Source: Perkinsela sp. CCAP 1560/9 (lineage: Eukaryota; Protista; Euglenozoa: Kinetoplastea). Taken from it: a DNA stretch of 64,000 nt. Location: positions 310,001 to 374,000 of the forward strand of contig CBFFSA010000002.1 in assembly GCA_965644495.1 (NCBI GenBank), written 5' to 3'. Below, one piece after another: positions 1 through 64,000 of the stretch (positions are counted from its first letter, which is position 1; each line of letters begins with the position of its first letter). The notes below the pieces were generated by a model. The model had not been told where the DNA came from. It ran no database searches and saw only the letters and a list, made by a program, of their open reading frames with translations. Both the position numbers and the translations under genes were made by a program.

Positions 1-1467
1 ACCATATGCAATACGAAATAGACCTCGAAGAATTTCATCATCACTATCATCTACTTTTATAATGGGGACCAATCTGTGAGATATTGAGTGTAACACACTC
101 GACAATATGTTGTCATTCTGGATGTGATCGAAAAAAGTATCGAGATACACTCGCAACGGCGGCGTTTCGTTTTTTTTGGTTTTCGCTTTATCCGCGCAGC
201 GTTGTTTGTCCCCAGGAAAAGAATATTCTAAAATAGATAGTGAAGGTTCTAATGTTGGTCTCCCTTGAGGACTCTGATGCCGTAGAACGGAAGGATCGCT
301 TACTATTGCCCCTTTTTGAATCATTAGACGAGTTCCCCCAACATCAAATATTGGCGTAGTGAAAGTCAAGTATTTTAGTGAGCCTTCTTCCAAAGTGGTT
401 TGTAGGGCGTCTTGCATAGAAGAGCTCAAAGCCGAGAACTTCCACAAGTCACGGGGGAACAAAATATCTAAGCAGTAAAGAGCACATACTTCTTGGAGTG
501 CATTTAGTTTTCTAACCTTTTCACATGCGGCCCGCCTTGAAAGAAGATACTTCTCTTCTTTACCGTTTTCCGAGAACACTATGTAAAGAGAACATGATAA
601 AGGAGATCTTTTCGTTTCATGTCCAGGCACACTAACAATATGGAACGAAGTGCCGTACGTAAGAATCATGAGAATCTTCAACTTACAGAAAAATGTTAGA
701 TCATGATACATAGCCCAACCTTCATGAATGTGCCTTATCCATGAACTGTATAGTTTACGGTCAAACCCTTTTTTCAAAGCATCGAGATACATGCGATATG
801 TTCCAAGGGAATATTCATTGCCATTGAGGTTGAATGAAACTGTCCGATGAGAAAAAAATATATGCGGAGAAGTTCCCAATTGTACTTGAGTTGATGAGAT
901 AGTGCGAACGAGAGTCACCTCATGAAGTAACCTGCGAAGAGTCACTACTAGTGGTACGACCTTCGCAATCTTTAGTGGAGTGTCAAGGTCTCTGTGTAGC
1001 AAATTCTTGATTTTCATAGAAGGCTGAAAGCGCTTTACGAGAGGTAGCCACAAATTTCGCTCTTTTGCGGGATTTTTTAGAAGAAATCTTTCACATTCTT
1101 GGGGAAAGCGTATTCTTAAGGCCAGTAGGCACAAGTCGAAAGTACTGGTAGAAACTGCTCGTAGCATCACTTCTCTTGGAATAGAACTACTTTCGTCTAC
1201 AAGAAATACAGTGGATAAGCTATTATCCCCGTTTTCAAGTTGCTTCGTGTGTTCCACATACAATTTCATATGAACGCCATAATATTGCATTATAAGACTT
1301 TGCAGTAATCTCCATGGTGAACAAAATGGGATGGTGCTTGATGCAGAGCTTCCAAACAAACGATTCGTGATTAGAAGAAACAAGGGAGCTTGAAGCTCGC
1401 CTGCGTGAACGTGAGAAGTTAGTTGGTTCAAAGACAAAACTCCACTAAATCTACTCCAAATACTCAT
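1..1467 (-). CDS. Hypothetical protein, 3'-partial (at least 489 aa, runs off left edge)
   Basis: Manual translation from ATG 1467 (MSIWSRFSGVLSLNQLTSHV...) is stop-free to base 1. Probably absent from the ORF track because its stop is outside the window. Same strand as neighbours. Confidence 0.8.
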   Translation of the reverse strand, partial: MSIWSRFSGVLSLNQLTSHVHAGELQAPLFLLITNRLFGSSASSTIPFCSPWRLLQSLIMQYYGVHMKLYVEHTKQLENGDNSLSTVFLVDESSSIPREVMLRAVSTSTFDLCLLALRIRFPQECERFLLKNPAKERNLWLPLVKRFQPSMKIKNLLHRDLDTPLKIAKVVPLVVTLRRLLHEVTLVRTISSTQVQLGTSPHIFFSHRTVSFNLNGNEYSLGTYRMYLDALKKGFDRKLYSSWIRHIHEGWAMYHDLTFFCKLKILMILTYGTSFHIVSVPGHETKRSPLSCSLYIVFSENGKEEKYLLSRRAACEKVRKLNALQEVCALYCLDILFPRDLWKFSALSSSMQDALQTTLEEGSLKYLTFTTPIFDVGGTRLMIQKGAIVSDPSVLRHQSPQGRPTLEPSLSILEYSFPGDKQRCADKAKTKKNETPPLRVYLDTFFDHIQNDNILSSVLHSISHRLVPIIKVDDSDDEILRGLFRIAYG

Positions 1468-2093
1468 TGCCGACCGAAATGCTGTTTAGCTACTTTTCAG
1501 AAGCCGAAAAGGATATCCTACAAAACAACAACTGACCCAAAAACATTGTGGAGAGAATGATATACGCATGGAAAAAACACAATATAAACACTTACAGCTC
1601 TTCTTGTCGTGAAGTCATTCGATATTATAATAGGCACGCAACAATTACTTGCTTTCACATTAACCCCTTTTTATCATTCTACGACCTTAAAACTCAAAAA
1701 TCGTCATATTCTGTAGGGTTACCAGACCCACACCTCACATAAAAAATAGGGACACTCCTGGACCTCTTAGATCTCACAGGCGATCAATATAATTGTCCTT
1801 GTGCTTCAAGGCGTCCAATAAAAACATAAATCATTTATGGATATTATTTAATAAAATATCTTGTATCTGCCAGTAGTGCAGTGAAAGCACAAAATAATAT
1901 CGTTCCAACGTTTAACAAAGAAACGTTACGACCAACCAGCTGAGAAAGAGATGTTTCTGCCAAAGCGCTAAAAATATCCACGACAACAGATCGAATATAA
2001 AAAGATAATAGCGTAATAAGCATACCAAGTACAGAGAATAACGCCGTGCAAAGTTGCTATTGGGGTACCAAAAATAAATTTTGCTTTTCCACA

Positions 2094-3758
2094 TTACTCC
2101 TTTCTCAGCATACTCACCTTGGCATCTTCTTTTAAAGAGATAACGCGGTTGAGAACGGGATGTTTCTCTGTGGCATCTACATCAACAGTAAAATATCCCA
2201 CTCTTTCAAATTGAACTGTATTAAATGTGGGTAAAGACACGATGCTTTTTTCGACTCTTCCATGTATGATACTTTCACTTTTCGGATTGATGTACTTTAA
2301 AAAATCGGCTTCGACGGCAGCACGATCATCCACGAGGAGTGGATCGTACAAGCGAAACTCAGCAGGGTTGGAATGCAACTCACTGAGCCAGTGAATGTGC
2401 GTTTTCGGTCGCACAGTCTTTTCTGTGTCAAGAGTCACACGTACGTTGTCTACTTCACCAGTTTCTGCGTTTACCTCATGACTCTGATAGTAAACGTTGG
2501 GCCCGTACTTGAGACCTACAGCTTTTTCTTGATTAGGTGCTAAGCCAAAAAAGTTACGCTCATCGACATTTTTAAAATCTTGCGAATCGATAAAAAACCG
2601 CTTCGTTAGCATCAGAGTACGTGTTCCTAAGTCGCGACATTTTGGATGATTTAAAGCAGTGACTGGCAGAGAAAAATCGTCTGAGACATTATCAATAATA
2701 ACACAAACTGGTTTCAATATGCCGAAGCGACGCAGCGCTGAGCTGTCCAAATTCCGTCGCAGTACGTGTTCTAATAGTTTAATATCAATTACATTCTGTG
2801 CACGAGTAACGCCGACTAGCTCGCAGAATTCATTTATAACTTCTGGTGTATACCCCCTTCTGCGCATACCACTAAGTGTCAGCAAGCGTGGGTCATCAAA
2901 GCCACGTACAATACCTGTGTCCACTAATACGTTAATCTTTCTTTTCGAAAGTAAACTACCAGTGACGTTTAATCTTGAAAATTCCCAAACGGAGGGCCGG
3001 TAAAGATCTAGAGCCTCAAGAAGCCAATAATAGGACTCACGACGTATTTCGAATTCAAGCGTACATAACGAGTATGAGATGTTTTCTAGAGAATCGATGA
3101 TGCAATGAGTGAAATCGTACGAAGGATAAATGCACCATTTATCCCCCACGTGTGGGTGAGCACAAAATTTTATTCGATAGGCAATACAGTCTCGCATGTT
3201 CGGATTATCATGCGCCATATCCATTTTAAGTCTTAAAGTAGCTTCGCCTTCCTGCAATAAACCTCGGCGCATATTTTCAAACAACGCAAGATTCTCTTCT
3301 ACGCCCCGGTTGCGGTACGGTGACTCAACACGAATTTCCCTTTGTTTCTTTATTTCTTCTTTCGTGCTGTGATCTACATAAGCCTTTCCCATTTCAATCA
3401 AGCGGAGCGCAAATTCATAAAGCTGAGCAAAGTAATCAGACGAAAAAGTAACCCAGTCCGGTTCCCATCCCATCCATCTTACCATTTCTTCGATAGCAGA
3501 AATATATTCTGGACTCTCGGACTCAGGATTAGTATCGTCGTAACGCAAGTAACATTTTCCATTGTGGAGCTTAGCTTCGCCAAAGTTAAGACGCATACTT
3601 TTTGCGTGCCCAATGTGCAGGTAGCCGTTCGGCTCAGGCGGAAAACGAAAATAAAGCCTTCCTCCTGTTTCTCGGTCACGTTTTTGAATTAGATCGGGGG
3701 GATTCACTGCAGCAGCTATTGGCCTTCCCGTGTCAAAATGATGCAGCAGAGAATTCAT
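2094..3758 (-). CDS. QARS: Glutaminyl-tRNA synthetase, short form without the eukaryotic N-terminal extension
   Basis: RFPPEPNGYLHIGH (HIGH motif), YDDTNP, LCTLEFE, LSKRK (KMSKS-like), QFERVGYF. First ATG is at 3758. Confidence 0.96.
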   Translation of the reverse strand: MNSLLHHFDTGRPIAAAVNPPDLIQKRDRETGGRLYFRFPPEPNGYLHIGHAKSMRLNFGEAKLHNGKCYLRYDDTNPESESPEYISAIEEMVRWMGWEPDWVTFSSDYFAQLYEFALRLIEMGKAYVDHSTKEEIKKQREIRVESPYRNRGVEENLALFENMRRGLLQEGEATLRLKMDMAHDNPNMRDCIAYRIKFCAHPHVGDKWCIYPSYDFTHCIIDSLENISYSLCTLEFEIRRESYYWLLEALDLYRPSVWEFSRLNVTGSLLSKRKINVLVDTGIVRGFDDPRLLTLSGMRRRGYTPEVINEFCELVGVTRAQNVIDIKLLEHVLRRNLDSSALRRFGILKPVCVIIDNVSDDFSLPVTALNHPKCRDLGTRTLMLTKRFFIDSQDFKNVDERNFFGLAPNQEKAVGLKYGPNVYYQSHEVNAETGEVDNVRVTLDTEKTVRPKTHIHWLSELHSNPAEFRLYDPLLVDDRAAVEADFLKYINPKSESIIHGRVEKSIVSLPTFNTVQFERVGYFTVDVDATEKHPVLNRVISLKEDAKVSMLRKE

Positions 3759-3997
3759 TACTTGGACTCTCACTAAGCTAGTAGCGGCAATCAGTGAATC
3801 AAGAAATGTAAAAATGAATGTTTCTGAATTTATTGTAAAAATGGATATATTTTGAAAAACATGTTTAAAGATGGAAGTTTCGAATTTATTGTAGCTCGCA
3901 CACGTATCGTTATAGTGATACGATAAGAATGCATCGTTATACAGGGGGTGACATGAAAATATGGGGGGTCAAAATCCGTAAAACGATCAGGTGACAC

Positions 3998-4815
3998 ATT
4001 GCGGTGGTTGTATAACTACCGCTCTACCCTCGATTATTGAAGAAAAAGTGAACAAAAACAGTGAAAATAAAGAGGAACATAGTAATACAGTATACCGTAG
4101 AAGCGGAAATCAAAGAAAATTAAAAATAAGAAAACTTTAATTGAGGAAGTTAAGGAGTCTTCTTCTTCTTCCATTAAGGAAATAATTTCGTGCCACTGGC
4201 TTTTTCTTTCGAATTTTCTTTAAACGAGGGTCCTGTTTAGGATACCCCCCGGAATGGTACGAGGTCACAGGTATAGTAAGTTATTTGGCTAAATTTGTAA
4301 AAACGTGATTACCGGCAAAAGTTACCGGTGGATGCTAATAATATCACCAGTAAAAGTCATAGAAGTGAAAAAACGCGATAAATAGTAAGGAAAACAAACG
4401 AATACTGCTCTGTAGGGGTTATGATCTACGTGGGCCACCTCGAACAAGAAGTCGACATCACATGTTGTCTGCCTGAAAAACCAGGGGGCGGGTATACAAT
4501 CAACCCTGGGTCACGATACCATACCCCCCCGGTATGGTACCAGGTCACAGGTATGCTAAACCGGTCCCCCGTTTAATTGATTTCCGTCGTTTCTTTAAAC
4601 ACTTAATTTACTAAAATTGAGGAAGACGAGAATTAAGAAAACTTTAATTAAGGAAATAATTTCGTGTCACAAAGAAATTTTCCTTAATTCCCATTTCTAC
4701 ATAACAAATAGAAGAAAATATATAGAAGAAAATAATATAATAGAAGAAAATATATAATGTAATATAAGAAAATATATAAAGGGGGCTCCGGTGGTCCAAA
4801 ATCGAAAAAAATGAA
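3998..4815 (+). repeat. Composite dispersed repeat, copy A; inverted homolog at about 56790-58242
   Basis: 3998-4090 matches the reverse complement of 58148-58242. About 4770-4810 (aaagggggctccggtggtccaaaa) matches the reverse complement of about 56805-56840. Confidence 0.8.
4224..4572. mobile_element. MITE-like element with ~23-bp imperfect inverted termini, TTAA on both sides and 33-bp subterminal direct repeats
   Basis: TTAA|ACGAGGGTCCTGTTTAGGATACC ... GGTATGCTAAACCGGTCCCCCGT|TTAA; direct repeats at 4242-4274 and 4521-4554. Confidence 0.6.
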
Positions 4816-4908
4816 TGACCAGAAGACTCTTTTAAGTTTTAAGTCCTTTAAGTTCTTTTTAGCTTTCAAGAGTTTGAGCGGGACTTGCAAAAGAATAGAA
4901 ATATAAAT

Positions 4909-7536
4909 CTAATTTGAAAGAATATTTCGCAACTCGGAAGCATATTGAAATGATCTTGAAGCGTACTCGGCGGAATGCAGTACTTGCTGTGGAAGGCCAG
5001 CTAACTGCGCAACGCTAAGCCCGAAGGAGCTTTCGGCTCGTCCTGGTCTGATTTGATACTGCATTACTATATCTTTTTTCATTCCCACAGGAACATTTTT
5101 TAGCACTCGCTTTTCTTGACACACTTTAGCCTCCGCGTATCCCATACAGGAAAGGCTGCAAGGAGGACAAAGTTCTTGTAGATAGGTAAAATGAGTTACA
5201 AATATCGTCACGCACCCCTTTTTAAGAAAAAAGGAAAGACAGGCATATGCCACGGCGGTCCCATCAAACGTGCTTGTACCGCGACCAATTTCGTCCAAAA
5301 GCACAAGAGATTGACTTGTACTTGAGCGCATGATGGCGCTTGTTTCTGTCATTTCGTACATAAAAGTAGATCTTCCGCGTATTTTACTTACGTCATCCTT
5401 CGAACCCATTCGAGTATAGATACCATCGAACGGACTAAAAGTCATACACTCTGCCGGAACAAAGCTTCCTATTTGAGCAAGCAGAGAAAGTACGCCAACC
5501 ATCTTTAAATATACCGATTTGCCACCTGTGTTCGGTCCCGTGAGCATCATGCAGCATCCGCCCTTTGATAAAGATACAGAATTACTCACGTAAGCTTCGC
5601 CTCGAAGTTGTTCTACAACTGGATGACGACCATTCTTCACCTCTATTCCTGTAGTCTGTGAGATTTGAGGGCGTACATACTTCCCTCCTCTTGAGGAAAC
5701 GCAAACTAAACTGAATATTGAGTCTAATATTCCCAGAGCTCTGATAGTTTTCTGTAGGGTGCTGTAATAGGACTGGGAAATTAACTACAATTTTTCTACC
5801 CACTTCGTGCGGTAGAATACTTCCGCCTTTTCTTTTGCCCACGCTATCTTGTTCATGTACGATTTTATCGTCTTTGTATGGTATCGAGTTAATGATTTCG
5901 TTCTAGATTCTAAAATCCAATCAACCGGTATTTGTGATTCCATTTCATGAGGAACTTCAATAAGCCACGTCACGTCGGCCACCGTTCTATAAGAAAAACG
6001 CGATCGCGGTTGACCAAGAACTGCGCAAATGTCTGTCGCATGATCGTTAAGAAGATACCGTTCAAGATCCTGTACTTTTTTTGCTTCTTCGTTCGGCACA
6101 TCTTGAAAAAGAACCGAGGGTTTGCCTTCTTTCCAATCTTGAACTGAGTGCTCATTTAAGATGACTTCTGCAACAACCAGTCCGGCAGATACATCTTCAA
6201 GCTCAAAGCAAAGACGGTTCGAAACAGATTCAAGTAGTTGAGGTAATTTCTGAAATTGCATCATGCTTCTCAAGAAAGAAAATAGGTGAGTAATAGAACA
6301 TCTTGCGCTAGCAATACGTTGAAGCTGAGCCTCCAAATCTTGTACACGAAGAGGATCCAGAAAACATTGAGTAGCAGCCTCGCAAATTTCCTTATTTGTA
6401 AGAAAAAATTCTACCGTGCCATAACGTTGATTTAAAGTAGTAGGGTCCCGAGTTGGATTCAAAATCCACTTGCGTAATTGTCTTGTACCAAAAGCAGTCG
6501 CCGTATGATGCAGGTAGTTCCACAAACTAAGTTTGGTGTCACATTCAGTACTCTGAAAAATTTCAAGTTGTCGAACTGTGTCAATAGAAAGGTTGACGAA
6601 AGATCCAGTTGGAATTGCTTTCCTAATATTTTTGACCAACGCAGTCTGTTTAGTTAACGGTTCTAAATACTCATTTAGCTTGTTCAAGTACACACCTATG
6701 CTTGGCGCATTCATTATATCTAGCGGGCATCCCATTGTACCATCTGAAGCTAATAATCGGTCGTCAATGGTTATGTCTTGAAACCAGCCCAAATAAACGT
6801 GACCACTTGCATCATCGCAATTTATCCCACGATTAATGCTTAAAAATGTTTGATACCAATTCAGTCTCGCATTGGACGTATCATGAGACAATAGCAAATC
6901 TGATGCCTCCAATTTACATAAAAGACTCTCAAGTTCAATATCATCGCTAAAATGACACCATTCCATGAGAGGTTCACGATTTTCCCATAATGATGTCCAA
7001 ACAATGATCCTACTAAACTCGGACACAATAACTATGCGATGGAGCGTTTCGGAATGAGCTTTGGTTTCTGTAAAAAACTCTGGACATAGTATCCAAGTCC
7101 CCATCGTGTATACTTCACATAATGAACGTTCAAAAAGTCCTTTCCCTCCCTCTTCAGCTCGTCCATGTGCCGTTTCTGTTTGACGCACAATACCCACCTT
7201 GAAGCCTAAATAAACGAGTTTGGCAACGTGATGGTAAGTTCGCAACACCGGTACACTAGCTGTGTGAAAAATAGCACCTTCTTTTAAAATGCACATAATG
7301 CGCAAATGCTTTGAGGCTATTTCAGCATCTCGTCCGTAGAGTATCATCTTGTATCCACACTCCACGAGGAGGATAGTATCTTTATTTTGCTGTTTCAAAG
7401 TAATATATTGACGTTCGAGTGGTGTAGGCGTACATGTACGAGGTTCAATAGTATGTATACGTGCGCTGATTTCTCGCATTATGTCTTCGCTGACCAAAGT
7501 ATTTGCGGTGCAATGTGGACGTTTGCGTACGGGCAT
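4909..7536 (-). CDS. MSH3: DNA mismatch repair protein MSH3 (MutS-beta subunit), one reading frame interrupted by an in-frame TAG at 5785-5787 (possible pseudogene or sequence error)
   Basis: TPLERQY...VECGYK (MSH3-type domain I), VRQTETA, GRHPVVE, TGPNTGGKS Walker A, STFMYEM, LLDEIGRGT, FVTHF, SFGLSVAQLAGLP. The two track ORFs are in the same frame and joined by ...EKL*LISQSYYSTLQKTIRALGILDSIFSLVCVSSRGGKYVRPQI... Confidence 0.93.
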
Positions 7537-7713
7537 GTACACCGTTGGAATAGTTTGAGAAAACAAGGATTTTTTTTGAAAGCAGAATCATAGGCAATTT
7601 TGTGTACATACGTTTTGTACGTACATGTTGTAGCATGGTCAAATAGGCGACAGATAATTAGGGGGATCAATGGGTGACAGACGCTAGGATATAACGGCGC
7701 AAAAAATATACTA

Positions 7714-8740
7714 CCATCCCCCCTATTTAATAGGGCTACGCGTCCCCCCTTTAATAAGCCTATTTTGTCTAAAAAGTCAGTTTTTTTTAGGGTGGAGGAA
7801 TTCTTTTTTGTGAAATCCGCCGCGAAGCGGCGGCTTTTTTTTCCGGTGCAAATACGTATTAAAAAGCAGCAATACCTTGTTTAGGAACTATAGAAAACTT
7901 CTGAAAATTATTGCCCCATGAATTCTCGGGAGGATTTGGTGCCACGTGAACCGTTAAGCAATTGGATTGTTTCGCGAACTCCAGTGGCTCGTGTATCACG
8001 TGTAATCGGACCTTTTGCTTCCGGACAAGAACCTGGCATCTCTCTCTCCGAAAATTCTCTTTCAGCACGTCCCTCTCCCCCTCCCTTTGTTCCCCCATCA
8101 ACACACCGCAGAAAGCACTTGTCAGTGCAAGACAAGTTGTCCGTGTGTCGTTCTTCGTCTTCCGTATCAAAAGTTGCGAAGTCGTATAGTGTTGCCGAGA
8201 AGACCGTACGGAAAATAAAGCGAGTCGGAGAAAAAGAATATCAATCAAGAATGAATTGTGGAGGTAGCAACCGGAAGCGTGAGCGAGCTTTCAATAGCTC
8301 GCGACAAGATTCTATGACAAAGGTTCATGAAACCCTTCTCGGTCTGTTGAATTGTCATAGTCCTACCACTCGGGATAGGGTGCTCCAGTTAATGAGTGAA
8401 CATGGAGTATTTTGGGAAGGACTGAGTGAAAAGGCAAAAGAAAGAGCGTATAAGCACTTTCGTTACGTGTTTGGATGAACTTGGCGAAAGTTTGGAAAAA
8501 CTCAAGCGATCACACCGTCAGATATTGATCAACGTAGAAGATGATGGTCGCATCATCAGTACTCGCAGCACGATGTTCGACAGTGCAGTTATGTTTTTTT
8601 CGGAGATGAAACAAGCGTTATCGTCGACGGCGAATTGAAGGGGAAAACTTTAGCTCCAGTGGGCGCGACTTCAGTCAAAGTCTTTCGTCAGAACGAAAAG
8701 CAAACAGTGACTATTTTTCTTGCTGCTGTAAAAAAAAGTC
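7714..8740 (+). mobile_element. Truncated pogo/Tc2-like DNA transposon remnant (left end plus dead transposase)
   Basis: Putative end TA|CCATCCCCCCTATTTAATAG; GCGAAGC hairpin at 7817-7833; transposase-like ORF downstream; no right end found. Confidence 0.6.
7918..8740 (+). pseudogene. pogo/CENP-B-type transposase pseudogene
   Basis: HTH-psq-like RKHLSVQDKLSVC...VAKSYSVAEKTVRKIK. The same frame continues through two TGA stops to FFGDETSV...KTLAPVGATSVKV...EKQTVTIFLAA (first Asp of the pogo DDD domain), then is truncated. Confidence 0.75.
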
Positions 8741-9116
8741 TTTTTCAGTGGATGAAAGTTACTTTAAAGTACCTTTTATACTTTTTTTTACTATAAAACT
8801 TTTTTTTCCATTTATCCAAAAGATAGTAAAAATGCTACTGAACAGTGCAACTGATTCGCAAAATGCAGTAAAAACTAAAAAAATACTTCACACTGCTCTC
8901 ATGTGACTTCCGTAACTCCGCAAGCCAGTCCCAAGCCTGGCACCGGTTCTTGCAACCGGAGGAGGAGGGAGGAAGTCAACCAAGTCATAGAACCAGATTC
9001 TTGGTATCTGGGCAAGCTGGAACACTCTGGAACACTCAGACTGACGCTAGAGTTCTACGTTGAAAAGCGGACTTGACCTTGATGCGCAATACATGTCAGG
9101 CTGTAGTCCAGCTGTA

Positions 9117-9370
9117 GTCCCTGTGTCAAGGAATGGGGTTTGTCCCTGTGTCAAGGAATAGGGTTCGTCCCTGTGTCAAGGAATGGGGTTTGTCCCTGTG
9201 TCAAGGAATGGGGTTTGTCCCTGTGTTACGGAATAGGGTTTGTCCCTATGTCAAAGAATGGGGTTCGTCTCGGTGTCAATGAATAAAGCCTGTCCCTGTG
9301 TTACGGAATGGGGTTGGTCCCTGTGCGAAGGAAAGGGGTTAGTCCTTGTGGCAGGTAGTTGGGTTTGTCC
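9117..9370. repeat. 25-bp minisatellite, about 10 copies, consensus GTCCCTGTGTCAAGGAATGGGGTTT
   Basis: Units start at 9117, 9142, 9167, 9192, 9217, 9242, 9267, 9292, 9317 and 9342; divergence increases rightwards. Confidence 0.92.
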
Positions 9371-10001
9371 GTGTATCGAGTATTGGTGTTCGAAGAAGAT
9401 GCAAGAACGTTTACGAGATGGAAAAGTCTTTTTCTCCCTATGCCGAGAATTGAAATTCTTCATTTAGACTTCCTAAATTACGCACAGAGTACAGTATGCG
9501 GTTGTCCTAGTAAGGAGCCGGAATTCGTCTTCGAAGTCCGTTTGGGCTTCTGAGGATATTAAGTGTGGTAAAAATTATGACTTTGGGTTTATTGACGGAA
9601 GATGTTCAAGTTTGTCTCGTACGACGAAAATGTGTCAATTTAGTCCAAGGGAGGGGCGTCTATTCAGAAGGATACTTTGGGGGGTGGTTCTGAAAGATGT
9701 TGTCAGAGATCCGGTAGATAGAGAGCAGGTCAGAGAGATGGGGAAGAGGAGCCGGTTGCGGGGTCTGTTCTCCAAAAGATTAAAAGACTAAAAAATCTAA
9801 AGTACGATAAAAAGAAACTACGTACGAGCGCCAAGATCCGTCATAATACACAACCATTTCGTTTGTGGAGCGTCGCACACAGTGTGCGTGTGTTTTGCCC
9901 CACGACGCCGCTGTGGTCTATGTTGAGGAAATGGGAGGTGAAGCATTCATTCTATACCCGATACTACAAATAACATTAATGTCATAGAAAGCATATTAAG
10001 G

Positions 10002-10032
10002 CTTTGTGCAAAAATGAAGGAAATGCACAAAG
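10002..10032 (-). promoter_or_regulatory. Stem-loop downstream of H3 (9-bp stem, 13-nt pyrimidine-rich loop), repeated in each unit
   Basis: mRNA sense CUUUGUGCA-UUUCCUUCAUUUU-UGCACAAAG, 67 nt after the stop. Confidence 0.5.
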
Positions 10033-10099
10033 AACCTCAGATCGTTGCTGTCGTAGTGGGTATGCGAGGCTTCCCGAACTCAATAGTTTTCACAAACGC

Positions 10100-10528
10100 T
10101 TAGAAGCGTTCGCCGCGGAGACGGCGGGCGAGCTGGACGTCCTTCGGCATGATGGTTACCCGGCGACCGTGGATAGCGCACAGACAGGTGTCCGCGAACA
10201 AGTTGACCATGTGGGCCTCCGTTGCCTCCTGCATGGCGAGGACGGCGCTGGCTTGGAAACGCAGACCATCTTTGCCGCTGAGAGCAATCTCACGGACCAG
10301 ACGCTGGAAGGGAAGCTTGCGGAGGAGAAGTTCAGTGCCCTTCTGGTACTTTTTGATGTCACGGAGGGCAACGGTCCCCGGGCGAAAGCGGTGGGGCTTC
10401 TTGGTGCCACTGGAGCCGCTGGACGCTTTCTTCGCCTTGGAAGAGCTTGTCTTCTTGCCCTTGGAGGCGAGACCGGCGCGTGGTACCTTCCCCGTAGACT
10501 TACGAGACGATTCCTTGGTGCGAGCCAT
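10100..10528 (-). CDS. H3: Histone H3 (copy 1; GLASKG variant)
   Basis: MARTKE...[13 protein letters not shown]...[11 protein letters not shown]...[16 protein letters not shown]; true ATG at 10528. Confidence 0.97.
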
Positions 10529-10853
10529 GAGTGAAAATGAGGATAGATAGTAAAAATGTCTGGTTTTCAATAGAACAGGTTTCTTCGGTTTGTCACAATA
10601 AATTTTGAAAAGAGGGGCGAGCAATATCAAGAATGTACCTCACATAAGATGGAGCCGGTGCATGCATACATTCTCATAAGGTCATGAATACAGTGTAAAT
10701 CGTACTTGTCCGTCACAGAATGAAACTCACTGCTAAGTATACCTTAATAGTGAACACGACGGCTTTGTACGTTTGAATAACATTTTTTACAACAAAGTTC
10801 ATGACGATCGGATGCTGCACCTCTGCATGCTACCTGGTCGAACCACACAGCAT

Positions 10854-11180
10854 TTAGTGGGAGGCCAACTTGGCGACAGCCTTCGTGCCCTCAGCCATTG
10901 CGTGCTTTGCGAGCTCCGCGGGAAGAGTCAGGCGCACTGCGGTTTGTACTTCGCGGGAAGTCAACGTTTTGGTCTTGTTGAAGCGCGTGAGGGAGGCTGC
11001 CTCGACGGCAAGGCGCTCAAAGATGTCTTGCACGAAAGAGTTCACAACTTTGATCCCTTTGCTACTGAATCCCACGTTTTTGTGGATCTGCTTCAGGGTG
11101 CGGTAGATGTAGGTGTTGAAGGTTTTCTTGGACTTGCGGTGACCAGAGCTCTTCTTTGCGACTTTAGCTGCTTTCGCCAT
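10854..11180 (-). CDS. H2B: Histone H2B (copy 1)
   Basis: [15 protein letters not shown]...[30 protein letters not shown]. Confidence 0.97.
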
Positions 11181-11400
11181 GTGTTATAAAGTAGAGTAGG
11201 AGAAAAAGAAGGATAAGGGTGAAGAATTGAGGTTACGTAATGAACGGTTTAAGTTTTAGATGTATTAAGAACCGTGGTAAGTATCACCCACGCGATACTC
11301 CACCAGTATCCTAGTATGATATGCGTAATGTCGTTGATTGCATCCGCCGAAACTTCACAAAATGTAGCTCTACTGAGCCAAGGTACATGTCAATACATGC

Positions 11401-11437
11401 CTAGGATGGTGCATAAGAAAGGGAAGCACCATGCTAG
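11401..11437 (-). promoter_or_regulatory. Stem-loop downstream of H2A (7-bp core, 11 of 12 bp extended, 13-nt pyrimidine-rich loop), repeated in each unit
   Basis: mRNA sense CUAGCAUGGUGC-UUCCCUUUCUUAU-GCACCAUCCUAG. Confidence 0.5.
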
Positions 11438-11507
11438 AAGGATCTCACAAGGGTACCGATTGTGTGACGTGACGCGGGACAACGTATTATAACGCACTCA
11501 TTGCACC

Positions 11508-11906
11508 TTACACCTGTTGGCTGCTCGCCTTGCGGGATGCCTTCTTCTTCTTGAGCATGTCGTGAAGGTTGGGAAGTACGCCGCCCTGAGTGAAGGTGAC
11601 GTTGCTTAGCAGCTGAGAAAGCTCCTCGTCGTGACGGACGGCGAGTGTGACGGCACGAGGGGTAATACGCTTCTTGTGGTGCTGGCCCGCAACCTTACCG
11701 GAGAGCTCGAGAAGCTCGGCAGTGAGGTACTCCAACACAGCGGCGAGGTACACCGGGGCGGCGGAGGCCACACGCTTGGTGTAGCGTCCACGGCGGAGCA
11801 TGGAGCCGATGCGGCCCACGGGAAAGATCAGACCCGTCTTCGCGCCACGGCTCTTCTGGCTGCTCTTGGTGCTCTTCGCCTTCTTGCTGCTCTTCGGGGT
11901 AGCCAT
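11508..11906 (-). CDS. H2A: Histone H2A (copy 1)
   Basis: MATPK...GLIFPVGRI...[20 protein letters not shown]...RITPR...GGVLPN; true ATG at 11906. Confidence 0.97.
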
Positions 11907-12226
11907 AGTGATAGGAATAAGAGAGAAAAGTAATAAGAGTTCTTTCAAAAAATAGTAGTTGTTACGAATGAGTGAATGGACAAAGAAGACGTGATGTATT
12001 GCTTATGAGCGCATTATAGTTTTCTTACGAAGAGTTGATTCATAGGTCAATTGTTTTCTCCAAACGGCGGAATGTTTCAAGCGCTAGTATGATACCAGAG
12101 AAGCAACTCAAGACTCATACGAAAGAAATTGCGCACAGAAATGATTCACGGGGACAGAGAGAGAACCCGACGATTACCCTTGTGGAGATTCAGACCCGTT
12201 GCATCAACATGTGTTCAGTGTCATCC

Positions 12227-12535
12227 TTATGCGTATCCGTACAACATGCGTCCACGCTTGCGGAGAGCGTACACGACGTCGAGAGCAGTGACCGTCTGGC
12301 GCTTGCTGTGCTCAGTGTACGTCACGCTGTCACGGACAACGCCCTCCACGAAAGACTTGAGGATCCCACGGACCTCTTCGTACATGATTCCGCTGATGCG
12401 CTTGACACCACCACGGCGCGCAAGGCGGCGAATTGCGGGCTTTGTGATTCCGCGGATGTTGTCCTTCAATGCCTTCTTTTGGCGTTTCGTGCCGTGTGCG
12501 CCCTTAGCATCACCAGATTTCTTGCCTTTCGCCAT
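12227..12535 (-). CDS. H4: Histone H4 (copy 1)
   Basis: MAKGKK...[21 protein letters not shown]...[12 protein letters not shown]; true ATG at 12535. Confidence 0.97.
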
Positions 12536-12869
12536 TTGAAATGAATAGGAAGTAAGATGAAAAAATCTAAAGTACGATAAAAAGAAACTACGTACGAGCG
12601 CCAAGATCCGTCATAATACACAACCATTTCGTTTGTGGAGCGTCGCACACAGTGTGCGTGTGTTTTGCCCCACGACGCCGCTGTGGTCTATGTTGAGGGA
12701 ATGGGAGGTGAAGCATTCATCCTATACCCGATACTACAAATAACATTAATGTCATAGAAAGCATATTAAGGCTTTGTGCAAAAATGAAGGAAATGCACAA
12801 AGAACCTCCGATCGTTGCTGTCGTAGTGGGTATGCGAGGCTTCCCGAACTCAATGGATTTCACAAACGC

Positions 12870-13298
12870 TTAGAAGCGTTCGCCGCGGAGACGGCGGGCG
12901 AGCTGGACGTCCTTCGGCATAATGGTTACCCGGCGACCGTGGATAGCGCACAGACAGGTGTCCGCGAACAAGTTGACCATGTGGGCCTCCGTTGCCTCCT
13001 GCATGGCGAGGACGGCGCTGGCTTGGAAACGCAGACCATCTTTGCCGCTGAGAGCAATCTCACGGACCAGACGCTGGAAGGGAAGCTTGCGGAGGAGAAG
13101 TTCAGTGCCCTTCTGGTACTTTTTGATGTCACGGAGGGCGACGGTCCCCGGGCGAAAGCGGTGGGGTTTCTTGGTGCCACTGGAGCCGCTGGACGCTTTC
13201 TTCGCCTTGGAAGAGCTTGTCTTCTTGCCTTTGGAGACGAGACCAGCGCGTGGTACCTTCCCCGTAGATTTACGAGACGATTCCTTGGTGCGAGCCAT
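12870..13298 (-). CDS. H3: Histone H3 (copy 2)
   Basis: Array copy. Confidence 0.97.
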
Positions 13299-13629
13299 GA
13301 GTGAAAATGAGGATAGATAGTAAAAATGTCTGGTTTTCAATAGAACAGGTTTCTTCGGTTTGTCACAATAAATTTTGAAAAGAGGGGCGAGCAATATCAA
13401 GAATGTACCTCACATAAGATGGAGCCGGTGCATGCATACATTCTCATAAGGTCATGAATACAGTGTAAATCGTACTTGTCCGTCACAGAATGAAACTCAC
13501 TGCTAAGTATACCTTAATAGTGAACACGACGGCTTTGTACGTTTGAATAACATTTTTTACAACAAAGTTCGAACAAATGACGATCGGATGCTGCACCTCT
13601 GCATGCTACCTGGTCGAACCACACAGCAT

Positions 13630-13956
13630 TTAGTGGGAGGCCAACTTGGCGACAGCCTTCGTGCCCTCAGCCATTGCGTGCTTTGCGAGCTCCGCGGGAA
13701 GAGTCAGGCGCACTGCGGTTTGTACTTCGCGGGAAGTCAACGTTTTGGTCTTGTTGAAGCGCGTGAGGGAGGCTGCCTCGACGGCAAGGCGCTCAAAGAT
13801 GTCTTGCACGAAAGAGTTCACAACTTTGATCCCTTTGCTACTGAATCCCACGTTTTTGTGGATCTGCTTCAGGGTGCGGTAGATGTAGGTGTTGAAGGTT
13901 TTCTTGGACTTGCGGTGACCAGAGCTCTTCTTTGCGACTTTAGCTGCTTTCGCCAT
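13630..13956 (-). CDS. H2B: Histone H2B (copy 2)
   Basis: Array copy. Confidence 0.97.
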
Positions 13957-14280
13957 GTGTTATAAAGTAGAGTAGGAGAAAAAGAAGGATAAGGGTGAAG
14001 AATTGAGGTTACGTAATGAACGGTTTAAGTTTTACATGTATTGAGAACCGTGGTAAGTATCACCCACGCGATACTCCACCAGTATCCTAGTATGATGTGC
14101 GCAATGTCGTTGATTGCATCCGCCGAAACTTCACAAAATGTAGCTCTACTGAGCCAAGGTACATGTCAATACATGCCTAGGATGGTGCATAAGAAAGGGA
14201 AGCACCATGCTAGAAGGATCTCACAAGGGTACCGATTGTGTGACGTGACGCGGGACGTATTATAACGCACTCATTGCACC

Positions 14281-14679
14281 TTACACCTGTTGGCTGCTCG
14301 CCTTGCGGGATGCCTTCTTCTTCTTGAGCATGTCGTGAAGGTTGGGAAGTACGCCGCCCTGAGTGAAGGTGACGTTGCTTAGCAGCTGAGAAAGCTCCTC
14401 GTCGTGACGGACGGCGAGTGTGACGGCACGAGGGGTAATACGCTTCTTATGGTGCTGGCCCGCAACCTTACCGGAGAGCTCGAGAAGCTCGGCAGTGAGG
14501 TACTCCAACACAGCGGCGAGGTACACCGGGGCGGCGGAGGCCACACGCTTGGTGTAGCGTCCACGGCGGAGCATGGAGCCGATGCGGCCCACGGGAAAGA
14601 TCAGACCCGTCTTCGCGCCACGGCTCTTCTGGCTGCTCTTGGTGCTCTTCGCCTTCTTGCTGCTCTTCGGGGTAGCCAT
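14281..14679 (-). CDS. H2A: Histone H2A (copy 2)
   Basis: Array copy. Confidence 0.97.
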
Positions 14680-14999
14680 AGTGATAGGAATAAGAGAGAA
14701 AAGTAATAAGAGTTCTTTCAAAAAATAGTAGTTGTTACGAATGAGTGAATGGACAAATAAGACGTGATGTATTGCTTATGAGCGCATTATAGTTTTCTTA
14801 CGAAGAGTTGATTCATAGGTCAATTGTTTTCTCCAAACGGCGGAATGTTTCAAGCGCTAGTATGATACCAGAGAAGCAACTCAAGACTCATACGAAAGAA
14901 ATTGCGCACAGAAATGATTCACGGGGACAGAGAGAGAACCCGACGATTACCCTTGTGGAGATTCAGACCCATTGCATCAACATGTGTTCAGTGTCATCC

Positions 15000-15308
15000 T
15001 TATGCGTATCCGTACAACATGCGTCCACGCTTGCGGAGAGCGTACACGACGTCGAGAGCAGTGACCGTCTGGCGCTTGCTGTGCTCAGTGTACGTCACGC
15101 TGTCACGGACAACGCCCTCCACGAAAGACTTGAGGATCCCACGGACCTCTTCGTACATGATTCCGCTGATGCGCTTGACACCACCACGGCGCGCAAGGCG
15201 GCAAATTGCGGGCTTTGTGATTCCGCGGATGTTGTCCTTCAATGCCTTCTTTTGGCGTTTCGTGCCGTGTGCGCCCTTAGCATCACCAGATTTCTTGCCT
15301 TTCGCCAT
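15000..15308 (-). CDS. H4: Histone H4 (copy 2; R>C in PAICRLA)
   Basis: Array copy; substitution at 15203. Confidence 0.96.
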
Positions 15309-15642
15309 TTGAAATGAATAGGAAGTAAGATGAAAAAATCTAAAGTACGATAAAAAGAAACTACGTACGAGCGCCAAGATCCGTCATAATACACAACCAT
15401 TTCGTTTGTGGAGCGTCGCACACAGTGTGCGTGTGTTTTGCCCCACGACGCCGCTGTGGTCTATGTTGAGGGAATGGGAGGTGAAGCATTCATTCTATAC
15501 CCGATACTACAAATAACATTAATGTCATAGAAAGCATATTAAGGCTTTGTGCAAAAATGAAGGAAATGCACAAAGAACCTCAGATCGTTGCTGTCGTAGT
15601 GGGTATGCGAGGCTTCCCGAACTCAATGGATTTCACAAACGC

Positions 15643-16071
15643 TTAGAAGCGTTCGCCGCGGAGACGGCGGGCGAGCTGGACGTCCTTCGGCATGATGGTT
15701 ACCCGGCGACCGTGGATAGCGCACAGACAGGTGTCCGCGAACAAGTTGACCATGTGGGCCTCCGTTGCCTCCTGCATGGCGAGGACGGCGCTGGCTTGGA
15801 AACGCAGACCATCTTTGCCGCTGAGAGCAATCTCACGGACCAGACGCTGGAAGGGAAGCTTGCGGAGGAGAAGTTCAGTGCCCTTCTGGTACTTTTTGAT
15901 GTCACGGAGGGCGACGGTCCCCGGGCGAAAGCGGTGGGGTTTCTTGGTGCCACTGGAGCCGCTGGACGCTTTCTTCGCCTTGGAAGAGCTTGTCTTCTTG
16001 CCTTTGGAGACGAGACCAGCGCGTGGTACCTTCCCCGTAGATTTACGAGACGATTCCTTGGTGCGAGCCAT
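15643..16071 (-). CDS. H3: Histone H3 (copy 3)
   Basis: Array copy. Confidence 0.97.
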
Positions 16072-16402
16072 GAGTGAAAATGAGGATAGATAGTAAAAAT
16101 GTCTGGTTTTCAATAGAACAGGTTTCTTCGGTTTGTCACAATAAATTTTGAAAAGAGGGGTGAGCAATATCAAGAATGTACCTCACATAAGATGGAGCCG
16201 GTGCATGCATGCATTCTCATAGTGTCATGAATACAGTGTAAATCGTACTTGTCCGTCACAGAATGAAACTCACTGCTAAGTATACCTTAATAGTGAACAC
16301 GACGGCTTTGTACGTTTGAATAACATTTTTTACAACAAAGTTCGAACAAATGACGATCGGATGCTGCACCTCTGCATGCTACCTGGTCGAACCACACAGC
16401 AT

Positions 16403-16729
16403 TTAGTGGGAGGCCAACTTGGCGACAGCCTTCGTTCCCTCAGCCATTGCGTGCTTTGCGAGCTCCGCGGGAAGAGTCAGGCGCACTGCGGTTTGTACTT
16501 CGCGGGAAGTCAACGTTTTGGTCTTGTTGAAGCGCGTGAGGGAGGCTGCCTCGACGGCAAGGCGCTCAAAGATGTCTTGCACGAAAGAGTTCACAACTTT
16601 GATCCCTTTGCTGCTGAATCCCACGTTTTTGTGGATCTGCTTCAGGGTGCGGTAGATGTAGGTGTTGAAGGTCTTCTTGGACTTGCGGTGACCAGAGCTC
16701 TTCTTTGCGACTTTAGCTGCTTTCGCCAT
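16403..16729 (-). CDS. H2B: Histone H2B (copy 3)
   Basis: Array copy. Confidence 0.97.
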
Positions 16730-17053
16730 GTGTTATAAAGTAGAGTAGGAGAAAAAGAAGGATAAGGGCGAAGAATTGAGGTTACGTAATGAACGGTTTA
16801 AGTTTTACATGTATTGAGAACCGTGGTAAGTATCACCCACGCGATACTCCACCAGTATCCTAGTATGATGTGCGCAATGTCGTTGATTGCATCCGCCGAA
16901 ACTTCACAAAATGTAGCTCTACTGAGCCAAGGTACATGTCAATACATGCCTAGGATGGTGCATAAGAAAGGGAAGCACCATGCTAGAAGGATCTCACAAG
17001 GGTACCGATTGTGTGACGTGACGCGGGACGTATTATAACGCACTCATTGCACC

Positions 17054-17452
17054 TTACACCTGTTGGCTGCTCGCCTTGCGGGATGCCTTCTTCTTCTTGA
17101 GCATGTCGTGAAGGTTGGGAAGTACGCCGCCCTGAGTGAAGGTGACGTTGCTTAGCAGCTGAGAAAGCTCCTCGTCGTGACGGACGGCGAGTGTGACGGC
17201 ACGAGGGGTAATACGCTTCTTATGGTGCTGGCCCGCAACCTTACCGGAGAGCTCGAGAAGCTCGGCAGTGAGGTACTCCAACACAGCGGCGAGGTACACC
17301 GGGGCGGCGGAGGCCACACGCTTGGTGTAGCGTCCACGGCGGAGCATGGAGCCGATGCGGCCCACGGGAAAGATCAGACCCGTCTTCGCGCCACGGCTCT
17401 TCTGGCTGCTCTTGATGCTCTTCGCCTTCTTGCTGCTCTTCGGGGTAGCCAT
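17054..17452 (-). CDS. H2A: Histone H2A (copy 3; KSIKSS allele)
   Basis: Array copy. Confidence 0.97.
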
Positions 17453-17772
17453 AGTGATAGGAATAAGAGAGAAAAGTAATAAGAGTTCTTTCAAAAAATA
17501 GTAGTTGTTACGAATGAGTGAATGGACAAATAAGACGTGATGTATTGCTTATGAGCGCATTATAGTTTTCTTACGAAGAGTTGATTCATAGGTCAATTGT
17601 TTTCTCCAAACGGCGGAATGTTTCAAGCGCTAGTATGATACCAGAGAAGCAACTCAAGACTCATACGAAAGAAATTGCGCACAGAAATGATTCACGGGGA
17701 CAGAGAGAGAACCCGACGATTACCCTTGTGGAGATTCAGACCCGTTGCATCAACATGTGTTCAGTGTCATCC

Positions 17773-18081
17773 TTATGCGTATCCGTACAACATGCGTCCA
17801 CGCTTGCGGAGAGCGTACACGACGTCGAGAGCAGTGACCGTCTGGCGCTTGCTGTGCTCAGTGTACGTCACGCTGTCACGGACAACGCCCTCCACGAAAG
17901 ACTTGAGGATCCCACGGACCTCTTCGTACATGATTCCGCTGATGCGCTTGACACCACCACGGCGCGCAAGGCGGCGAATTGCGGGCTTTGTGATTCCGCG
18001 GATGTTGTCCTTCAATGCCTTCTTTTGGCGTTTCGTGCCGTGTGCGCCCTTAGCATCACCAGATTTCTTGCCTTTCGCCAT
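17773..18081 (-). CDS. H4: Histone H4 (copy 3)
   Basis: Array copy. Confidence 0.97.
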
Positions 18082-18415
18082 TTGAAATGAATAGGAAGTA
18101 AGATGAAAAAATCTAAAGTACGATAAAAAGAAACTACGTACGAGCGCCAAGATCCGTCATAATACACAACCATTTCGTTTGTGGAGCGTCGCACACAGTG
18201 TGCGTGTGTTTTGCCCCACGACGCCGCTGTGGTCTATGTTGAGGGAATGGGAGGTGAAGCATTCATTCTATACCCGATACTACAAATAACATTAATGTCA
18301 TAGAAAGCATATTAAGGCTTTGTGCAAAAATGAAGGAAATGCACAAAGAACCTCAGATCGTTGCTGTCGTAGTGGGTATGCGAGGCTTCCCGAACTCAAT
18401 GGATTTCACAAACGC

Positions 18416-18844
18416 TTAGAAGCGTTCGCCGCGGAGACGGCGGGCGAGCTGGACGTCCTTCGGCATGATGGTTACCCGGCGACCGTGGATAGCGCACAGA
18501 CAGGTGTCCGCGAACAAGTTGACCATGTGGGCCTCCGTTGCCTCCTGCATGGCGAGGACGGCGCTGGCTTGGAAACGCAGACCATCTTTGCCGCTGAGAG
18601 CAATCTCACGGACCAGACGCTGGAAGGGAAGCTTGCGGAGGAGAAGTTCAGTGCCCTTCTGGTACTTTTTGATGTCACGGAGGGCAACGGTCCCCGGGCG
18701 AAAGCGGTGGGGTTTCTTGGTGCCACTGGAGCCGCTGGACGCTTTCTTCGCCTTGGAAGAGCTTGTCTTCTTGCCTTTGGAGACGAGACCAGCGCGTGGT
18801 ACCTTCCCCGTAGATTTACGAGACGATTCCTTGGTGCGAGCCAT
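18416..18844 (-). CDS. H3: Histone H3 (copy 4)
   Basis: Array copy. Confidence 0.97.
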
Positions 18845-19175
18845 GAGTGAAAATGAGGATAGATAGTAAAAATGTCTGGTTTTCAATAGAACAGGTTTCT
18901 TCGGTTTGTCACAATAAATTTTGAAAAGAGGGGTGAGCAATATCAAGAATGTACCTCACATAAGATGGAGCCGGTGCATGCATGCATTCTCATAGTGTCA
19001 TGAATACAGTGTAAATCGTACTTGTCCGTCACAGAATGAAACTCACTGCTAAGTATACCTTAATAGTGAACACGACGGCTTTGTACGTTTGAATAACATT
19101 TTTTACAACAAAGTTCGAACAAATGACGATCGGATGCTGCACCTCTGCATGCTACCTGGTCGAACCACACAGCAT

Positions 19176-19502
19176 TTAGTGGGAGGCCAACTTGGCGACA
19201 GCCTTCGTGCCCTCAGCCATTGCGTGCTTTGCGAGCTCCGCGGGAAGAGTCAGGCGCACTGCGGTTTGTACTTCGCGGGAAGTCAACGTTTTGGTCTTGT
19301 TGAAGCGCGTGAGGGAGGCTGCCTCGACGGCAAGGCGCTCAAAGATGTCCTGCACGAAAGAGTTCACAACTTTGATCCCTTTGCTGCTGAATCCCACGTT
19401 TTTGTGGATCTGCTTCAGGGTGCGGTAGATGTAGGTGTTGAAGGTCTTCTTGGACTTGCGGTGACCAGAGCTCTTCTTTGCGACTTTAGCTGCTTTCGCC
19501 AT
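19176..19502 (-). CDS. H2B: Histone H2B (copy 4)
   Basis: Array copy. Confidence 0.97.
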
Positions 19503-19826
19503 GTGTTATAAAGTAGAGTAGGAGAAAAAGAAGGATAAGGGCGAAGAATTGAGGTTACGTAATGAACGGTTTAAGTTTTACATGTATTGAGAACCGTGGT
19601 AAGTATCACCCACGCGATACTCCACCAGTATCCTAGTATGATGTGCGCAATGTCGTTGATTGCATCCGCCGAAACTTCACAAAATGTAGCTCTACTGAGC
19701 CAAGGTACATGTCAATACATGCCTAGGATGGTGCATAAGAAAGGGAAGCACCATGCTAGAAGGATCTCACAAGGGTACCGATTGTGTGACGTGACGCGGG
19801 ACGTATTATAACGCACTCATTGCACC

Positions 19827-20225
19827 TTACACCTGTTGGCTGCTCGCCTTGCGGGATGCCTTCTTCTTCTTGAGCATGTCGTGAAGGTTGGGAAGTACGC
19901 CGCCCTGAGTGAAGGTGACGTTGCTTAGCAGCTGGGAAAGCTCCTCGTCGTGACGGACGGCGAGTGTGACGGCACGAGGGGTAATACGCTTCTTGTGGTG
20001 CTGGCCCGCAACCTTACCGGAGAGCTCGAGAAGCTCGGCAGTGAGGTACTCCAACACAGCGGCGAGGTACACCGGGGCGGCGGAGGCCACACGCTTGGTG
20101 TAGCGTCCACGGCGGAGCATGGAGCCGATGCGGCCCACGGGAAAGATCAGACCCGTCTTCGCGCCACGGCTCTTCTGGCTGCTCTTGATGCTCTTCGCCT
20201 TCTTGCTGCTCTTCGGGGTAGCCAT
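19827..20225 (-). CDS. H2A: Histone H2A (copy 4; KSIKSS allele)
   Basis: Array copy. Confidence 0.97.
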
Positions 20226-20545
20226 AGTGATAGGAATAAGAGAGAAAAGTAATAAGAGTTCTTTCAAAAAATAGTAGTTGTTACGAATGAGTGAATGGAC
20301 AAATAAGACGTGATGTATTGCTTATGAGCGCATTATAGTTTTCTTACGAAGAGTTGATTCATAGGTCAATTGTTTTCTCCAAACGGCGGAATGTTTCAAG
20401 CGCTAGTATGATACCAGAGAAGCAACTCAAGACTCATACGAAAGAAATTGCGCACAGAAATGATTCACGGGGACAGAGAGAGAACCCGACGATTACCCTT
20501 GTGGAGATTCAGACCCGTTGCATCAACATGTGTTCAGTGTCATCC

Positions 20546-20854
20546 TTATGCGTATCCGTACAACATGCGTCCACGCTTGCGGAGAGCGTACACGACGTCG
20601 AGAGCAGTGACCGTCTGGCGCTTGCTGTGCTCAGTGTACGTCACGCTGTCACGGACAACGCCCTCCACGAAAGACTTGAGGATCCCACGGACCTCTTCGT
20701 ACATGATTCCGCTGATGCGCTTGACACCACCACGGCGCGCAAGGCGGCGAATTGCGGGCTTTGTGATTCCGCGGATGTTGTCCTTCAATGCCTTCTTTTG
20801 GCGTTTCGTGCCGTGTGCGCCCTTAGCATCACCAGATTTCTTGCCTTTCGCCAT
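20546..20854 (-). CDS. H4: Histone H4 (copy 4)
   Basis: Array copy. Confidence 0.97.
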
Positions 20855-21188
20855 TTGAAATGAATAGGAAGTAAGATGAAAAAATCTAAAGTACGATAAA
20901 AAGAAACTACGTACGAGCGCCAAGATCCGTCATAATACACAACCATTTCGTTTGTGGAGCGTCGCACACAGTGTGCGTGTGTTTTGCCCCACGACGCCGC
21001 TGTGGTCTATGTTGAGGGAATGGGAGGTGAAGCATTCATCCTATACCCGATACTACAAATAACATTAATGTCATAGAAAGCATATTAAGGCTTTGTGCAA
21101 AAATGAAGGAAATGCACAAAGAACCTCAGATCGTTGCTGTCGTAGTGGGTATGCGAGGCTTCCCGAACTCAATGGATTTCACAAACGC

Positions 21189-21617
21189 TTAGAAGCGTTC
21201 GCCGCGGAGACGGCGGGCGAGCTGGACGTCCTTCGGCATGATGGTTACCCGGCGACCGTGGATAGCGCACAGACAGGTGTCCGCGAACAAGTTGACCATG
21301 TGGGCCTCCGTTGCCTCCTGCATGGCGAGGACGGCGCTGGCTTGGAAACGCAGACCATCTTTGCCGCTGAGAGCAATCTCACGGACCAGACGCTGGAAGG
21401 GAAGCTTGCGGAGGAGAAGTTCAGTGCCCTTCTGGTACTTTTTGATGTCACGGAGGGCAACGGTCCCCGGGCGAAAGCGGTGGGGTTTCTTGGTGCCACT
21501 GGAGCCGCTGGACGCTTTCTTCGCCTTGGAAGAGCTTGTCTTCTTGCCTTTGGAGACGAGACCAGCGCGTGGTACCTTCCCCGTAGATTTACGAGACGAT
21601 TCCTTGGTGCGAGCCAT
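21189..21617 (-). CDS. H3: Histone H3 (copy 5)
   Basis: Array copy. Confidence 0.97.
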
Positions 21618-21948
21618 GAGTGAAAATGAGGATAGATAGTAAAAATGTCTGGTTTTCAATAGAACAGGTTTCTTCGGTTTGTCACAATAAATTTTGAAAA
21701 GAGGGGTGAGCAATATCAAGAATGTACCTCACATAAGATGGAGCCGGTGCATGCATGCATTCTCATAGTGTCATGAATACAGTGTAAATCGTACTTGTCC
21801 GTCACAGAATGAAACTCACTGCTAAGTATACCTTAATAGTGAACACGACGGCTTTGTACGTTTGAATAACATTTTTTACAACAAAGTTCGAACAAATGAC
21901 GATCGGATGCTGCACCTCTGCATGCTACCTGGTCGAACCACACAGCAT

Positions 21949-22275
21949 TTAGTGGGAGGCCAACTTGGCGACAGCCTTCGTGCCCTCAGCCATTGCGTGC
22001 TTTGCGAGCTCCGCGGGAAGAGTCAGGCGCACTGCGGTTTGTACTTCGCGGGAAGTCAACGTTTTGGTCTTGTTGAAGCGCGTGAGGGAGGCTGCCTCGA
22101 CGGCAAGGCGCTCAAAGATGTCTTGCACGAAAGAGTTCACAACTTTGATCCCTTTGCTGCTGAATCCCACGTTTTTGTGGATCTGCTTCAGGGTGCGGTA
22201 GATGTAGGTGTTGAAGGTCTTCTTGGACTTGCGGTGACCAGAGCTCTTCTTTGCGACTTTAGCTGCTTTCGCCAT
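21949..22275 (-). CDS. H2B: Histone H2B (copy 5)
   Basis: Array copy. Confidence 0.97.
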
Positions 22276-22599
22276 GTGTTATAAAGTAGAGTAGGAGAAA
22301 AAGAAGGATAAGGGCGAAGAATTGAGGTTACGTAATGAACGGTTTAAGTTTTACATGTATTGAGAACCGTGGTAAGTATCACCCACGCGATACTCCACCA
22401 GTATCCTAGTATGATGTGCGCAATGTCGTTGATTGCATCCGCCGAAACTTCACAAAATGTAGCTCTACTGAGCCAAGGTACATGTCAATACATGCCTAGG
22501 ATGGTGCATAAGAAAGGGAAGCACCATGCTAGAAGGATCTCACAAGGGTACCGATTGTGTGACGTGACGCGGGACGTATTATAACGCACTCATTGCACC

Positions 22600-22998
22600 T
22601 TACACCTGTTGGCTGCTCGCCTTGCGGGATGCCTTCTTCTTCTTGAGCATGTCGTGAAGGTTGGGAAGTACGCCGCCCTGAGTGGAGGTGACGTTGCTTA
22701 GCAGCTGAGAAAGCTCCTCGTCGTGACGGACGGCGAGTGTGACGGCACGAGGGGTAATACGCTTCTTGTGGTGCTGGCCCGCAACCTTACCGGAGAGCTC
22801 GAGAAGCTCGGCAGTGAGGTACTCCAACACAGCGGCGAGGTACACCGGGGCGGCGGAGGCCACACGCTTGGTGTAGCGTCCACGGCGGAGCATGGAGCCG
22901 ATGCGGCCCACGGGAAAGATCAGACCCGTCTTCGCGCCACGGCTCTTCTGGCTGCTCTTGGTGCTCTTCGCCTTCTTGCTGCTCTTCGGGGTAGCCAT
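22600..22998 (-). CDS. H2A: Histone H2A (copy 5; F>S in VTSTQGG)
   Basis: Array copy; substitution at 22685. Confidence 0.96.
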
Positions 22999-23318
22999 AG
23001 TGATAGGAATAAGAGAGAAAAGTAATAAGAGTTCTTTCAAAAAATAGTAGTTGTTACGAATGAGTGAATGGACAAATAAGACGTGATGTATTGCTTATGA
23101 GCGCATTATAGTTTTCTTACGAAGAGTTGATTCATAGGTCAATTGTTTTCTCCAAACGGCGGAATGTTTCAAGCGCTAGTATGATACCAGAGAAGCAACT
23201 CAAGACTCATACGAAAGAAATTGCGCACAGAAATGATTCACGGGGACAGAGAGAGAACCCGACGATTACCCTTGTGGAGATTCAGACCCGTTGCATCAAC
23301 ATGTGTTCAGTGTCATCC

Positions 23319-23627
23319 TTATGCGTATCCGTACAACATGCGTCCACGCTTGCGGAGAGCGTACACGACGTCGAGAGCAGTGACCGTCTGGCGCTTGCTG
23401 TGCTCAGTGTACGTCACGCTGTCACGGACAACGCCCTCCACGAAAGACTTGAGGATCCCACGGACCTCTTCGTACATGATTCCGCTGATGCGCTTGACAC
23501 CACCACGGCGCGCAAGGCGGCGAATTGCGGGCTTTGTGATTCCGCGGATGTTGTCCTTCAATGCCTTCTTTTGGCGTTTCGTGCCGTGTGCGCCCTTAGC
23601 ATCACCAGATTTCTTGCCTTTCGCCAT
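23319..23627 (-). CDS. H4: Histone H4 (copy 5)
   Basis: Array copy. Confidence 0.97.
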
Positions 23628-23961
23628 TTGAAATGAATAGGAAGTAAGATGAAAAAATCTAAAGTACGATAAAAAGAAACTACGTACGAGCGCCAAGATC
23701 CGTCATAATACACAACCATTTCGTTTGTGGAGCGTCGCACACAGTGTGCGTGTGTTTTGCCCCACGACGCCGCTGTGGTCTATGTTGAGGGAATGGGAGG
23801 TGAAGCATTCATCCTATACCCGATACTACAAATAACATTAATGTCATAGAAAGCATATTAAGGCTTTGTGCAAAAATGAAGGAAATGCACAAAGAACCTC
23901 AGATCGTTGCTGTCGTAGTGGGTATGCGAGGCTTCCCGAACTCAATGGATTTCACAAACGC

Positions 23962-24390
23962 TTAGAAGCGTTCGCCGCGGAGACGGCGGGCGAGCTGGAC
24001 GTCCTTCGGCATGATGGTTACCCGGCGACCGTGGATAGCGCACAGACAGGTGTCCGCGAACAAGTTGACCATGTGGGCCTCCGTTGCCTCCTGCATGGCG
24101 AGGACGGCGCTGGCTTGGAAACGCAGACCATCTTTGCCGCTGAGAGCAATCTCACGGACCAGACGCTGGAAGGGAAGCTTGCGGAGGAGAAGTTCAGTGC
24201 CCTTCTGGTACTTTTTGATGTCACGGAGGGCGACGGTCCCCGGGCGAAAGCGGTGGGGTTTCTTGGTGCCACTGGAGCCGCTGGACGCTTTCTTCGCCTT
24301 GGAAGAGCTTGTCTTCTTGCCTTTGGAGACGAGACCAGCGCGTGGTACCTTCCCCGTAGATTTACGAGACGATTCCTTGGTGCGAGCCAT
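23962..24390 (-). CDS. H3: Histone H3 (copy 6)
   Basis: Array copy. Confidence 0.97.
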
Positions 24391-24721
24391 GAGTGAAAAT
24401 GAGGATAGATAGTAAAAATGTCTGGTTTTCAATAGAACAGGTTTCTTCGGTTTGTCACAATAAATTTTGAAAAGAGGGGTGAGCAATATCAAGAATGTAC
24501 CTCACATAAGATGGAGCCGGTGCATGCATGCATTCTCATAGTGTCATGAATACAGTGTAAATCGTACTTGTCCGTCACAGAATGAAACTCACTGCTAAGT
24601 ATACCTTAATAGTGAACACGACGGCTTTGTACGTTTGAATAACATTTTTTACAACAAAGTTCGAACAAATGACGATCGGATGCTGCACCTCTGCATGCTA
24701 CCTGGTCGAACCACACAGCAT

Positions 24722-25048
24722 TTAGTGGGAGGCCAACTTGGCGACAGCCTTCGTTCCCTCAGCCATTGCGTGCTTTGCGAGCTCCGCGGGAAGAGTCAGG
24801 CGCACTGCGGTTTGTACTTCGCGGGAAGTCAACGTTTTGGTCTTGTTGAAGCGCGTGAGGGAGGCTGCCTCGACGGCAAGGCGCTCAAAGATGTCTTGCA
24901 CGAAAGAGTTCACAACTTTGATCCCTTTGCTGCTGAATCCCACGTTTTTGTGGATCTGCTTCAGGGTGCGGTAGATGTAGGTGTTGAAGGTCTTCTTGGA
25001 CTTGCGGTGACCAGAGCTCTTCTTTGCGACTTTAGCTGCTTTCGCCAT
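24722..25048 (-). CDS. H2B: Histone H2B (copy 6)
   Basis: Array copy. Confidence 0.97.
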
Positions 25049-25372
25049 GTGTTATAAAGTAGAGTAGGAGAAAAAGAAGGATAAGGGCGAAGAATTGAGG
25101 TTACGTAATGAACGGTTTAAGTTTTACATGTATTGAGAACCGTGGTAAGTATCACCCACGCGATACTCCACCAGTATCCTAGTATGATGTGCGCAATGTC
25201 GTTGATTGCATCCGCCGAAACTTCACAAAATGTAGCTCTACTGAGCCAAGGTACATGTCAATACATGCCTAGGATGGTGCATAAGAAAGGGAAGCACCAT
25301 GCTAGAAGGATCTCACAAGGGTACCGATTGTGTGACGTGACGCGGGACGTATTATAACGCACTCATTGCACC

Positions 25373-25771
25373 TTACACCTGTTGGCTGCTCGCCTTGCGG
25401 GATGCCTTCTTCTTCTTGAGCATGTCGTGAAGGTTGGGAAGTACGCCGCCCTGAGTGAAGGTGACGTTGCTTAGCAGCTGAGAAAGCTCCTCGTCGTGAC
25501 GGACGGCGAGTGTGACGGCACGAGGGGTAATACGCTTCTTGTGGTGCTGGCCCGCAACCTTACCGGAGAGCTCGAGAAGCTCGGCAGTGAGGTACTCCAA
25601 CACAGCGGCGAGGTACACCGGGGCGGCGGAGGCCACACGCTTGGTGTAGCGTCCACGGCGGAGCATGGAGCCGATGCGGCCCACGGGAAAGATCAGACCC
25701 GTCTTCGCGCCACGGCTCTTCTGGCTGCTCTTGGTGCTCTTCGCCTTCTTGCTGCTCTTCGGGGTAGCCAT
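25373..25771 (-). CDS. H2A: Histone H2A (copy 6)
   Basis: Array copy. Confidence 0.97.
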
Positions 25772-26091
25772 AGTGATAGGAATAAGAGAGAAAAGTAATA
25801 AGAGTTCTTTCAAAAAATAGTAGTTGTTACGAATGAGTGAATGGACAAATAAGACGTGATGTATTGCTTATGAGCGCATTATAGTTTTCTTACGAAGAGT
25901 TGATTCATAGGTCAATTGTTTTCTCCAAACGGCGGAATGTTTCAAGCGCTAGTATGATACCAGAGAAGCAACTCAAGACTCATACGAAAGAAAATGCGCA
26001 CAGAAATGATTCACGGGGACAGAGAGAGAACCCGACGATTACCCTTGTGGAGATTCAGACCCGTTGCATCAACATGTGTTCAGTGTCATCC

Positions 26092-26400
26092 TTATGCGTA
26101 TCCGTACAACATGCGTCCACGCTTGCGGAGAGCGTACACGACGTCGAGAGCAGTGACCGTCTGGCGCTTGCTGTGCTCAGTGTACGTCACGCTGTCACGG
26201 ACAACGCCCTCCACGAAAGACTTGAGGATCCCACGGACCTCTTCGTACATGATTCCGCTGATGCGCTTGACACCACCACGGCGCGCAAGGCGGCGAATTG
26301 CGGGCTTTGTGATTCCGCGGATGTTGTCCTTCAATGCCTTCTTTTGGCGTTTCGTGCCGTGTGCGCCCTTAGCATCACCAGATTTCTTGCCTTTCGCCAT
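26092..26400 (-). CDS. H4: Histone H4 (copy 6)
   Basis: Array copy. Confidence 0.97.
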
Positions 26401-26734
26401 TTGAAATGAATAGGAAGTAAGATGAAAAAATCTAAAGTACGATAAAAAGAAACTACGTACGAGCGCCAAGATCCGTCATAATACACAACCATTTCGTTTG
26501 TGGAGCGTCGCACACAGTGTGCGTGTGTTTTGCCCCACGACGCCGCTGTGGTCTATGTTGAGGGAATGGGAGGTGAAGCATTCATCCTATACCCGATACT
26601 ACAAATAACATTAATGTCATAGAAAGCATATTAAGGCTTTGTGCAAAAATGAAGGAAATGCACAAAGAACCTCAGATCGTTGCTGTCGTAGTGGGTATGC
26701 GAGGCTTCCCGAACTCAATGGATTTCACAAACGC

Positions 26735-27163
26735 TTAGAAGCGTTCGCCGCGGAGACGGCGGGCGAGCTGGACGTCCTTCGGCATGATGGTTACCCGGCG
26801 ACCGTGGATAGCGCACAGACAGGTGTCCGCGAACAAGTTGACCATGTGGGCCTCCGTTGCCTCCTGCATGGCGAGGACGGCGCTGGCTTGGAAACGCAGA
26901 CCATCTTTGCCGCTGAGAGCAATCTCACGGACCAGACGCTGGAAGGGAAGCTTGCGGAGGAGAAGTTCAGTGCCCTTCTGGTACTTTTTGATGTCACGGA
27001 GGGCGACGGTCCCCGGGCGAAAGCGGTGGGGCTTCTTGGTGCCACTGGAGCCGCTGGACGCTTTCTTCGCCTTGGAAGAGCTTGTCTTCTTGCCTTTGGA
27101 GACGAGACCAGCGCGTGGTACCTTCCCCGTAGATTTACGAGACGATTCCTTGGTGCGAGCCAT
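26735..27163 (-). CDS. H3: Histone H3 (copy 7)
   Basis: Array copy. Confidence 0.97.
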
Positions 27164-27488
27164 GAGTGAAAATGAGGATAGATAGTAAAAATGTCTGGTT
27201 TTCAATAGAACACGTTTTTTCGGTTTGTCACAATAAATTTTGAAAAGAGGGGCGAGAAATATCAAGAATGTACCTCACATAAGATGGAGCCGGTGCATGC
27301 ATGCATTCTCATAGTGTCATGAATACAGTGTAAATCGTACTTGTCCGTCACAGAATGAAACTCACTGCTAAGTATACCTTAATAGTGAACACGACGGCTT
27401 TGTACGTTTGAATAACATTTTTTACAACAAAGTTCATGACGATCGGATGCTGCACCTCTGCATGCTACCTGGTCGAACCACACAGCAT

Positions 27489-27815
27489 TTAGTGGGAGGC
27501 CAACTTGGCGACAGCCTTCGTGCCCTCAGCCATTGCGTGCTTTGCGAGCTCCGCGGGAAGAGTCAGGCGCACTGCGGTTTGTACTTCGCGGGAAGTCAAC
27601 GTTTTGGTCTTGTTGAAGCGCGTGAGGGAGGCTGCCTCGACGGCAAGGCGCTCAAAGATGTCTTGCACGAAAGAGTTCACAACTTTGATCCCTTTGCTGC
27701 TGAATCCCACGTTTTTGTGGATCTGCTTCAGGGTGCGGTAGATGTAGGTGTTGAAGGTCTTCTTGGACTTGCGGTGACCAGAGCTCTTCTTTGCGACTTT
27801 AGCTGCTTTCGCCAT
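27489..27815 (-). CDS. H2B: Histone H2B (copy 7)
   Basis: Array copy. Confidence 0.97.
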
Positions 27816-28142
27816 GTGTTATAAAGTAGAGTAGGAGAAAAAGAAGGATAAGGGCGAAGAATTGAGATTACGTAATGAACGGTTTAAGTTTTACGTGTAT
27901 TGAGAACCGTGGTAAGTATCACCCACGCGATACTCCACCAGTATCCTAGTATGATGTGCGCAATGTCGTTGATTGCATCCGCCGAAACTTCACAAAATGT
28001 AGCTCTACTGAGCCAAGGTACATGTCAATACATGCCTAGGATGGTGCATAAGAAAGGGAAGCACCATGCTAGAAGGATCTCACAAGGGTACCGATTGTGT
28101 GACGTGACGCGGGACAACGTATTATAACGCACTCATTGCACC

Positions 28143-28541
28143 TTACACCTGTTGGCTGCTCGCCTTGCGGGATGCCTTCTTCTTCTTGAGCATGTCGTGA
28201 AGGTTGGGAAGTACGCCGCCCTGAGTGAAGGTGACGTTGCTTAGCAGCTGAGAAAGCTCCTCGTCGTGACGGACGGCGAGTGTGACGGCACGAGGGGTAA
28301 TACGCTTCTTGTGGTGCTGGCCCGCAACCTTACCGGAGAGCTCGAGAAGCTCGGCAGTGAGGTACTCCAACACAGCGGCGAGGTACACCGGGGCGGCGGA
28401 GGCCACACGCTTGGTGTAGCGTCCACGGCGGAGCATGGAGCCGATGCGGCCCACGGGAAAGATCAGACCCGTCTTCGCGCCACGGCTCTTCTGGCTGCTC
28501 TTGATGCTCTTCGCCTTCTTGCTGCTCTTCGGGGTAGCCAT
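28143..28541 (-). CDS. H2A: Histone H2A (copy 7; KSIKSS allele)
   Basis: Array copy. Confidence 0.97.
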
Positions 28542-28861
28542 AGTGATAGGAATAAGAGAGAAAAGTAATAAGAGTTCTTTCAAAAAATAGTAGTTGTTAC
28601 GAATGAGTGAATGGACAAATAAGACGTGATGTATTGCTTATGAGCGCATTATAGTTTTCTTACGAAGAGTTGATTCATAGGTCAATTGTTTTCTCCAAAC
28701 GGCGGAATGTTTCAAGCGCTAGTATGATACCAGAGAAGCAACTCAAGACTCATACGAAAGAAAATGCGCACAGAAATGATTCACGGGGACAGAGAGAGAA
28801 CCCGACGATTACCCTTGTGGAGATTCAGACCCGTTGCATCAACATGTGTTCAGTGTCATCC

Positions 28862-29170
28862 TTATGCGTATCCGTACAACATGCGTCCACGCTTGCGGAG
28901 AGCGTACACGACGTCGAGAGCAGTGACCGTCTGGCGCTTGCTGTGCTCAGTGTACGTCACGCTGTCACGGACAACGCCCTCCACGAAAGACTTGAGGATC
29001 CCACGGACCTCTTCGTACATGATTCCGCTGATGCGCTTGACACCACCACGGCGCGCAAGGCGGCGAATTGCGGGCTTTGTGATTCCGCGGATGTTGTCCT
29101 TCAATGCCTTCTTTTGGCGTTTCGTGCCGTGTGCGCCCTTAGCATCACCAGATTTCTTGCCTTTCGCCAT
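28862..29170 (-). CDS. H4: Histone H4 (copy 7)
   Basis: Array copy. Confidence 0.97.
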
Positions 29171-29504
29171 TTGAAATGAATAGGAAGTAAGATGAAAAAA
29201 TCTAAAGTACGATAAAAAGAAACTACGTACGAGCGCCAAGATCCGTCATAATACACAACCATTTCGTTTGTGGAGCGTCGCACACAGTGTGCGTGTGTTT
29301 TGCCCCACGACGCCGCTGTGGTCTATGTTGAGGGAATGGGAGGTGAAGCATTCATCCTATACCCGATACTACAAATAACATTAATGTCATAGAAAGCATA
29401 TTAAGGCTTTGTGCAAAAATGAAGGAAATGCACAAAGAACCTCAGATCGTTGCTGTCGTAGTGGGTATGCGAGGCTTCCCGAACTCAATGGATTTCACAA
29501 ACGC

Positions 29505-29933
29505 TTAGAAGCGTTCGCCGCGGAGACGGCGGGCGAGCTGGACGTCCTTCGGCATGATGGTTACCCGGCGACCGTGGATAGCGCACAGACAGGTGTCCGC
29601 GAACAAGTTGACCATGTGGGCCTCCGTTGCCTCCTGCATGGCGAGGACGGCGCTGGCTTGGAAACGCAGACCATCTTTGCCGCTGAGAGCAATCTCACGG
29701 ACCAGACGCTGGAAGGGAAGCTTGCGGAGGAGAAGTTCAGTGCCCTTCTGGTACTTTTTGATGTCACGGAGGGCGACGGTCCCCGGGCGAAAGCGGTGGG
29801 GCTTCTTGGTGCCACTGGAGCCGCTGGACGCTTTCTTCGCCTTGGAAGAGCTTGTCTTCTTGCCTTTGGAGACGAGACCAGCGCGTGGTACCTTCCCCGT
29901 AGATTTACGAGACGATTCCTTGGTGCGAGCCAT
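29505..29933 (-). CDS. H3: Histone H3 (copy 8)
   Basis: Array copy. Confidence 0.97.
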
Positions 29934-30258
29934 GAGTGAAAATGAGGATAGATAGTAAAAATGTCTGGTTTTCAATAGAACACGTTTTTTCGGTTTGTCA
30001 CAATAAATTTTGAAAAGAGGGGCGAGAAATATCAAGAATGTACCTCACATAAGATGGAGCCGGTGCATGCATGCATTCTCATAGTGTCATGAATACAGTG
30101 TAAATCGTACTTGTCCGTCACAGAATGAAACTCACTGCTAAGTATACCTTAATAGTGAACACGACGGCTTTGTACGTTTGAATAACATTTTTTACAACAA
30201 AGTTCATGACGATCGGATGCTGCACCTCTGCATGCTACCTGGTCGAACCACACAGCAT

Positions 30259-30585
30259 TTAGTGGGAGGCCAACTTGGCGACAGCCTTCGTGCCCTCAGC
30301 CATTGCGTGCTTTGCGAGCTCCGCGGGAAGAGTCAGGCGCACTGCGGTTTGTACTTCGCGGGAAGTCAACGTTTTGGTCTTGTTGAAGCGCGTGAGGGAG
30401 GCTGCCTCGACGGCAAGGCGCTCAAAGATGTCTTGCACGAAAGAGTTCACAACTTTGATCCCCTTGCTGCTGAATCCCACGTTTTTGTGGATCTGCTTCA
30501 GGGTGCGGTAGATGTAGGTGTTGAAGGTCTTCTTGGACTTGCGGTGACCAGAGCTCTTCTTTGCGACTTTAGCTGCTTTCGCCAT
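30259..30585 (-). CDS. H2B: Histone H2B (copy 8)
   Basis: Array copy. Confidence 0.97.
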
Positions 30586-30912
30586 GTGTTATAAAGTAGA
30601 GTAGGAGAAAAAGAAGGATAAGGGCGAAGAATTGAGATTACGTAATGAACGGTTTAAGTTTTACGTGTATTGAGAACCGTGGTAAGTATCACCCACGCGA
30701 TACTCCACCAGTATCCTAGTATGATGTGCGCAATGTCGTTGATTGCATCCGCCGAAACTTCACAAAATGTAGCTCTACTGAGCCAAGGTACATGTCAATA
30801 CATGCCTAGGATGGTGCATAAGAAAGGGAAGCACCATGCTAGAAGGATCTCACAAGGGTACCGATTGTGTGACGTGACGCGGGACAACGTATTATAACGC
30901 ACTCATTGCACC

Positions 30913-31311
30913 TTACACCTGTTGGCTGCTCGCCTTGCGGGATGCCTTCTTCTTCTTGAGCATGTCGTGAAGGTTGGGAAGTACGCCGCCCTGAGTGAAG
31001 GTGACGTTGCTTAGCAGCTGAGAAAGCTCCTCGTCGTGACGGACGGCGAGTGTGACGGCACGAGGGGTAATACGCTTCTTGTGGTGCTGGCCCGCAACCT
31101 TACCGGAGAGCTCGAGAAGCTCGGCAGTGAGGTACTCCAACACAGCGGCGAGGTACACCGGGGCGGCGGAGGCCACACGCTTGGTGTAGCGTCCACGGCG
31201 GAGCATGGAGCCGATGCGGCCCACGGGAAAGATCAGACCCGTCTTCGCGCCACGGCTCTTCTGGCTGCTCTTGATGCTCTTCGCCTTCTTGCTGCTCTTC
31301 GGGGTAGCCAT
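30913..31311 (-). CDS. H2A: Histone H2A (copy 8; KSIKSS allele)
   Basis: Array copy. Confidence 0.97.
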
Positions 31312-31630
31312 AGTGATAGGAATAAGAGAGAAAAGTAATAAGAGTTCTTTCAAAAAATAGTAGTTGTTACGAATGAGTGAATGGACAAATAAGACGTGAT
31401 GTATTGCTTATGAGCGCATTATAGTTTTCTTACGAAGAGTTGATTCATAGGTCAATTGTTTTCTCCAAACGGCGGAATGTTTCAAGCGCTAGTATGATAC
31501 CAGAGAAGCAACTCAAGACTCATACGAAAGAAAATGCGCACAGAAATGATTCACGGGGACAGAGAGAGAACCCGACGATTACCCTTGTGGAGATCAGACC
31601 CGTTGCATCAACATGTGTTCAGTGTCATCC

Positions 31631-31939
31631 TTATGCGTATCCGTACAACATGCGTCCACGCTTGCGGAGAGCGTACACGACGTCGAGAGCAGTGACCGTC
31701 TGGCGCTTGCTGTGCTCAGTGTACGTCACGCTGTCACGGACAACGCCCTCCACGAAAGACTTGAGGATCCCACGGACCTCTTCGTACATGATTCCGCTGA
31801 TGCGCTTGACACCACCACGGCGCGCAAGGCGGCGAATTGCGGGCTTTGTGATTCCGCGGATGTTGTCCTTCAATGCCTTCTTTTGGCGTTTCGTGCCGTG
31901 TGCGCCCTTAGCATCACCAGATTTCTTGCCTTTCGCCAT
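31631..31939 (-). CDS. H4: Histone H4 (copy 8)
   Basis: Array copy. Confidence 0.97.
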
Positions 31940-32268
31940 TTGAAATGAATAGGAAGTAAGATGAAAAAATCTAAAGTACGATAAAAGAAACTACGTACGA
32001 GCGCCAAGATCCGTCATAATACACAACCATTTCGTTTGTGGAGCGTCGCACACAGTGTGCGTGTGTTTTGCCCCACGACGCCGCTGTGGTCTATGTTGAG
32101 GAATGGGAGGTGAAGCATTCATCCTATACCCGATACTACAAATAACATTAATGTCATAGAAAGCATATTAGGCTTTGTGCAAAAATGAAGGAAATGCACA
32201 AAGAACCTCAGATCGTTGCTGTCGTAGTGGGTATGCGAGCTTCCCGAACTCATGGATTTCACAAACGC

Positions 32269-32697
32269 TTAGAAGCGTTCGCCGCGGAGACGGCGGGCGA
32301 GCTGGACGTCCTTCGGCATGATGGTTACCCGGCGACCGTGGATAGCGCACAGACAGGTGTCCGCGAACAAGTTGACCATGTGGGCCTCCGTTGCCTCCTG
32401 CATGGCGAGGACGGCGCTGGCTTGGAAACGCAGACCATCTTTGCCGCTGAGAGCAATCTCACGGACCAGACGCTGGAAGGGAAGCTTGCGGAGGAGAAGT
32501 TCAGTGCCCTTCTGGTACTTTTTGATGTCACGGAGGGCGACGGTCCCCGGGCGAAAGCGGTGGGGCTTCTTGGTGCCACTGGAGCCGCTGGACGCTTTCT
32601 TCGCCTTGGAAGAGCTTGTCTTCTTGCCTTTGGAGACGAGACCAGCGCGTGGTACCTTCCCCGTAGATTTACGAGACGATTCCTTGGTGCGAGCCAT
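32269..32697 (-). CDS. H3: Histone H3 (copy 9)
   Basis: Array copy. Confidence 0.97.
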
Positions 32698-33019
32698 GAG
32701 TGAAAATGAGGATAGATAGTAAAAATGTCTGGTTTTCAATAGAACACGTTTTTTCGGTTTGTCACAATAATTTTGAAAAGAGGGGCGAGCAATATCAAGA
32801 ATGTACCTCACATAAGATGGAGCCGGTGCATGCATGCATTCTCATAGTGTCATGAATACAGTGTAAATCGTACTTGTCCGTCACAGAATGAAACTCACTG
32901 CTAAGTATACCTTAATAGTGAACACGACGGCTTTGTACGTTGAATAACATTTTTTACAACAAAGTCATGACGATCGGATGCTGCACCTCTGCATGCTACC
33001 TGGTCGAACCACACAGCAT

Positions 33020-33346
33020 TTAGTGGGAGGCCAACTTGGCGACAGCCTTCGTGCCCTCAGCCATTGCGTGCTTTGCGAGCTCCGCGGGAAGAGTCAGGCG
33101 CACTGCGGTTTGTACTTCGCGGGAAGTCAACGTTTTGGTCTTGTTGAAGCGCGTGAGGGAGGCTGCCTCGACGGCAAGGCGCTCAAAGATGTCTTGCACG
33201 AAAGAGTTCACAACTTTGATCCCTTTGCTGCTGAATCCCACGTTTTTGTGGATCTGCTTCAGGGTGCAGTAGATGTAGGTGTTGAAGGTCTTCTTGGACT
33301 TGCGGTGACCAGAGCTCTTCTTTGCGACTTTAGCTGCTTTCGCCAT
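33020..33346 (-). CDS. H2B: Histone H2B (copy 9; R>C in YIYCTLK)
   Basis: Array copy; substitution at 33268. Confidence 0.96.
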
Positions 33347-33673
33347 GTGTTATAAAGTAGAGTAGGAGAAAAAGAAGGATAAGGGCGAAGAATTGAGATT
33401 ACGTAATAAACGGTTTAAGTTTTACATGTATTGAGAACCGTGGTAAGTATCACCCACGCGATACTCCACCAGTATCCTAGTATGATGTGCGCAATGTCGT
33501 TGATTGCATCCGCCGAAACTTCACAAAATGTAGCTCTACTGAGCCAAGGTACATGTCAATACATGCCTAGGATGGTGCATAAGAAAGGGAAGCACCATGC
33601 TAGAAGGATCTCACAAGGGTACCGATTGTGTGACGTGACGCGGGACAACGTATTATAACGCACTCATTGCACC

Positions 33674-34072
33674 TTACACCTGTTGGCTGCTCGCCTTGCG
33701 GGATGCCTTCTTCTTCTTGAGCATGTCGTGAAGGTTGGGAAGTACGCCGCCCTGAGTGAAGGTGACGTTGCTTAGCAGCTGAGAAAGCTCCTCGTCGTGA
33801 CGGACGGCGAGTGTGACGGCACGAGGGGTAATACGCTTCTTGTGGTGCTGGCCCGCAACCTTACCGGAGAGCTCGAGAAGCTCGGCAGTGAGGTACTCCA
33901 ACACAGCGGCGAGGTACACCGGGGCGGCGGAGGCCACACGCTTGGTGTAGCGTCCACGGCGGAGCATGGAGCCGATGCGGCCCACGGGAAAGATCAGACC
34001 CGTCTTCGCGCCACGGCTCTTCTGGCTGCTCTTGATGCTCTTCGCCTTCTTGCTGCTCTTCGGGGTAGCCAT
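33674..34072 (-). CDS. H2A: Histone H2A (copy 9; KSIKSS allele)
   Basis: Array copy. Confidence 0.97.
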
Positions 34073-34392
34073 AGTGATAGGAATAAGAGAGAAAAGTAAT
34101 AAGAGTTCTTTCAAAAAATAGTAGTTGTTACGAATGAGTGAATGGACAAATAAGACGTGATGTATTGCTTATGAGCGCATTATAGTTTTCTTACGAAGAG
34201 TTGATTCATAGGTCAATTGTTTTCTCCAAACGGCGGAATGTTTTAAGCGCTAGTATGATACCAGAGAAGCAACTCAAGACTCATACGAAAGAAATTGCGC
34301 ACAGAAATGATTCACGGGGACAGAGAGAGAACCCGACGATTACCCTTGTGGAGATTCAGACCCGTTGCATCAACATGTGTTCAGTGTCATCC

Positions 34393-34701
34393 TTATGCGT
34401 ATCCGTACAACATGCGTCCACGCTTGCGGAGAGCGTACACGACGTCGAGAGCAGTGACCGTCTGGCGCTTGCTGTGCTCAGTGTACGTCACGCTGTCACG
34501 GACAACGCCCTCCACGAAAGACTTGAGGATCCCACGGACCTCTTCGTACATGATTCCGCTGATGCGCTTGACACCACCACGGCGCGCAAGGCGGCGAATT
34601 GCGGGCTTTGTGATTCCGCGGATGTTGTCCTTCAATGCCTTCTTTTGGCGTTTCGTGCCGTGTGCGCCCTTAGCATCACCAGATTTCTTGCCTTTCGCCA
34701 T
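34393..34701 (-). CDS. H4: Histone H4 (copy 9)
   Basis: Array copy. Confidence 0.97.
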
Positions 34702-35035
34702 TTGAAATGAATAGGAAGTAAGATGAAAAAATCTAAAGTACGATAAAAAGAAACTACGTACGAGCGCCAAGATCCGTCATAATACACAACCATTTCGTTT
34801 GTGGAGCGTCGCACACAGTGTGCGTGTGTTTTGCCCCACGACGCCGCTGTGGTCTATGTTGAGGGAATGGGAGGTGAAGCATTCATCTTATACCCGATAC
34901 TACAAATAACATTAATGTCATAGAAAGCATATTAAGGCTTTGTGCAAAAATGAAGGAAATGCACAAAGAACCTCAGATCGTTGCTGTCGTAGTGGGTATG
35001 CGAGGCTTCCCGAACTCAATGGATTTCACAAACGC

Positions 35036-35464
35036 TTAGAAGCGTTCGCCGCGGAGACGGCGGGCGAGCTGGACGTCCTTCGGCATGATGGTTACCCGGC
35101 GACCGTGGATAGCGCACAGACAGGTGTCAGCGAACAAGTTGACCATGTGGGCCTCCGTTGCCTCCTGCATGGCGAGGACGGCGCTGGCTTGGAAACGCAG
35201 ACCATCTTTGCCGCTGAGAGCAATCTCACGGACCAGACGCTGGAAGGGAAGCTTGCGGAGGAGAAGTTCAGTGCCCTTCTGGTACTTTTTGATGTCACGG
35301 AGGGCGACGGTCCCCGGGCGAAAGCGGTGGGGTTTCTTGGTGCCACTGGAGCCGCTGGACGCTTTCTTCGCCTTGGAAGAGCTTGTCTTCTTGCCTTTGG
35401 AGACGAGACCGGCGCGTGGTACCTTCCCCGTAGATTTACGAGACGATTCCTTGGTGCGAGCCAT
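35036..35464 (-). CDS. H3: Histone H3 (copy 10)
   Basis: Array copy. Confidence 0.97.
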
Positions 35465-35789
35465 GAGTGAAAATGAGGATAGATAGTAAAAATGTCTGGT
35501 TTTCAATAGAACACGTTTTTTCGGTTTGTCACAATAAATTTTGAAAAGAGGGGCGAGAAATATCAAGAATGTACCTCACATAAGATGGAGCCGGTGCATG
35601 CATACATTCTCATAATGTCATGAATATAGTGTAAATCGTACTTGTCCGTCACAGAATGAAACTCACTGCTAAGTATACCTTAATAGTGAACACGACGGCT
35701 TTGTACGTTTGAATAACATTTTTTACAACAAAGTTCATGACGATCGGATGCTGCACCTCTGCATGCTACCTGGTCGAACCACACAGCAT

Positions 35790-36116
35790 TTAGTGGGAGG
35801 CCAACTTGGCGACAGCCTTCGTTCCCTCAGCCATTGCGTGCTTTGCGAGCTCCGCGGGAAGAGTCAGGCGCACTGCGGTTTGTACTTCGCGGGAAGTCAA
35901 CGTTTTGGTCTTGTTGAAGCGCGTGAGGGAGGCTGCCTCGACGGCAAGGCGCTCAAAGATGTCTTGCACGAAAGAGTTCACAACTTTGATCCCTTTGCTG
36001 CTGAATCCCACGTTTTTGTGGATCTGCTTCAGGGTGCGGTAGATGTAGGTGTTGAAGGTCTTCTTGGACTTGCGGTGACCAGAGCTCTTCTTTGCGACTT
36101 TAGCTGCTTTCGCCAT
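35790..36116 (-). CDS. H2B: Histone H2B (copy 10)
   Basis: Array copy. Confidence 0.97.
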
Positions 36117-36443
36117 GTGTTATAAAGTAGAGTAGGAGAAAAAGAAGGATAAGGGCGAAGAATTGAGGTTACGTAATGAACGGTTTAAGTTTTACATGTA
36201 TTGAGAACCGTGGTAAGTATCACCCACGCGATACTCCACCAGTATCCTAGTATGATGTGCGCAATGTCGTTGATTGCATCCGCCGAAACTTCACAAAATG
36301 TAGCTCTACTGAGCCAAGGTACATGTCAATACATGCCTAGGATGGTGCATAAGAAAGGGAAGCACCATGCTAGAAGGATCTCACAAGGGTACCGATTGTG
36401 TGACGTGACGCGGGACAACGTATTATAACGCACTCATTGCACC

Positions 36444-36842
36444 TTACACCTGTTGGCTGCTCGCCTTGCGGGATGCCTTCTTCTTCTTGAGCATGTCGTG
36501 AAGGTTGGGAAGTACGCCGCCCTGAGTGAAGGTGACGTTGCTTAGCAGCTGAGAAAGCTCCTCGTCGTGACGGACGGCGAGTGTGACGGCACGAGGGGTA
36601 ATACGCTTCTTGTGGTGCTGGCCCGCAACCTTACCGGAGAGCTCGAGAAGCTCGGCAGTGAGGTACTCCAACACAGCGGCGAGGTACACCGGGGCGGCGG
36701 AGGCCACACGCTTGGTGTAGCGTCCACGGCGGAGCATGGAGCCGATGCGGCCCACGGGAAAGATCAGACCCGTCTTCGCGCCACGGCTCTTCTGGCTGCT
36801 CTTGGTGCTCTTCGCCTTCTTGCTGCTCTTCGGGGTAGCCAT
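36444..36842 (-). CDS. H2A: Histone H2A (copy 10)
   Basis: Array copy. Confidence 0.97.
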
Positions 36843-37162
36843 AGTGATAGGAATAAGAGAGAAAAGTAATAAGAGTTCTTTCAAAAAATAGTAGTTGTTA
36901 CGAATGAGTGAATGGACAAAGAAGACGTGATGTATTGCTTATGAGCGCATTATAGTTTTCTTACGAAGAGTTGATTCATAGGTCAATTGTTTTCTCCAAA
37001 CGGCGGAATGTTTCAAGCGCTAGTATGATACCAGAGAAGCACCTCAAGACTCATACGAAAGAAAATGCGCACAGAAATGATTCACGGGGACAGAGAGAGA
37101 ACCCGACGATTACCCTTGTGGAGATTCAGACCCGTTGCATCAACATGTGTTCAGTGTCATCC

Positions 37163-37471
37163 TTATGCGTATCCGTACAACATGCGTCCACGCTTGCGGA
37201 GAGCGTACACGACGTCGAGAGCAGTGACCGTCTGGCGCTTGCTGTGCTCAGTGTACGTCACGCTGTCACGGACAACGCCCTCCACGAAAGACTTGAGGAT
37301 CCCACGGACCTCTTCGTACATGATTCCGCTGATGCGCTTGACACCACCACGGCGTGCAAGGCGGCGAATTGCGGGCTTTGTGATTCCGCGGATGTTGTCC
37401 TTCAATGCCTTCTTTTGGCGTTTCGTGCCGTGTGCGCCCTTAGCATCACCAGATTTCTTGCCTTTCGCCAT
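37163..37471 (-). CDS. H4: Histone H4 (copy 10)
   Basis: Array copy. Confidence 0.97.
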
Positions 37472-37805
37472 TTGAAATGAATAGGAAGTAAGATGAAAAA
37501 ATCTAAAGTACGATAAAAAGAAACTACGTACGAGCGCCAAGATCCGTCATAATACACAACCATTTCGTTTGTGGAGCGTCGCACACAGTGTGCGTGTGTT
37601 TTGCCCCACGACGCCGCTGTGGTCTATGTTGAGGGAATGGGAGGTGAAGCATTCATCCTATACCCGATACTACAAATAACATTAATGTCATAGAAAGCAT
37701 ATTAAGGCTTTGTGCAAAAATGAAGGAAATGCACAAAGAACCTCAGATCGTTGCTGTCGTAGTGGGTATGCGAGGCTTCCCGAACTCAATGGATTTCACA
37801 AACGC

Positions 37806-38234
37806 TTAGAAGCGTTCGCCGCGGAGACGGCGGGCGAGCTGGACGTCCTTCGGCATGATGGTTACCCGGCGACCGTGGATAGCGCACAGACAGGTGTCAG
37901 CGAACAAGTTGACCATGTGGGCCTCCGTTGCCTCCTGCATGGCGAGGACGGCGCTGGCTTGGAAACGCAGACCATCTTTGCCGCTGAGAGCAATCTCACG
38001 GACCAGACGCTGGAAGGGAAGCTTGCGGAGGAGAAGTTCAGTGCCCTTCTGGTACTTTTTGATGTCACGGAGGGCGACGGTCCCCGGGCGAAAGCGGTGG
38101 GGCTTCTTGGTGCCACTGGAGCCGCTGGACGCTTTCTTCGCCTTGGAAGAGCTTGTCTTCTTGCCTTTGGAGACGAGACCGGCGCGTGGTACCTTCCCCG
38201 TAGATTTACGAGACGATTCCTTGGTGCGAGCCAT
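37806..38234 (-). CDS. H3: Histone H3 (copy 11)
   Basis: Array copy. Confidence 0.97.
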
Positions 38235-38559
38235 GAGTGAAAATGAGGATAGATAGTAAAAGTGTCTGGTTTTCAATAGAACACGTTTTTTCGGTCTGTC
38301 ACAATAAATTTTGAAAAGAGGGGCGAGCAATATCAAGAATGTACCTCACATAAGATGGAGCCGGTGCATGCATACATTCTCATAATGTCATGAATATAGT
38401 GTAAATCGTACTTGTCCGTCACAGAATGAAACTCACTGCTAAGTATACCTTAATAGTGAACACGACGGCTTTGTACGTTTGAATAACATTTTTTACAACA
38501 AAGTTCATGACGATGGCATGCTGCACCTCTGCATGCTACCTGGTCGAACCACACAGCAT

Positions 38560-38886
38560 TTAGTGGGAGGCCAACTTGGCGACAGCCTTCGTTCCCTCAG
38601 CCATTGCGTGCTTTGCGAGCTCCGCGGGAAGAGTCAGGCGCACTGCGGTTTGTACTTCGCGGGAAGTCAACGTTTTGGTCTTGTTGAAGCGCGTGAGGGA
38701 GGCTGCCTCGACGGCAAGGCGCTCAAAGATGTCTTGCACGAAAGAGTTCACAACTTTGATCCCTTTGCTGCTGAATCCCACGTTTTTGTGGATCTGCTTC
38801 AGGGTGCGGTAGATGTAGGTGTTGAAGGTCTTCTTGGACTTGCGGTGACCAGAGCTCTTCTTTGCGACTTTAGCTGCTTTCGCCAT
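38560..38886 (-). CDS. H2B: Histone H2B (copy 11)
   Basis: Array copy. Confidence 0.97.
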
Positions 38887-39213
38887 GTGTTATAAAGTAG
38901 AGTAGGAGAAAAAGAAGGATAAGGGCGAAGAATTGAGGTTACGTAATGAACGGTTTAAGTTTTACATGTATTGAGAACCGTGGTAAGTATCACCCACGCG
39001 ATACTCCACCAGTATCCTAGTATGATGTGCGCTATGTCGTTGATTGCATCCGCCGAAACTTCACAAAATGTAGCTCTACTGAGCCAAGGTACATGTCAAT
39101 ACATGCCTAGGATGGTGCATAAGAAAGGGAAGCACCATGCTAGAAGGATCTCACAAGGGTACCGATTGTGTGACGTGACGCGGGACAACGTATTATAACG
39201 CACTCATTGCACC

Positions 39214-39612
39214 TTACACCTGTTGGCTGCTCGCCTTGCGGGATGCCTTCTTCTTCTTGAGCATGTCGTGAAGGTTGGGAAGTACGCCGCCCTGAGTGAA
39301 GGTGACGTTGCTTAGCAGCTGAGAAAGCTCCTCGTCGTGACGGACGGCGAGTGTGACGGCACGAGGGGTAATACGCTTCTTGTGGTGCTGGCCCGCAACC
39401 TTACCGGAGAGCTCGAGAAGCTCGGCAGTGAGGTACTCCAACACAGCGGCGAGGTACACCGGGGCGGCGGAGGCCACACGCTTGGTGTAGCGTCCACGGC
39501 GGAGCATGGAGCCGATGCGGCCCACGGGAAAGATCAGACCCGTCTTCGCGCCACGGCTCTTCTGGCTGCTCTTGGTGCTCTTCGCCTTCTTGCTGCTCTT
39601 CGGGGTAGCCAT
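39214..39612 (-). CDS. H2A: Histone H2A (copy 11)
   Basis: Array copy. Confidence 0.97.
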
Positions 39613-39932
39613 AGTGATAGGAATAAGAGAGAAAAGTAATAAGAGTTCTTTCAAAAAATAGTAGTTGTTACGAATGAGTGAATGGACAAAGAAGACGTGA
39701 TGTATTGCTTATGAGCGCATTATAGTTTTCTTACGAAGAGTTGATTCATAGGTCAATTGTTTTCTCCAAACGGCGGAATGTTTTAAGCGCTAGTATGATA
39801 CCAGAGAAGCAACTCAAGACTCATACGAAAGAAAATGCGCACAGAAATGATTCACGGGGACAGAGAGAGAACCCGACGATTACCCTTGTGGAGATTCAGA
39901 CCCGTTGCATCAACATGTGTTCAGTGTCATCC

Positions 39933-40241
39933 TTATGCGTATCCGTACAACATGCGTCCACGCTTGCGGAGAGCGTACACGACGTCGAGAGCAGTGACCG
40001 TCTGGCGCTTGCTGTGCTCAGTGTACGTCACGCTGTCACGGACAACGCCCTCCACGAAAGACTTGAGGATCCCACGGACCTCTTCGTACATGATTCCGCT
40101 GATGCGCTTGACACCACCACGGCGCGCAAGGCGGCGAATTGCGGGCTTTGTGATTCCGCGGATGTTGTCCTTCAATGCCTTCTTTTGGCGTTTCGTGCCG
40201 TGTGCGCCCTTAGCATCACCAGATTTCTTGCCTTTCGCCAT
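39933..40241 (-). CDS. H4: Histone H4 (copy 11)
   Basis: Array copy. Confidence 0.97.
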
Positions 40242-40575
40242 TTGAAATGAATAGGAAGTAAGATGAAAAAATCTAAAGTACGATAAAAAGAAACTACGTA
40301 CGAGCGCCAAGATCCGTCATAATACACAACCATTTCGTTTGTGGAGCGTCGCACACAGTGTGCGTGTGTTTTGCCCCACGACGCCGCTGTGGTCTATGTT
40401 GAGGGAATGGGAGGTGAAGCATTCATCCTATACCCGATACTACAAATAACATTAATGTCATAGAAAGCATATTAAGGCTTTGTGCAAAAATGAAGGAAAT
40501 GCACAAAGAACCTCAGATCGTTGCTGTCGTAGTGGGTATGCGAGGCTTCCCGAACTCAATGGATTTCACAAACGC

Positions 40576-41002
40576 TTAGAAGCGTTCGCCGCGGAGACGG
40601 CGGGCGAGCTGGACGTCCTTCGGCATGATGGTTACCCGGCGACCGTGGATAGCGCACAGACAGGTGTCCGCGAACAAGTTGACCATGTGGGCCTCCGTTG
40701 CCTCCTGCATGGCGAGGACGGCGCTGGCTTGGAAACGCAGACCATCTTTGCCGCTGAGAGCAATCTCACGGACCAGACGCTGGAAGGGAAGCTTGCGGAG
40801 GAGAAGTTCAGTGCCCTTCTGGTACTTTTTGATGTCACGGAGGGCGACGGTCCCGGGCGAAAGCGGTGGGGCTTCTTGGTGCCACTGGAGCCGCTGGACG
40901 CTTTCTTCGCCTTGGAAGAGCTGTCTTCTTGCCTTTGGAGACGAGACCGGCGCGTGGTACCTTCCCCGTAGATTTACGAGACGATTCCTTGGTGCGAGCC
41001 AT
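40576..41002 (-). pseudogene. H3: Histone H3 (copy 12), frameshifted by two 1-bp deletions (pseudogene or consensus error)
   Basis: tcccggg instead of tccccggg (about 40853) and gagctgtc instead of gagcttgtc (about 40922); 427 bp instead of 429 bp. Confidence 0.85.
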
Positions 41003-41327
41003 GAGTGAAAATGAGGATAGATAGTAAAAGTGTCTGGTTTTCAATAGAACACGTTTTTTCGGTTTGTCACAATAAATTTTGAAAAGAGGGGCGAGCAATA
41101 TCAAGAATGTACCTCACATAAGATGGAGCCGGTGCATGCATACATTCTCATAATGTCATGAATATAGTGTAAATCGTACTTGTCCGTCACAGAATGAAAC
41201 TCACTGCTAAGTATACCTTAATAGTGAACACGACGGCTTTGTACGTTTGAATAACATTTTTTACAACAAAGTTCATGACGATCGGATGCTGCACCTCTGC
41301 ATGCTACCTGGTCGAACCACACAGCAT

Positions 41328-41654
41328 TTAGTGGGAGGCCAACTTGGCGACAGCCTTCGTTCCCTCAGCCATTGCGTGCTTTGCGAGCTCCGCGGGAAGA
41401 GTCAGGCGCACTGCGGTTTGTACTTCGCGGGAAGTCAACGTTTTGGTCTTGTTGAAGCGCGTGAGGGAGGCTGCCTCGACGGCAAGGCGCTCAAAGATGT
41501 CTTGCACGAAAGAGTTCACAACTTTGATCCCTTTGCTGCTGAATCCCACGTTTTTGTGGATCTGCTTCAGGGTGCGGTAGATGTAGGTGTTGAAGGTCTT
41601 CTTGGACTTGCGGTGACCAGAGCTCTTCTTTGCGACTTTAGCTGCTTTCGCCAT
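41328..41654 (-). CDS. H2B: Histone H2B (copy 12)
   Basis: Array copy. Confidence 0.97.
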
Positions 41655-41978
41655 GTGTTATAAAGTAGAGTAGGAGAAAAAGAAGGATAAGGGCGAAGAA
41701 TTGAGATTACGTAATGAACGGTTTAAGTTTTACATGTATTGAGAACCGTGGTAAGTATCACCCACGCGATACTCCACCAGTATCCTAGTATGATGTGCGC
41801 AATGTCGTTGATTGCATCCGCCGAAACTTCACAAAATGTAGCTCTACTGAGCCAAGGTACATGTCAATACATGCCTAGGATGGTGCATAAGAAAGGGAAG
41901 CACCATGCTAGAAGGATCTCACAAGGGTACCGATTGTGTGACGTGACGCGGGACGTATTATAACGCACTCATTGCACC

Positions 41979-42377
41979 TTACACCTGTTGGCTGCTCGCC
42001 TTGCGGGATGCCTTCTTCTTCTTGAGCATGTCGTGAAGGTTGGGAAGTACGCCGCCCTGAGTGAAGGTGACGTTGCTTAGCAGCTGAGAAAGCTCCTCGT
42101 CGTGACGGACGGCGAGTGTGACGGCACGAGGGGTAATACGCTTCTTGTGGTGCTGGCCCGCAACCTTACCGGAGAGCTCGAGAAGCTCGGCAGTGAGGTA
42201 CTCCAACACAGCGGCGAGGTACACCGGGGCGGCGGAGGCCACACGCTTGGTGTAGCGTCCACGGCGGAGCATGGAGCCGATGCGGCCCACGGGAAAGATC
42301 AGACCCGTCTTCGCGCCACGGCTCTTCTGGCTGCTCTTGGTGCTCTTCGCCTTCTTGCTGCTCTTCGGGGTAGCCAT
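41979..42377 (-). CDS. H2A: Histone H2A (copy 12)
   Basis: Array copy. Confidence 0.97.
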
Positions 42378-42697
42378 AGTGATAGGAATAAGAGAGAAAA
42401 GTAATAAGAGTTCTTTCAAAAAATAGTAGTTGTTACGAATGAGTGAATGGACAAAGAAGACGTGATGTATTGCTTATGAGCACATTATAGTTTTCTTACG
42501 AAGAGTTGATTCATAGGTCAATTGTTTTCTCCAAACGGCGGAATGTTTCAAGCGCTAGTATGATACCAGAGAAGCAACTCAAGACTCATACGAAAGAAAA
42601 TGCGCACAGAAATGATTCACGGGGACAGAGAGAGAACCCGACGATTACCCTTGTGGAGATTCAGACCCGTTGCATCAACATGTGTTCAGTGTCATCC

Positions 42698-43006
42698 TTA
42701 TGCGTATCCGTACAACATGCGTCCACGCTTGCGGAGAGCGTACACGACGTCGAGAGCAGTGACCGTCTGGCGCTTGCTGTGCTCAGTGTACGTCACGCTG
42801 TCACGGACAACGCCCTCCACGAAAGACTTGAGGATCCCACGGACCTCTTCGTACATGATTCCGCTGATGCGCTTGACACCACCACGGCGCGCAAGGCGGC
42901 GAATTGCGGGCTTTGTGATTCCGCGGATGTTGTCCTTCAATGCCTTCTTTTGGCGTTTCGTGCCGTGTGCGCCCTTAGCATCACCAGATTTCTTGCCTTT
43001 CGCCAT
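42698..43006 (-). CDS. H4: Histone H4 (copy 12)
   Basis: Array copy. Confidence 0.97.
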
Positions 43007-43340
43007 TTGAAATGAATAGGAAGTAAGATGAAAAAATCTAAAGTACGATAAAAAGAAACTACGTACGAGCGCCAAGATCCGTCATAATACACAACCATTT
43101 CGTTTGTGGAGCGTCGCACACAGTGTGCGTGTGTTTTGCCCCACGACGCCGCTGTGGTCTATGTTGAGGGAATGGGAGGTGAAGCATTCATTCTATACCC
43201 GATACTACAAATAACATTAATGTCATAGAAAGCATATTAAGGCTTTGTGCAAAAATGAAGGAAATGCACAAAGAACCTCAGATCGTTGCTGTCGTAGTGG
43301 GTATGCGAGGCTTCCCGAACTCAATGGATTTCACAAACGC

Positions 43341-43769
43341 TTAGAAGCGTTCGCCGCGGAGACGGCGGGCGAGCTGGACGTCCTTCGGCATGATGGTTAC
43401 CCGGCGACCGTGGATAGCGCACAGACAGGTGTCAGCGAACAAGTTGACCATGTGGGCCTCCGTTGCCTCCTGCATGGCGAGGACGGCGCTGGCTTGGAAA
43501 CGCAGACCATCTTTGCCGCTGAGAGCAATCTCACGGACCAGACGCTGGAAGGGAAGCTTGCGGAGGAGAAGTTCAGTGCCCTTCTGGTACTTTTTGATGT
43601 CACGGAGGGCGACGGTCCCCGGGCGAAAGCGGTGGGGCTTCTTGGTGCCACTGGAGCCGCTGGACGCTTTCTTCGCCTTGGAAGAGCTTGTCTTCTTGCC
43701 TTTGGAGACGAGACCGGCGCGTGGTACCTTCCCCGTAGATTTACGAGACGATTCCTTGGTGCGAGCCAT
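43341..43769 (-). CDS. H3: Histone H3 (copy 13)
   Basis: Array copy. Confidence 0.97.
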
Positions 43770-44094
43770 GAGTGAAAATGAGGATAGATAGTAAAAGTGT
43801 CTGGTTTTCAATAGAACACGTTTTTTCGGTTTGTCACAATAAATTTTGAAAAGAGGGGCGAGCAATATCAAGAATGTACCTCACATAAGATGGAGCCGGT
43901 GCATGCATACATTCTCATAATGTCATGAATATAGTGTAAATCGTACTTGTCCGTCACAGAATGAAACTCACTGCTAAGTATACCTTAATAGTGAACACGA
44001 CGGCTTTGTACGTTCGAATAACATTTTTTACAACAAAGTTCATGACGATGGCATGCTGCACCTCTGCATGCTACCTGGTCGAACCACACAGCAT

Positions 44095-44421
44095 TTAGTG
44101 GGAGGCCAACTTGGCGACAGCCTTCGTTCCCTCAGCCATTGCGTGCTTTGCGAGCTCCGCGGGAAGAGTCAGGCGCACTGCGGTTTGTACTTCGCGGGAA
44201 GTCAACGTTTTGGTCTTGTTGAAGCGCGTGAGGGAGGCTGCCTCGACGGCAAGGCGCTCAAAGATGTCTTGCACGAAAGAGTTCACAACTTTGATCCCTT
44301 TGCTGCTGAATCCCACGTTTTTGTGGATCTGCTTCAGGGTGCGGTAGATGTAGGTGTTGAAGGTCTTCTTGGACTTGCGGTGACCAGAGCTCTTCTTTGC
44401 GACTTTAGCTGCTTTCGCCAT
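44095..44421 (-). CDS. H2B: Histone H2B (copy 13)
   Basis: Array copy. Confidence 0.97.
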
Positions 44422-44745
44422 GTGTTATAAAGTAGAGTAGGAGAAAAAGAAGGATAAGGGCGAAGAATTGAGATTACGTAATGAACGGTTTAAGTTTTAC
44501 ATGTATTGAGAACCGTGGTAAGTATCACCCACGCGATACTCCACCAGTATCCTAGTATGATGTGCGCAATGTCGTTGATTGCATCCGCCGAAACTTCACA
44601 AAATGTAGCTCTACTGAGCCAAGGTACATGTCAATACATGCCTAGGATGGTGCATAAGAAAGGGAAGCACCATGCTAGAAGGATCTCACAAGGGTACCGA
44701 TTGTGTGACGTGACGCGGGACGTATTATAACGCACTCATTGCACC

Positions 44746-45144
44746 TTACACCTGTTGGCTGCTCGCCTTGCGGGATGCCTTCTTCTTCTTGAGCATGTCG
44801 TGAAGGTTGGGAAGTACGCCGCCCTGAGTGAAGGTGACGTTGCTTAGCAGCTGAGAAAGCTCCTCGTCGTGACGGACGGCGAGTGTGACGGCACGAGGGG
44901 TAATACGCTTCTTGTGGTGCTGGCCCGCAACCTTACCGGAGAGCTCGAGAAGCTCGGCAGTGAGGTACTCCAACACAGCGGCGAGGTACACCGGGGCGGC
45001 GGAGGCCACACGCTTGGTGTAGCGTCCACGGCGGAGCATGGAGCCGATGCGGCCCACGGGAAAGATCAGACCCGTCTTCGCGCCACGGCTCTTCTGGCTG
45101 CTCTTGGTGCTCTTCGCCTTCTTGCTGCTCTTCGGGGTAGCCAT
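44746..45144 (-). CDS. H2A: Histone H2A (copy 13)
   Basis: Array copy. Confidence 0.97.
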
Positions 45145-45464
45145 AGTGATAGGAATAAGAGAGAAAAGTAATAAGAGTTCTTTCAAAAAATAGTAGTTGT
45201 TACGAATGAGTGAATGGACAAAGAAGACGTGATGTATTGCTTATGAGCACATTATAGTTTTCTTACGAAGAGTTGATTCATAGGTCAATTGTTTTCTCCA
45301 AACGGCGGAATGTTTCAAGCGCTAGTATGATACCAGAGAAGCAACTCAAGACTCATACGAAAGAAAATGCGCACAGAAATGATTCACGGGGACAGAGAGA
45401 GAACCCGACGATTACCCTTGTGGAGATTCAGACCCGTTGCATCAACATGTGTTCAGTGTCATCC

Positions 45465-45773
45465 TTATGCGTATCCGTACAACATGCGTCCACGCTTGCG
45501 GAGAGCGTACACGACGTCGAGAGCAGTGACCGTCTGGCGCTTGCTGTGCTCAGTGTACGTCACGCTGTCACGGACAACGCCCTCCACGAAAGACTTGAGG
45601 ATCCCACGGACCTCTTCGTACATGATTCCGCTGATGCGCTTGACACCACCACGGCGCGCAAGGCGGCGAATTGCGGGCTTTGTGATTCCGCGGATGTTGT
45701 CCTTCAATGCCTTCTTTTGGCGTTTCGTGCCGTGTGCGCCCTTAGCATCACCAGATTTCTTGCCTTTCGCCAT
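45465..45773 (-). CDS. H4: Histone H4 (copy 13)
   Basis: Array copy. Confidence 0.97.
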
Positions 45774-46107
45774 TTGAAATGAATAGGAAGTAAGATGAAA
45801 AAATCTAAAGTACGATAAAAAGAAACTACGTACGAGCGCCAAGATCCGTCATAATACACAACCATTTCGTTTGTGGAGCGTCGCACACAGTGTGCGTGTG
45901 TTTTGCCCCACGACGCCGCTGTGGTCTATGTTGAGGGAATGGGAGGTGAAGCATTCATTCTATACCCGATACTACAAATAACATTAATGTCATAGAAAGC
46001 ATATTAAGGCTTTGTGCAAAAATGAAGGAAATGCACAAAGAACCTCAGATCGTTGCTGTCGTAGTGGGTATGCGAGGCTTCCCGAACTCAATGGATTTCA
46101 CAAACGC

Positions 46108-46536
46108 TTAGAAGCGTTCGCCGCGGAGACGGCGGGCGAGCTGGACGTCCTTCGGCATGATGGTTACCCGGCGACCGTGGATAGCGCACAGACAGGTGTC
46201 AGCGAACAAGTTGACCATGTGGGCCTCCGTTGCCTCCTGCATGGCGAGGACGGCGCTGGCTTGGAAACGCAGACCATCTTTGCCGCTGAGAGCAATCTCA
46301 CGGACCAGACGCTGGAAGGGAAGCTTGCGGAGGAGAAGTTCAGTGCCCTTCTGGTACTTTTTGATGTCACGGAGGGCGACGGTCCCCGGGCGAAAGCGGT
46401 GGGGCTTCTTGGTGCCACTGGAGCCGCTGGACGCTTTCTTCGCCTTGGAAGAGCTTGTCTTCTTGCCTTTGGAGACGAGACCGGCGCGTGGTACCTTCCC
46501 CGTAGATTTACGAGACGATTCCTTGGTGCGAGCCAT
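46108..46536 (-). CDS. H3: Histone H3 (copy 14)
   Basis: Array copy. Confidence 0.97.
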
Positions 46537-46861
46537 GAGTGAAAATGAGGATAGATAGTAAAAGTGTCTGGTTTTCAATAGAACACGTTTTTTCGGTTTG
46601 TCACAATAAATTTTGAAAAGAGGGGCGAGCAATATCAAGAATGTACCTCACATAAGATGGAGCCGGTGCATGCATACATTCTCATAATGTCATGAATATA
46701 GTGTAAATCGTACTTGTCCGTCACAGAATGAAACTCACTGCTAAGTATACCTTAATAGTGAACACGACGGCTTTGTACGTTCGAATAACATTTTTTACAA
46801 CAAAGTTCATGACGATGGCATGCTGCACCTCTGCATGCTACCTGGTCGAACCACACAGCAT

Positions 46862-47188
46862 TTAGTGGGAGGCCAACTTGGCGACAGCCTTCGTTCCCTC
46901 AGCCATTGCGTGCTTTGCGAGCTCCGCGGGAAGAGTCAGGCGCACTGCGGTTTGTACTTCGCGGGAAGTCAACGTTTTGGTCTTGTTGAAGCGCGTGAGG
47001 GAGGCTGCCTCGACGGCAAGGCGCTCAAAGATGTCTTGCACGAAAGAGTTCACAACTTTGATCCCTTTGCTGCTGAATCCCACGTTTTTGTGGATCTGCT
47101 TCAGGGTGCGGTAGATGTAGGTGTTGAAGGTCTTCTTGGACTTGCGGTGACCAGAGCTCTTCTTTGCGACTTTAGCTGCTTTCGCCAT
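46862..47188 (-). CDS. H2B: Histone H2B (copy 14)
   Basis: Array copy. Confidence 0.97.
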
Positions 47189-47512
47189 GTGTTATAAAGT
47201 AGAGTAGGAGAAAAAGAAGGATAAGGGCGAAGAATTGAGGTTACGTAATGAACGGTTTAAGTTTTACATGTATTGAGAACCGTGGTAAGTATCACCCACG
47301 CGATACTCCACCAGTATCCTAGTATGATGTGCGCAATGTCGTTGATTGCATCCGCCGAAACTTCACAAAATGTAGCTCTACTGAGCCAAGGTACATGTCA
47401 ATACATGCCTAGGATGGTGCATAAGAAAGGGAAGCACCATGCTAGAAGGATCTCACAAGGGTACCGATTGTGTGACGTGACGCGGGACGTATTATAACGC
47501 ACTCATTGCACC

Positions 47513-47911
47513 TTACACCTGTTGGCTGCTCGCCTTGCGGGATGCCTTCTTCTTCTTGAGCATGTCGTGAAGGTTGGGAAGTACGCCGCCCTGAGTGAAG
47601 GTGACGTTGCTTAGCAGCTGAGAAAGCTCCTCGTCGTGACGGACGGCGAGTGTGACGGCACGAGGGGTAATACGCTTCTTGTGGTGCTGGCCCGCAACCT
47701 TACCGGAGAGCTCGAGAAGCTCGGCAGTGAGGTACTCCAACACAGCGGCGAGGTACACCGGGGCGGCGGAGGCCACACGCTTGGTGTAGCGTCCACGGCG
47801 GAGCATGGAGCCGATGCGGCCCACGGGAAAGATCAGACCCGTCTTCGCGCCACGGCTCTTCTGGCTGCTCTTGGTGCTCTTCGCCTTCTTGCTGCTCTTC
47901 GGGGTAGCCAT
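47513..47911 (-). CDS. H2A: Histone H2A (copy 14)
   Basis: Array copy. Confidence 0.97.
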
Positions 47912-48231
47912 AGTGATAGGAATAAGAGAGAAAAGTAATAAGAGTTCTTTCAAAAAATAGTAGTTGTTACGAATGAGTGAATGGACAAAGAAGACGTGAT
48001 GTATTGCTTATGAGCACATTATAGTTTTCTTACGAAGAGTTGATTCATAGGTCAATTGTTTTCTCCAAACGGCGGAATGTTTCAAGCGCTAGTATGATAC
48101 CAGAGAAGCAACTCAAGACTCATACGAAAGAAAATGCGCACAGAAATGATTCACGGGGACAGAGAGAGAACCCGACGATTACCCTTGTGGAGATTCAGAC
48201 CCGTTGCATCAACATGTGTTCAGTGTCATCC

Positions 48232-48540
48232 TTATGCGTATCCGTACAACATGCGTCCACGCTTGCGGAGAGCGTACACGACGTCGAGAGCAGTGACCGT
48301 CTGGCGCTTGCTGTGCTCAGTGTACGTCACGCTGTCACGGACAACGCCCTCCACGAAAGACTTGAGGATCCCACGGACCTCTTCGTACATGATTCCGCTG
48401 ATGCGCTTGACACCACCACGGCGCGCAAGGCGGCGAATTGCGGGCTTTGTGATTCCGCGGATGTTGTCCTTCAATGCCTTCTTTTGGCGTTTCGTGCCGT
48501 GTGCGCCCTTAGCATCACCAGATTTCTTGCCTTTCGCCAT
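48232..48540 (-). CDS. H4: Histone H4 (copy 14)
   Basis: Array copy. Confidence 0.97.
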
Positions 48541-48874
48541 TTGAAATGAATAGGAAGTAAGATGAAAAAATCTAAAGTACGATAAAAAGAAACTACGTAC
48601 GAGCGCCAAGATCCGTCATAATACACAACCATTTCGTTTGTGGAGCGTCGCACACAGTGTGCGTGTGTTTTGCCCCACGACGCCGCTGTGGTCTATGTTG
48701 AGGGAATGGGAGGTGAAGCATTCATCCTATACCCGATACTACAAATAACATTAATGTCATAGAAAGCATATTAAGGCTTTGTGCAAAAATGAAGGAAATG
48801 CACAAAGAACCTCAGATCGTTGCTGTCGTAGTGGGTATGCGAGGCTTCCCGAACTCAATGGATTTCACAAACGC

Positions 48875-49303
48875 TTAGAAGCGTTCGCCGCGGAGACGGC
48901 GGGCGAGCTGGACGTCCTTCGGCATGATGGTTACCCGGCGACCGTGGATAGCGCACAGACAGGTGTCAGCGAACAAGTTGACCATGTGGGCCTCCGTTGC
49001 CTCCTGCATGGCGAGGACGGCGCTGGCTTGGAAACGCAGACCATCTTTGCCGCTGAGAGCAATCTCACGGACCAGACGCTGGAAGGGAAGCTTGCGGAGG
49101 AGAAGTTCAGTGCCCTTCTGGTACTTTTTGATGTCACGGAGGGCGACGGTCCCCGGGCGAAAGCGGTGGGGCTTCTTGGTGCCACTGGAGCCGCTGGACG
49201 CTTTCTTCGCCTTGGAAGAGCTTGTCTTCTTGCCTTTGGAGACGAGACCGGCGCGTGGTACCTTCCCCGTAGATTTACGAGACGATTCCTTGGTGCGAGC
49301 CAT
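48875..49303 (-). CDS. H3: Histone H3 (copy 15)
   Basis: Array copy. Confidence 0.97.
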
Positions 49304-49628
49304 GAGTGAAAATGAGGATAGATAGTAAAAATGTCTGGTTTTCAATAGAACACGTTTTTTCGGTTTGTCACAATAAATTTTGAAAAGAGGGGCGAGCAAT
49401 ATCAAGAATGTACCTCACATAAGATGGAGCCGGTGCATGCATACATTCTCATAATGTCATGAATATAGTGTAAATCGTACTTGTCCGTCACAGAATGAAA
49501 CTCACTGCTAAGTATACCTTAATAGTGAACACGACGGCTTTGTACGTTTGAATAACATTTTTTACAACAAAGTTCATGACGATCGGATGCTGCACCTCTG
49601 CATGCTACCTGGTCGAACCACACAGCAT

Positions 49629-49955
49629 TTAGTGGGAGGCCAACTTGGCGACAGCCTTCGTTCCCTCAGCCATTGCGTGCTTTGCGAGCTCCGCGGGAAG
49701 AGTCAGGCGCACTGCGGTTTGTACTTCGCGGGAAGTCAACGTTTTGGTCTTGTTGAAGCGCGTGAGGGAGGCTGCCTCGACGGCAAGGCGCTCAAAGATG
49801 TCTCGCACGAAAGAGTTCACAACTTTGATCCCTTTGCTGCTGAATCCCACGTTTTTGTGGATCTGCTTCAGGGTGCGGTAGATGTAGGTGTTGAACGTCT
49901 TCTTGGACTTGCGGTGACCAGAGCTCTTCTTTGCGACTTTAGCTGCTTTCGCCAT
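49629..49955 (-). CDS. H2B: Histone H2B (copy 15; Q>R in FVRDIF)
   Basis: Array copy; substitution at 49804. Confidence 0.96.
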
Positions 49956-50282
49956 GTGTTATAAAGTAGAGTAGGAGAAAAAGAAGGATAAGGGCGAAGA
50001 ATTGAGGTTACGTAATGAACGGTTTAAGTTTTACATGTATTGAGAACCGTGGTAAGTATCACCCACGCGATACTCCACCAGTATCCTAGTATGATGTGCG
50101 CAATGTCGTTGATTGCATCTGCCGAAACTTCACAAAATGTAGCTCTACTGAGCCAAGGTACATGTCAATACATGCCTAGGATGGTGCATAAGAAAGGGAA
50201 GCACCATGGTAGAAGGATTTCACAAGGGTACCGATTGTGTGACGTGACGCGGGCCAACGTATTATAACGCACTCATTGCACC

Positions 50283-50672
50283 TTACACCTGTTGGCTGCT
50301 CGCCTTGCGGGATGCCTTCTTCTTCTTGAGCATGTCGTGAAGGTTGGGAAGTACGCCGCCCTGAGTGAAGGTGACGTTGCTTAGCAGCTGAGAAAGCTCC
50401 TCGTCGTGACGGACGGCGAGTGTGACGGCACGAGGGGTAATACGCTTCTTGTGGTGCTGGCCCGCAACCTTACCGGAGAGCTCGAGAAGCTCGGCAGTGA
50501 GGTACTCCAACACAGCGGCGAGGTACACCGGGGCGGCGGAGGCCACACGCTTGGTGTAGCGTCCACGGCGGAGCATGGAGCCGATGCGGCCCACGGGAAA
50601 GATCAGACCCGTCTTCGCGCCACGGCTCTTCTGGCTGCTCTTCGCCTTCTTGCTGCTCTTCGGGGTAGCCAT
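50283..50672 (-). CDS. H2A: Histone H2A (copy 15, first in transcription; N-tail 3 aa shorter, unique upstream sequence)
   Basis: [18 protein letters not shown] (129 aa against 132 aa in the other copies). Confidence 0.96.
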
Positions 50673-51101
50673 GGTTATAGAAAAAAGGAATACGAATTTA
50701 CAGAATACATTGGACGATAAATGAGTTGTTGGATTGCTGTTTGTTAATCACTGTTTGATGTTTGTATTGTTGCAACGCCAGTCGTTCGATTGATTTCCCC
50801 GATTTATAGATTTGTTACTGAATTATCCTGAAAAGGTGTTATAAATGAAAGGAATCTATGCCGAGTGCATGTAGGCATTTAAAAAATGATTTATCGGTGA
50901 AATAGTAAGGTAAATGAATGAACTTGAGTATTCGATTTTTTTTTGAAAGAGAATTCTTTGCATTCTTTTGATCCGGTGGCTTGCTTTTTATTTGTTGCTA
51001 CGTGTGATCTTTGAGTATGGAGGTAAATTTCTATAGTAGGTCTGGTCTCATGTTGTAAGTTGTCTTATTAGCAATAATGCCCAGTTGCTCAGAATTGGAG
51101 T

Positions 51102-52787
51102 TTATCTTCGTCTTGGATCCTCGGGTTCAGGTGGAGGGTTCAGACGCACACAATCGTCTATGCGCAAAATTGTTACGGCGGCCTCAGTAGCGAGCTGAAG
51201 GGCTTTTATCTTCGACGCACGAGGCTCTACTACCCCAGCCTGCATATTGTTTCGCAAACAATTTCCCTGGAGATCGAGCCCGCTGTGCATAGATTTCGAT
51301 GATGGAGTTTGTACTGGTTCGAAGGCAATGGCATGTTGAGTTCTAAGTTTTGCTACAAGATCCGGGGCATCAAGTGCGGCATTCAAGGCCAGTTGTTTGG
51401 GAATAATCAACAGTGCTTCCGCAAAAGAAGCGATGGCTATTTGCTCGCGAGAATTGAGACTTTGAGCGAATGCTTCAAGGTAGCCATGGAGATATCCCTC
51501 TACAGCACCGCCGCCTGCTACCACGGATCCGGTTTCTAACGCCTTCGACACTACACAAAGTGCGTCGTTCAGTGCCCTTTCGCCTTCATCAAGTGTGAGC
51601 GATGAGGATCCACGAAGTAGAATGGAAGCTGCAGCACACCCAGTAGTTCCCTCGATCACCACACATTCGTCCTCCCCGAAGCGTATTTCGGAAACCGAGG
51701 CGGCGGTTCCAAGATCACTAGAGCTAAATGTTTCCCCCCCCTCGAGATCACACATTGTCGTACAAATTTTTGCTCCTGTCACTCGCGCGATGCGTCGCAG
51801 GTCTTCCTTGGGTACACGACGTAGCCCCATGGCCCCGGCGTCGACTAGAATCTTTTGGATTGCGTCCTCCATTCCACAAGAAGTTAGGATTACGTTTGCA
51901 CCTGACGCAAGTATCTTTCGTACCCGCTCTCGCGTAATATCTAACTCTCGTCGCCGCATATCCTCGGCCTTGGAGGGATCGTGAATAGTGGCTGAAATGC
52001 CAAGTCGAAGTTTCACGGCACGTAAATCAAAGTCAAGAAGGGCTAGTCGTGCCGTACTCACTCGAGTTGGCATCCCTTGAGAAACGCGGCTGCCGCTAAG
52101 AGCGTATCCACGAATTAAAGTACTCTCCGTCAGAGACTTGCCATGTTGTTTTAATATACCGATGGCCTTTCTGGGAAACTTCAAGTCGCCAGTATCCTCA
52201 TCTACAGTACGTACCGATGTCACTGCGTCAACAACGATGTGCGCGAAAACGTTTGGATCAGCATGTCCCAAAATTTTAGATGCAAGGGAAGTATGTGCTA
52301 TGCTCAACAAAAGTTCTTTATTTTCAGCTTTGATAGGAGTACATAATTTTTCCGTAATGATTCGTATGGATTCTCGCATTGCTATCTTGTATCCCGTTAT
52401 AATGCTTGTCGGATGTATATGATGACGAATAAGACTCTGAGCGTTGCGCAAGAGTTCAGCTGCTAAAAGCACGACGCTCGTTGTTCCGTCTCCCACTTCC
52501 TCATCTTGCTGTTTTGCTAATTCAACCAGCATGCAACCTGCAGGGTGCTCGACTTCCATTTTGCGTAGCAACGTAGCACCGTCGTTCGTCACGGTCACCT
52601 CCCCAACTTCATCCACTAACATCTTGTCCAGTCCCACAGGACCCAATGAGCTGCGTACAAGGTTTGCCACTGCAAGGGCAGCAGTAACATTTTCCTCACG
52701 CACGTCTTCCCCTGTGGTACGAACTCCATTAATCCCGAGAATCGTTTGTGCCTTCTGTTGGGGTGCCGGTGCAAGTGCCGTTTGCAT
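51102..52787 (-). CDS. CCT1: T-complex protein 1 subunit alpha (CCT-alpha chaperonin)
   Basis: SSLGPVGLDKMLVD, VTNDGAT, EVGDGTTSVV, HIHPTSIITGY, ATEAAVTILRIDD. Confidence 0.95.
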   Translation of the reverse strand: MQTALAPAPQQKAQTILGINGVRTTGEDVREENVTAALAVANLVRSSLGPVGLDKMLVDEVGEVTVTNDGATLLRKMEVEHPAGCMLVELAKQQDEEVGDGTTSVVLLAAELLRNAQSLIRHHIHPTSIITGYKIAMRESIRIITEKLCTPIKAENKELLLSIAHTSLASKILGHADPNVFAHIVVDAVTSVRTVDEDTGDLKFPRKAIGILKQHGKSLTESTLIRGYALSGSRVSQGMPTRVSTARLALLDFDLRAVKLRLGISATIHDPSKAEDMRRRELDITRERVRKILASGANVILTSCGMEDAIQKILVDAGAMGLRRVPKEDLRRIARVTGAKICTTMCDLEGGETFSSSDLGTAASVSEIRFGEDECVVIEGTTGCAAASILLRGSSSLTLDEGERALNDALCVVSKALETGSVVAGGGAVEGYLHGYLEAFAQSLNSREQIAIASFAEALLIIPKQLALNAALDAPDLVAKLRTQHAIAFEPVQTPSSKSMHSGLDLQGNCLRNNMQAGVVEPRASKIKALQLATEAAVTILRIDDCVRLNPPPEPEDPRRR

Positions 52788-53148
52788 TTGAGTAGGATGT
52801 CAAAGTAGCGTGAAAAATATACACTTGAAAAATACTTTACAATATGTACAATTTGTGTGGGCGTACTTTCGGAAAGCGTAAAGCACGTTCAACATACTAG
52901 ATACAATGCTACAACGCTAATCTGGTCTATACCGGTGTGAAGACATAAAAGTTGGGGAGCTTAAAAGATGATGCACACAAATGCGCAAAAAATGCTAAAA
53001 GATACGCAAGTCTATTTTTTGATATCCAAAAATCAAAAAATACTGCTTGACACCTCTGAACAATCCATGTACTATTTTTTTTATCAAAGTGGTTCTGTAT
53101 GATTTGATATATCTTCCGAATGATGAACACCTTCCGAACGAAACAGTA

Positions 53149-53487
53149 TCATGTTCGCTTGCGCAAGTTTTTTGCAGCATTAACAAAACCCGCCAGTGAG
53201 GTTGCTCCGCCTGAATTCACAGCCGCCATTTCGTCCGGTGAAAAATCTCGATACAAAGATGTCGTGATAGAATAGCTATGATTTGCCCGGGCGTTGCCCG
53301 ACGACGAAGATTTCGTGGTAGATTTCTGATCATGGTTTCGTGTTATTCCGGTGTGTATTTCGGCTAATTCAGCAGACGTCGTATCTGAATGCGTCGAAGA
53401 TACGCGTTGTCGTCCCGAACCGTAACGAAAACGAATACTGATATTGGAGCGAGATACATTCCCCAATGCCAAGGTAACGCGAATCAT
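53149..53487 (-). CDS. Small, probably mitochondrial protein; candidate KGD4/MRPS36 (2-oxoglutarate dehydrogenase adaptor)
   Basis: 112 aa from ATG 53487; Arg/Ser-rich N-terminus with SIRFR, S/T-rich linker, C-terminal YRDFSPDEMAAVNSGGA resembling the KGD4 E-I-x-x-I-N-S-G-G-A motif. Confidence 0.55.
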   Translation of the reverse strand: MIRVTLALGNVSRSNISIRFRYGSGRQRVSSTHSDTTSAELAEIHTGITRNHDQKSTTKSSSSGNARANHSYSITTSLYRDFSPDEMAAVNSGGATSLAGFVNAAKNLRKRT

Positions 53488-53715
53488 TGAAAACAAGACT
53501 TATCAATTATTACTGACACCAAGAATATACAAGTTAGCCTAATATTAATCTTGCTTACATCCGATAAATATTGGAAGACTTTTCCAAGTGCGAAACAAAA
53601 TAATAACAGCGATATGTTCATCTGAAATACTTAAACTGCATGTGGAACAGACCACTTCTTCTTTTAAAACTTATACGAAAATTATTTTAGATTTATACCA
53701 AACTTATACCAAACT

Positions 53716-56223
53716 TTACAGCAGTTTTTTATAAAACTGAGCTTGATGAAACTTCTTATGATCATTCAGGATATCGTAGAACGGACGATAACCGATGCAA
53801 GGACAAATTGAATTGGGAACATTAATCTGGGAAAGAATATCAAACATTTCCCAACGTTTCTGCTTCTCATAGGTACGCAACCGGCACCACATCATTTCGC
53901 GATCTGAAATCTCAAATGAACTCGAAAGAGCTTCCAGTTCTTGCTTCATGTCGTGCTCAATACAAAATTCCACGGTCTGGAAGAGAGAGAATCCCACAAA
54001 ATTATTATCTGTCTTAGACGTTTTAATTTTGTGTTGCATTTCTAGTAAGTAGAAATACAAACATATATATTGAGCATTCTTTATGGAAGTAGCACTGCCG
54101 TGTCCACGTAAACATCCAATGACAACTTGTGATACTTTTAACACTTCCTTCCAAAACTCATCGCTCTTTTCTTTCAGCGCATGAGTGCGACTTACAATTT
54201 TTCGACTGATACGGTCCAAAGTTAAGTAGGCGCTCATATCTGCTTGTTCAACTGTCGCGTAATATTCGGAGACAATCGCAGAGCTAGTATCTTCGAGCAT
54301 TATACGAAACAAATCAAAAGCCACAGGAGATTTCGCGAGTTCTCGAAGAACTCGTAAATCATCGGCATATTCTCGTCTCATTCTTCTAATGGTTTCAGCT
54401 AACAAATATTCATCACGCAATTCAGTACTAATTTGAAGTGCCGATGCGTATTCCTTCCATTTCATGAAATGCAAAGCTTGGGATCGAAGTGAAGGGTTCA
54501 AAACAAGATATTTATGAGACAAAGAAATTTTTCCCTGTCCGTAAAACAGTTCCGCAAGATCACAATCATATTGTGAATCAATCGTATTGTGACTAATGTG
54601 ATGCTCTACGATCGTGCTAATTTGGTCATCAGAATAAGACCTCGAGCAAGCCCAAAATATTACAACTTCCGTAGAATCACATCCAACAAGTTTAGCTAAT
54701 TGGTAAGACCTAGAAACCTCTTCTCGCCTCGCAAGGCAGCGAAGGAAGTACTGTATGCCGACCGATTTTAACTCTGTGTAAGTAACGAATATACCACTGT
54801 TCTGAAGTAATATAAGAAATTGCACTACGCTGCGTGCAAAGTCATATTTTGCATCGAATTGATTTGGGCTTCTTTGTTGACCTATTCCAACTTTCGCAGC
54901 TGCAAGTGCTTGAAATCGAAGTTCCTTTTCTACCTCATACAGAGCTACGTTGAGAAGAGATTGAATAGCTTCCACCATTTCTACAGATGATGTAGACCGG
55001 AACTTTAGTAGCAAATCTCGATTTTGAGTATTATCTAAAGTATCGGACGTACTTGCTATCGCCAATAAATGAGCGAGGGCATTGTGGGAGGAAACCCAAT
55101 ACGCTCGTTCAACAGAAGAAGGGACACGCTGAATAAAGTATGTAGTGTCTTCGTCCAGTATGCGGAGTCCATCTTGTTCCGGTAATAATGTTGCACTGCG
55201 CCTACGATTCGCATGATTAAATGGGGACCCAATATGAGAGAAAGAAATTGTACAATGCCAAGGATTTCTGTCTTCAGAGTGGCCTTTGATACTCATCACT
55301 AGGATCTGCCCCCCCAAAGGTGAGCACAAACCAATCATGTCGCTGCCACACCACACTAGATGTGTTGCCCATTCGATCTTTTCCATGCCCGTTGGAAGTG
55401 TAGCTCGAACGTAGTATTTGTTTAATTGAGATGAAACCACGTGGATTACTGTGGAGCCCTCACAAATTATCACACGACGACCATTCGGTGAAAAGGAGAG
55501 ACATGATATTTCGTCGTTTAAAAAGAATGAGACGCTCCGAAGCGATAGATGATTCAGGGAGAGACAAGCGCTATACAACCCAGGTGATTCGTTAAATGTA
55601 CCTGCCAGTAGAACCTCACAAGTAAATGAATGTTCCACCGAGTAAGGTAGAGCAGTGTTACCGCGCACTGCTACACAATATGGTGCGAAATGTAGTGTTA
55701 AGTTGTGCACAGCTCCTATGTTTTCTCCATCTTCGGTTAGCAATACAAGAACAAGACGCGGATCTTGAGTTATGAGTGCAATATTGGTTCGAGAAAAGTT
55801 CCAATGAATAACGGTGGAGCCGCACACATCAAGAGAGACCGAAAGTGCCCCAAGAGCTGAATAGATTTCCACAATTCCTTCCTGAGCCAATAAGCACAAT
55901 CTTTCTGCACCGACCCAAAAACAAGAAAGCAAAGCGGAGGACAGGCGATATTGAATCGATCCCAATCTTTTTCCGCTACACGAATATACCTCTATCTCAC
56001 TAGATGTTTTGTGATCTGAATGGAAAAGTGACATTGGGATTAGCGCGATCGGGCCACTCCATGGACACATCGCAACCTCATACTCAGAGAGATTTTTCCT
56101 CCAAGAAAGCCTGCAAAGTAAGATGCTACGAACAAAGTGCCCACCTAGCATGAACCACTCTCCCGATCTTCTGGACTTCGTCTTTAAATGCATAAACTTA
56201 GTACATTTCTTCGTACCTCCCAT
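53716..56223 (-). CDS. VPS16: Vacuolar protein sorting-associated protein 16 (HOPS/CORVET core)
   Basis: N-terminal EWFMLG...W...VAMCPWSGPIAL, LVWCGSD, EQDGLRI; C-terminal IGYRPF; 835 aa. Confidence 0.88.
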   Translation of the reverse strand: MGGTKKCTKFMHLKTKSRRSGEWFMLGGHFVRSILLCRLSWRKNLSEYEVAMCPWSGPIALIPMSLFHSDHKTSSEIEVYSCSGKRLGSIQYRLSSALLSCFWVGAERLCLLAQEGIVEIYSALGALSVSLDVCGSTVIHWNFSRTNIALITQDPRLVLVLLTEDGENIGAVHNLTLHFAPYCVAVRGNTALPYSVEHSFTCEVLLAGTFNESPGLYSACLSLNHLSLRSVSFFLNDEISCLSFSPNGRRVIICEGSTVIHVVSSQLNKYYVRATLPTGMEKIEWATHLVWCGSDMIGLCSPLGGQILVMSIKGHSEDRNPWHCTISFSHIGSPFNHANRRRSATLLPEQDGLRILDEDTTYFIQRVPSSVERAYWVSSHNALAHLLAIASTSDTLDNTQNRDLLLKFRSTSSVEMVEAIQSLLNVALYEVEKELRFQALAAAKVGIGQQRSPNQFDAKYDFARSVVQFLILLQNSGIFVTYTELKSVGIQYFLRCLARREEVSRSYQLAKLVGCDSTEVVIFWACSRSYSDDQISTIVEHHISHNTIDSQYDCDLAELFYGQGKISLSHKYLVLNPSLRSQALHFMKWKEYASALQISTELRDEYLLAETIRRMRREYADDLRVLRELAKSPVAFDLFRIMLEDTSSAIVSEYYATVEQADMSAYLTLDRISRKIVSRTHALKEKSDEFWKEVLKVSQVVIGCLRGHGSATSIKNAQYICLYFYLLEMQHKIKTSKTDNNFVGFSLFQTVEFCIEHDMKQELEALSSSFEISDREMMWCRLRTYEKQKRWEMFDILSQINVPNSICPCIGYRPFYDILNDHKKFHQAQFYKKLL

Positions 56224-56251
56224 AAGAAGAAATCTTGATAATCTATTAATC

Positions 56252-56360
56252 TTTTTTAGTGGCTTCCTTAAACGCAGTGGTTGTTTTCAACTTAGAAGTC
56301 ACTCATGCTGCGCGCTTCGCGTTGAAAACTACCTCCGCGTTTAACGAAGCCACTAAAAAA
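56252..56360. repeat. 109-bp imperfect palindrome/hairpin (foldback, MITE-like)
   Basis: Arms TTTTTTAGTGGCTTC/GAAGCCACTAAAAAA (15 bp perfect), TTAAACGC/GCGTTTAA, GTTTTCAAC/GTTGAAAAC. Confidence 0.8.
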
Positions 56361-57095
56361 GGAAAATTGCCGAAAGATCATAAATGATCCTTTGGAGTGA
56401 AAAAGCTCGATTTTTTGCGAAAATTGCGAAATTCTACCCCAAATTTGGGCTGTTTTTGATGCCTTACCAGTAGGGGTAGGTGGCGAATCTGACGAAAAAA
56501 ACGTCGTAGAATTGTAGCTGAGGTCCAAACTCTTAAAATACGTTTTATGAGCCGATTTTGGAAAAATAATGTTTTTACTTTTTCGTCATTTTCTTTTTGG
56601 TCATGCCAAAGATTTCGGAATTTTCAAACTTGTCGGGCCCCTCCTGCGCGTACCAGGGGGGGTCACCCGAGGTGGAAAATCATCGCCGCGGCATACTCTA
56701 ACACTTCCCTGCGCTCGATTTTGAAAAGCAAAAAATTCGACAAAAAACGTGACGTATGCCCCCCCTGGAACCCCCTAGACCTCCCATTGTTTTTTTTTTT
56801 TTTTTTCAGTTTTGGACCACGGGGGCCCCTTTAATATTTTTTTCTTCTATAGTATACAGTAGTTTCAATTGAACTTCCCCCACGTGGAAATTTGATTTTT
56901 TTATCCGTTTTTGCTCATTTTTGTTGCAAACGAGAGATCTCGTTCCCTAGTGAAGAGCCTTGCTGCCTTTTTTTCCATACGCACACCCTGGTGCTCATAT
57001 GGTGACCCGAAAAACGGCCAAAACAAGATTATTGGTAAATATGAACCTTGGAAAAAAACAGTAAAATGGAGGAAAAAACGAATTTAAAAGTTGTA

Positions 57096-57274
57096 CTGTC
57101 CCCCCCCGTTTAAGCGCACCTCGTTTTCCGTGAAAAGTGCGTTTAAACGGGGAGGTCTGAATCAGTACATAAAAAAAAATTTGGCGCCGCTTCGCGGCGC
57201 CGGAGTCCGCACCTCAACTCTATATGCGCTTAAACGGGGGGCTGACCGGGTGCGCTTAAGGGGAAGGGGGACAG
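57096..57274. mobile_element. 179-bp MITE nested in the Tc1 element (TA target-site duplication)
   Basis: TA|CTGTCCCCCCCCGTTTAAGCGCACC ... GGTGCGCTTAAGGGGAAGGGGGACAG|TA; internal hairpin GGCGCCGC-TTC-GCGGCGCC. Confidence 0.8.
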
Positions 57275-57276
57275 TA

Positions 57277-57950
57277 TATTAGTACCCAGAGTGCCCTCCA
57301 CCTTTTTGTAGTATTTTTCTGAGTCTTTGGAACCGAATTAATTGAGTTCAGAACCTTTTGTTTAAGGGGGGATCTTTTTAAGGTATTAAAAGCTTTTTTT
57401 ATGGCCTCTATAAGAGATTCGTGGTTGTGAGGCTTGAATTTGTTAGGCACAATTTTATTCGTTTGATGCCAAACATTCTCTACGTGGTTAAGGTCGGGGG
57501 AATTGGGAGGGCAGTCCAACATTTGTAATGTAACATTGGACACGTGTCCCACAAGGTACCCGATGAAACCGTTTGGTTTCTCGAATGACTGAAGAATCAC
57601 TTTCCCAGTGACCTTGTGTGCATTCTCGTATGTGCACCCAATGTTGGGCTCAAAAACATGCAAAAAGAGCCCATGATCCACACTTATCCCCAACCAAGCC
57701 ATCACCCCCTTCCCATACCTTTTTTTTTCCACAAGTTGATAAATTTTCGTACTGCACGGCGGTCACGCCCAAAAGTTGACGCTAATTTGTTAATGGACAT
57801 GCCGTTTTTGCATTGTTTAATTATTTACACTCTCTGCGACAGGGGGACAGAGCAAGTAGATTTATCTGATAGGGGGGGTTGTCTTCTTTTTTGTTGCTCC
57901 ATCCCTCAGCATATTCACCTCGCTTGGGGATGCTTGGTCTTGTTTTCATG
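57277..57950 (-). pseudogene. Tc1-family transposase pseudogene
   Basis: HTH-like IIKQCKNGMSINKLASTFGRDRRAVRKFI joined by a frameshift to GKGVMAWLGIS and CPPNSPDLNHVENVW; the segments carrying the first two catalytic Asp are missing. Confidence 0.85.
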
Positions 57951-58147
57951 ATGAAAAAAGGTAAAAAAATGGATGTGTTCCAGAAAAATATCCTAAAAAA
58001 CCATGTTTTTTGAACCCAGGGGGTACCTACACTAAAAAAAAGCGGCAAAGCCCTTCACCAGAAGAACGAGATCTATCGAATGCTGCAAAAATAGGCAAAA
58101 GCGGATAAAAAAATCAAATTTCCGCGGGGGAAGATATCTTGAAACCG

Positions 58148-58242
58148 CTGTATTACTGTGTTCCTCTTTATATTTTCACTGTTTTTGCTCACTTTTTTTT
58201 CTTTAATCGAGGGTAGAGCGGTAGTTATATAACCACCGCAAT
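58148..58242 (-). repeat. Dispersed repeat copy B (inverted homolog of 3998-4090), abutting the Tc1 right end
   Basis: Reverse complement ATTGCGGTGGTTATATAACTACCGCTCTACCCTCGATTA...GAGGAACACAGTAATACAG. Confidence 0.85.
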
Positions 58243-58362
58243 ACACAGGTACACATACTTCGCTATACTAATTTACCAATGTCTTTTGTAGCAGCAAATT
58301 TGTCTTTACTACTACTGCTTATAGGGCTCTTTCCCGCAGTTTTATTGGTCTGCGTACTCGTG

Positions 58363-59100
58363 CTATCGAACATATTTTTTTGTGAAAGTCCGTATTTTTT
58401 TCTTCAAAGGTTCACTAATATCACCCTTTTCAGTGTGCTTGTGATCCGTTAACGGGGGCTTCTGTTTAAATCTTTGTTCCCATTGTTCGATCAGATAATG
58501 TAATGCCTTTTTATCCGCTTCATTGATTCGTGACTTCCACGAAAAATATTGGTCTATATCCTTGTCATTTTCTTCTAGCAGCGCACGCGCTCGGTGAAGA
58601 GCTTCAAAATCCATTTCTTCAGGTGGTACGATAGCATCGTGGTCCATCCACTCAAAATCATGCAATCCTTGTCCATCCGGGAGATATTGCCCGTACATTT
58701 TTATTACCCTACCAGGCTTCATGCATGACGTTTCTTGGGTTGGAACGCCGGAGATCCCTTCATAGGTCGCGCGACCCATGCTATCCATAAGATCCAATGG
58801 TTGCAACAATAGGGGTAAGATATTGTGAGAAATTTGGACGTGATGGGTGTACGTTTCCACACGAGACTTCCACTGTCTCGCCACTGGCCCAGGAAGTGGC
58901 ACCGTATCCATTCTATTGTTCACTTCCATCAGGACTGAGGACGTGTGAGACAAGGTTGTCGTATTCGAGGTGTCATTCGAGCAGGTCTCCGCACATGGGG
59001 TAGGAAGCTGTGCCCAATTATGACCAAACCCCTTCGCCGAGCGCGGCACACGCTTTTTTCTAGCTACGCTGCTACTGCTTTCTGGCTTTAGATGAACCAT
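58363..59100 (-). CDS. Hypothetical protein (245 aa, basic NLS-like ends)
   Basis: Open frame on the gene strand; first ATG at 59100; no family recognised. Confidence 0.7.
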   Translation of the reverse strand: MVHLKPESSSSVARKKRVPRSAKGFGHNWAQLPTPCAETCSNDTSNTTTLSHTSSVLMEVNNRMDTVPLPGPVARQWKSRVETYTHHVQISHNILPLLLQPLDLMDSMGRATYEGISGVPTQETSCMKPGRVIKMYGQYLPDGQGLHDFEWMDHDAIVPPEEMDFEALHRARALLEENDKDIDQYFSWKSRINEADKKALHYLIEQWEQRFKQKPPLTDHKHTEKGDISEPLKKKIRTFTKKYVR

Positions 59101-59364
59101 TGTAGCAAGACAGTACAAATTTTGTGAAGCGATACCAAGCGTTTAAGCATGTAAGAAAAAAAGTAGAGTTATTAACGTAAAACAGAAAAAGACGTTCCAA
59201 AGTCCCTCTTTGTATGAGTAAAAAATGTACCCCCAAAAGTAGCTGACTGATGAGCATCTCAAACATCTGTGTACATGCTTGTGAGTAGAATCTAACTATT
59301 TAACGAGTTGTTCCATGTAGTCAAAAAACTTTAACTCACCGAAACAATTCCTCAAAATATGCAC

Positions 59365-60237
59365 TCATCGTTCATCATCATTTTCAAGTAATTCAAGAAC
59401 ACAGAAAAGCAAATTGATTTTTTCATCTTCCAGTGGCTTAAATTCGTTGTATTTCTGTACTGCCGCACGCACTGCCTCCGCATTAGAAATTTCAATACCT
59501 GAACACACGGACGTAATTAATTCCGCTTCTCGGGAGCCACGCAGCGTATTATCCTGTGCACTGTAGCACTCCACTTTCTCACCAATTTCCGCCAGCGTCT
59601 CGGCCATATTTTCCTTTGTCAACAACGGAAAATGACACAATAGAGCATGAAAAAAATGCTCCCTTGCGGCCAGACGAAACGTTCCCCCCATCGCCTCCTT
59701 TCCCATCTCCTCCAACACCGCAACCGCAGGTCGATATGCCCCATGCTCGCGATGCAGCGTCGCCAACCGCTGTCGTATCTTCCCCCCCGCACTCCTCCCC
59801 CCACTCTCTGCTGCATAAAACCGCAGTGCTCTCTCATAATGTCGCACCGCCTCTTCGTAGTCATGAGCCTCATGAAACATCCCCGCAAGGTCAGCCTCTA
59901 GTTTTGCCGCCAACACAAACCGGTTGTGGTAAATATGGATCTCGATGGCACAGTTCCACAGCTCGGGGACTCGAGTAGTGGCCCCCGCACGTAGAAAACA
60001 GCCACCCGCCTCGGTGTAATACTGTGCGGTGGTGTAGTTGTCATCCGCCTCTTTGGTACATGCCGCGGCGCGGCGAAACGCCTCCCCGGCCTCCGCCCAC
60101 TGTCCCTCGGATTTGTGGAGGACCGCCGCGCGGTGGAACAGCGTCGCGGCCTGGTCGTATTTGGCGCTGTTGAAATAGGAGAAGAATCCGGTGAGTTTGC
60201 GTTCCGCAGCCTCCGTGTGGTCCCGGGCCGTGCTCAT
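59365..60237 (-). CDS. SEC17: Alpha-SNAP (soluble NSF attachment protein, Sec17)
   Basis: AERKL.GFFS...KYDQAATLF.RAA...W.EAG.AF..AA; TPR-like helices; GSREAEL; 290 aa. Confidence 0.9.
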   Translation of the reverse strand: MSTARDHTEAAERKLTGFFSYFNSAKYDQAATLFHRAAVLHKSEGQWAEAGEAFRRAAACTKEADDNYTTAQYYTEAGGCFLRAGATTRVPELWNCAIEIHIYHNRFVLAAKLEADLAGMFHEAHDYEEAVRHYERALRFYAAESGGRSAGGKIRQRLATLHREHGAYRPAVAVLEEMGKEAMGGTFRLAAREHFFHALLCHFPLLTKENMAETLAEIGEKVECYSAQDNTLRGSREAELITSVCSGIEISNAEAVRAAVQKYNEFKPLEDEKINLLFCVLELLENDDER

Positions 60238-60488
60238 GGGGGAGAAGAGAAAAAGAGGGGAGGCAGGGAGGGAGGGGGGAAAAGTGTAGAAGGAAAGATA
60301 GAGGAGAATCGAAACGAAAAGGTAAGAGAAAAATGGGTAACAAAATACAAAAAAATACGGTTTTTTGATACAGAACAGGAAATGGTAAGTAAAATGGGAA
60401 AAAGAGTGAGCTAGAAGGTTTCTTAGGATGACCTAGGATAGTGCTGAAGATTAGGGCAGCAGAGTTGCAGAAGCAAAGACAGGCGTCT

Positions 60489-61427
60489 TCACCACGTCGT
60501 CCATGTGGGATCCGCTTCATAGTTCTTCACGTACCCATCCATCTTGTTTAAAATTTCCTCGTCCGTGTAGCGTGTGCCAAAAAAATCCACGAACCGTCCC
60601 TGTGGATCGAAAAGGAAGGACGCGATGCTGTGGTCAATGAGATAGTCCCCATCCTTTACCGCATCCGCATCGGGCACAGAGTAGTAAATACGGTACGATT
60701 TACACACGTGGTCTACTTGCTCCGGGGTACCGACCAATCCCACAAAGTCGGGGTGGAAATCTGCAACATATTCCTGAATGCGATCCAAAGAGTCGCGCAA
60801 GGGATCACAGGACACAAACAGGGGTACTATCTGGATCCCCGGATGGCGCTTTCGTATGCCGTCTACGACTTTGGACATGCGGTTTAGCTCAATCGGACAG
60901 ATCTCGGGGCAGTTGACAAACCCGAAATAGAAGAACGTCCAGGATCCTAGGAAGTCTTTCTGGGATCGCGGCTTCCCCGTGGTATCTACGAGGACGAAAG
61001 GCCCCCCGAGACAAGGCTTGCCGTGCGATTTGATATAGACATGCGCTCCTACGTCGGGGTTGGCGTAGCGCTTCGTGGCGTGCTTGTAGCTATAATAAGT
61101 GCCCACAGTGAGAATAAGCGCGGACACGGAGTATTTGATAATGTTCACCAAAGTATCAAGATCCTTTTCACGTTCTATGTCCGCCGAACCGGGTATTTTC
61201 TTTTGAGCATTGGCCCCACTAAAAGACCGACGCGGGGTGGTTAGCACGTTGGGCGGAACTAATAAGTTTTTTGTCGTACTGCGACAGAAAAGTGTTGTGC
61301 TATTGTGTCTTGCTGAATAGTTGAAAAACCGCTCAACGGAGACGGAAGTTACACTGCGCAAATTTATAGCTGGCTGATGGGTAGAGCAGATACGTTGACT
61401 AAGGCACATACGAAAAGGTAGACACAT
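60489..61427 (-). CDS. SCO1: Cytochrome c oxidase copper chaperone SCO1/SenC
   Basis: Presequence-like N-terminus, single TM, LGGPFVLVD, YFGFVNCPEICP (CxxxC), SCDPLRD, YLIDHS. Confidence 0.95.
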   Translation of the reverse strand: MCLPFRMCLSQRICSTHQPAINLRSVTSVSVERFFNYSARHNSTTLFCRSTTKNLLVPPNVLTTPRRSFSGANAQKKIPGSADIEREKDLDTLVNIIKYSVSALILTVGTYYSYKHATKRYANPDVGAHVYIKSHGKPCLGGPFVLVDTTGKPRSQKDFLGSWTFFYFGFVNCPEICPIELNRMSKVVDGIRKRHPGIQIVPLFVSCDPLRDSLDRIQEYVADFHPDFVGLVGTPEQVDHVCKSYRIYYSVPDADAVKDGDYLIDHSIASFLFDPQGRFVDFFGTRYTDEEILNKMDGYVKNYEADPTWTTW

Positions 61428-61681
61428 ACGTTAACACAAAAACAGTTAATTGTTTTCTACGAATCAGTACACGTATAATTCTACAGTTCTAGCTATGGAT
61501 TAGATTCAACGCTTCTAGTAAACATTCGTAAATCTAGCAAACAACATACACATTATCCTCTATCTAGCATCAGATATTCAGCACGACTATAAACTATAAA
61601 CACCTACCCCTGTCGCGGGACTCTCCGCCATCTCAAACCACACCCCTCTTCTCCCTTTCCTTCGCCCTTTCTTACACTCCT

Positions 61682-62752
61682 TTACCTTCCACCCCTTTTT
61701 CCCCCCTGTACCACAAAATCAGCATACGCCGGAATCGACCCACTTGAAGTCGATATTTTACTTCCCACCCCCACAACACTCTTCTCTCTCCCCTCCTCCT
61801 CCCCCCCTTCCCCCCCTCTCCGCGACACCACCCCCACCCCCACCCCGAGACCCACCAGCCCCACCCCGCGGAGCACCGCATCCGGTGTGAGGTTCTCCCA
61901 CAGCACCGTTTTCACGGTGTCCACCCACGGGGGAATCCCCCACCGGCCTTCTCCCCCTTTTCTTACGGTCTTAGGGAAAAGGCCTTCATGGGGTGAAAAG
62001 GGTGTTTGAGGATTTGGATGGTCCTTTTTATTATTTTTAATTAACATATTTTGGCTATTTTTATTCTTTGGGTTATCTTTATGATGATCATAGTCATGGT
62101 GAGCACCGTGATGGGGGTGACGACGCCCTGGGGAGGTGTGGGAGGGGAGAGGGGCCAAGGGCATGGGCTCAGGAGAGGAACTCACCGAGGCGACACCGTG
62201 GGGGTAGGGCAGGAGGGGGAGTGCGCTGTGGTGGGGGGGATCGGTACTCGTGTAGCGTAGTGTGGTGGGGGAGAGGGTGGTGGGGGGGAGGACCACACGG
62301 TGGTGTGATTCCGGTGGGGGAGGGGGAGGTTCCGGGGTGGCGACGGCGAGAGGGGTGGGGACATGGGAAATGCCCCAACCGGAGGGGTCGTTGGGGTGAC
62401 CACGGAGGGGGTTGTCGGAGGCCTCGGAGTGGGGGGTGTCGTGGGGGCAACCTGCGGTGCGTTTGGACTCTTTTTGGAGTTTGTGGAGCTCGGTTTGGAG
62501 TTTGCAGCGTTCCGCGATCATTTTGAGATCTCCAGCTTTCCACGTTTCGAGGTCATTGGCTAGGAAATCACAGTTCGCTTTGATGTTTTCCAGCTGGGAA
62601 ATAATGGACAGGACAGATTCGAGTGAAGCAATTTCATTTTCCGTCGTTTTTTTGTTAGGTTTGGGCTTCGTTTCTGATGATTGTCGAACTTCAACAATAA
62701 CCTTCTCCAAGGACCTCACAATGTCAGACAATTTCTCAGAGGAGTCATCCAT
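61682..62752 (-). CDS. Hypothetical protein: coiled-coil N-terminus, Pro/His-rich middle, Gly/Val-rich C-terminus
   Basis: 356 aa from ATG 62752 on the gene strand; heptad-like N-terminal 100 aa. Confidence 0.65.
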   Translation of the reverse strand: MDDSSEKLSDIVRSLEKVIVEVRQSSETKPKPNKKTTENEIASLESVLSIISQLENIKANCDFLANDLETWKAGDLKMIAERCKLQTELHKLQKESKRTAGCPHDTPHSEASDNPLRGHPNDPSGWGISHVPTPLAVATPEPPPPPPESHHRVVLPPTTLSPTTLRYTSTDPPHHSALPLLPYPHGVASVSSSPEPMPLAPLPSHTSPGRRHPHHGAHHDYDHHKDNPKNKNSQNMLIKNNKKDHPNPQTPFSPHEGLFPKTVRKGGEGRWGIPPWVDTVKTVLWENLTPDAVLRGVGLVGLGVGVGVVSRRGGEGGEEEGREKSVVGVGSKISTSSGSIPAYADFVVQGGKRGGR

Positions 62753-62932
62753 CTGTGAAAAAAATGTTTGTTTATTGAAATTGAAGTGCAGATCCAAATA
62801 GTTTATAGTTAATTAAAAAAGTACGAAACTGTAACCCGTACGAATCTGGGGATATAAAACAACGGATGTGTACACATTAGAATTCTGTACGAGATCCTTT
62901 TGGAAGACCTTTTAGTCTAAAGCTCCTGTGGT

Positions 62933-64000
62933 TCAAAGGTAACTTTTTGCGAGCTCAGCCAGAAGAGCAACGAAAGGGCGCAGAAAAAATCTTTTCATTG
63001 CGCTATACAGGTGTTCGTTTGGTTTCCGTAATGGAGTAACATCATCAATTAGTGAAGCCCGCTTAAAAATATAATTTCTCTCTTCGGAAAAGCATTTTTG
63101 TAGCTCGGAATTGGCTGTCAAAATAAGGATATTCAGCTCCAAGTCCCTTTCTTCTGACCGTTTACCCAAATTGCTGCTTCCGATGGTCATGGCAGGACAT
63201 CTTGAATGCCGCTTTGCTTCAAGATTTCTCGGGTCATGTGAAGAATCGCGCGCATATTTCCTTGCTGCGCATTCCTGTAGTGTAAGCCAGAACCCTTTTC
63301 CGTGATAAGTAGAATCCGCCTTTTCCCAAGTCCAAAGTTTCAAGCGATGTGATTGCCCATAATCCCGTACAATACGATGAAAAGAGCGAGCGAGGTAAGC
63401 ATACATACGAGGAACAAAACGAGTAATCCCAGTGCCCCCGTGAAAAGAATTGCATTCCAGGGCGGAAGTAATAATATGCACCTCATTCCTCGCTTCTTGA
63501 AGAGTTGTGCGTAAAACTTCGTTTGTAAAATTAAAATAGGCGCTAGATATGACAGCATGACTGCTAGGTATAGTCCGTGCATGCTGCAATAAACGTACAG
63601 TAACAATGCTGTCGTAGAAAAGACCGACGGTTCCAAGTTGAAGATACGGAAAAATCACAGTATCTGTTACTGTTGACGTCACAGGAGCTGGTCTGCAAAA
63701 GGGACTAAGGACATCATATAGAGAGATGTTTGTATTCACTAAATTCGCCACTTTAATGAGAGAGTCAGATGTACATGTACTTCCAATACTACCTGTAGCA
63801 TCCATGCATCCGTTCATTTGCGAATGCGCGTAGTTCCATAGTGCTTCGGCAAGTTTGAGGCACCAATCGCAGAGATCCGGCTCGTCACGAATTTTCATGT
63901 ACCGATCCGTACGTGACGTGAAGTAGTGCTCAGAGAGATTGGCACCTGACCATAGAACTGTGTTATCAGAAACGTACATTTTAATGTGAAAAACACCCGC
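62933..64000 (-). CDS. PGS1: Phosphatidylglycerophosphate synthase (PLD family), 5'-partial
   Basis: AGVFHIKMYVSDNTVLWSGANLSEHYFTSRTDRY, TYHGKGFW, IGSSNLGKRSEERDLE; frame open to the right edge. Confidence 0.92.
   Translation of the reverse strand, partial: AGVFHIKMYVSDNTVLWSGANLSEHYFTSRTDRYMKIRDEPDLCDWCLKLAEALWNYAHSQMNGCMDATGSIGSTCTSDSLIKVANLVNTNISLYDVLSPFCRPAPVTSTVTDTVIFPYLQLGTVGLFYDSIVTVRLLQHARTIPSSHAVISSAYFNFTNEVLRTTLQEARNEVHIITSALECNSFHGGTGITRFVPRMYAYLARSFHRIVRDYGQSHRLKLWTWEKADSTYHGKGFWLTLQECAARKYARDSSHDPRNLEAKRHSRCPAMTIGSSNLGKRSEERDLELNILILTANSELQKCFSEERNYIFKRASLIDDVTPLRKPNEHLYSAMKRFFLRPFVALLAELAKSYL

Follow-up and report, generated by a model that had tools for sequence, protein, structure and literature searches.

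A tandem array of all four core histone genes in a Perkinsela-like prokinetoplastid, and its bearing on the origin of kinetoplastid histone loci

Trypanosomatids keep their canonical histone genes in arrays that each hold a single histone type. For example, histone H4 of Trypanosoma brucei is encoded by about 43 copies per diploid, in arrays of its own (10.1101/2025.03.21.644654). Taking the other histone types from published papers, we checked the H2A loci directly, and the one-type layout holds for H2A in T. brucei (an H2A-only array, 13 copies in the assembly) and in Leptomonas (an H2A-only array of three copies), as the preliminary description of the locus reported here had assumed. A mixed array is known for α- and β-tubulin in Trypanosoma and bodonids, where alternating arrays are ancestral and monotypic ones are derived in kinetoplastids (PMC1621084).

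In metazoans such as Drosophila and sea urchin, quartets or quintets containing all four core histones are repeated head to tail, undergo concerted evolution and are the main source of canonical histones. Each gene of such a repeat has its own promoter, the mRNAs are non-polyadenylated, and the repeat is associated with a histone locus body. Fungal H2A-H2B and H3-H4 pairs are divergently transcribed. Histone types are linked outside animals in these fungal pairs and in the clusters of Chlamydomonas and Volvox, but with 3-8 genes per cluster, or pairs, and not as a long repeat (PMC13525598). According to a 2025 paper, successive histone quartets and quintets are specific to Metazoa (PMC12507687); the array described here contradicts that statement.

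The window (the whole stretch of 64,000 nucleotides analysed) contains 15 H2A, 15 H2B, 15 H3 and 14 H4 genes, all on the minus strand and in the minus-strand order H2A>H2B>H3>H4, with gene identities assigned via Pfam (Table 1). The spacing of the fifteen H2A starts (50672, 47911, 45144 ... 11906) gives a unit length of 2,761-2,773 bp. These spacings and identities bear out the head-to-tail, single-strand array of 59 four-type histone genes first described, as well as the absence of H1 and variant histone genes from the unit, whose spacers measure only about 320-335 bp. All genes but the H3 of unit 4 are intact (58/59). The first H2A carries a 9-bp deletion in its N-terminal tail; the H2A of unit 2 bears a kinetoplastid-type stretch of 13 residues (not shown), and the H3 of the same unit is 82% identical to that of Perkinsela CCAP1560/4. 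At the downstream edge, homology stops at 9790, which is 7 nt beyond the AG that precedes H4 elsewhere, and the partial unit retains the pyrimidine tract and AG found before H4 in the other units.

Table 1. Positions of the histone array, selected units, candidate hairpins and neighbouring genes in the window
Feature	Position	Strand	Remarks
Tandem array	9790..50672	minus	H2A-H2B-H3-[H4-H2A-H2B-H3]x14; 59 genes, ~41 kb
First H2A	50283..50672	minus	129 aa; own upstream region; downstream of CCT1
H2A of unit 2	47513..47911	minus	132 aa; GC3 0.80
H2B of unit 2	46862..47188	minus	108 aa
H3 of unit 2	46108..46536	minus	142 aa
H4 of unit 2	45465..45773	minus	102 aa; kinetoplastid-type MAKGKKS start
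H3 of unit 4	40576..41002 (approximate)	minus	Frameshifted; two 1-nt deletions in short base runs
Unit 7	31312..34072	minus	Nine 1-nt deletions
Last, partial unit	9790..11906	minus	H2A, H2B, H3; without H4
Candidate 3' UTR hairpin, H2A 3' spacer	47414..47440	minus	7-bp stem, 13-nt pyrimidine loop
Candidate 3' UTR hairpin, H3 3' spacer	46010..46040	minus	9-bp stem, 13-nt pyrimidine loop
CCT1	51102..52787	minus	Upstream neighbour; served to place the organism
MutS-family gene	4909..7536	minus	First long ORF downstream of the array

The directional, same-strand gene cluster in which the array had been said to lie extends over at least 84 kb, and all 22 ORFs of at least 200 aa in the 84 kb surrounding the array are on the minus strand. 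Flanking genes include GlnRS, MutS, CCT1, Vps16, SNAP and SCO1, and their GC3 is 0.38-0.43 versus 0.69-0.80 in the array histones. The MutS-family gene has one in-frame TAG (5785-5787); a synteny of H2A and MutS with Leptomonas was rejected, as the MutS proteins match weakly. In the 21-Mb assembly, the array is the sole canonical core-histone locus found, and one divergent, variant-like copy each of H2A, H2B, H3 and H4 lies outside it, at separate single-copy loci. To judge from sequence, this resembles trypanosomatids, in which single-copy H2A.Z, H2B.V, H3.V and H4.V lie apart from the canonical arrays. One bodonid-type H1 query had no match in the genome; this query is of low complexity, so the missing match is no evidence that H1 is absent.

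The organism had been taken for a kinetoplastid, with phylogeny proposed as the check, and the trees agree. A quick CCT1 tree groups it with Perkinsela CCAP1560/4 in a clade of six (SH-aLRT 100), and the concatenated histone tree places it in Prokinetoplastina, as Perkinsela-like (UFBoot 92); by these trees it is a Perkinsela-like prokinetoplastid. A second, unlike 18S is carried by contig C58 and may be amoebozoan, in which case the organism could be an amoeba's endosymbiont. Directional clusters of intronless genes and an SL sequence are further kinetoplastid marks, and the genome shares them: the long ORFs around the array run on one strand, and the SL-like motif that we searched for, taken from PMC7859406, occurs 517 times in the genome versus 10 for the control.

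Perkinsela CCAP1560/4 has co-oriented four-histone units too, as do prokinetoplastids of marine and fresh water, and they also occur on metakinetoplastid-type contigs, in some cases with H1. Perkinsela CCAP1560/4 (GCA_001235845.1) shares the co-oriented quartet with the present array, but its order is H3>H4>H2B>H2A (6/7 H3 loci), and single units stand at several loci in place of one long array; its histone loci are annotated, and their arrangement is undiscussed in the main text of PMC5601477. Other prokinetoplastid arrangements are H2B>H2A>H3>H4 at three loci (ERZ25071330), a tandem H3>H2B>H2A>H4 (L025) and, in a freshwater prokinetoplastid, a tandem H2A>H2B>H4>H3. Nearly all prokinetoplastid loci examined that were long enough to score hold a mixed four-histone unit. 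The metakinetoplastid evidence comes from short metagenome contigs, and no histone could be assigned to Bodo saltans. L076, L079, L091 and L134 carry all four core histones, and a different core histone adjoins H2A on the same strand in 26 of the 31 H2A contigs scanned, none of which has an H2A-H2A pair (0/31). Many contigs of this type show H2A-H2B dimers alone, and L034 is a one-type H2A array placed outside the trypanosomatid clade. In addition, L012 has a lone H3, and L130 holds an irregular unit without H2B that looks like a shuffling intermediate. Kinetoplastid units display five of the six possible circular gene orders. Gene order is unconserved across the tree, which counts against ancestry.

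In the concatenated tree, mixed units lie on either side of the split between Pro- and Metakinetoplastina (UFBoot 89 and 96), with the modest support of trees built from short histone genes. As almost every prokinetoplastid locus examined and several metakinetoplastid-type contigs carry four-histone units, these are most simply ancestral, and we consider it likely that the array represents an ancestral kinetoplastid histone module, tandemly amplified here as the canonical locus and broken up in trypanosomatids. Given the mixed clusters of related protists, the trypanosome layout with one histone per array is probably a later, derived change, and the one-type array of L034 together with the many H2A-H2B dimers suggests that the module was broken up more than once. 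The tubulin arrays offer a parallel, in that partners of one complex form an ancestral mixed tandem, which gave way to one-type arrays in a derived lineage. They differ in having two genes per unit versus four (or five) for histones, whose order varies among lineages, and the histone split appears older than the divergence of Trypanosoma and Leishmaniinae.

Under the ancestral reading, the array would supply the canonical, replication-type core histones of this Perkinsela-like prokinetoplastid, and its unit would be an old kinetoplastid module in which the core histone genes, one copy of each, follow one another head to tail on the same strand. Copy number would raise output. Unequal crossover and gene conversion, suggested by the variation gradient and recombination observed among units, would act on whole units, adding, removing and homogenising them, and the four genes would thus move together. 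The order within the module would have been shuffled among lineages, probably via partial duplication and loss inside tandem arrays, and trypanosomatids would have divided the module into one-type arrays. The array resembles those of trypanosomatids in being tandem and co-directional and, presumably, in lying in polycistrons and in setting dosage via copy number, and differs in having four histone types per unit versus one.

By analogy with kinetoplastid biology, the array is most likely transcribed within the surrounding polycistron, and single mRNAs would arise in the spacers through SL trans-splicing coupled to polyadenylation. Each ATG is preceded by a pyrimidine-rich stretch (65-80%); in the H2B of unit 2, the closest upstream AG is 117 nt before the ATG. 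A bacterial promoter scan is inapplicable to the array. Unlike the promoter-driven metazoan repeats, the histones here are presumably trans-spliced and polyadenylated, the array sits in a same-strand housekeeping cluster, the unit is without H1, and the Rfam histone 3' UTR model, corresponding to the metazoan stem-loop (6-bp stem, 4-nt loop), has no match in one complete unit with E values of up to 10 allowed. The hairpins present here have 13-nt pyrimidine loops and are clear for H2A (z -2.8) and H3 (z -3.6), both scored on windows chosen around the hairpin, weak for H4 and absent for H2B. Their counts across the lineage depend on the setting: 9/23 versus 16/143 controls in one (p=0.002), 2/23 versus 4/143 in the setting derived from this window (not significant), and 17/23 versus 32/143 in a loose setting chosen post hoc. 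As a lineage-wide element, the hairpin is a lead only. It seems improbable that the fullest version of the ancestral reading holds. In that version the quartet, or a quintet in the lineages with H1, would be ancestral in kinetoplastids, selection would maintain it in any order as a dosage-locked polycistronic module, and its mRNAs would be co-regulated by a kinetoplastid SLBP-domain protein that binds a 3' UTR hairpin with a pyrimidine loop.

The 1:1:1:1 dosage proposed earlier holds for gene copy number by construction of the unit, and selection for it is a plausible reason for the unit's upkeep. Whether the array is a "nucleosome operon", in which a one-of-each unit without gene-specific promoters is selected for equal output through copy-number change, is a question compatible with ancestry, as both can hold together; we regard such an operon as quite possible, though short of probable. 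Composition and strand are retained while order shifts among the circular orders, entire quartets stand at several unlinked loci in Perkinsela CCAP1560/4 and ERZ25071330, and subunits of the same complex tend to be adjacent in L. major polycistrons (2026 preprint, 10.64898/2026.07.29.740908). However, trypanosomatids manage with separate arrays, as the H2A-only loci and H4 copies cited above illustrate (10.1101/2025.03.21.644654), Leishmania histone synthesis is under translational control through UTRs (PMC2691400), and a lone H3 (L012) and H2A-H2B dimers occur. The four spacers here also have no 7-mer in common, and the 5- and 6-mers that they share are within the shuffle range.

The preliminary description regarded the array as convergent, a view that the co-oriented quartets of other kinetoplastids do not sustain. 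A convergent, lineage-specific assembly of the quartet from separate arrays, whether a single time here or repeatedly within kinetoplastids, would fit the variation of gene order by lineage, the window's H2A>H2B>H3>H4 order, not met in the other units compared, and the one-type and dimer arrays among metakinetoplastid-type contigs. We consider it unlikely, as nearly every scorable prokinetoplastid locus and several metakinetoplastid-type branches hold the mixed unit, and four genes would have to be gathered on one strand many times; L076 and Perkinsela have the same circular order, a weak argument with one chance in six.

The 14 full units are all distinct. Differences between units increase with distance (Mantel r=0.80, p<1e-4), from 1-3 between the closest neighbours (units 2/3, 8/9 and 10/11) to a maximum of 24, and the gradient is compatible with the unequal crossover suggested at the outset. 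The four-gamete test is failed by 84 of 253 site pairs, and pN is 0.0045 versus a pS of 0.040 across the array histones. Declining similarity with distance, recombination and purifying selection are the marks of concerted evolution, and from the gradient and the selection among units the array looks real. The frameshift in the H3 of unit 4 is probably a consensus error or, possibly, marks a pseudogene, and the deletions in unit 7 are all within spacers, mostly in runs of identical bases. That the quartet is real but its 15-copy length arose in assembly, through over-expansion, collapse or the merging of haplotypes, is very unlikely: the 1-nt deletions of unit 7 and the unit 4 H3 are typical of long-read consensus error, but neighbouring units are most alike and variants mostly synonymous, both array edges are unique and joined to single-copy DNA, and tandem quartets are also present in independent samples.

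As the preliminary description had supposed, no published account of a four-histone kinetoplastid array was found in the literature searched, whose scope left out most subscription papers, and the word "histone" is absent from the main text of the genome papers on Perkinsela and on free-living prokinetoplastids. The impact of the array is on genome evolution, with no new molecular machine involved. It overturns two working generalisations, one reserving long tandem repeats of the four core histones for animals and the other treating one-type histone arrays as the rule in kinetoplastids. The polarity of the trait would be reversed, the trypanosomatid arrays becoming the derived state, parallel to tubulin. 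Kinetoplastids would thereby offer a natural series of quartet tandem, dispersed quartets, H2A-H2B dimers and one-type arrays, which lets one test whether adjacency is selected for stoichiometry without gene-specific promoters.

The preliminary description of the tandem array is accurate. The array has 15 H2A starts and 59 genes in all, on one strand and in a constant unit order of H2A (132 aa), H2B (108), H3 (142) and H4 (102); the spacers measure about 320-335 bp. Fifty-eight of the genes are intact, and the H3 of unit 4 carries two single-base deletions. The first H2A is 3 residues shorter and has upstream DNA of its own; the final unit is without H4, and its similarity ends 7 bases beyond the AG that elsewhere precedes H4. 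All 22 ORFs of at least 200 aa across 84 kb lie on the array's strand. Searches of the 21-Mb assembly (G000) found no further canonical core histones; outside the array there was one divergent copy of each of the four types, every one at a locus of its own. GC3 is 0.69-0.80 in the array genes versus about 0.4 in their neighbours, and each start codon in the array is preceded by a pyrimidine-rich stretch.

Coordinates of the array, its surroundings and features discussed in the text (window positions unless a contig or locus is named)
Feature	Position	Strand	Remark
Histone array	9790-50672	-	similarity of final unit ends at 9790
H2A starts	50672 down to 11906	-	spacing 2,761-2,773 bp
Stretch before H2B start	47189-47305		no AG over 117 nt despite strong pyrimidine tract
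Stretch before SNAP start	upstream of 60237		no AG over about 150 nt despite strong pyrimidine tract
25-bp tandem repeat	9117-9374		about 10 copies, immediately beyond the downstream edge of the array, where long ORFs are absent
MutS-family gene	7536-4909	-	frame continuous either side of TAG
Single in-frame TAG in MutS gene	5785-5787	-	nonsense allele or consensus error
DDE_3 (Tc1-like) transposase	57256-57702		weak match
SLBP RNA-binding domain	G000:C16:146353-146568 (L108)		PF15247, E 2.5e-25
18S rRNA genes	C58:32767-34872; C11:510796-512820		
Lysine-rich protein, C-terminal HMG box	L129:2527-2961; also L131, L132, L065		inside some prokinetoplastid histone units
HMG-box gene, mitochondrial-type presequence	L011:12171-12686; also L014, L017		follows CCAP1560/4 quartets

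On internal evidence the array looks genuine. No two of the 14 full units are identical (1-24 substitutions), and units diverge more the farther apart they lie (Mantel r=0.80, p<1e-4). Coding variants comprise 14 synonymous and 5 non-synonymous changes (pS 0.040, pN 0.0045), and the four-gamete test is failed by 84/253 informative site pairs, a pattern that crossover or conversion among units would produce. The single-base deletions of unit 7 and of one H3, mostly within runs of identical bases, look like consensus errors. The exact copy number may be off, though this is unlikely.

The organism is a kinetoplastid: its CCT1 shares a clade with Perkinsela CCAP1560/4 (GCA_001235845.1; SH-aLRT 100, quick tree), and the closest named full-length relative of its H3 is Perkinsela (82%). 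A spliced-leader (SL) motif from PMC7859406 has 517 occurrences in the assembly versus 10 for its control. About 500 dispersed copies of an SL-like 14-mer, mostly one fixed variant, suggest retroposed SL-bearing elements. Histone trees place the marine contig L025 closest to it, not CCAP1560/4. The two 18S rRNA genes are unlike each other, and that on C58 is non-kinetoplastid in appearance, which fits a symbiont with a trace of its host, possibly an amoeba.

From kinetoplastid biology, polymerase II would transcribe through the array as part of a polycistron, and trans-splicing with coupled polyadenylation would release single mRNAs. The H4 acceptor kept after the last H3 may preserve 3' end formation of that H3. 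Histone output would be set by copy number, and whole-unit crossover would alter all four genes at once. Regulation in S phase probably acts after transcription, as it does in Leishmania (PMC2691400). H2A and H3 are each followed by a hairpin with a 13-nt pyrimidine loop, comparable hairpins occur in some relatives, and a single gene (441-aa ORF) encodes an SLBP-domain protein, the trypanosome homologue of which is of unknown function (10.1101/2022.05.10.491326). Because hairpin enrichment varies with settings, hairpin and protein together are a lead only. As separate observations, 10/10 histone flanks of the CCAP1560/4-like lineage have GTTTA no more than 140 nt from the stop, versus 9/65 control flanks (post hoc; L011, L013, L018, L023, L041), and GTTTA is absent from the window's histone spacers; (C/A/G)ATAGA, which resembles the trypanosomatid cell-cycle element, lies near the stop in 9/24 metakinetoplastid-type flanks (L063, L068, L080, L054).

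Mixed units recur among relatives. CCAP1560/4 has single H3>H4>H2B>H2A units at 6/7 H3 loci, and megabase contigs from ERZ25071330 have H2B>H2A>H3>H4 at three loci, the same circular order. L025 carries tandem H3>H2B>H2A>H4 (unit 3.6 kb), and prokinetoplastid contigs grouping with Apiculatamorpha, presumably freshwater from their sample series, carry tandem H2A>H2B>H4>H3. Some of the latter units include the lysine-rich HMG-box gene, possibly a linker-histone substitute; the presequence-bearing HMG-box gene has about nine weak homologues in G000, mostly on C4.

A metagenome scan yielded 31 metakinetoplastid-type H2A contigs (about 20 independent); in 26 H2A has a same-strand neighbour of a different core-histone type, and H2A-H2A adjacency occurs in none. 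Four contigs (L076, L079, L091, L134) hold all four core histones, L076 as repeating H3>H1>H4>H2B>H2A; many others hold H2A-H2B dimers only. Small lysine/alanine/proline-rich H1-like genes form quintets in such clusters (L062, L063, L064, L076, L083, L087). One-type H2A arrays occur in T. brucei, Leptomonas and contig L034, and T. brucei and T. cruzi have a separate tandem array for each histone type, in agreement with the preliminary description of trypanosomatids. Co-oriented mixed clusters with canonical-type histones are also present in unidentified eukaryotes (L060, L069, L071, L075, L077); L060, L071, L075 and L077 show that the layout extends beyond kinetoplastids.

Five of the six possible circular orders were observed, on one strand in every case; partial duplication and loss would be the simplest account of order changes without inversions, and L130 has an irregular unit without H2B. 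It is possible, if not quite probable, that selection for equal dosage maintains the unit, a reading compatible with ancestry: composition is retained while order is shuffled, but trypanosomatids cope without linkage. The convergent origin first proposed is unlikely, as it requires four genes to be gathered repeatedly. In the concatenated tree mixed units lie on either side of the Pro-/Metakinetoplastina divergence, the deepest among kinetoplastids (UFBoot 89 and 96).

The array is not a member of the animal histone-repeat system: it resembles that system in its gene content and its concerted evolution, yet fails the stem-loop test. [quoted passage not shown] A review from 2026, covering more than 250 species, does not contain the word 'kinetoplast' and cites trypanosomes for H1 only (PMC13525598). 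The literature searched, with most subscription papers outside its reach, held no description of mixed histone clusters in kinetoplastids; the array looks real and is undescribed in that literature. The closest precedent is tubulin: there the alternating array is the older state, from which one-type arrays were derived (PMC1621084). The four-histone unit is a lineage-wide trait, probably ancestral, and not a local invention.
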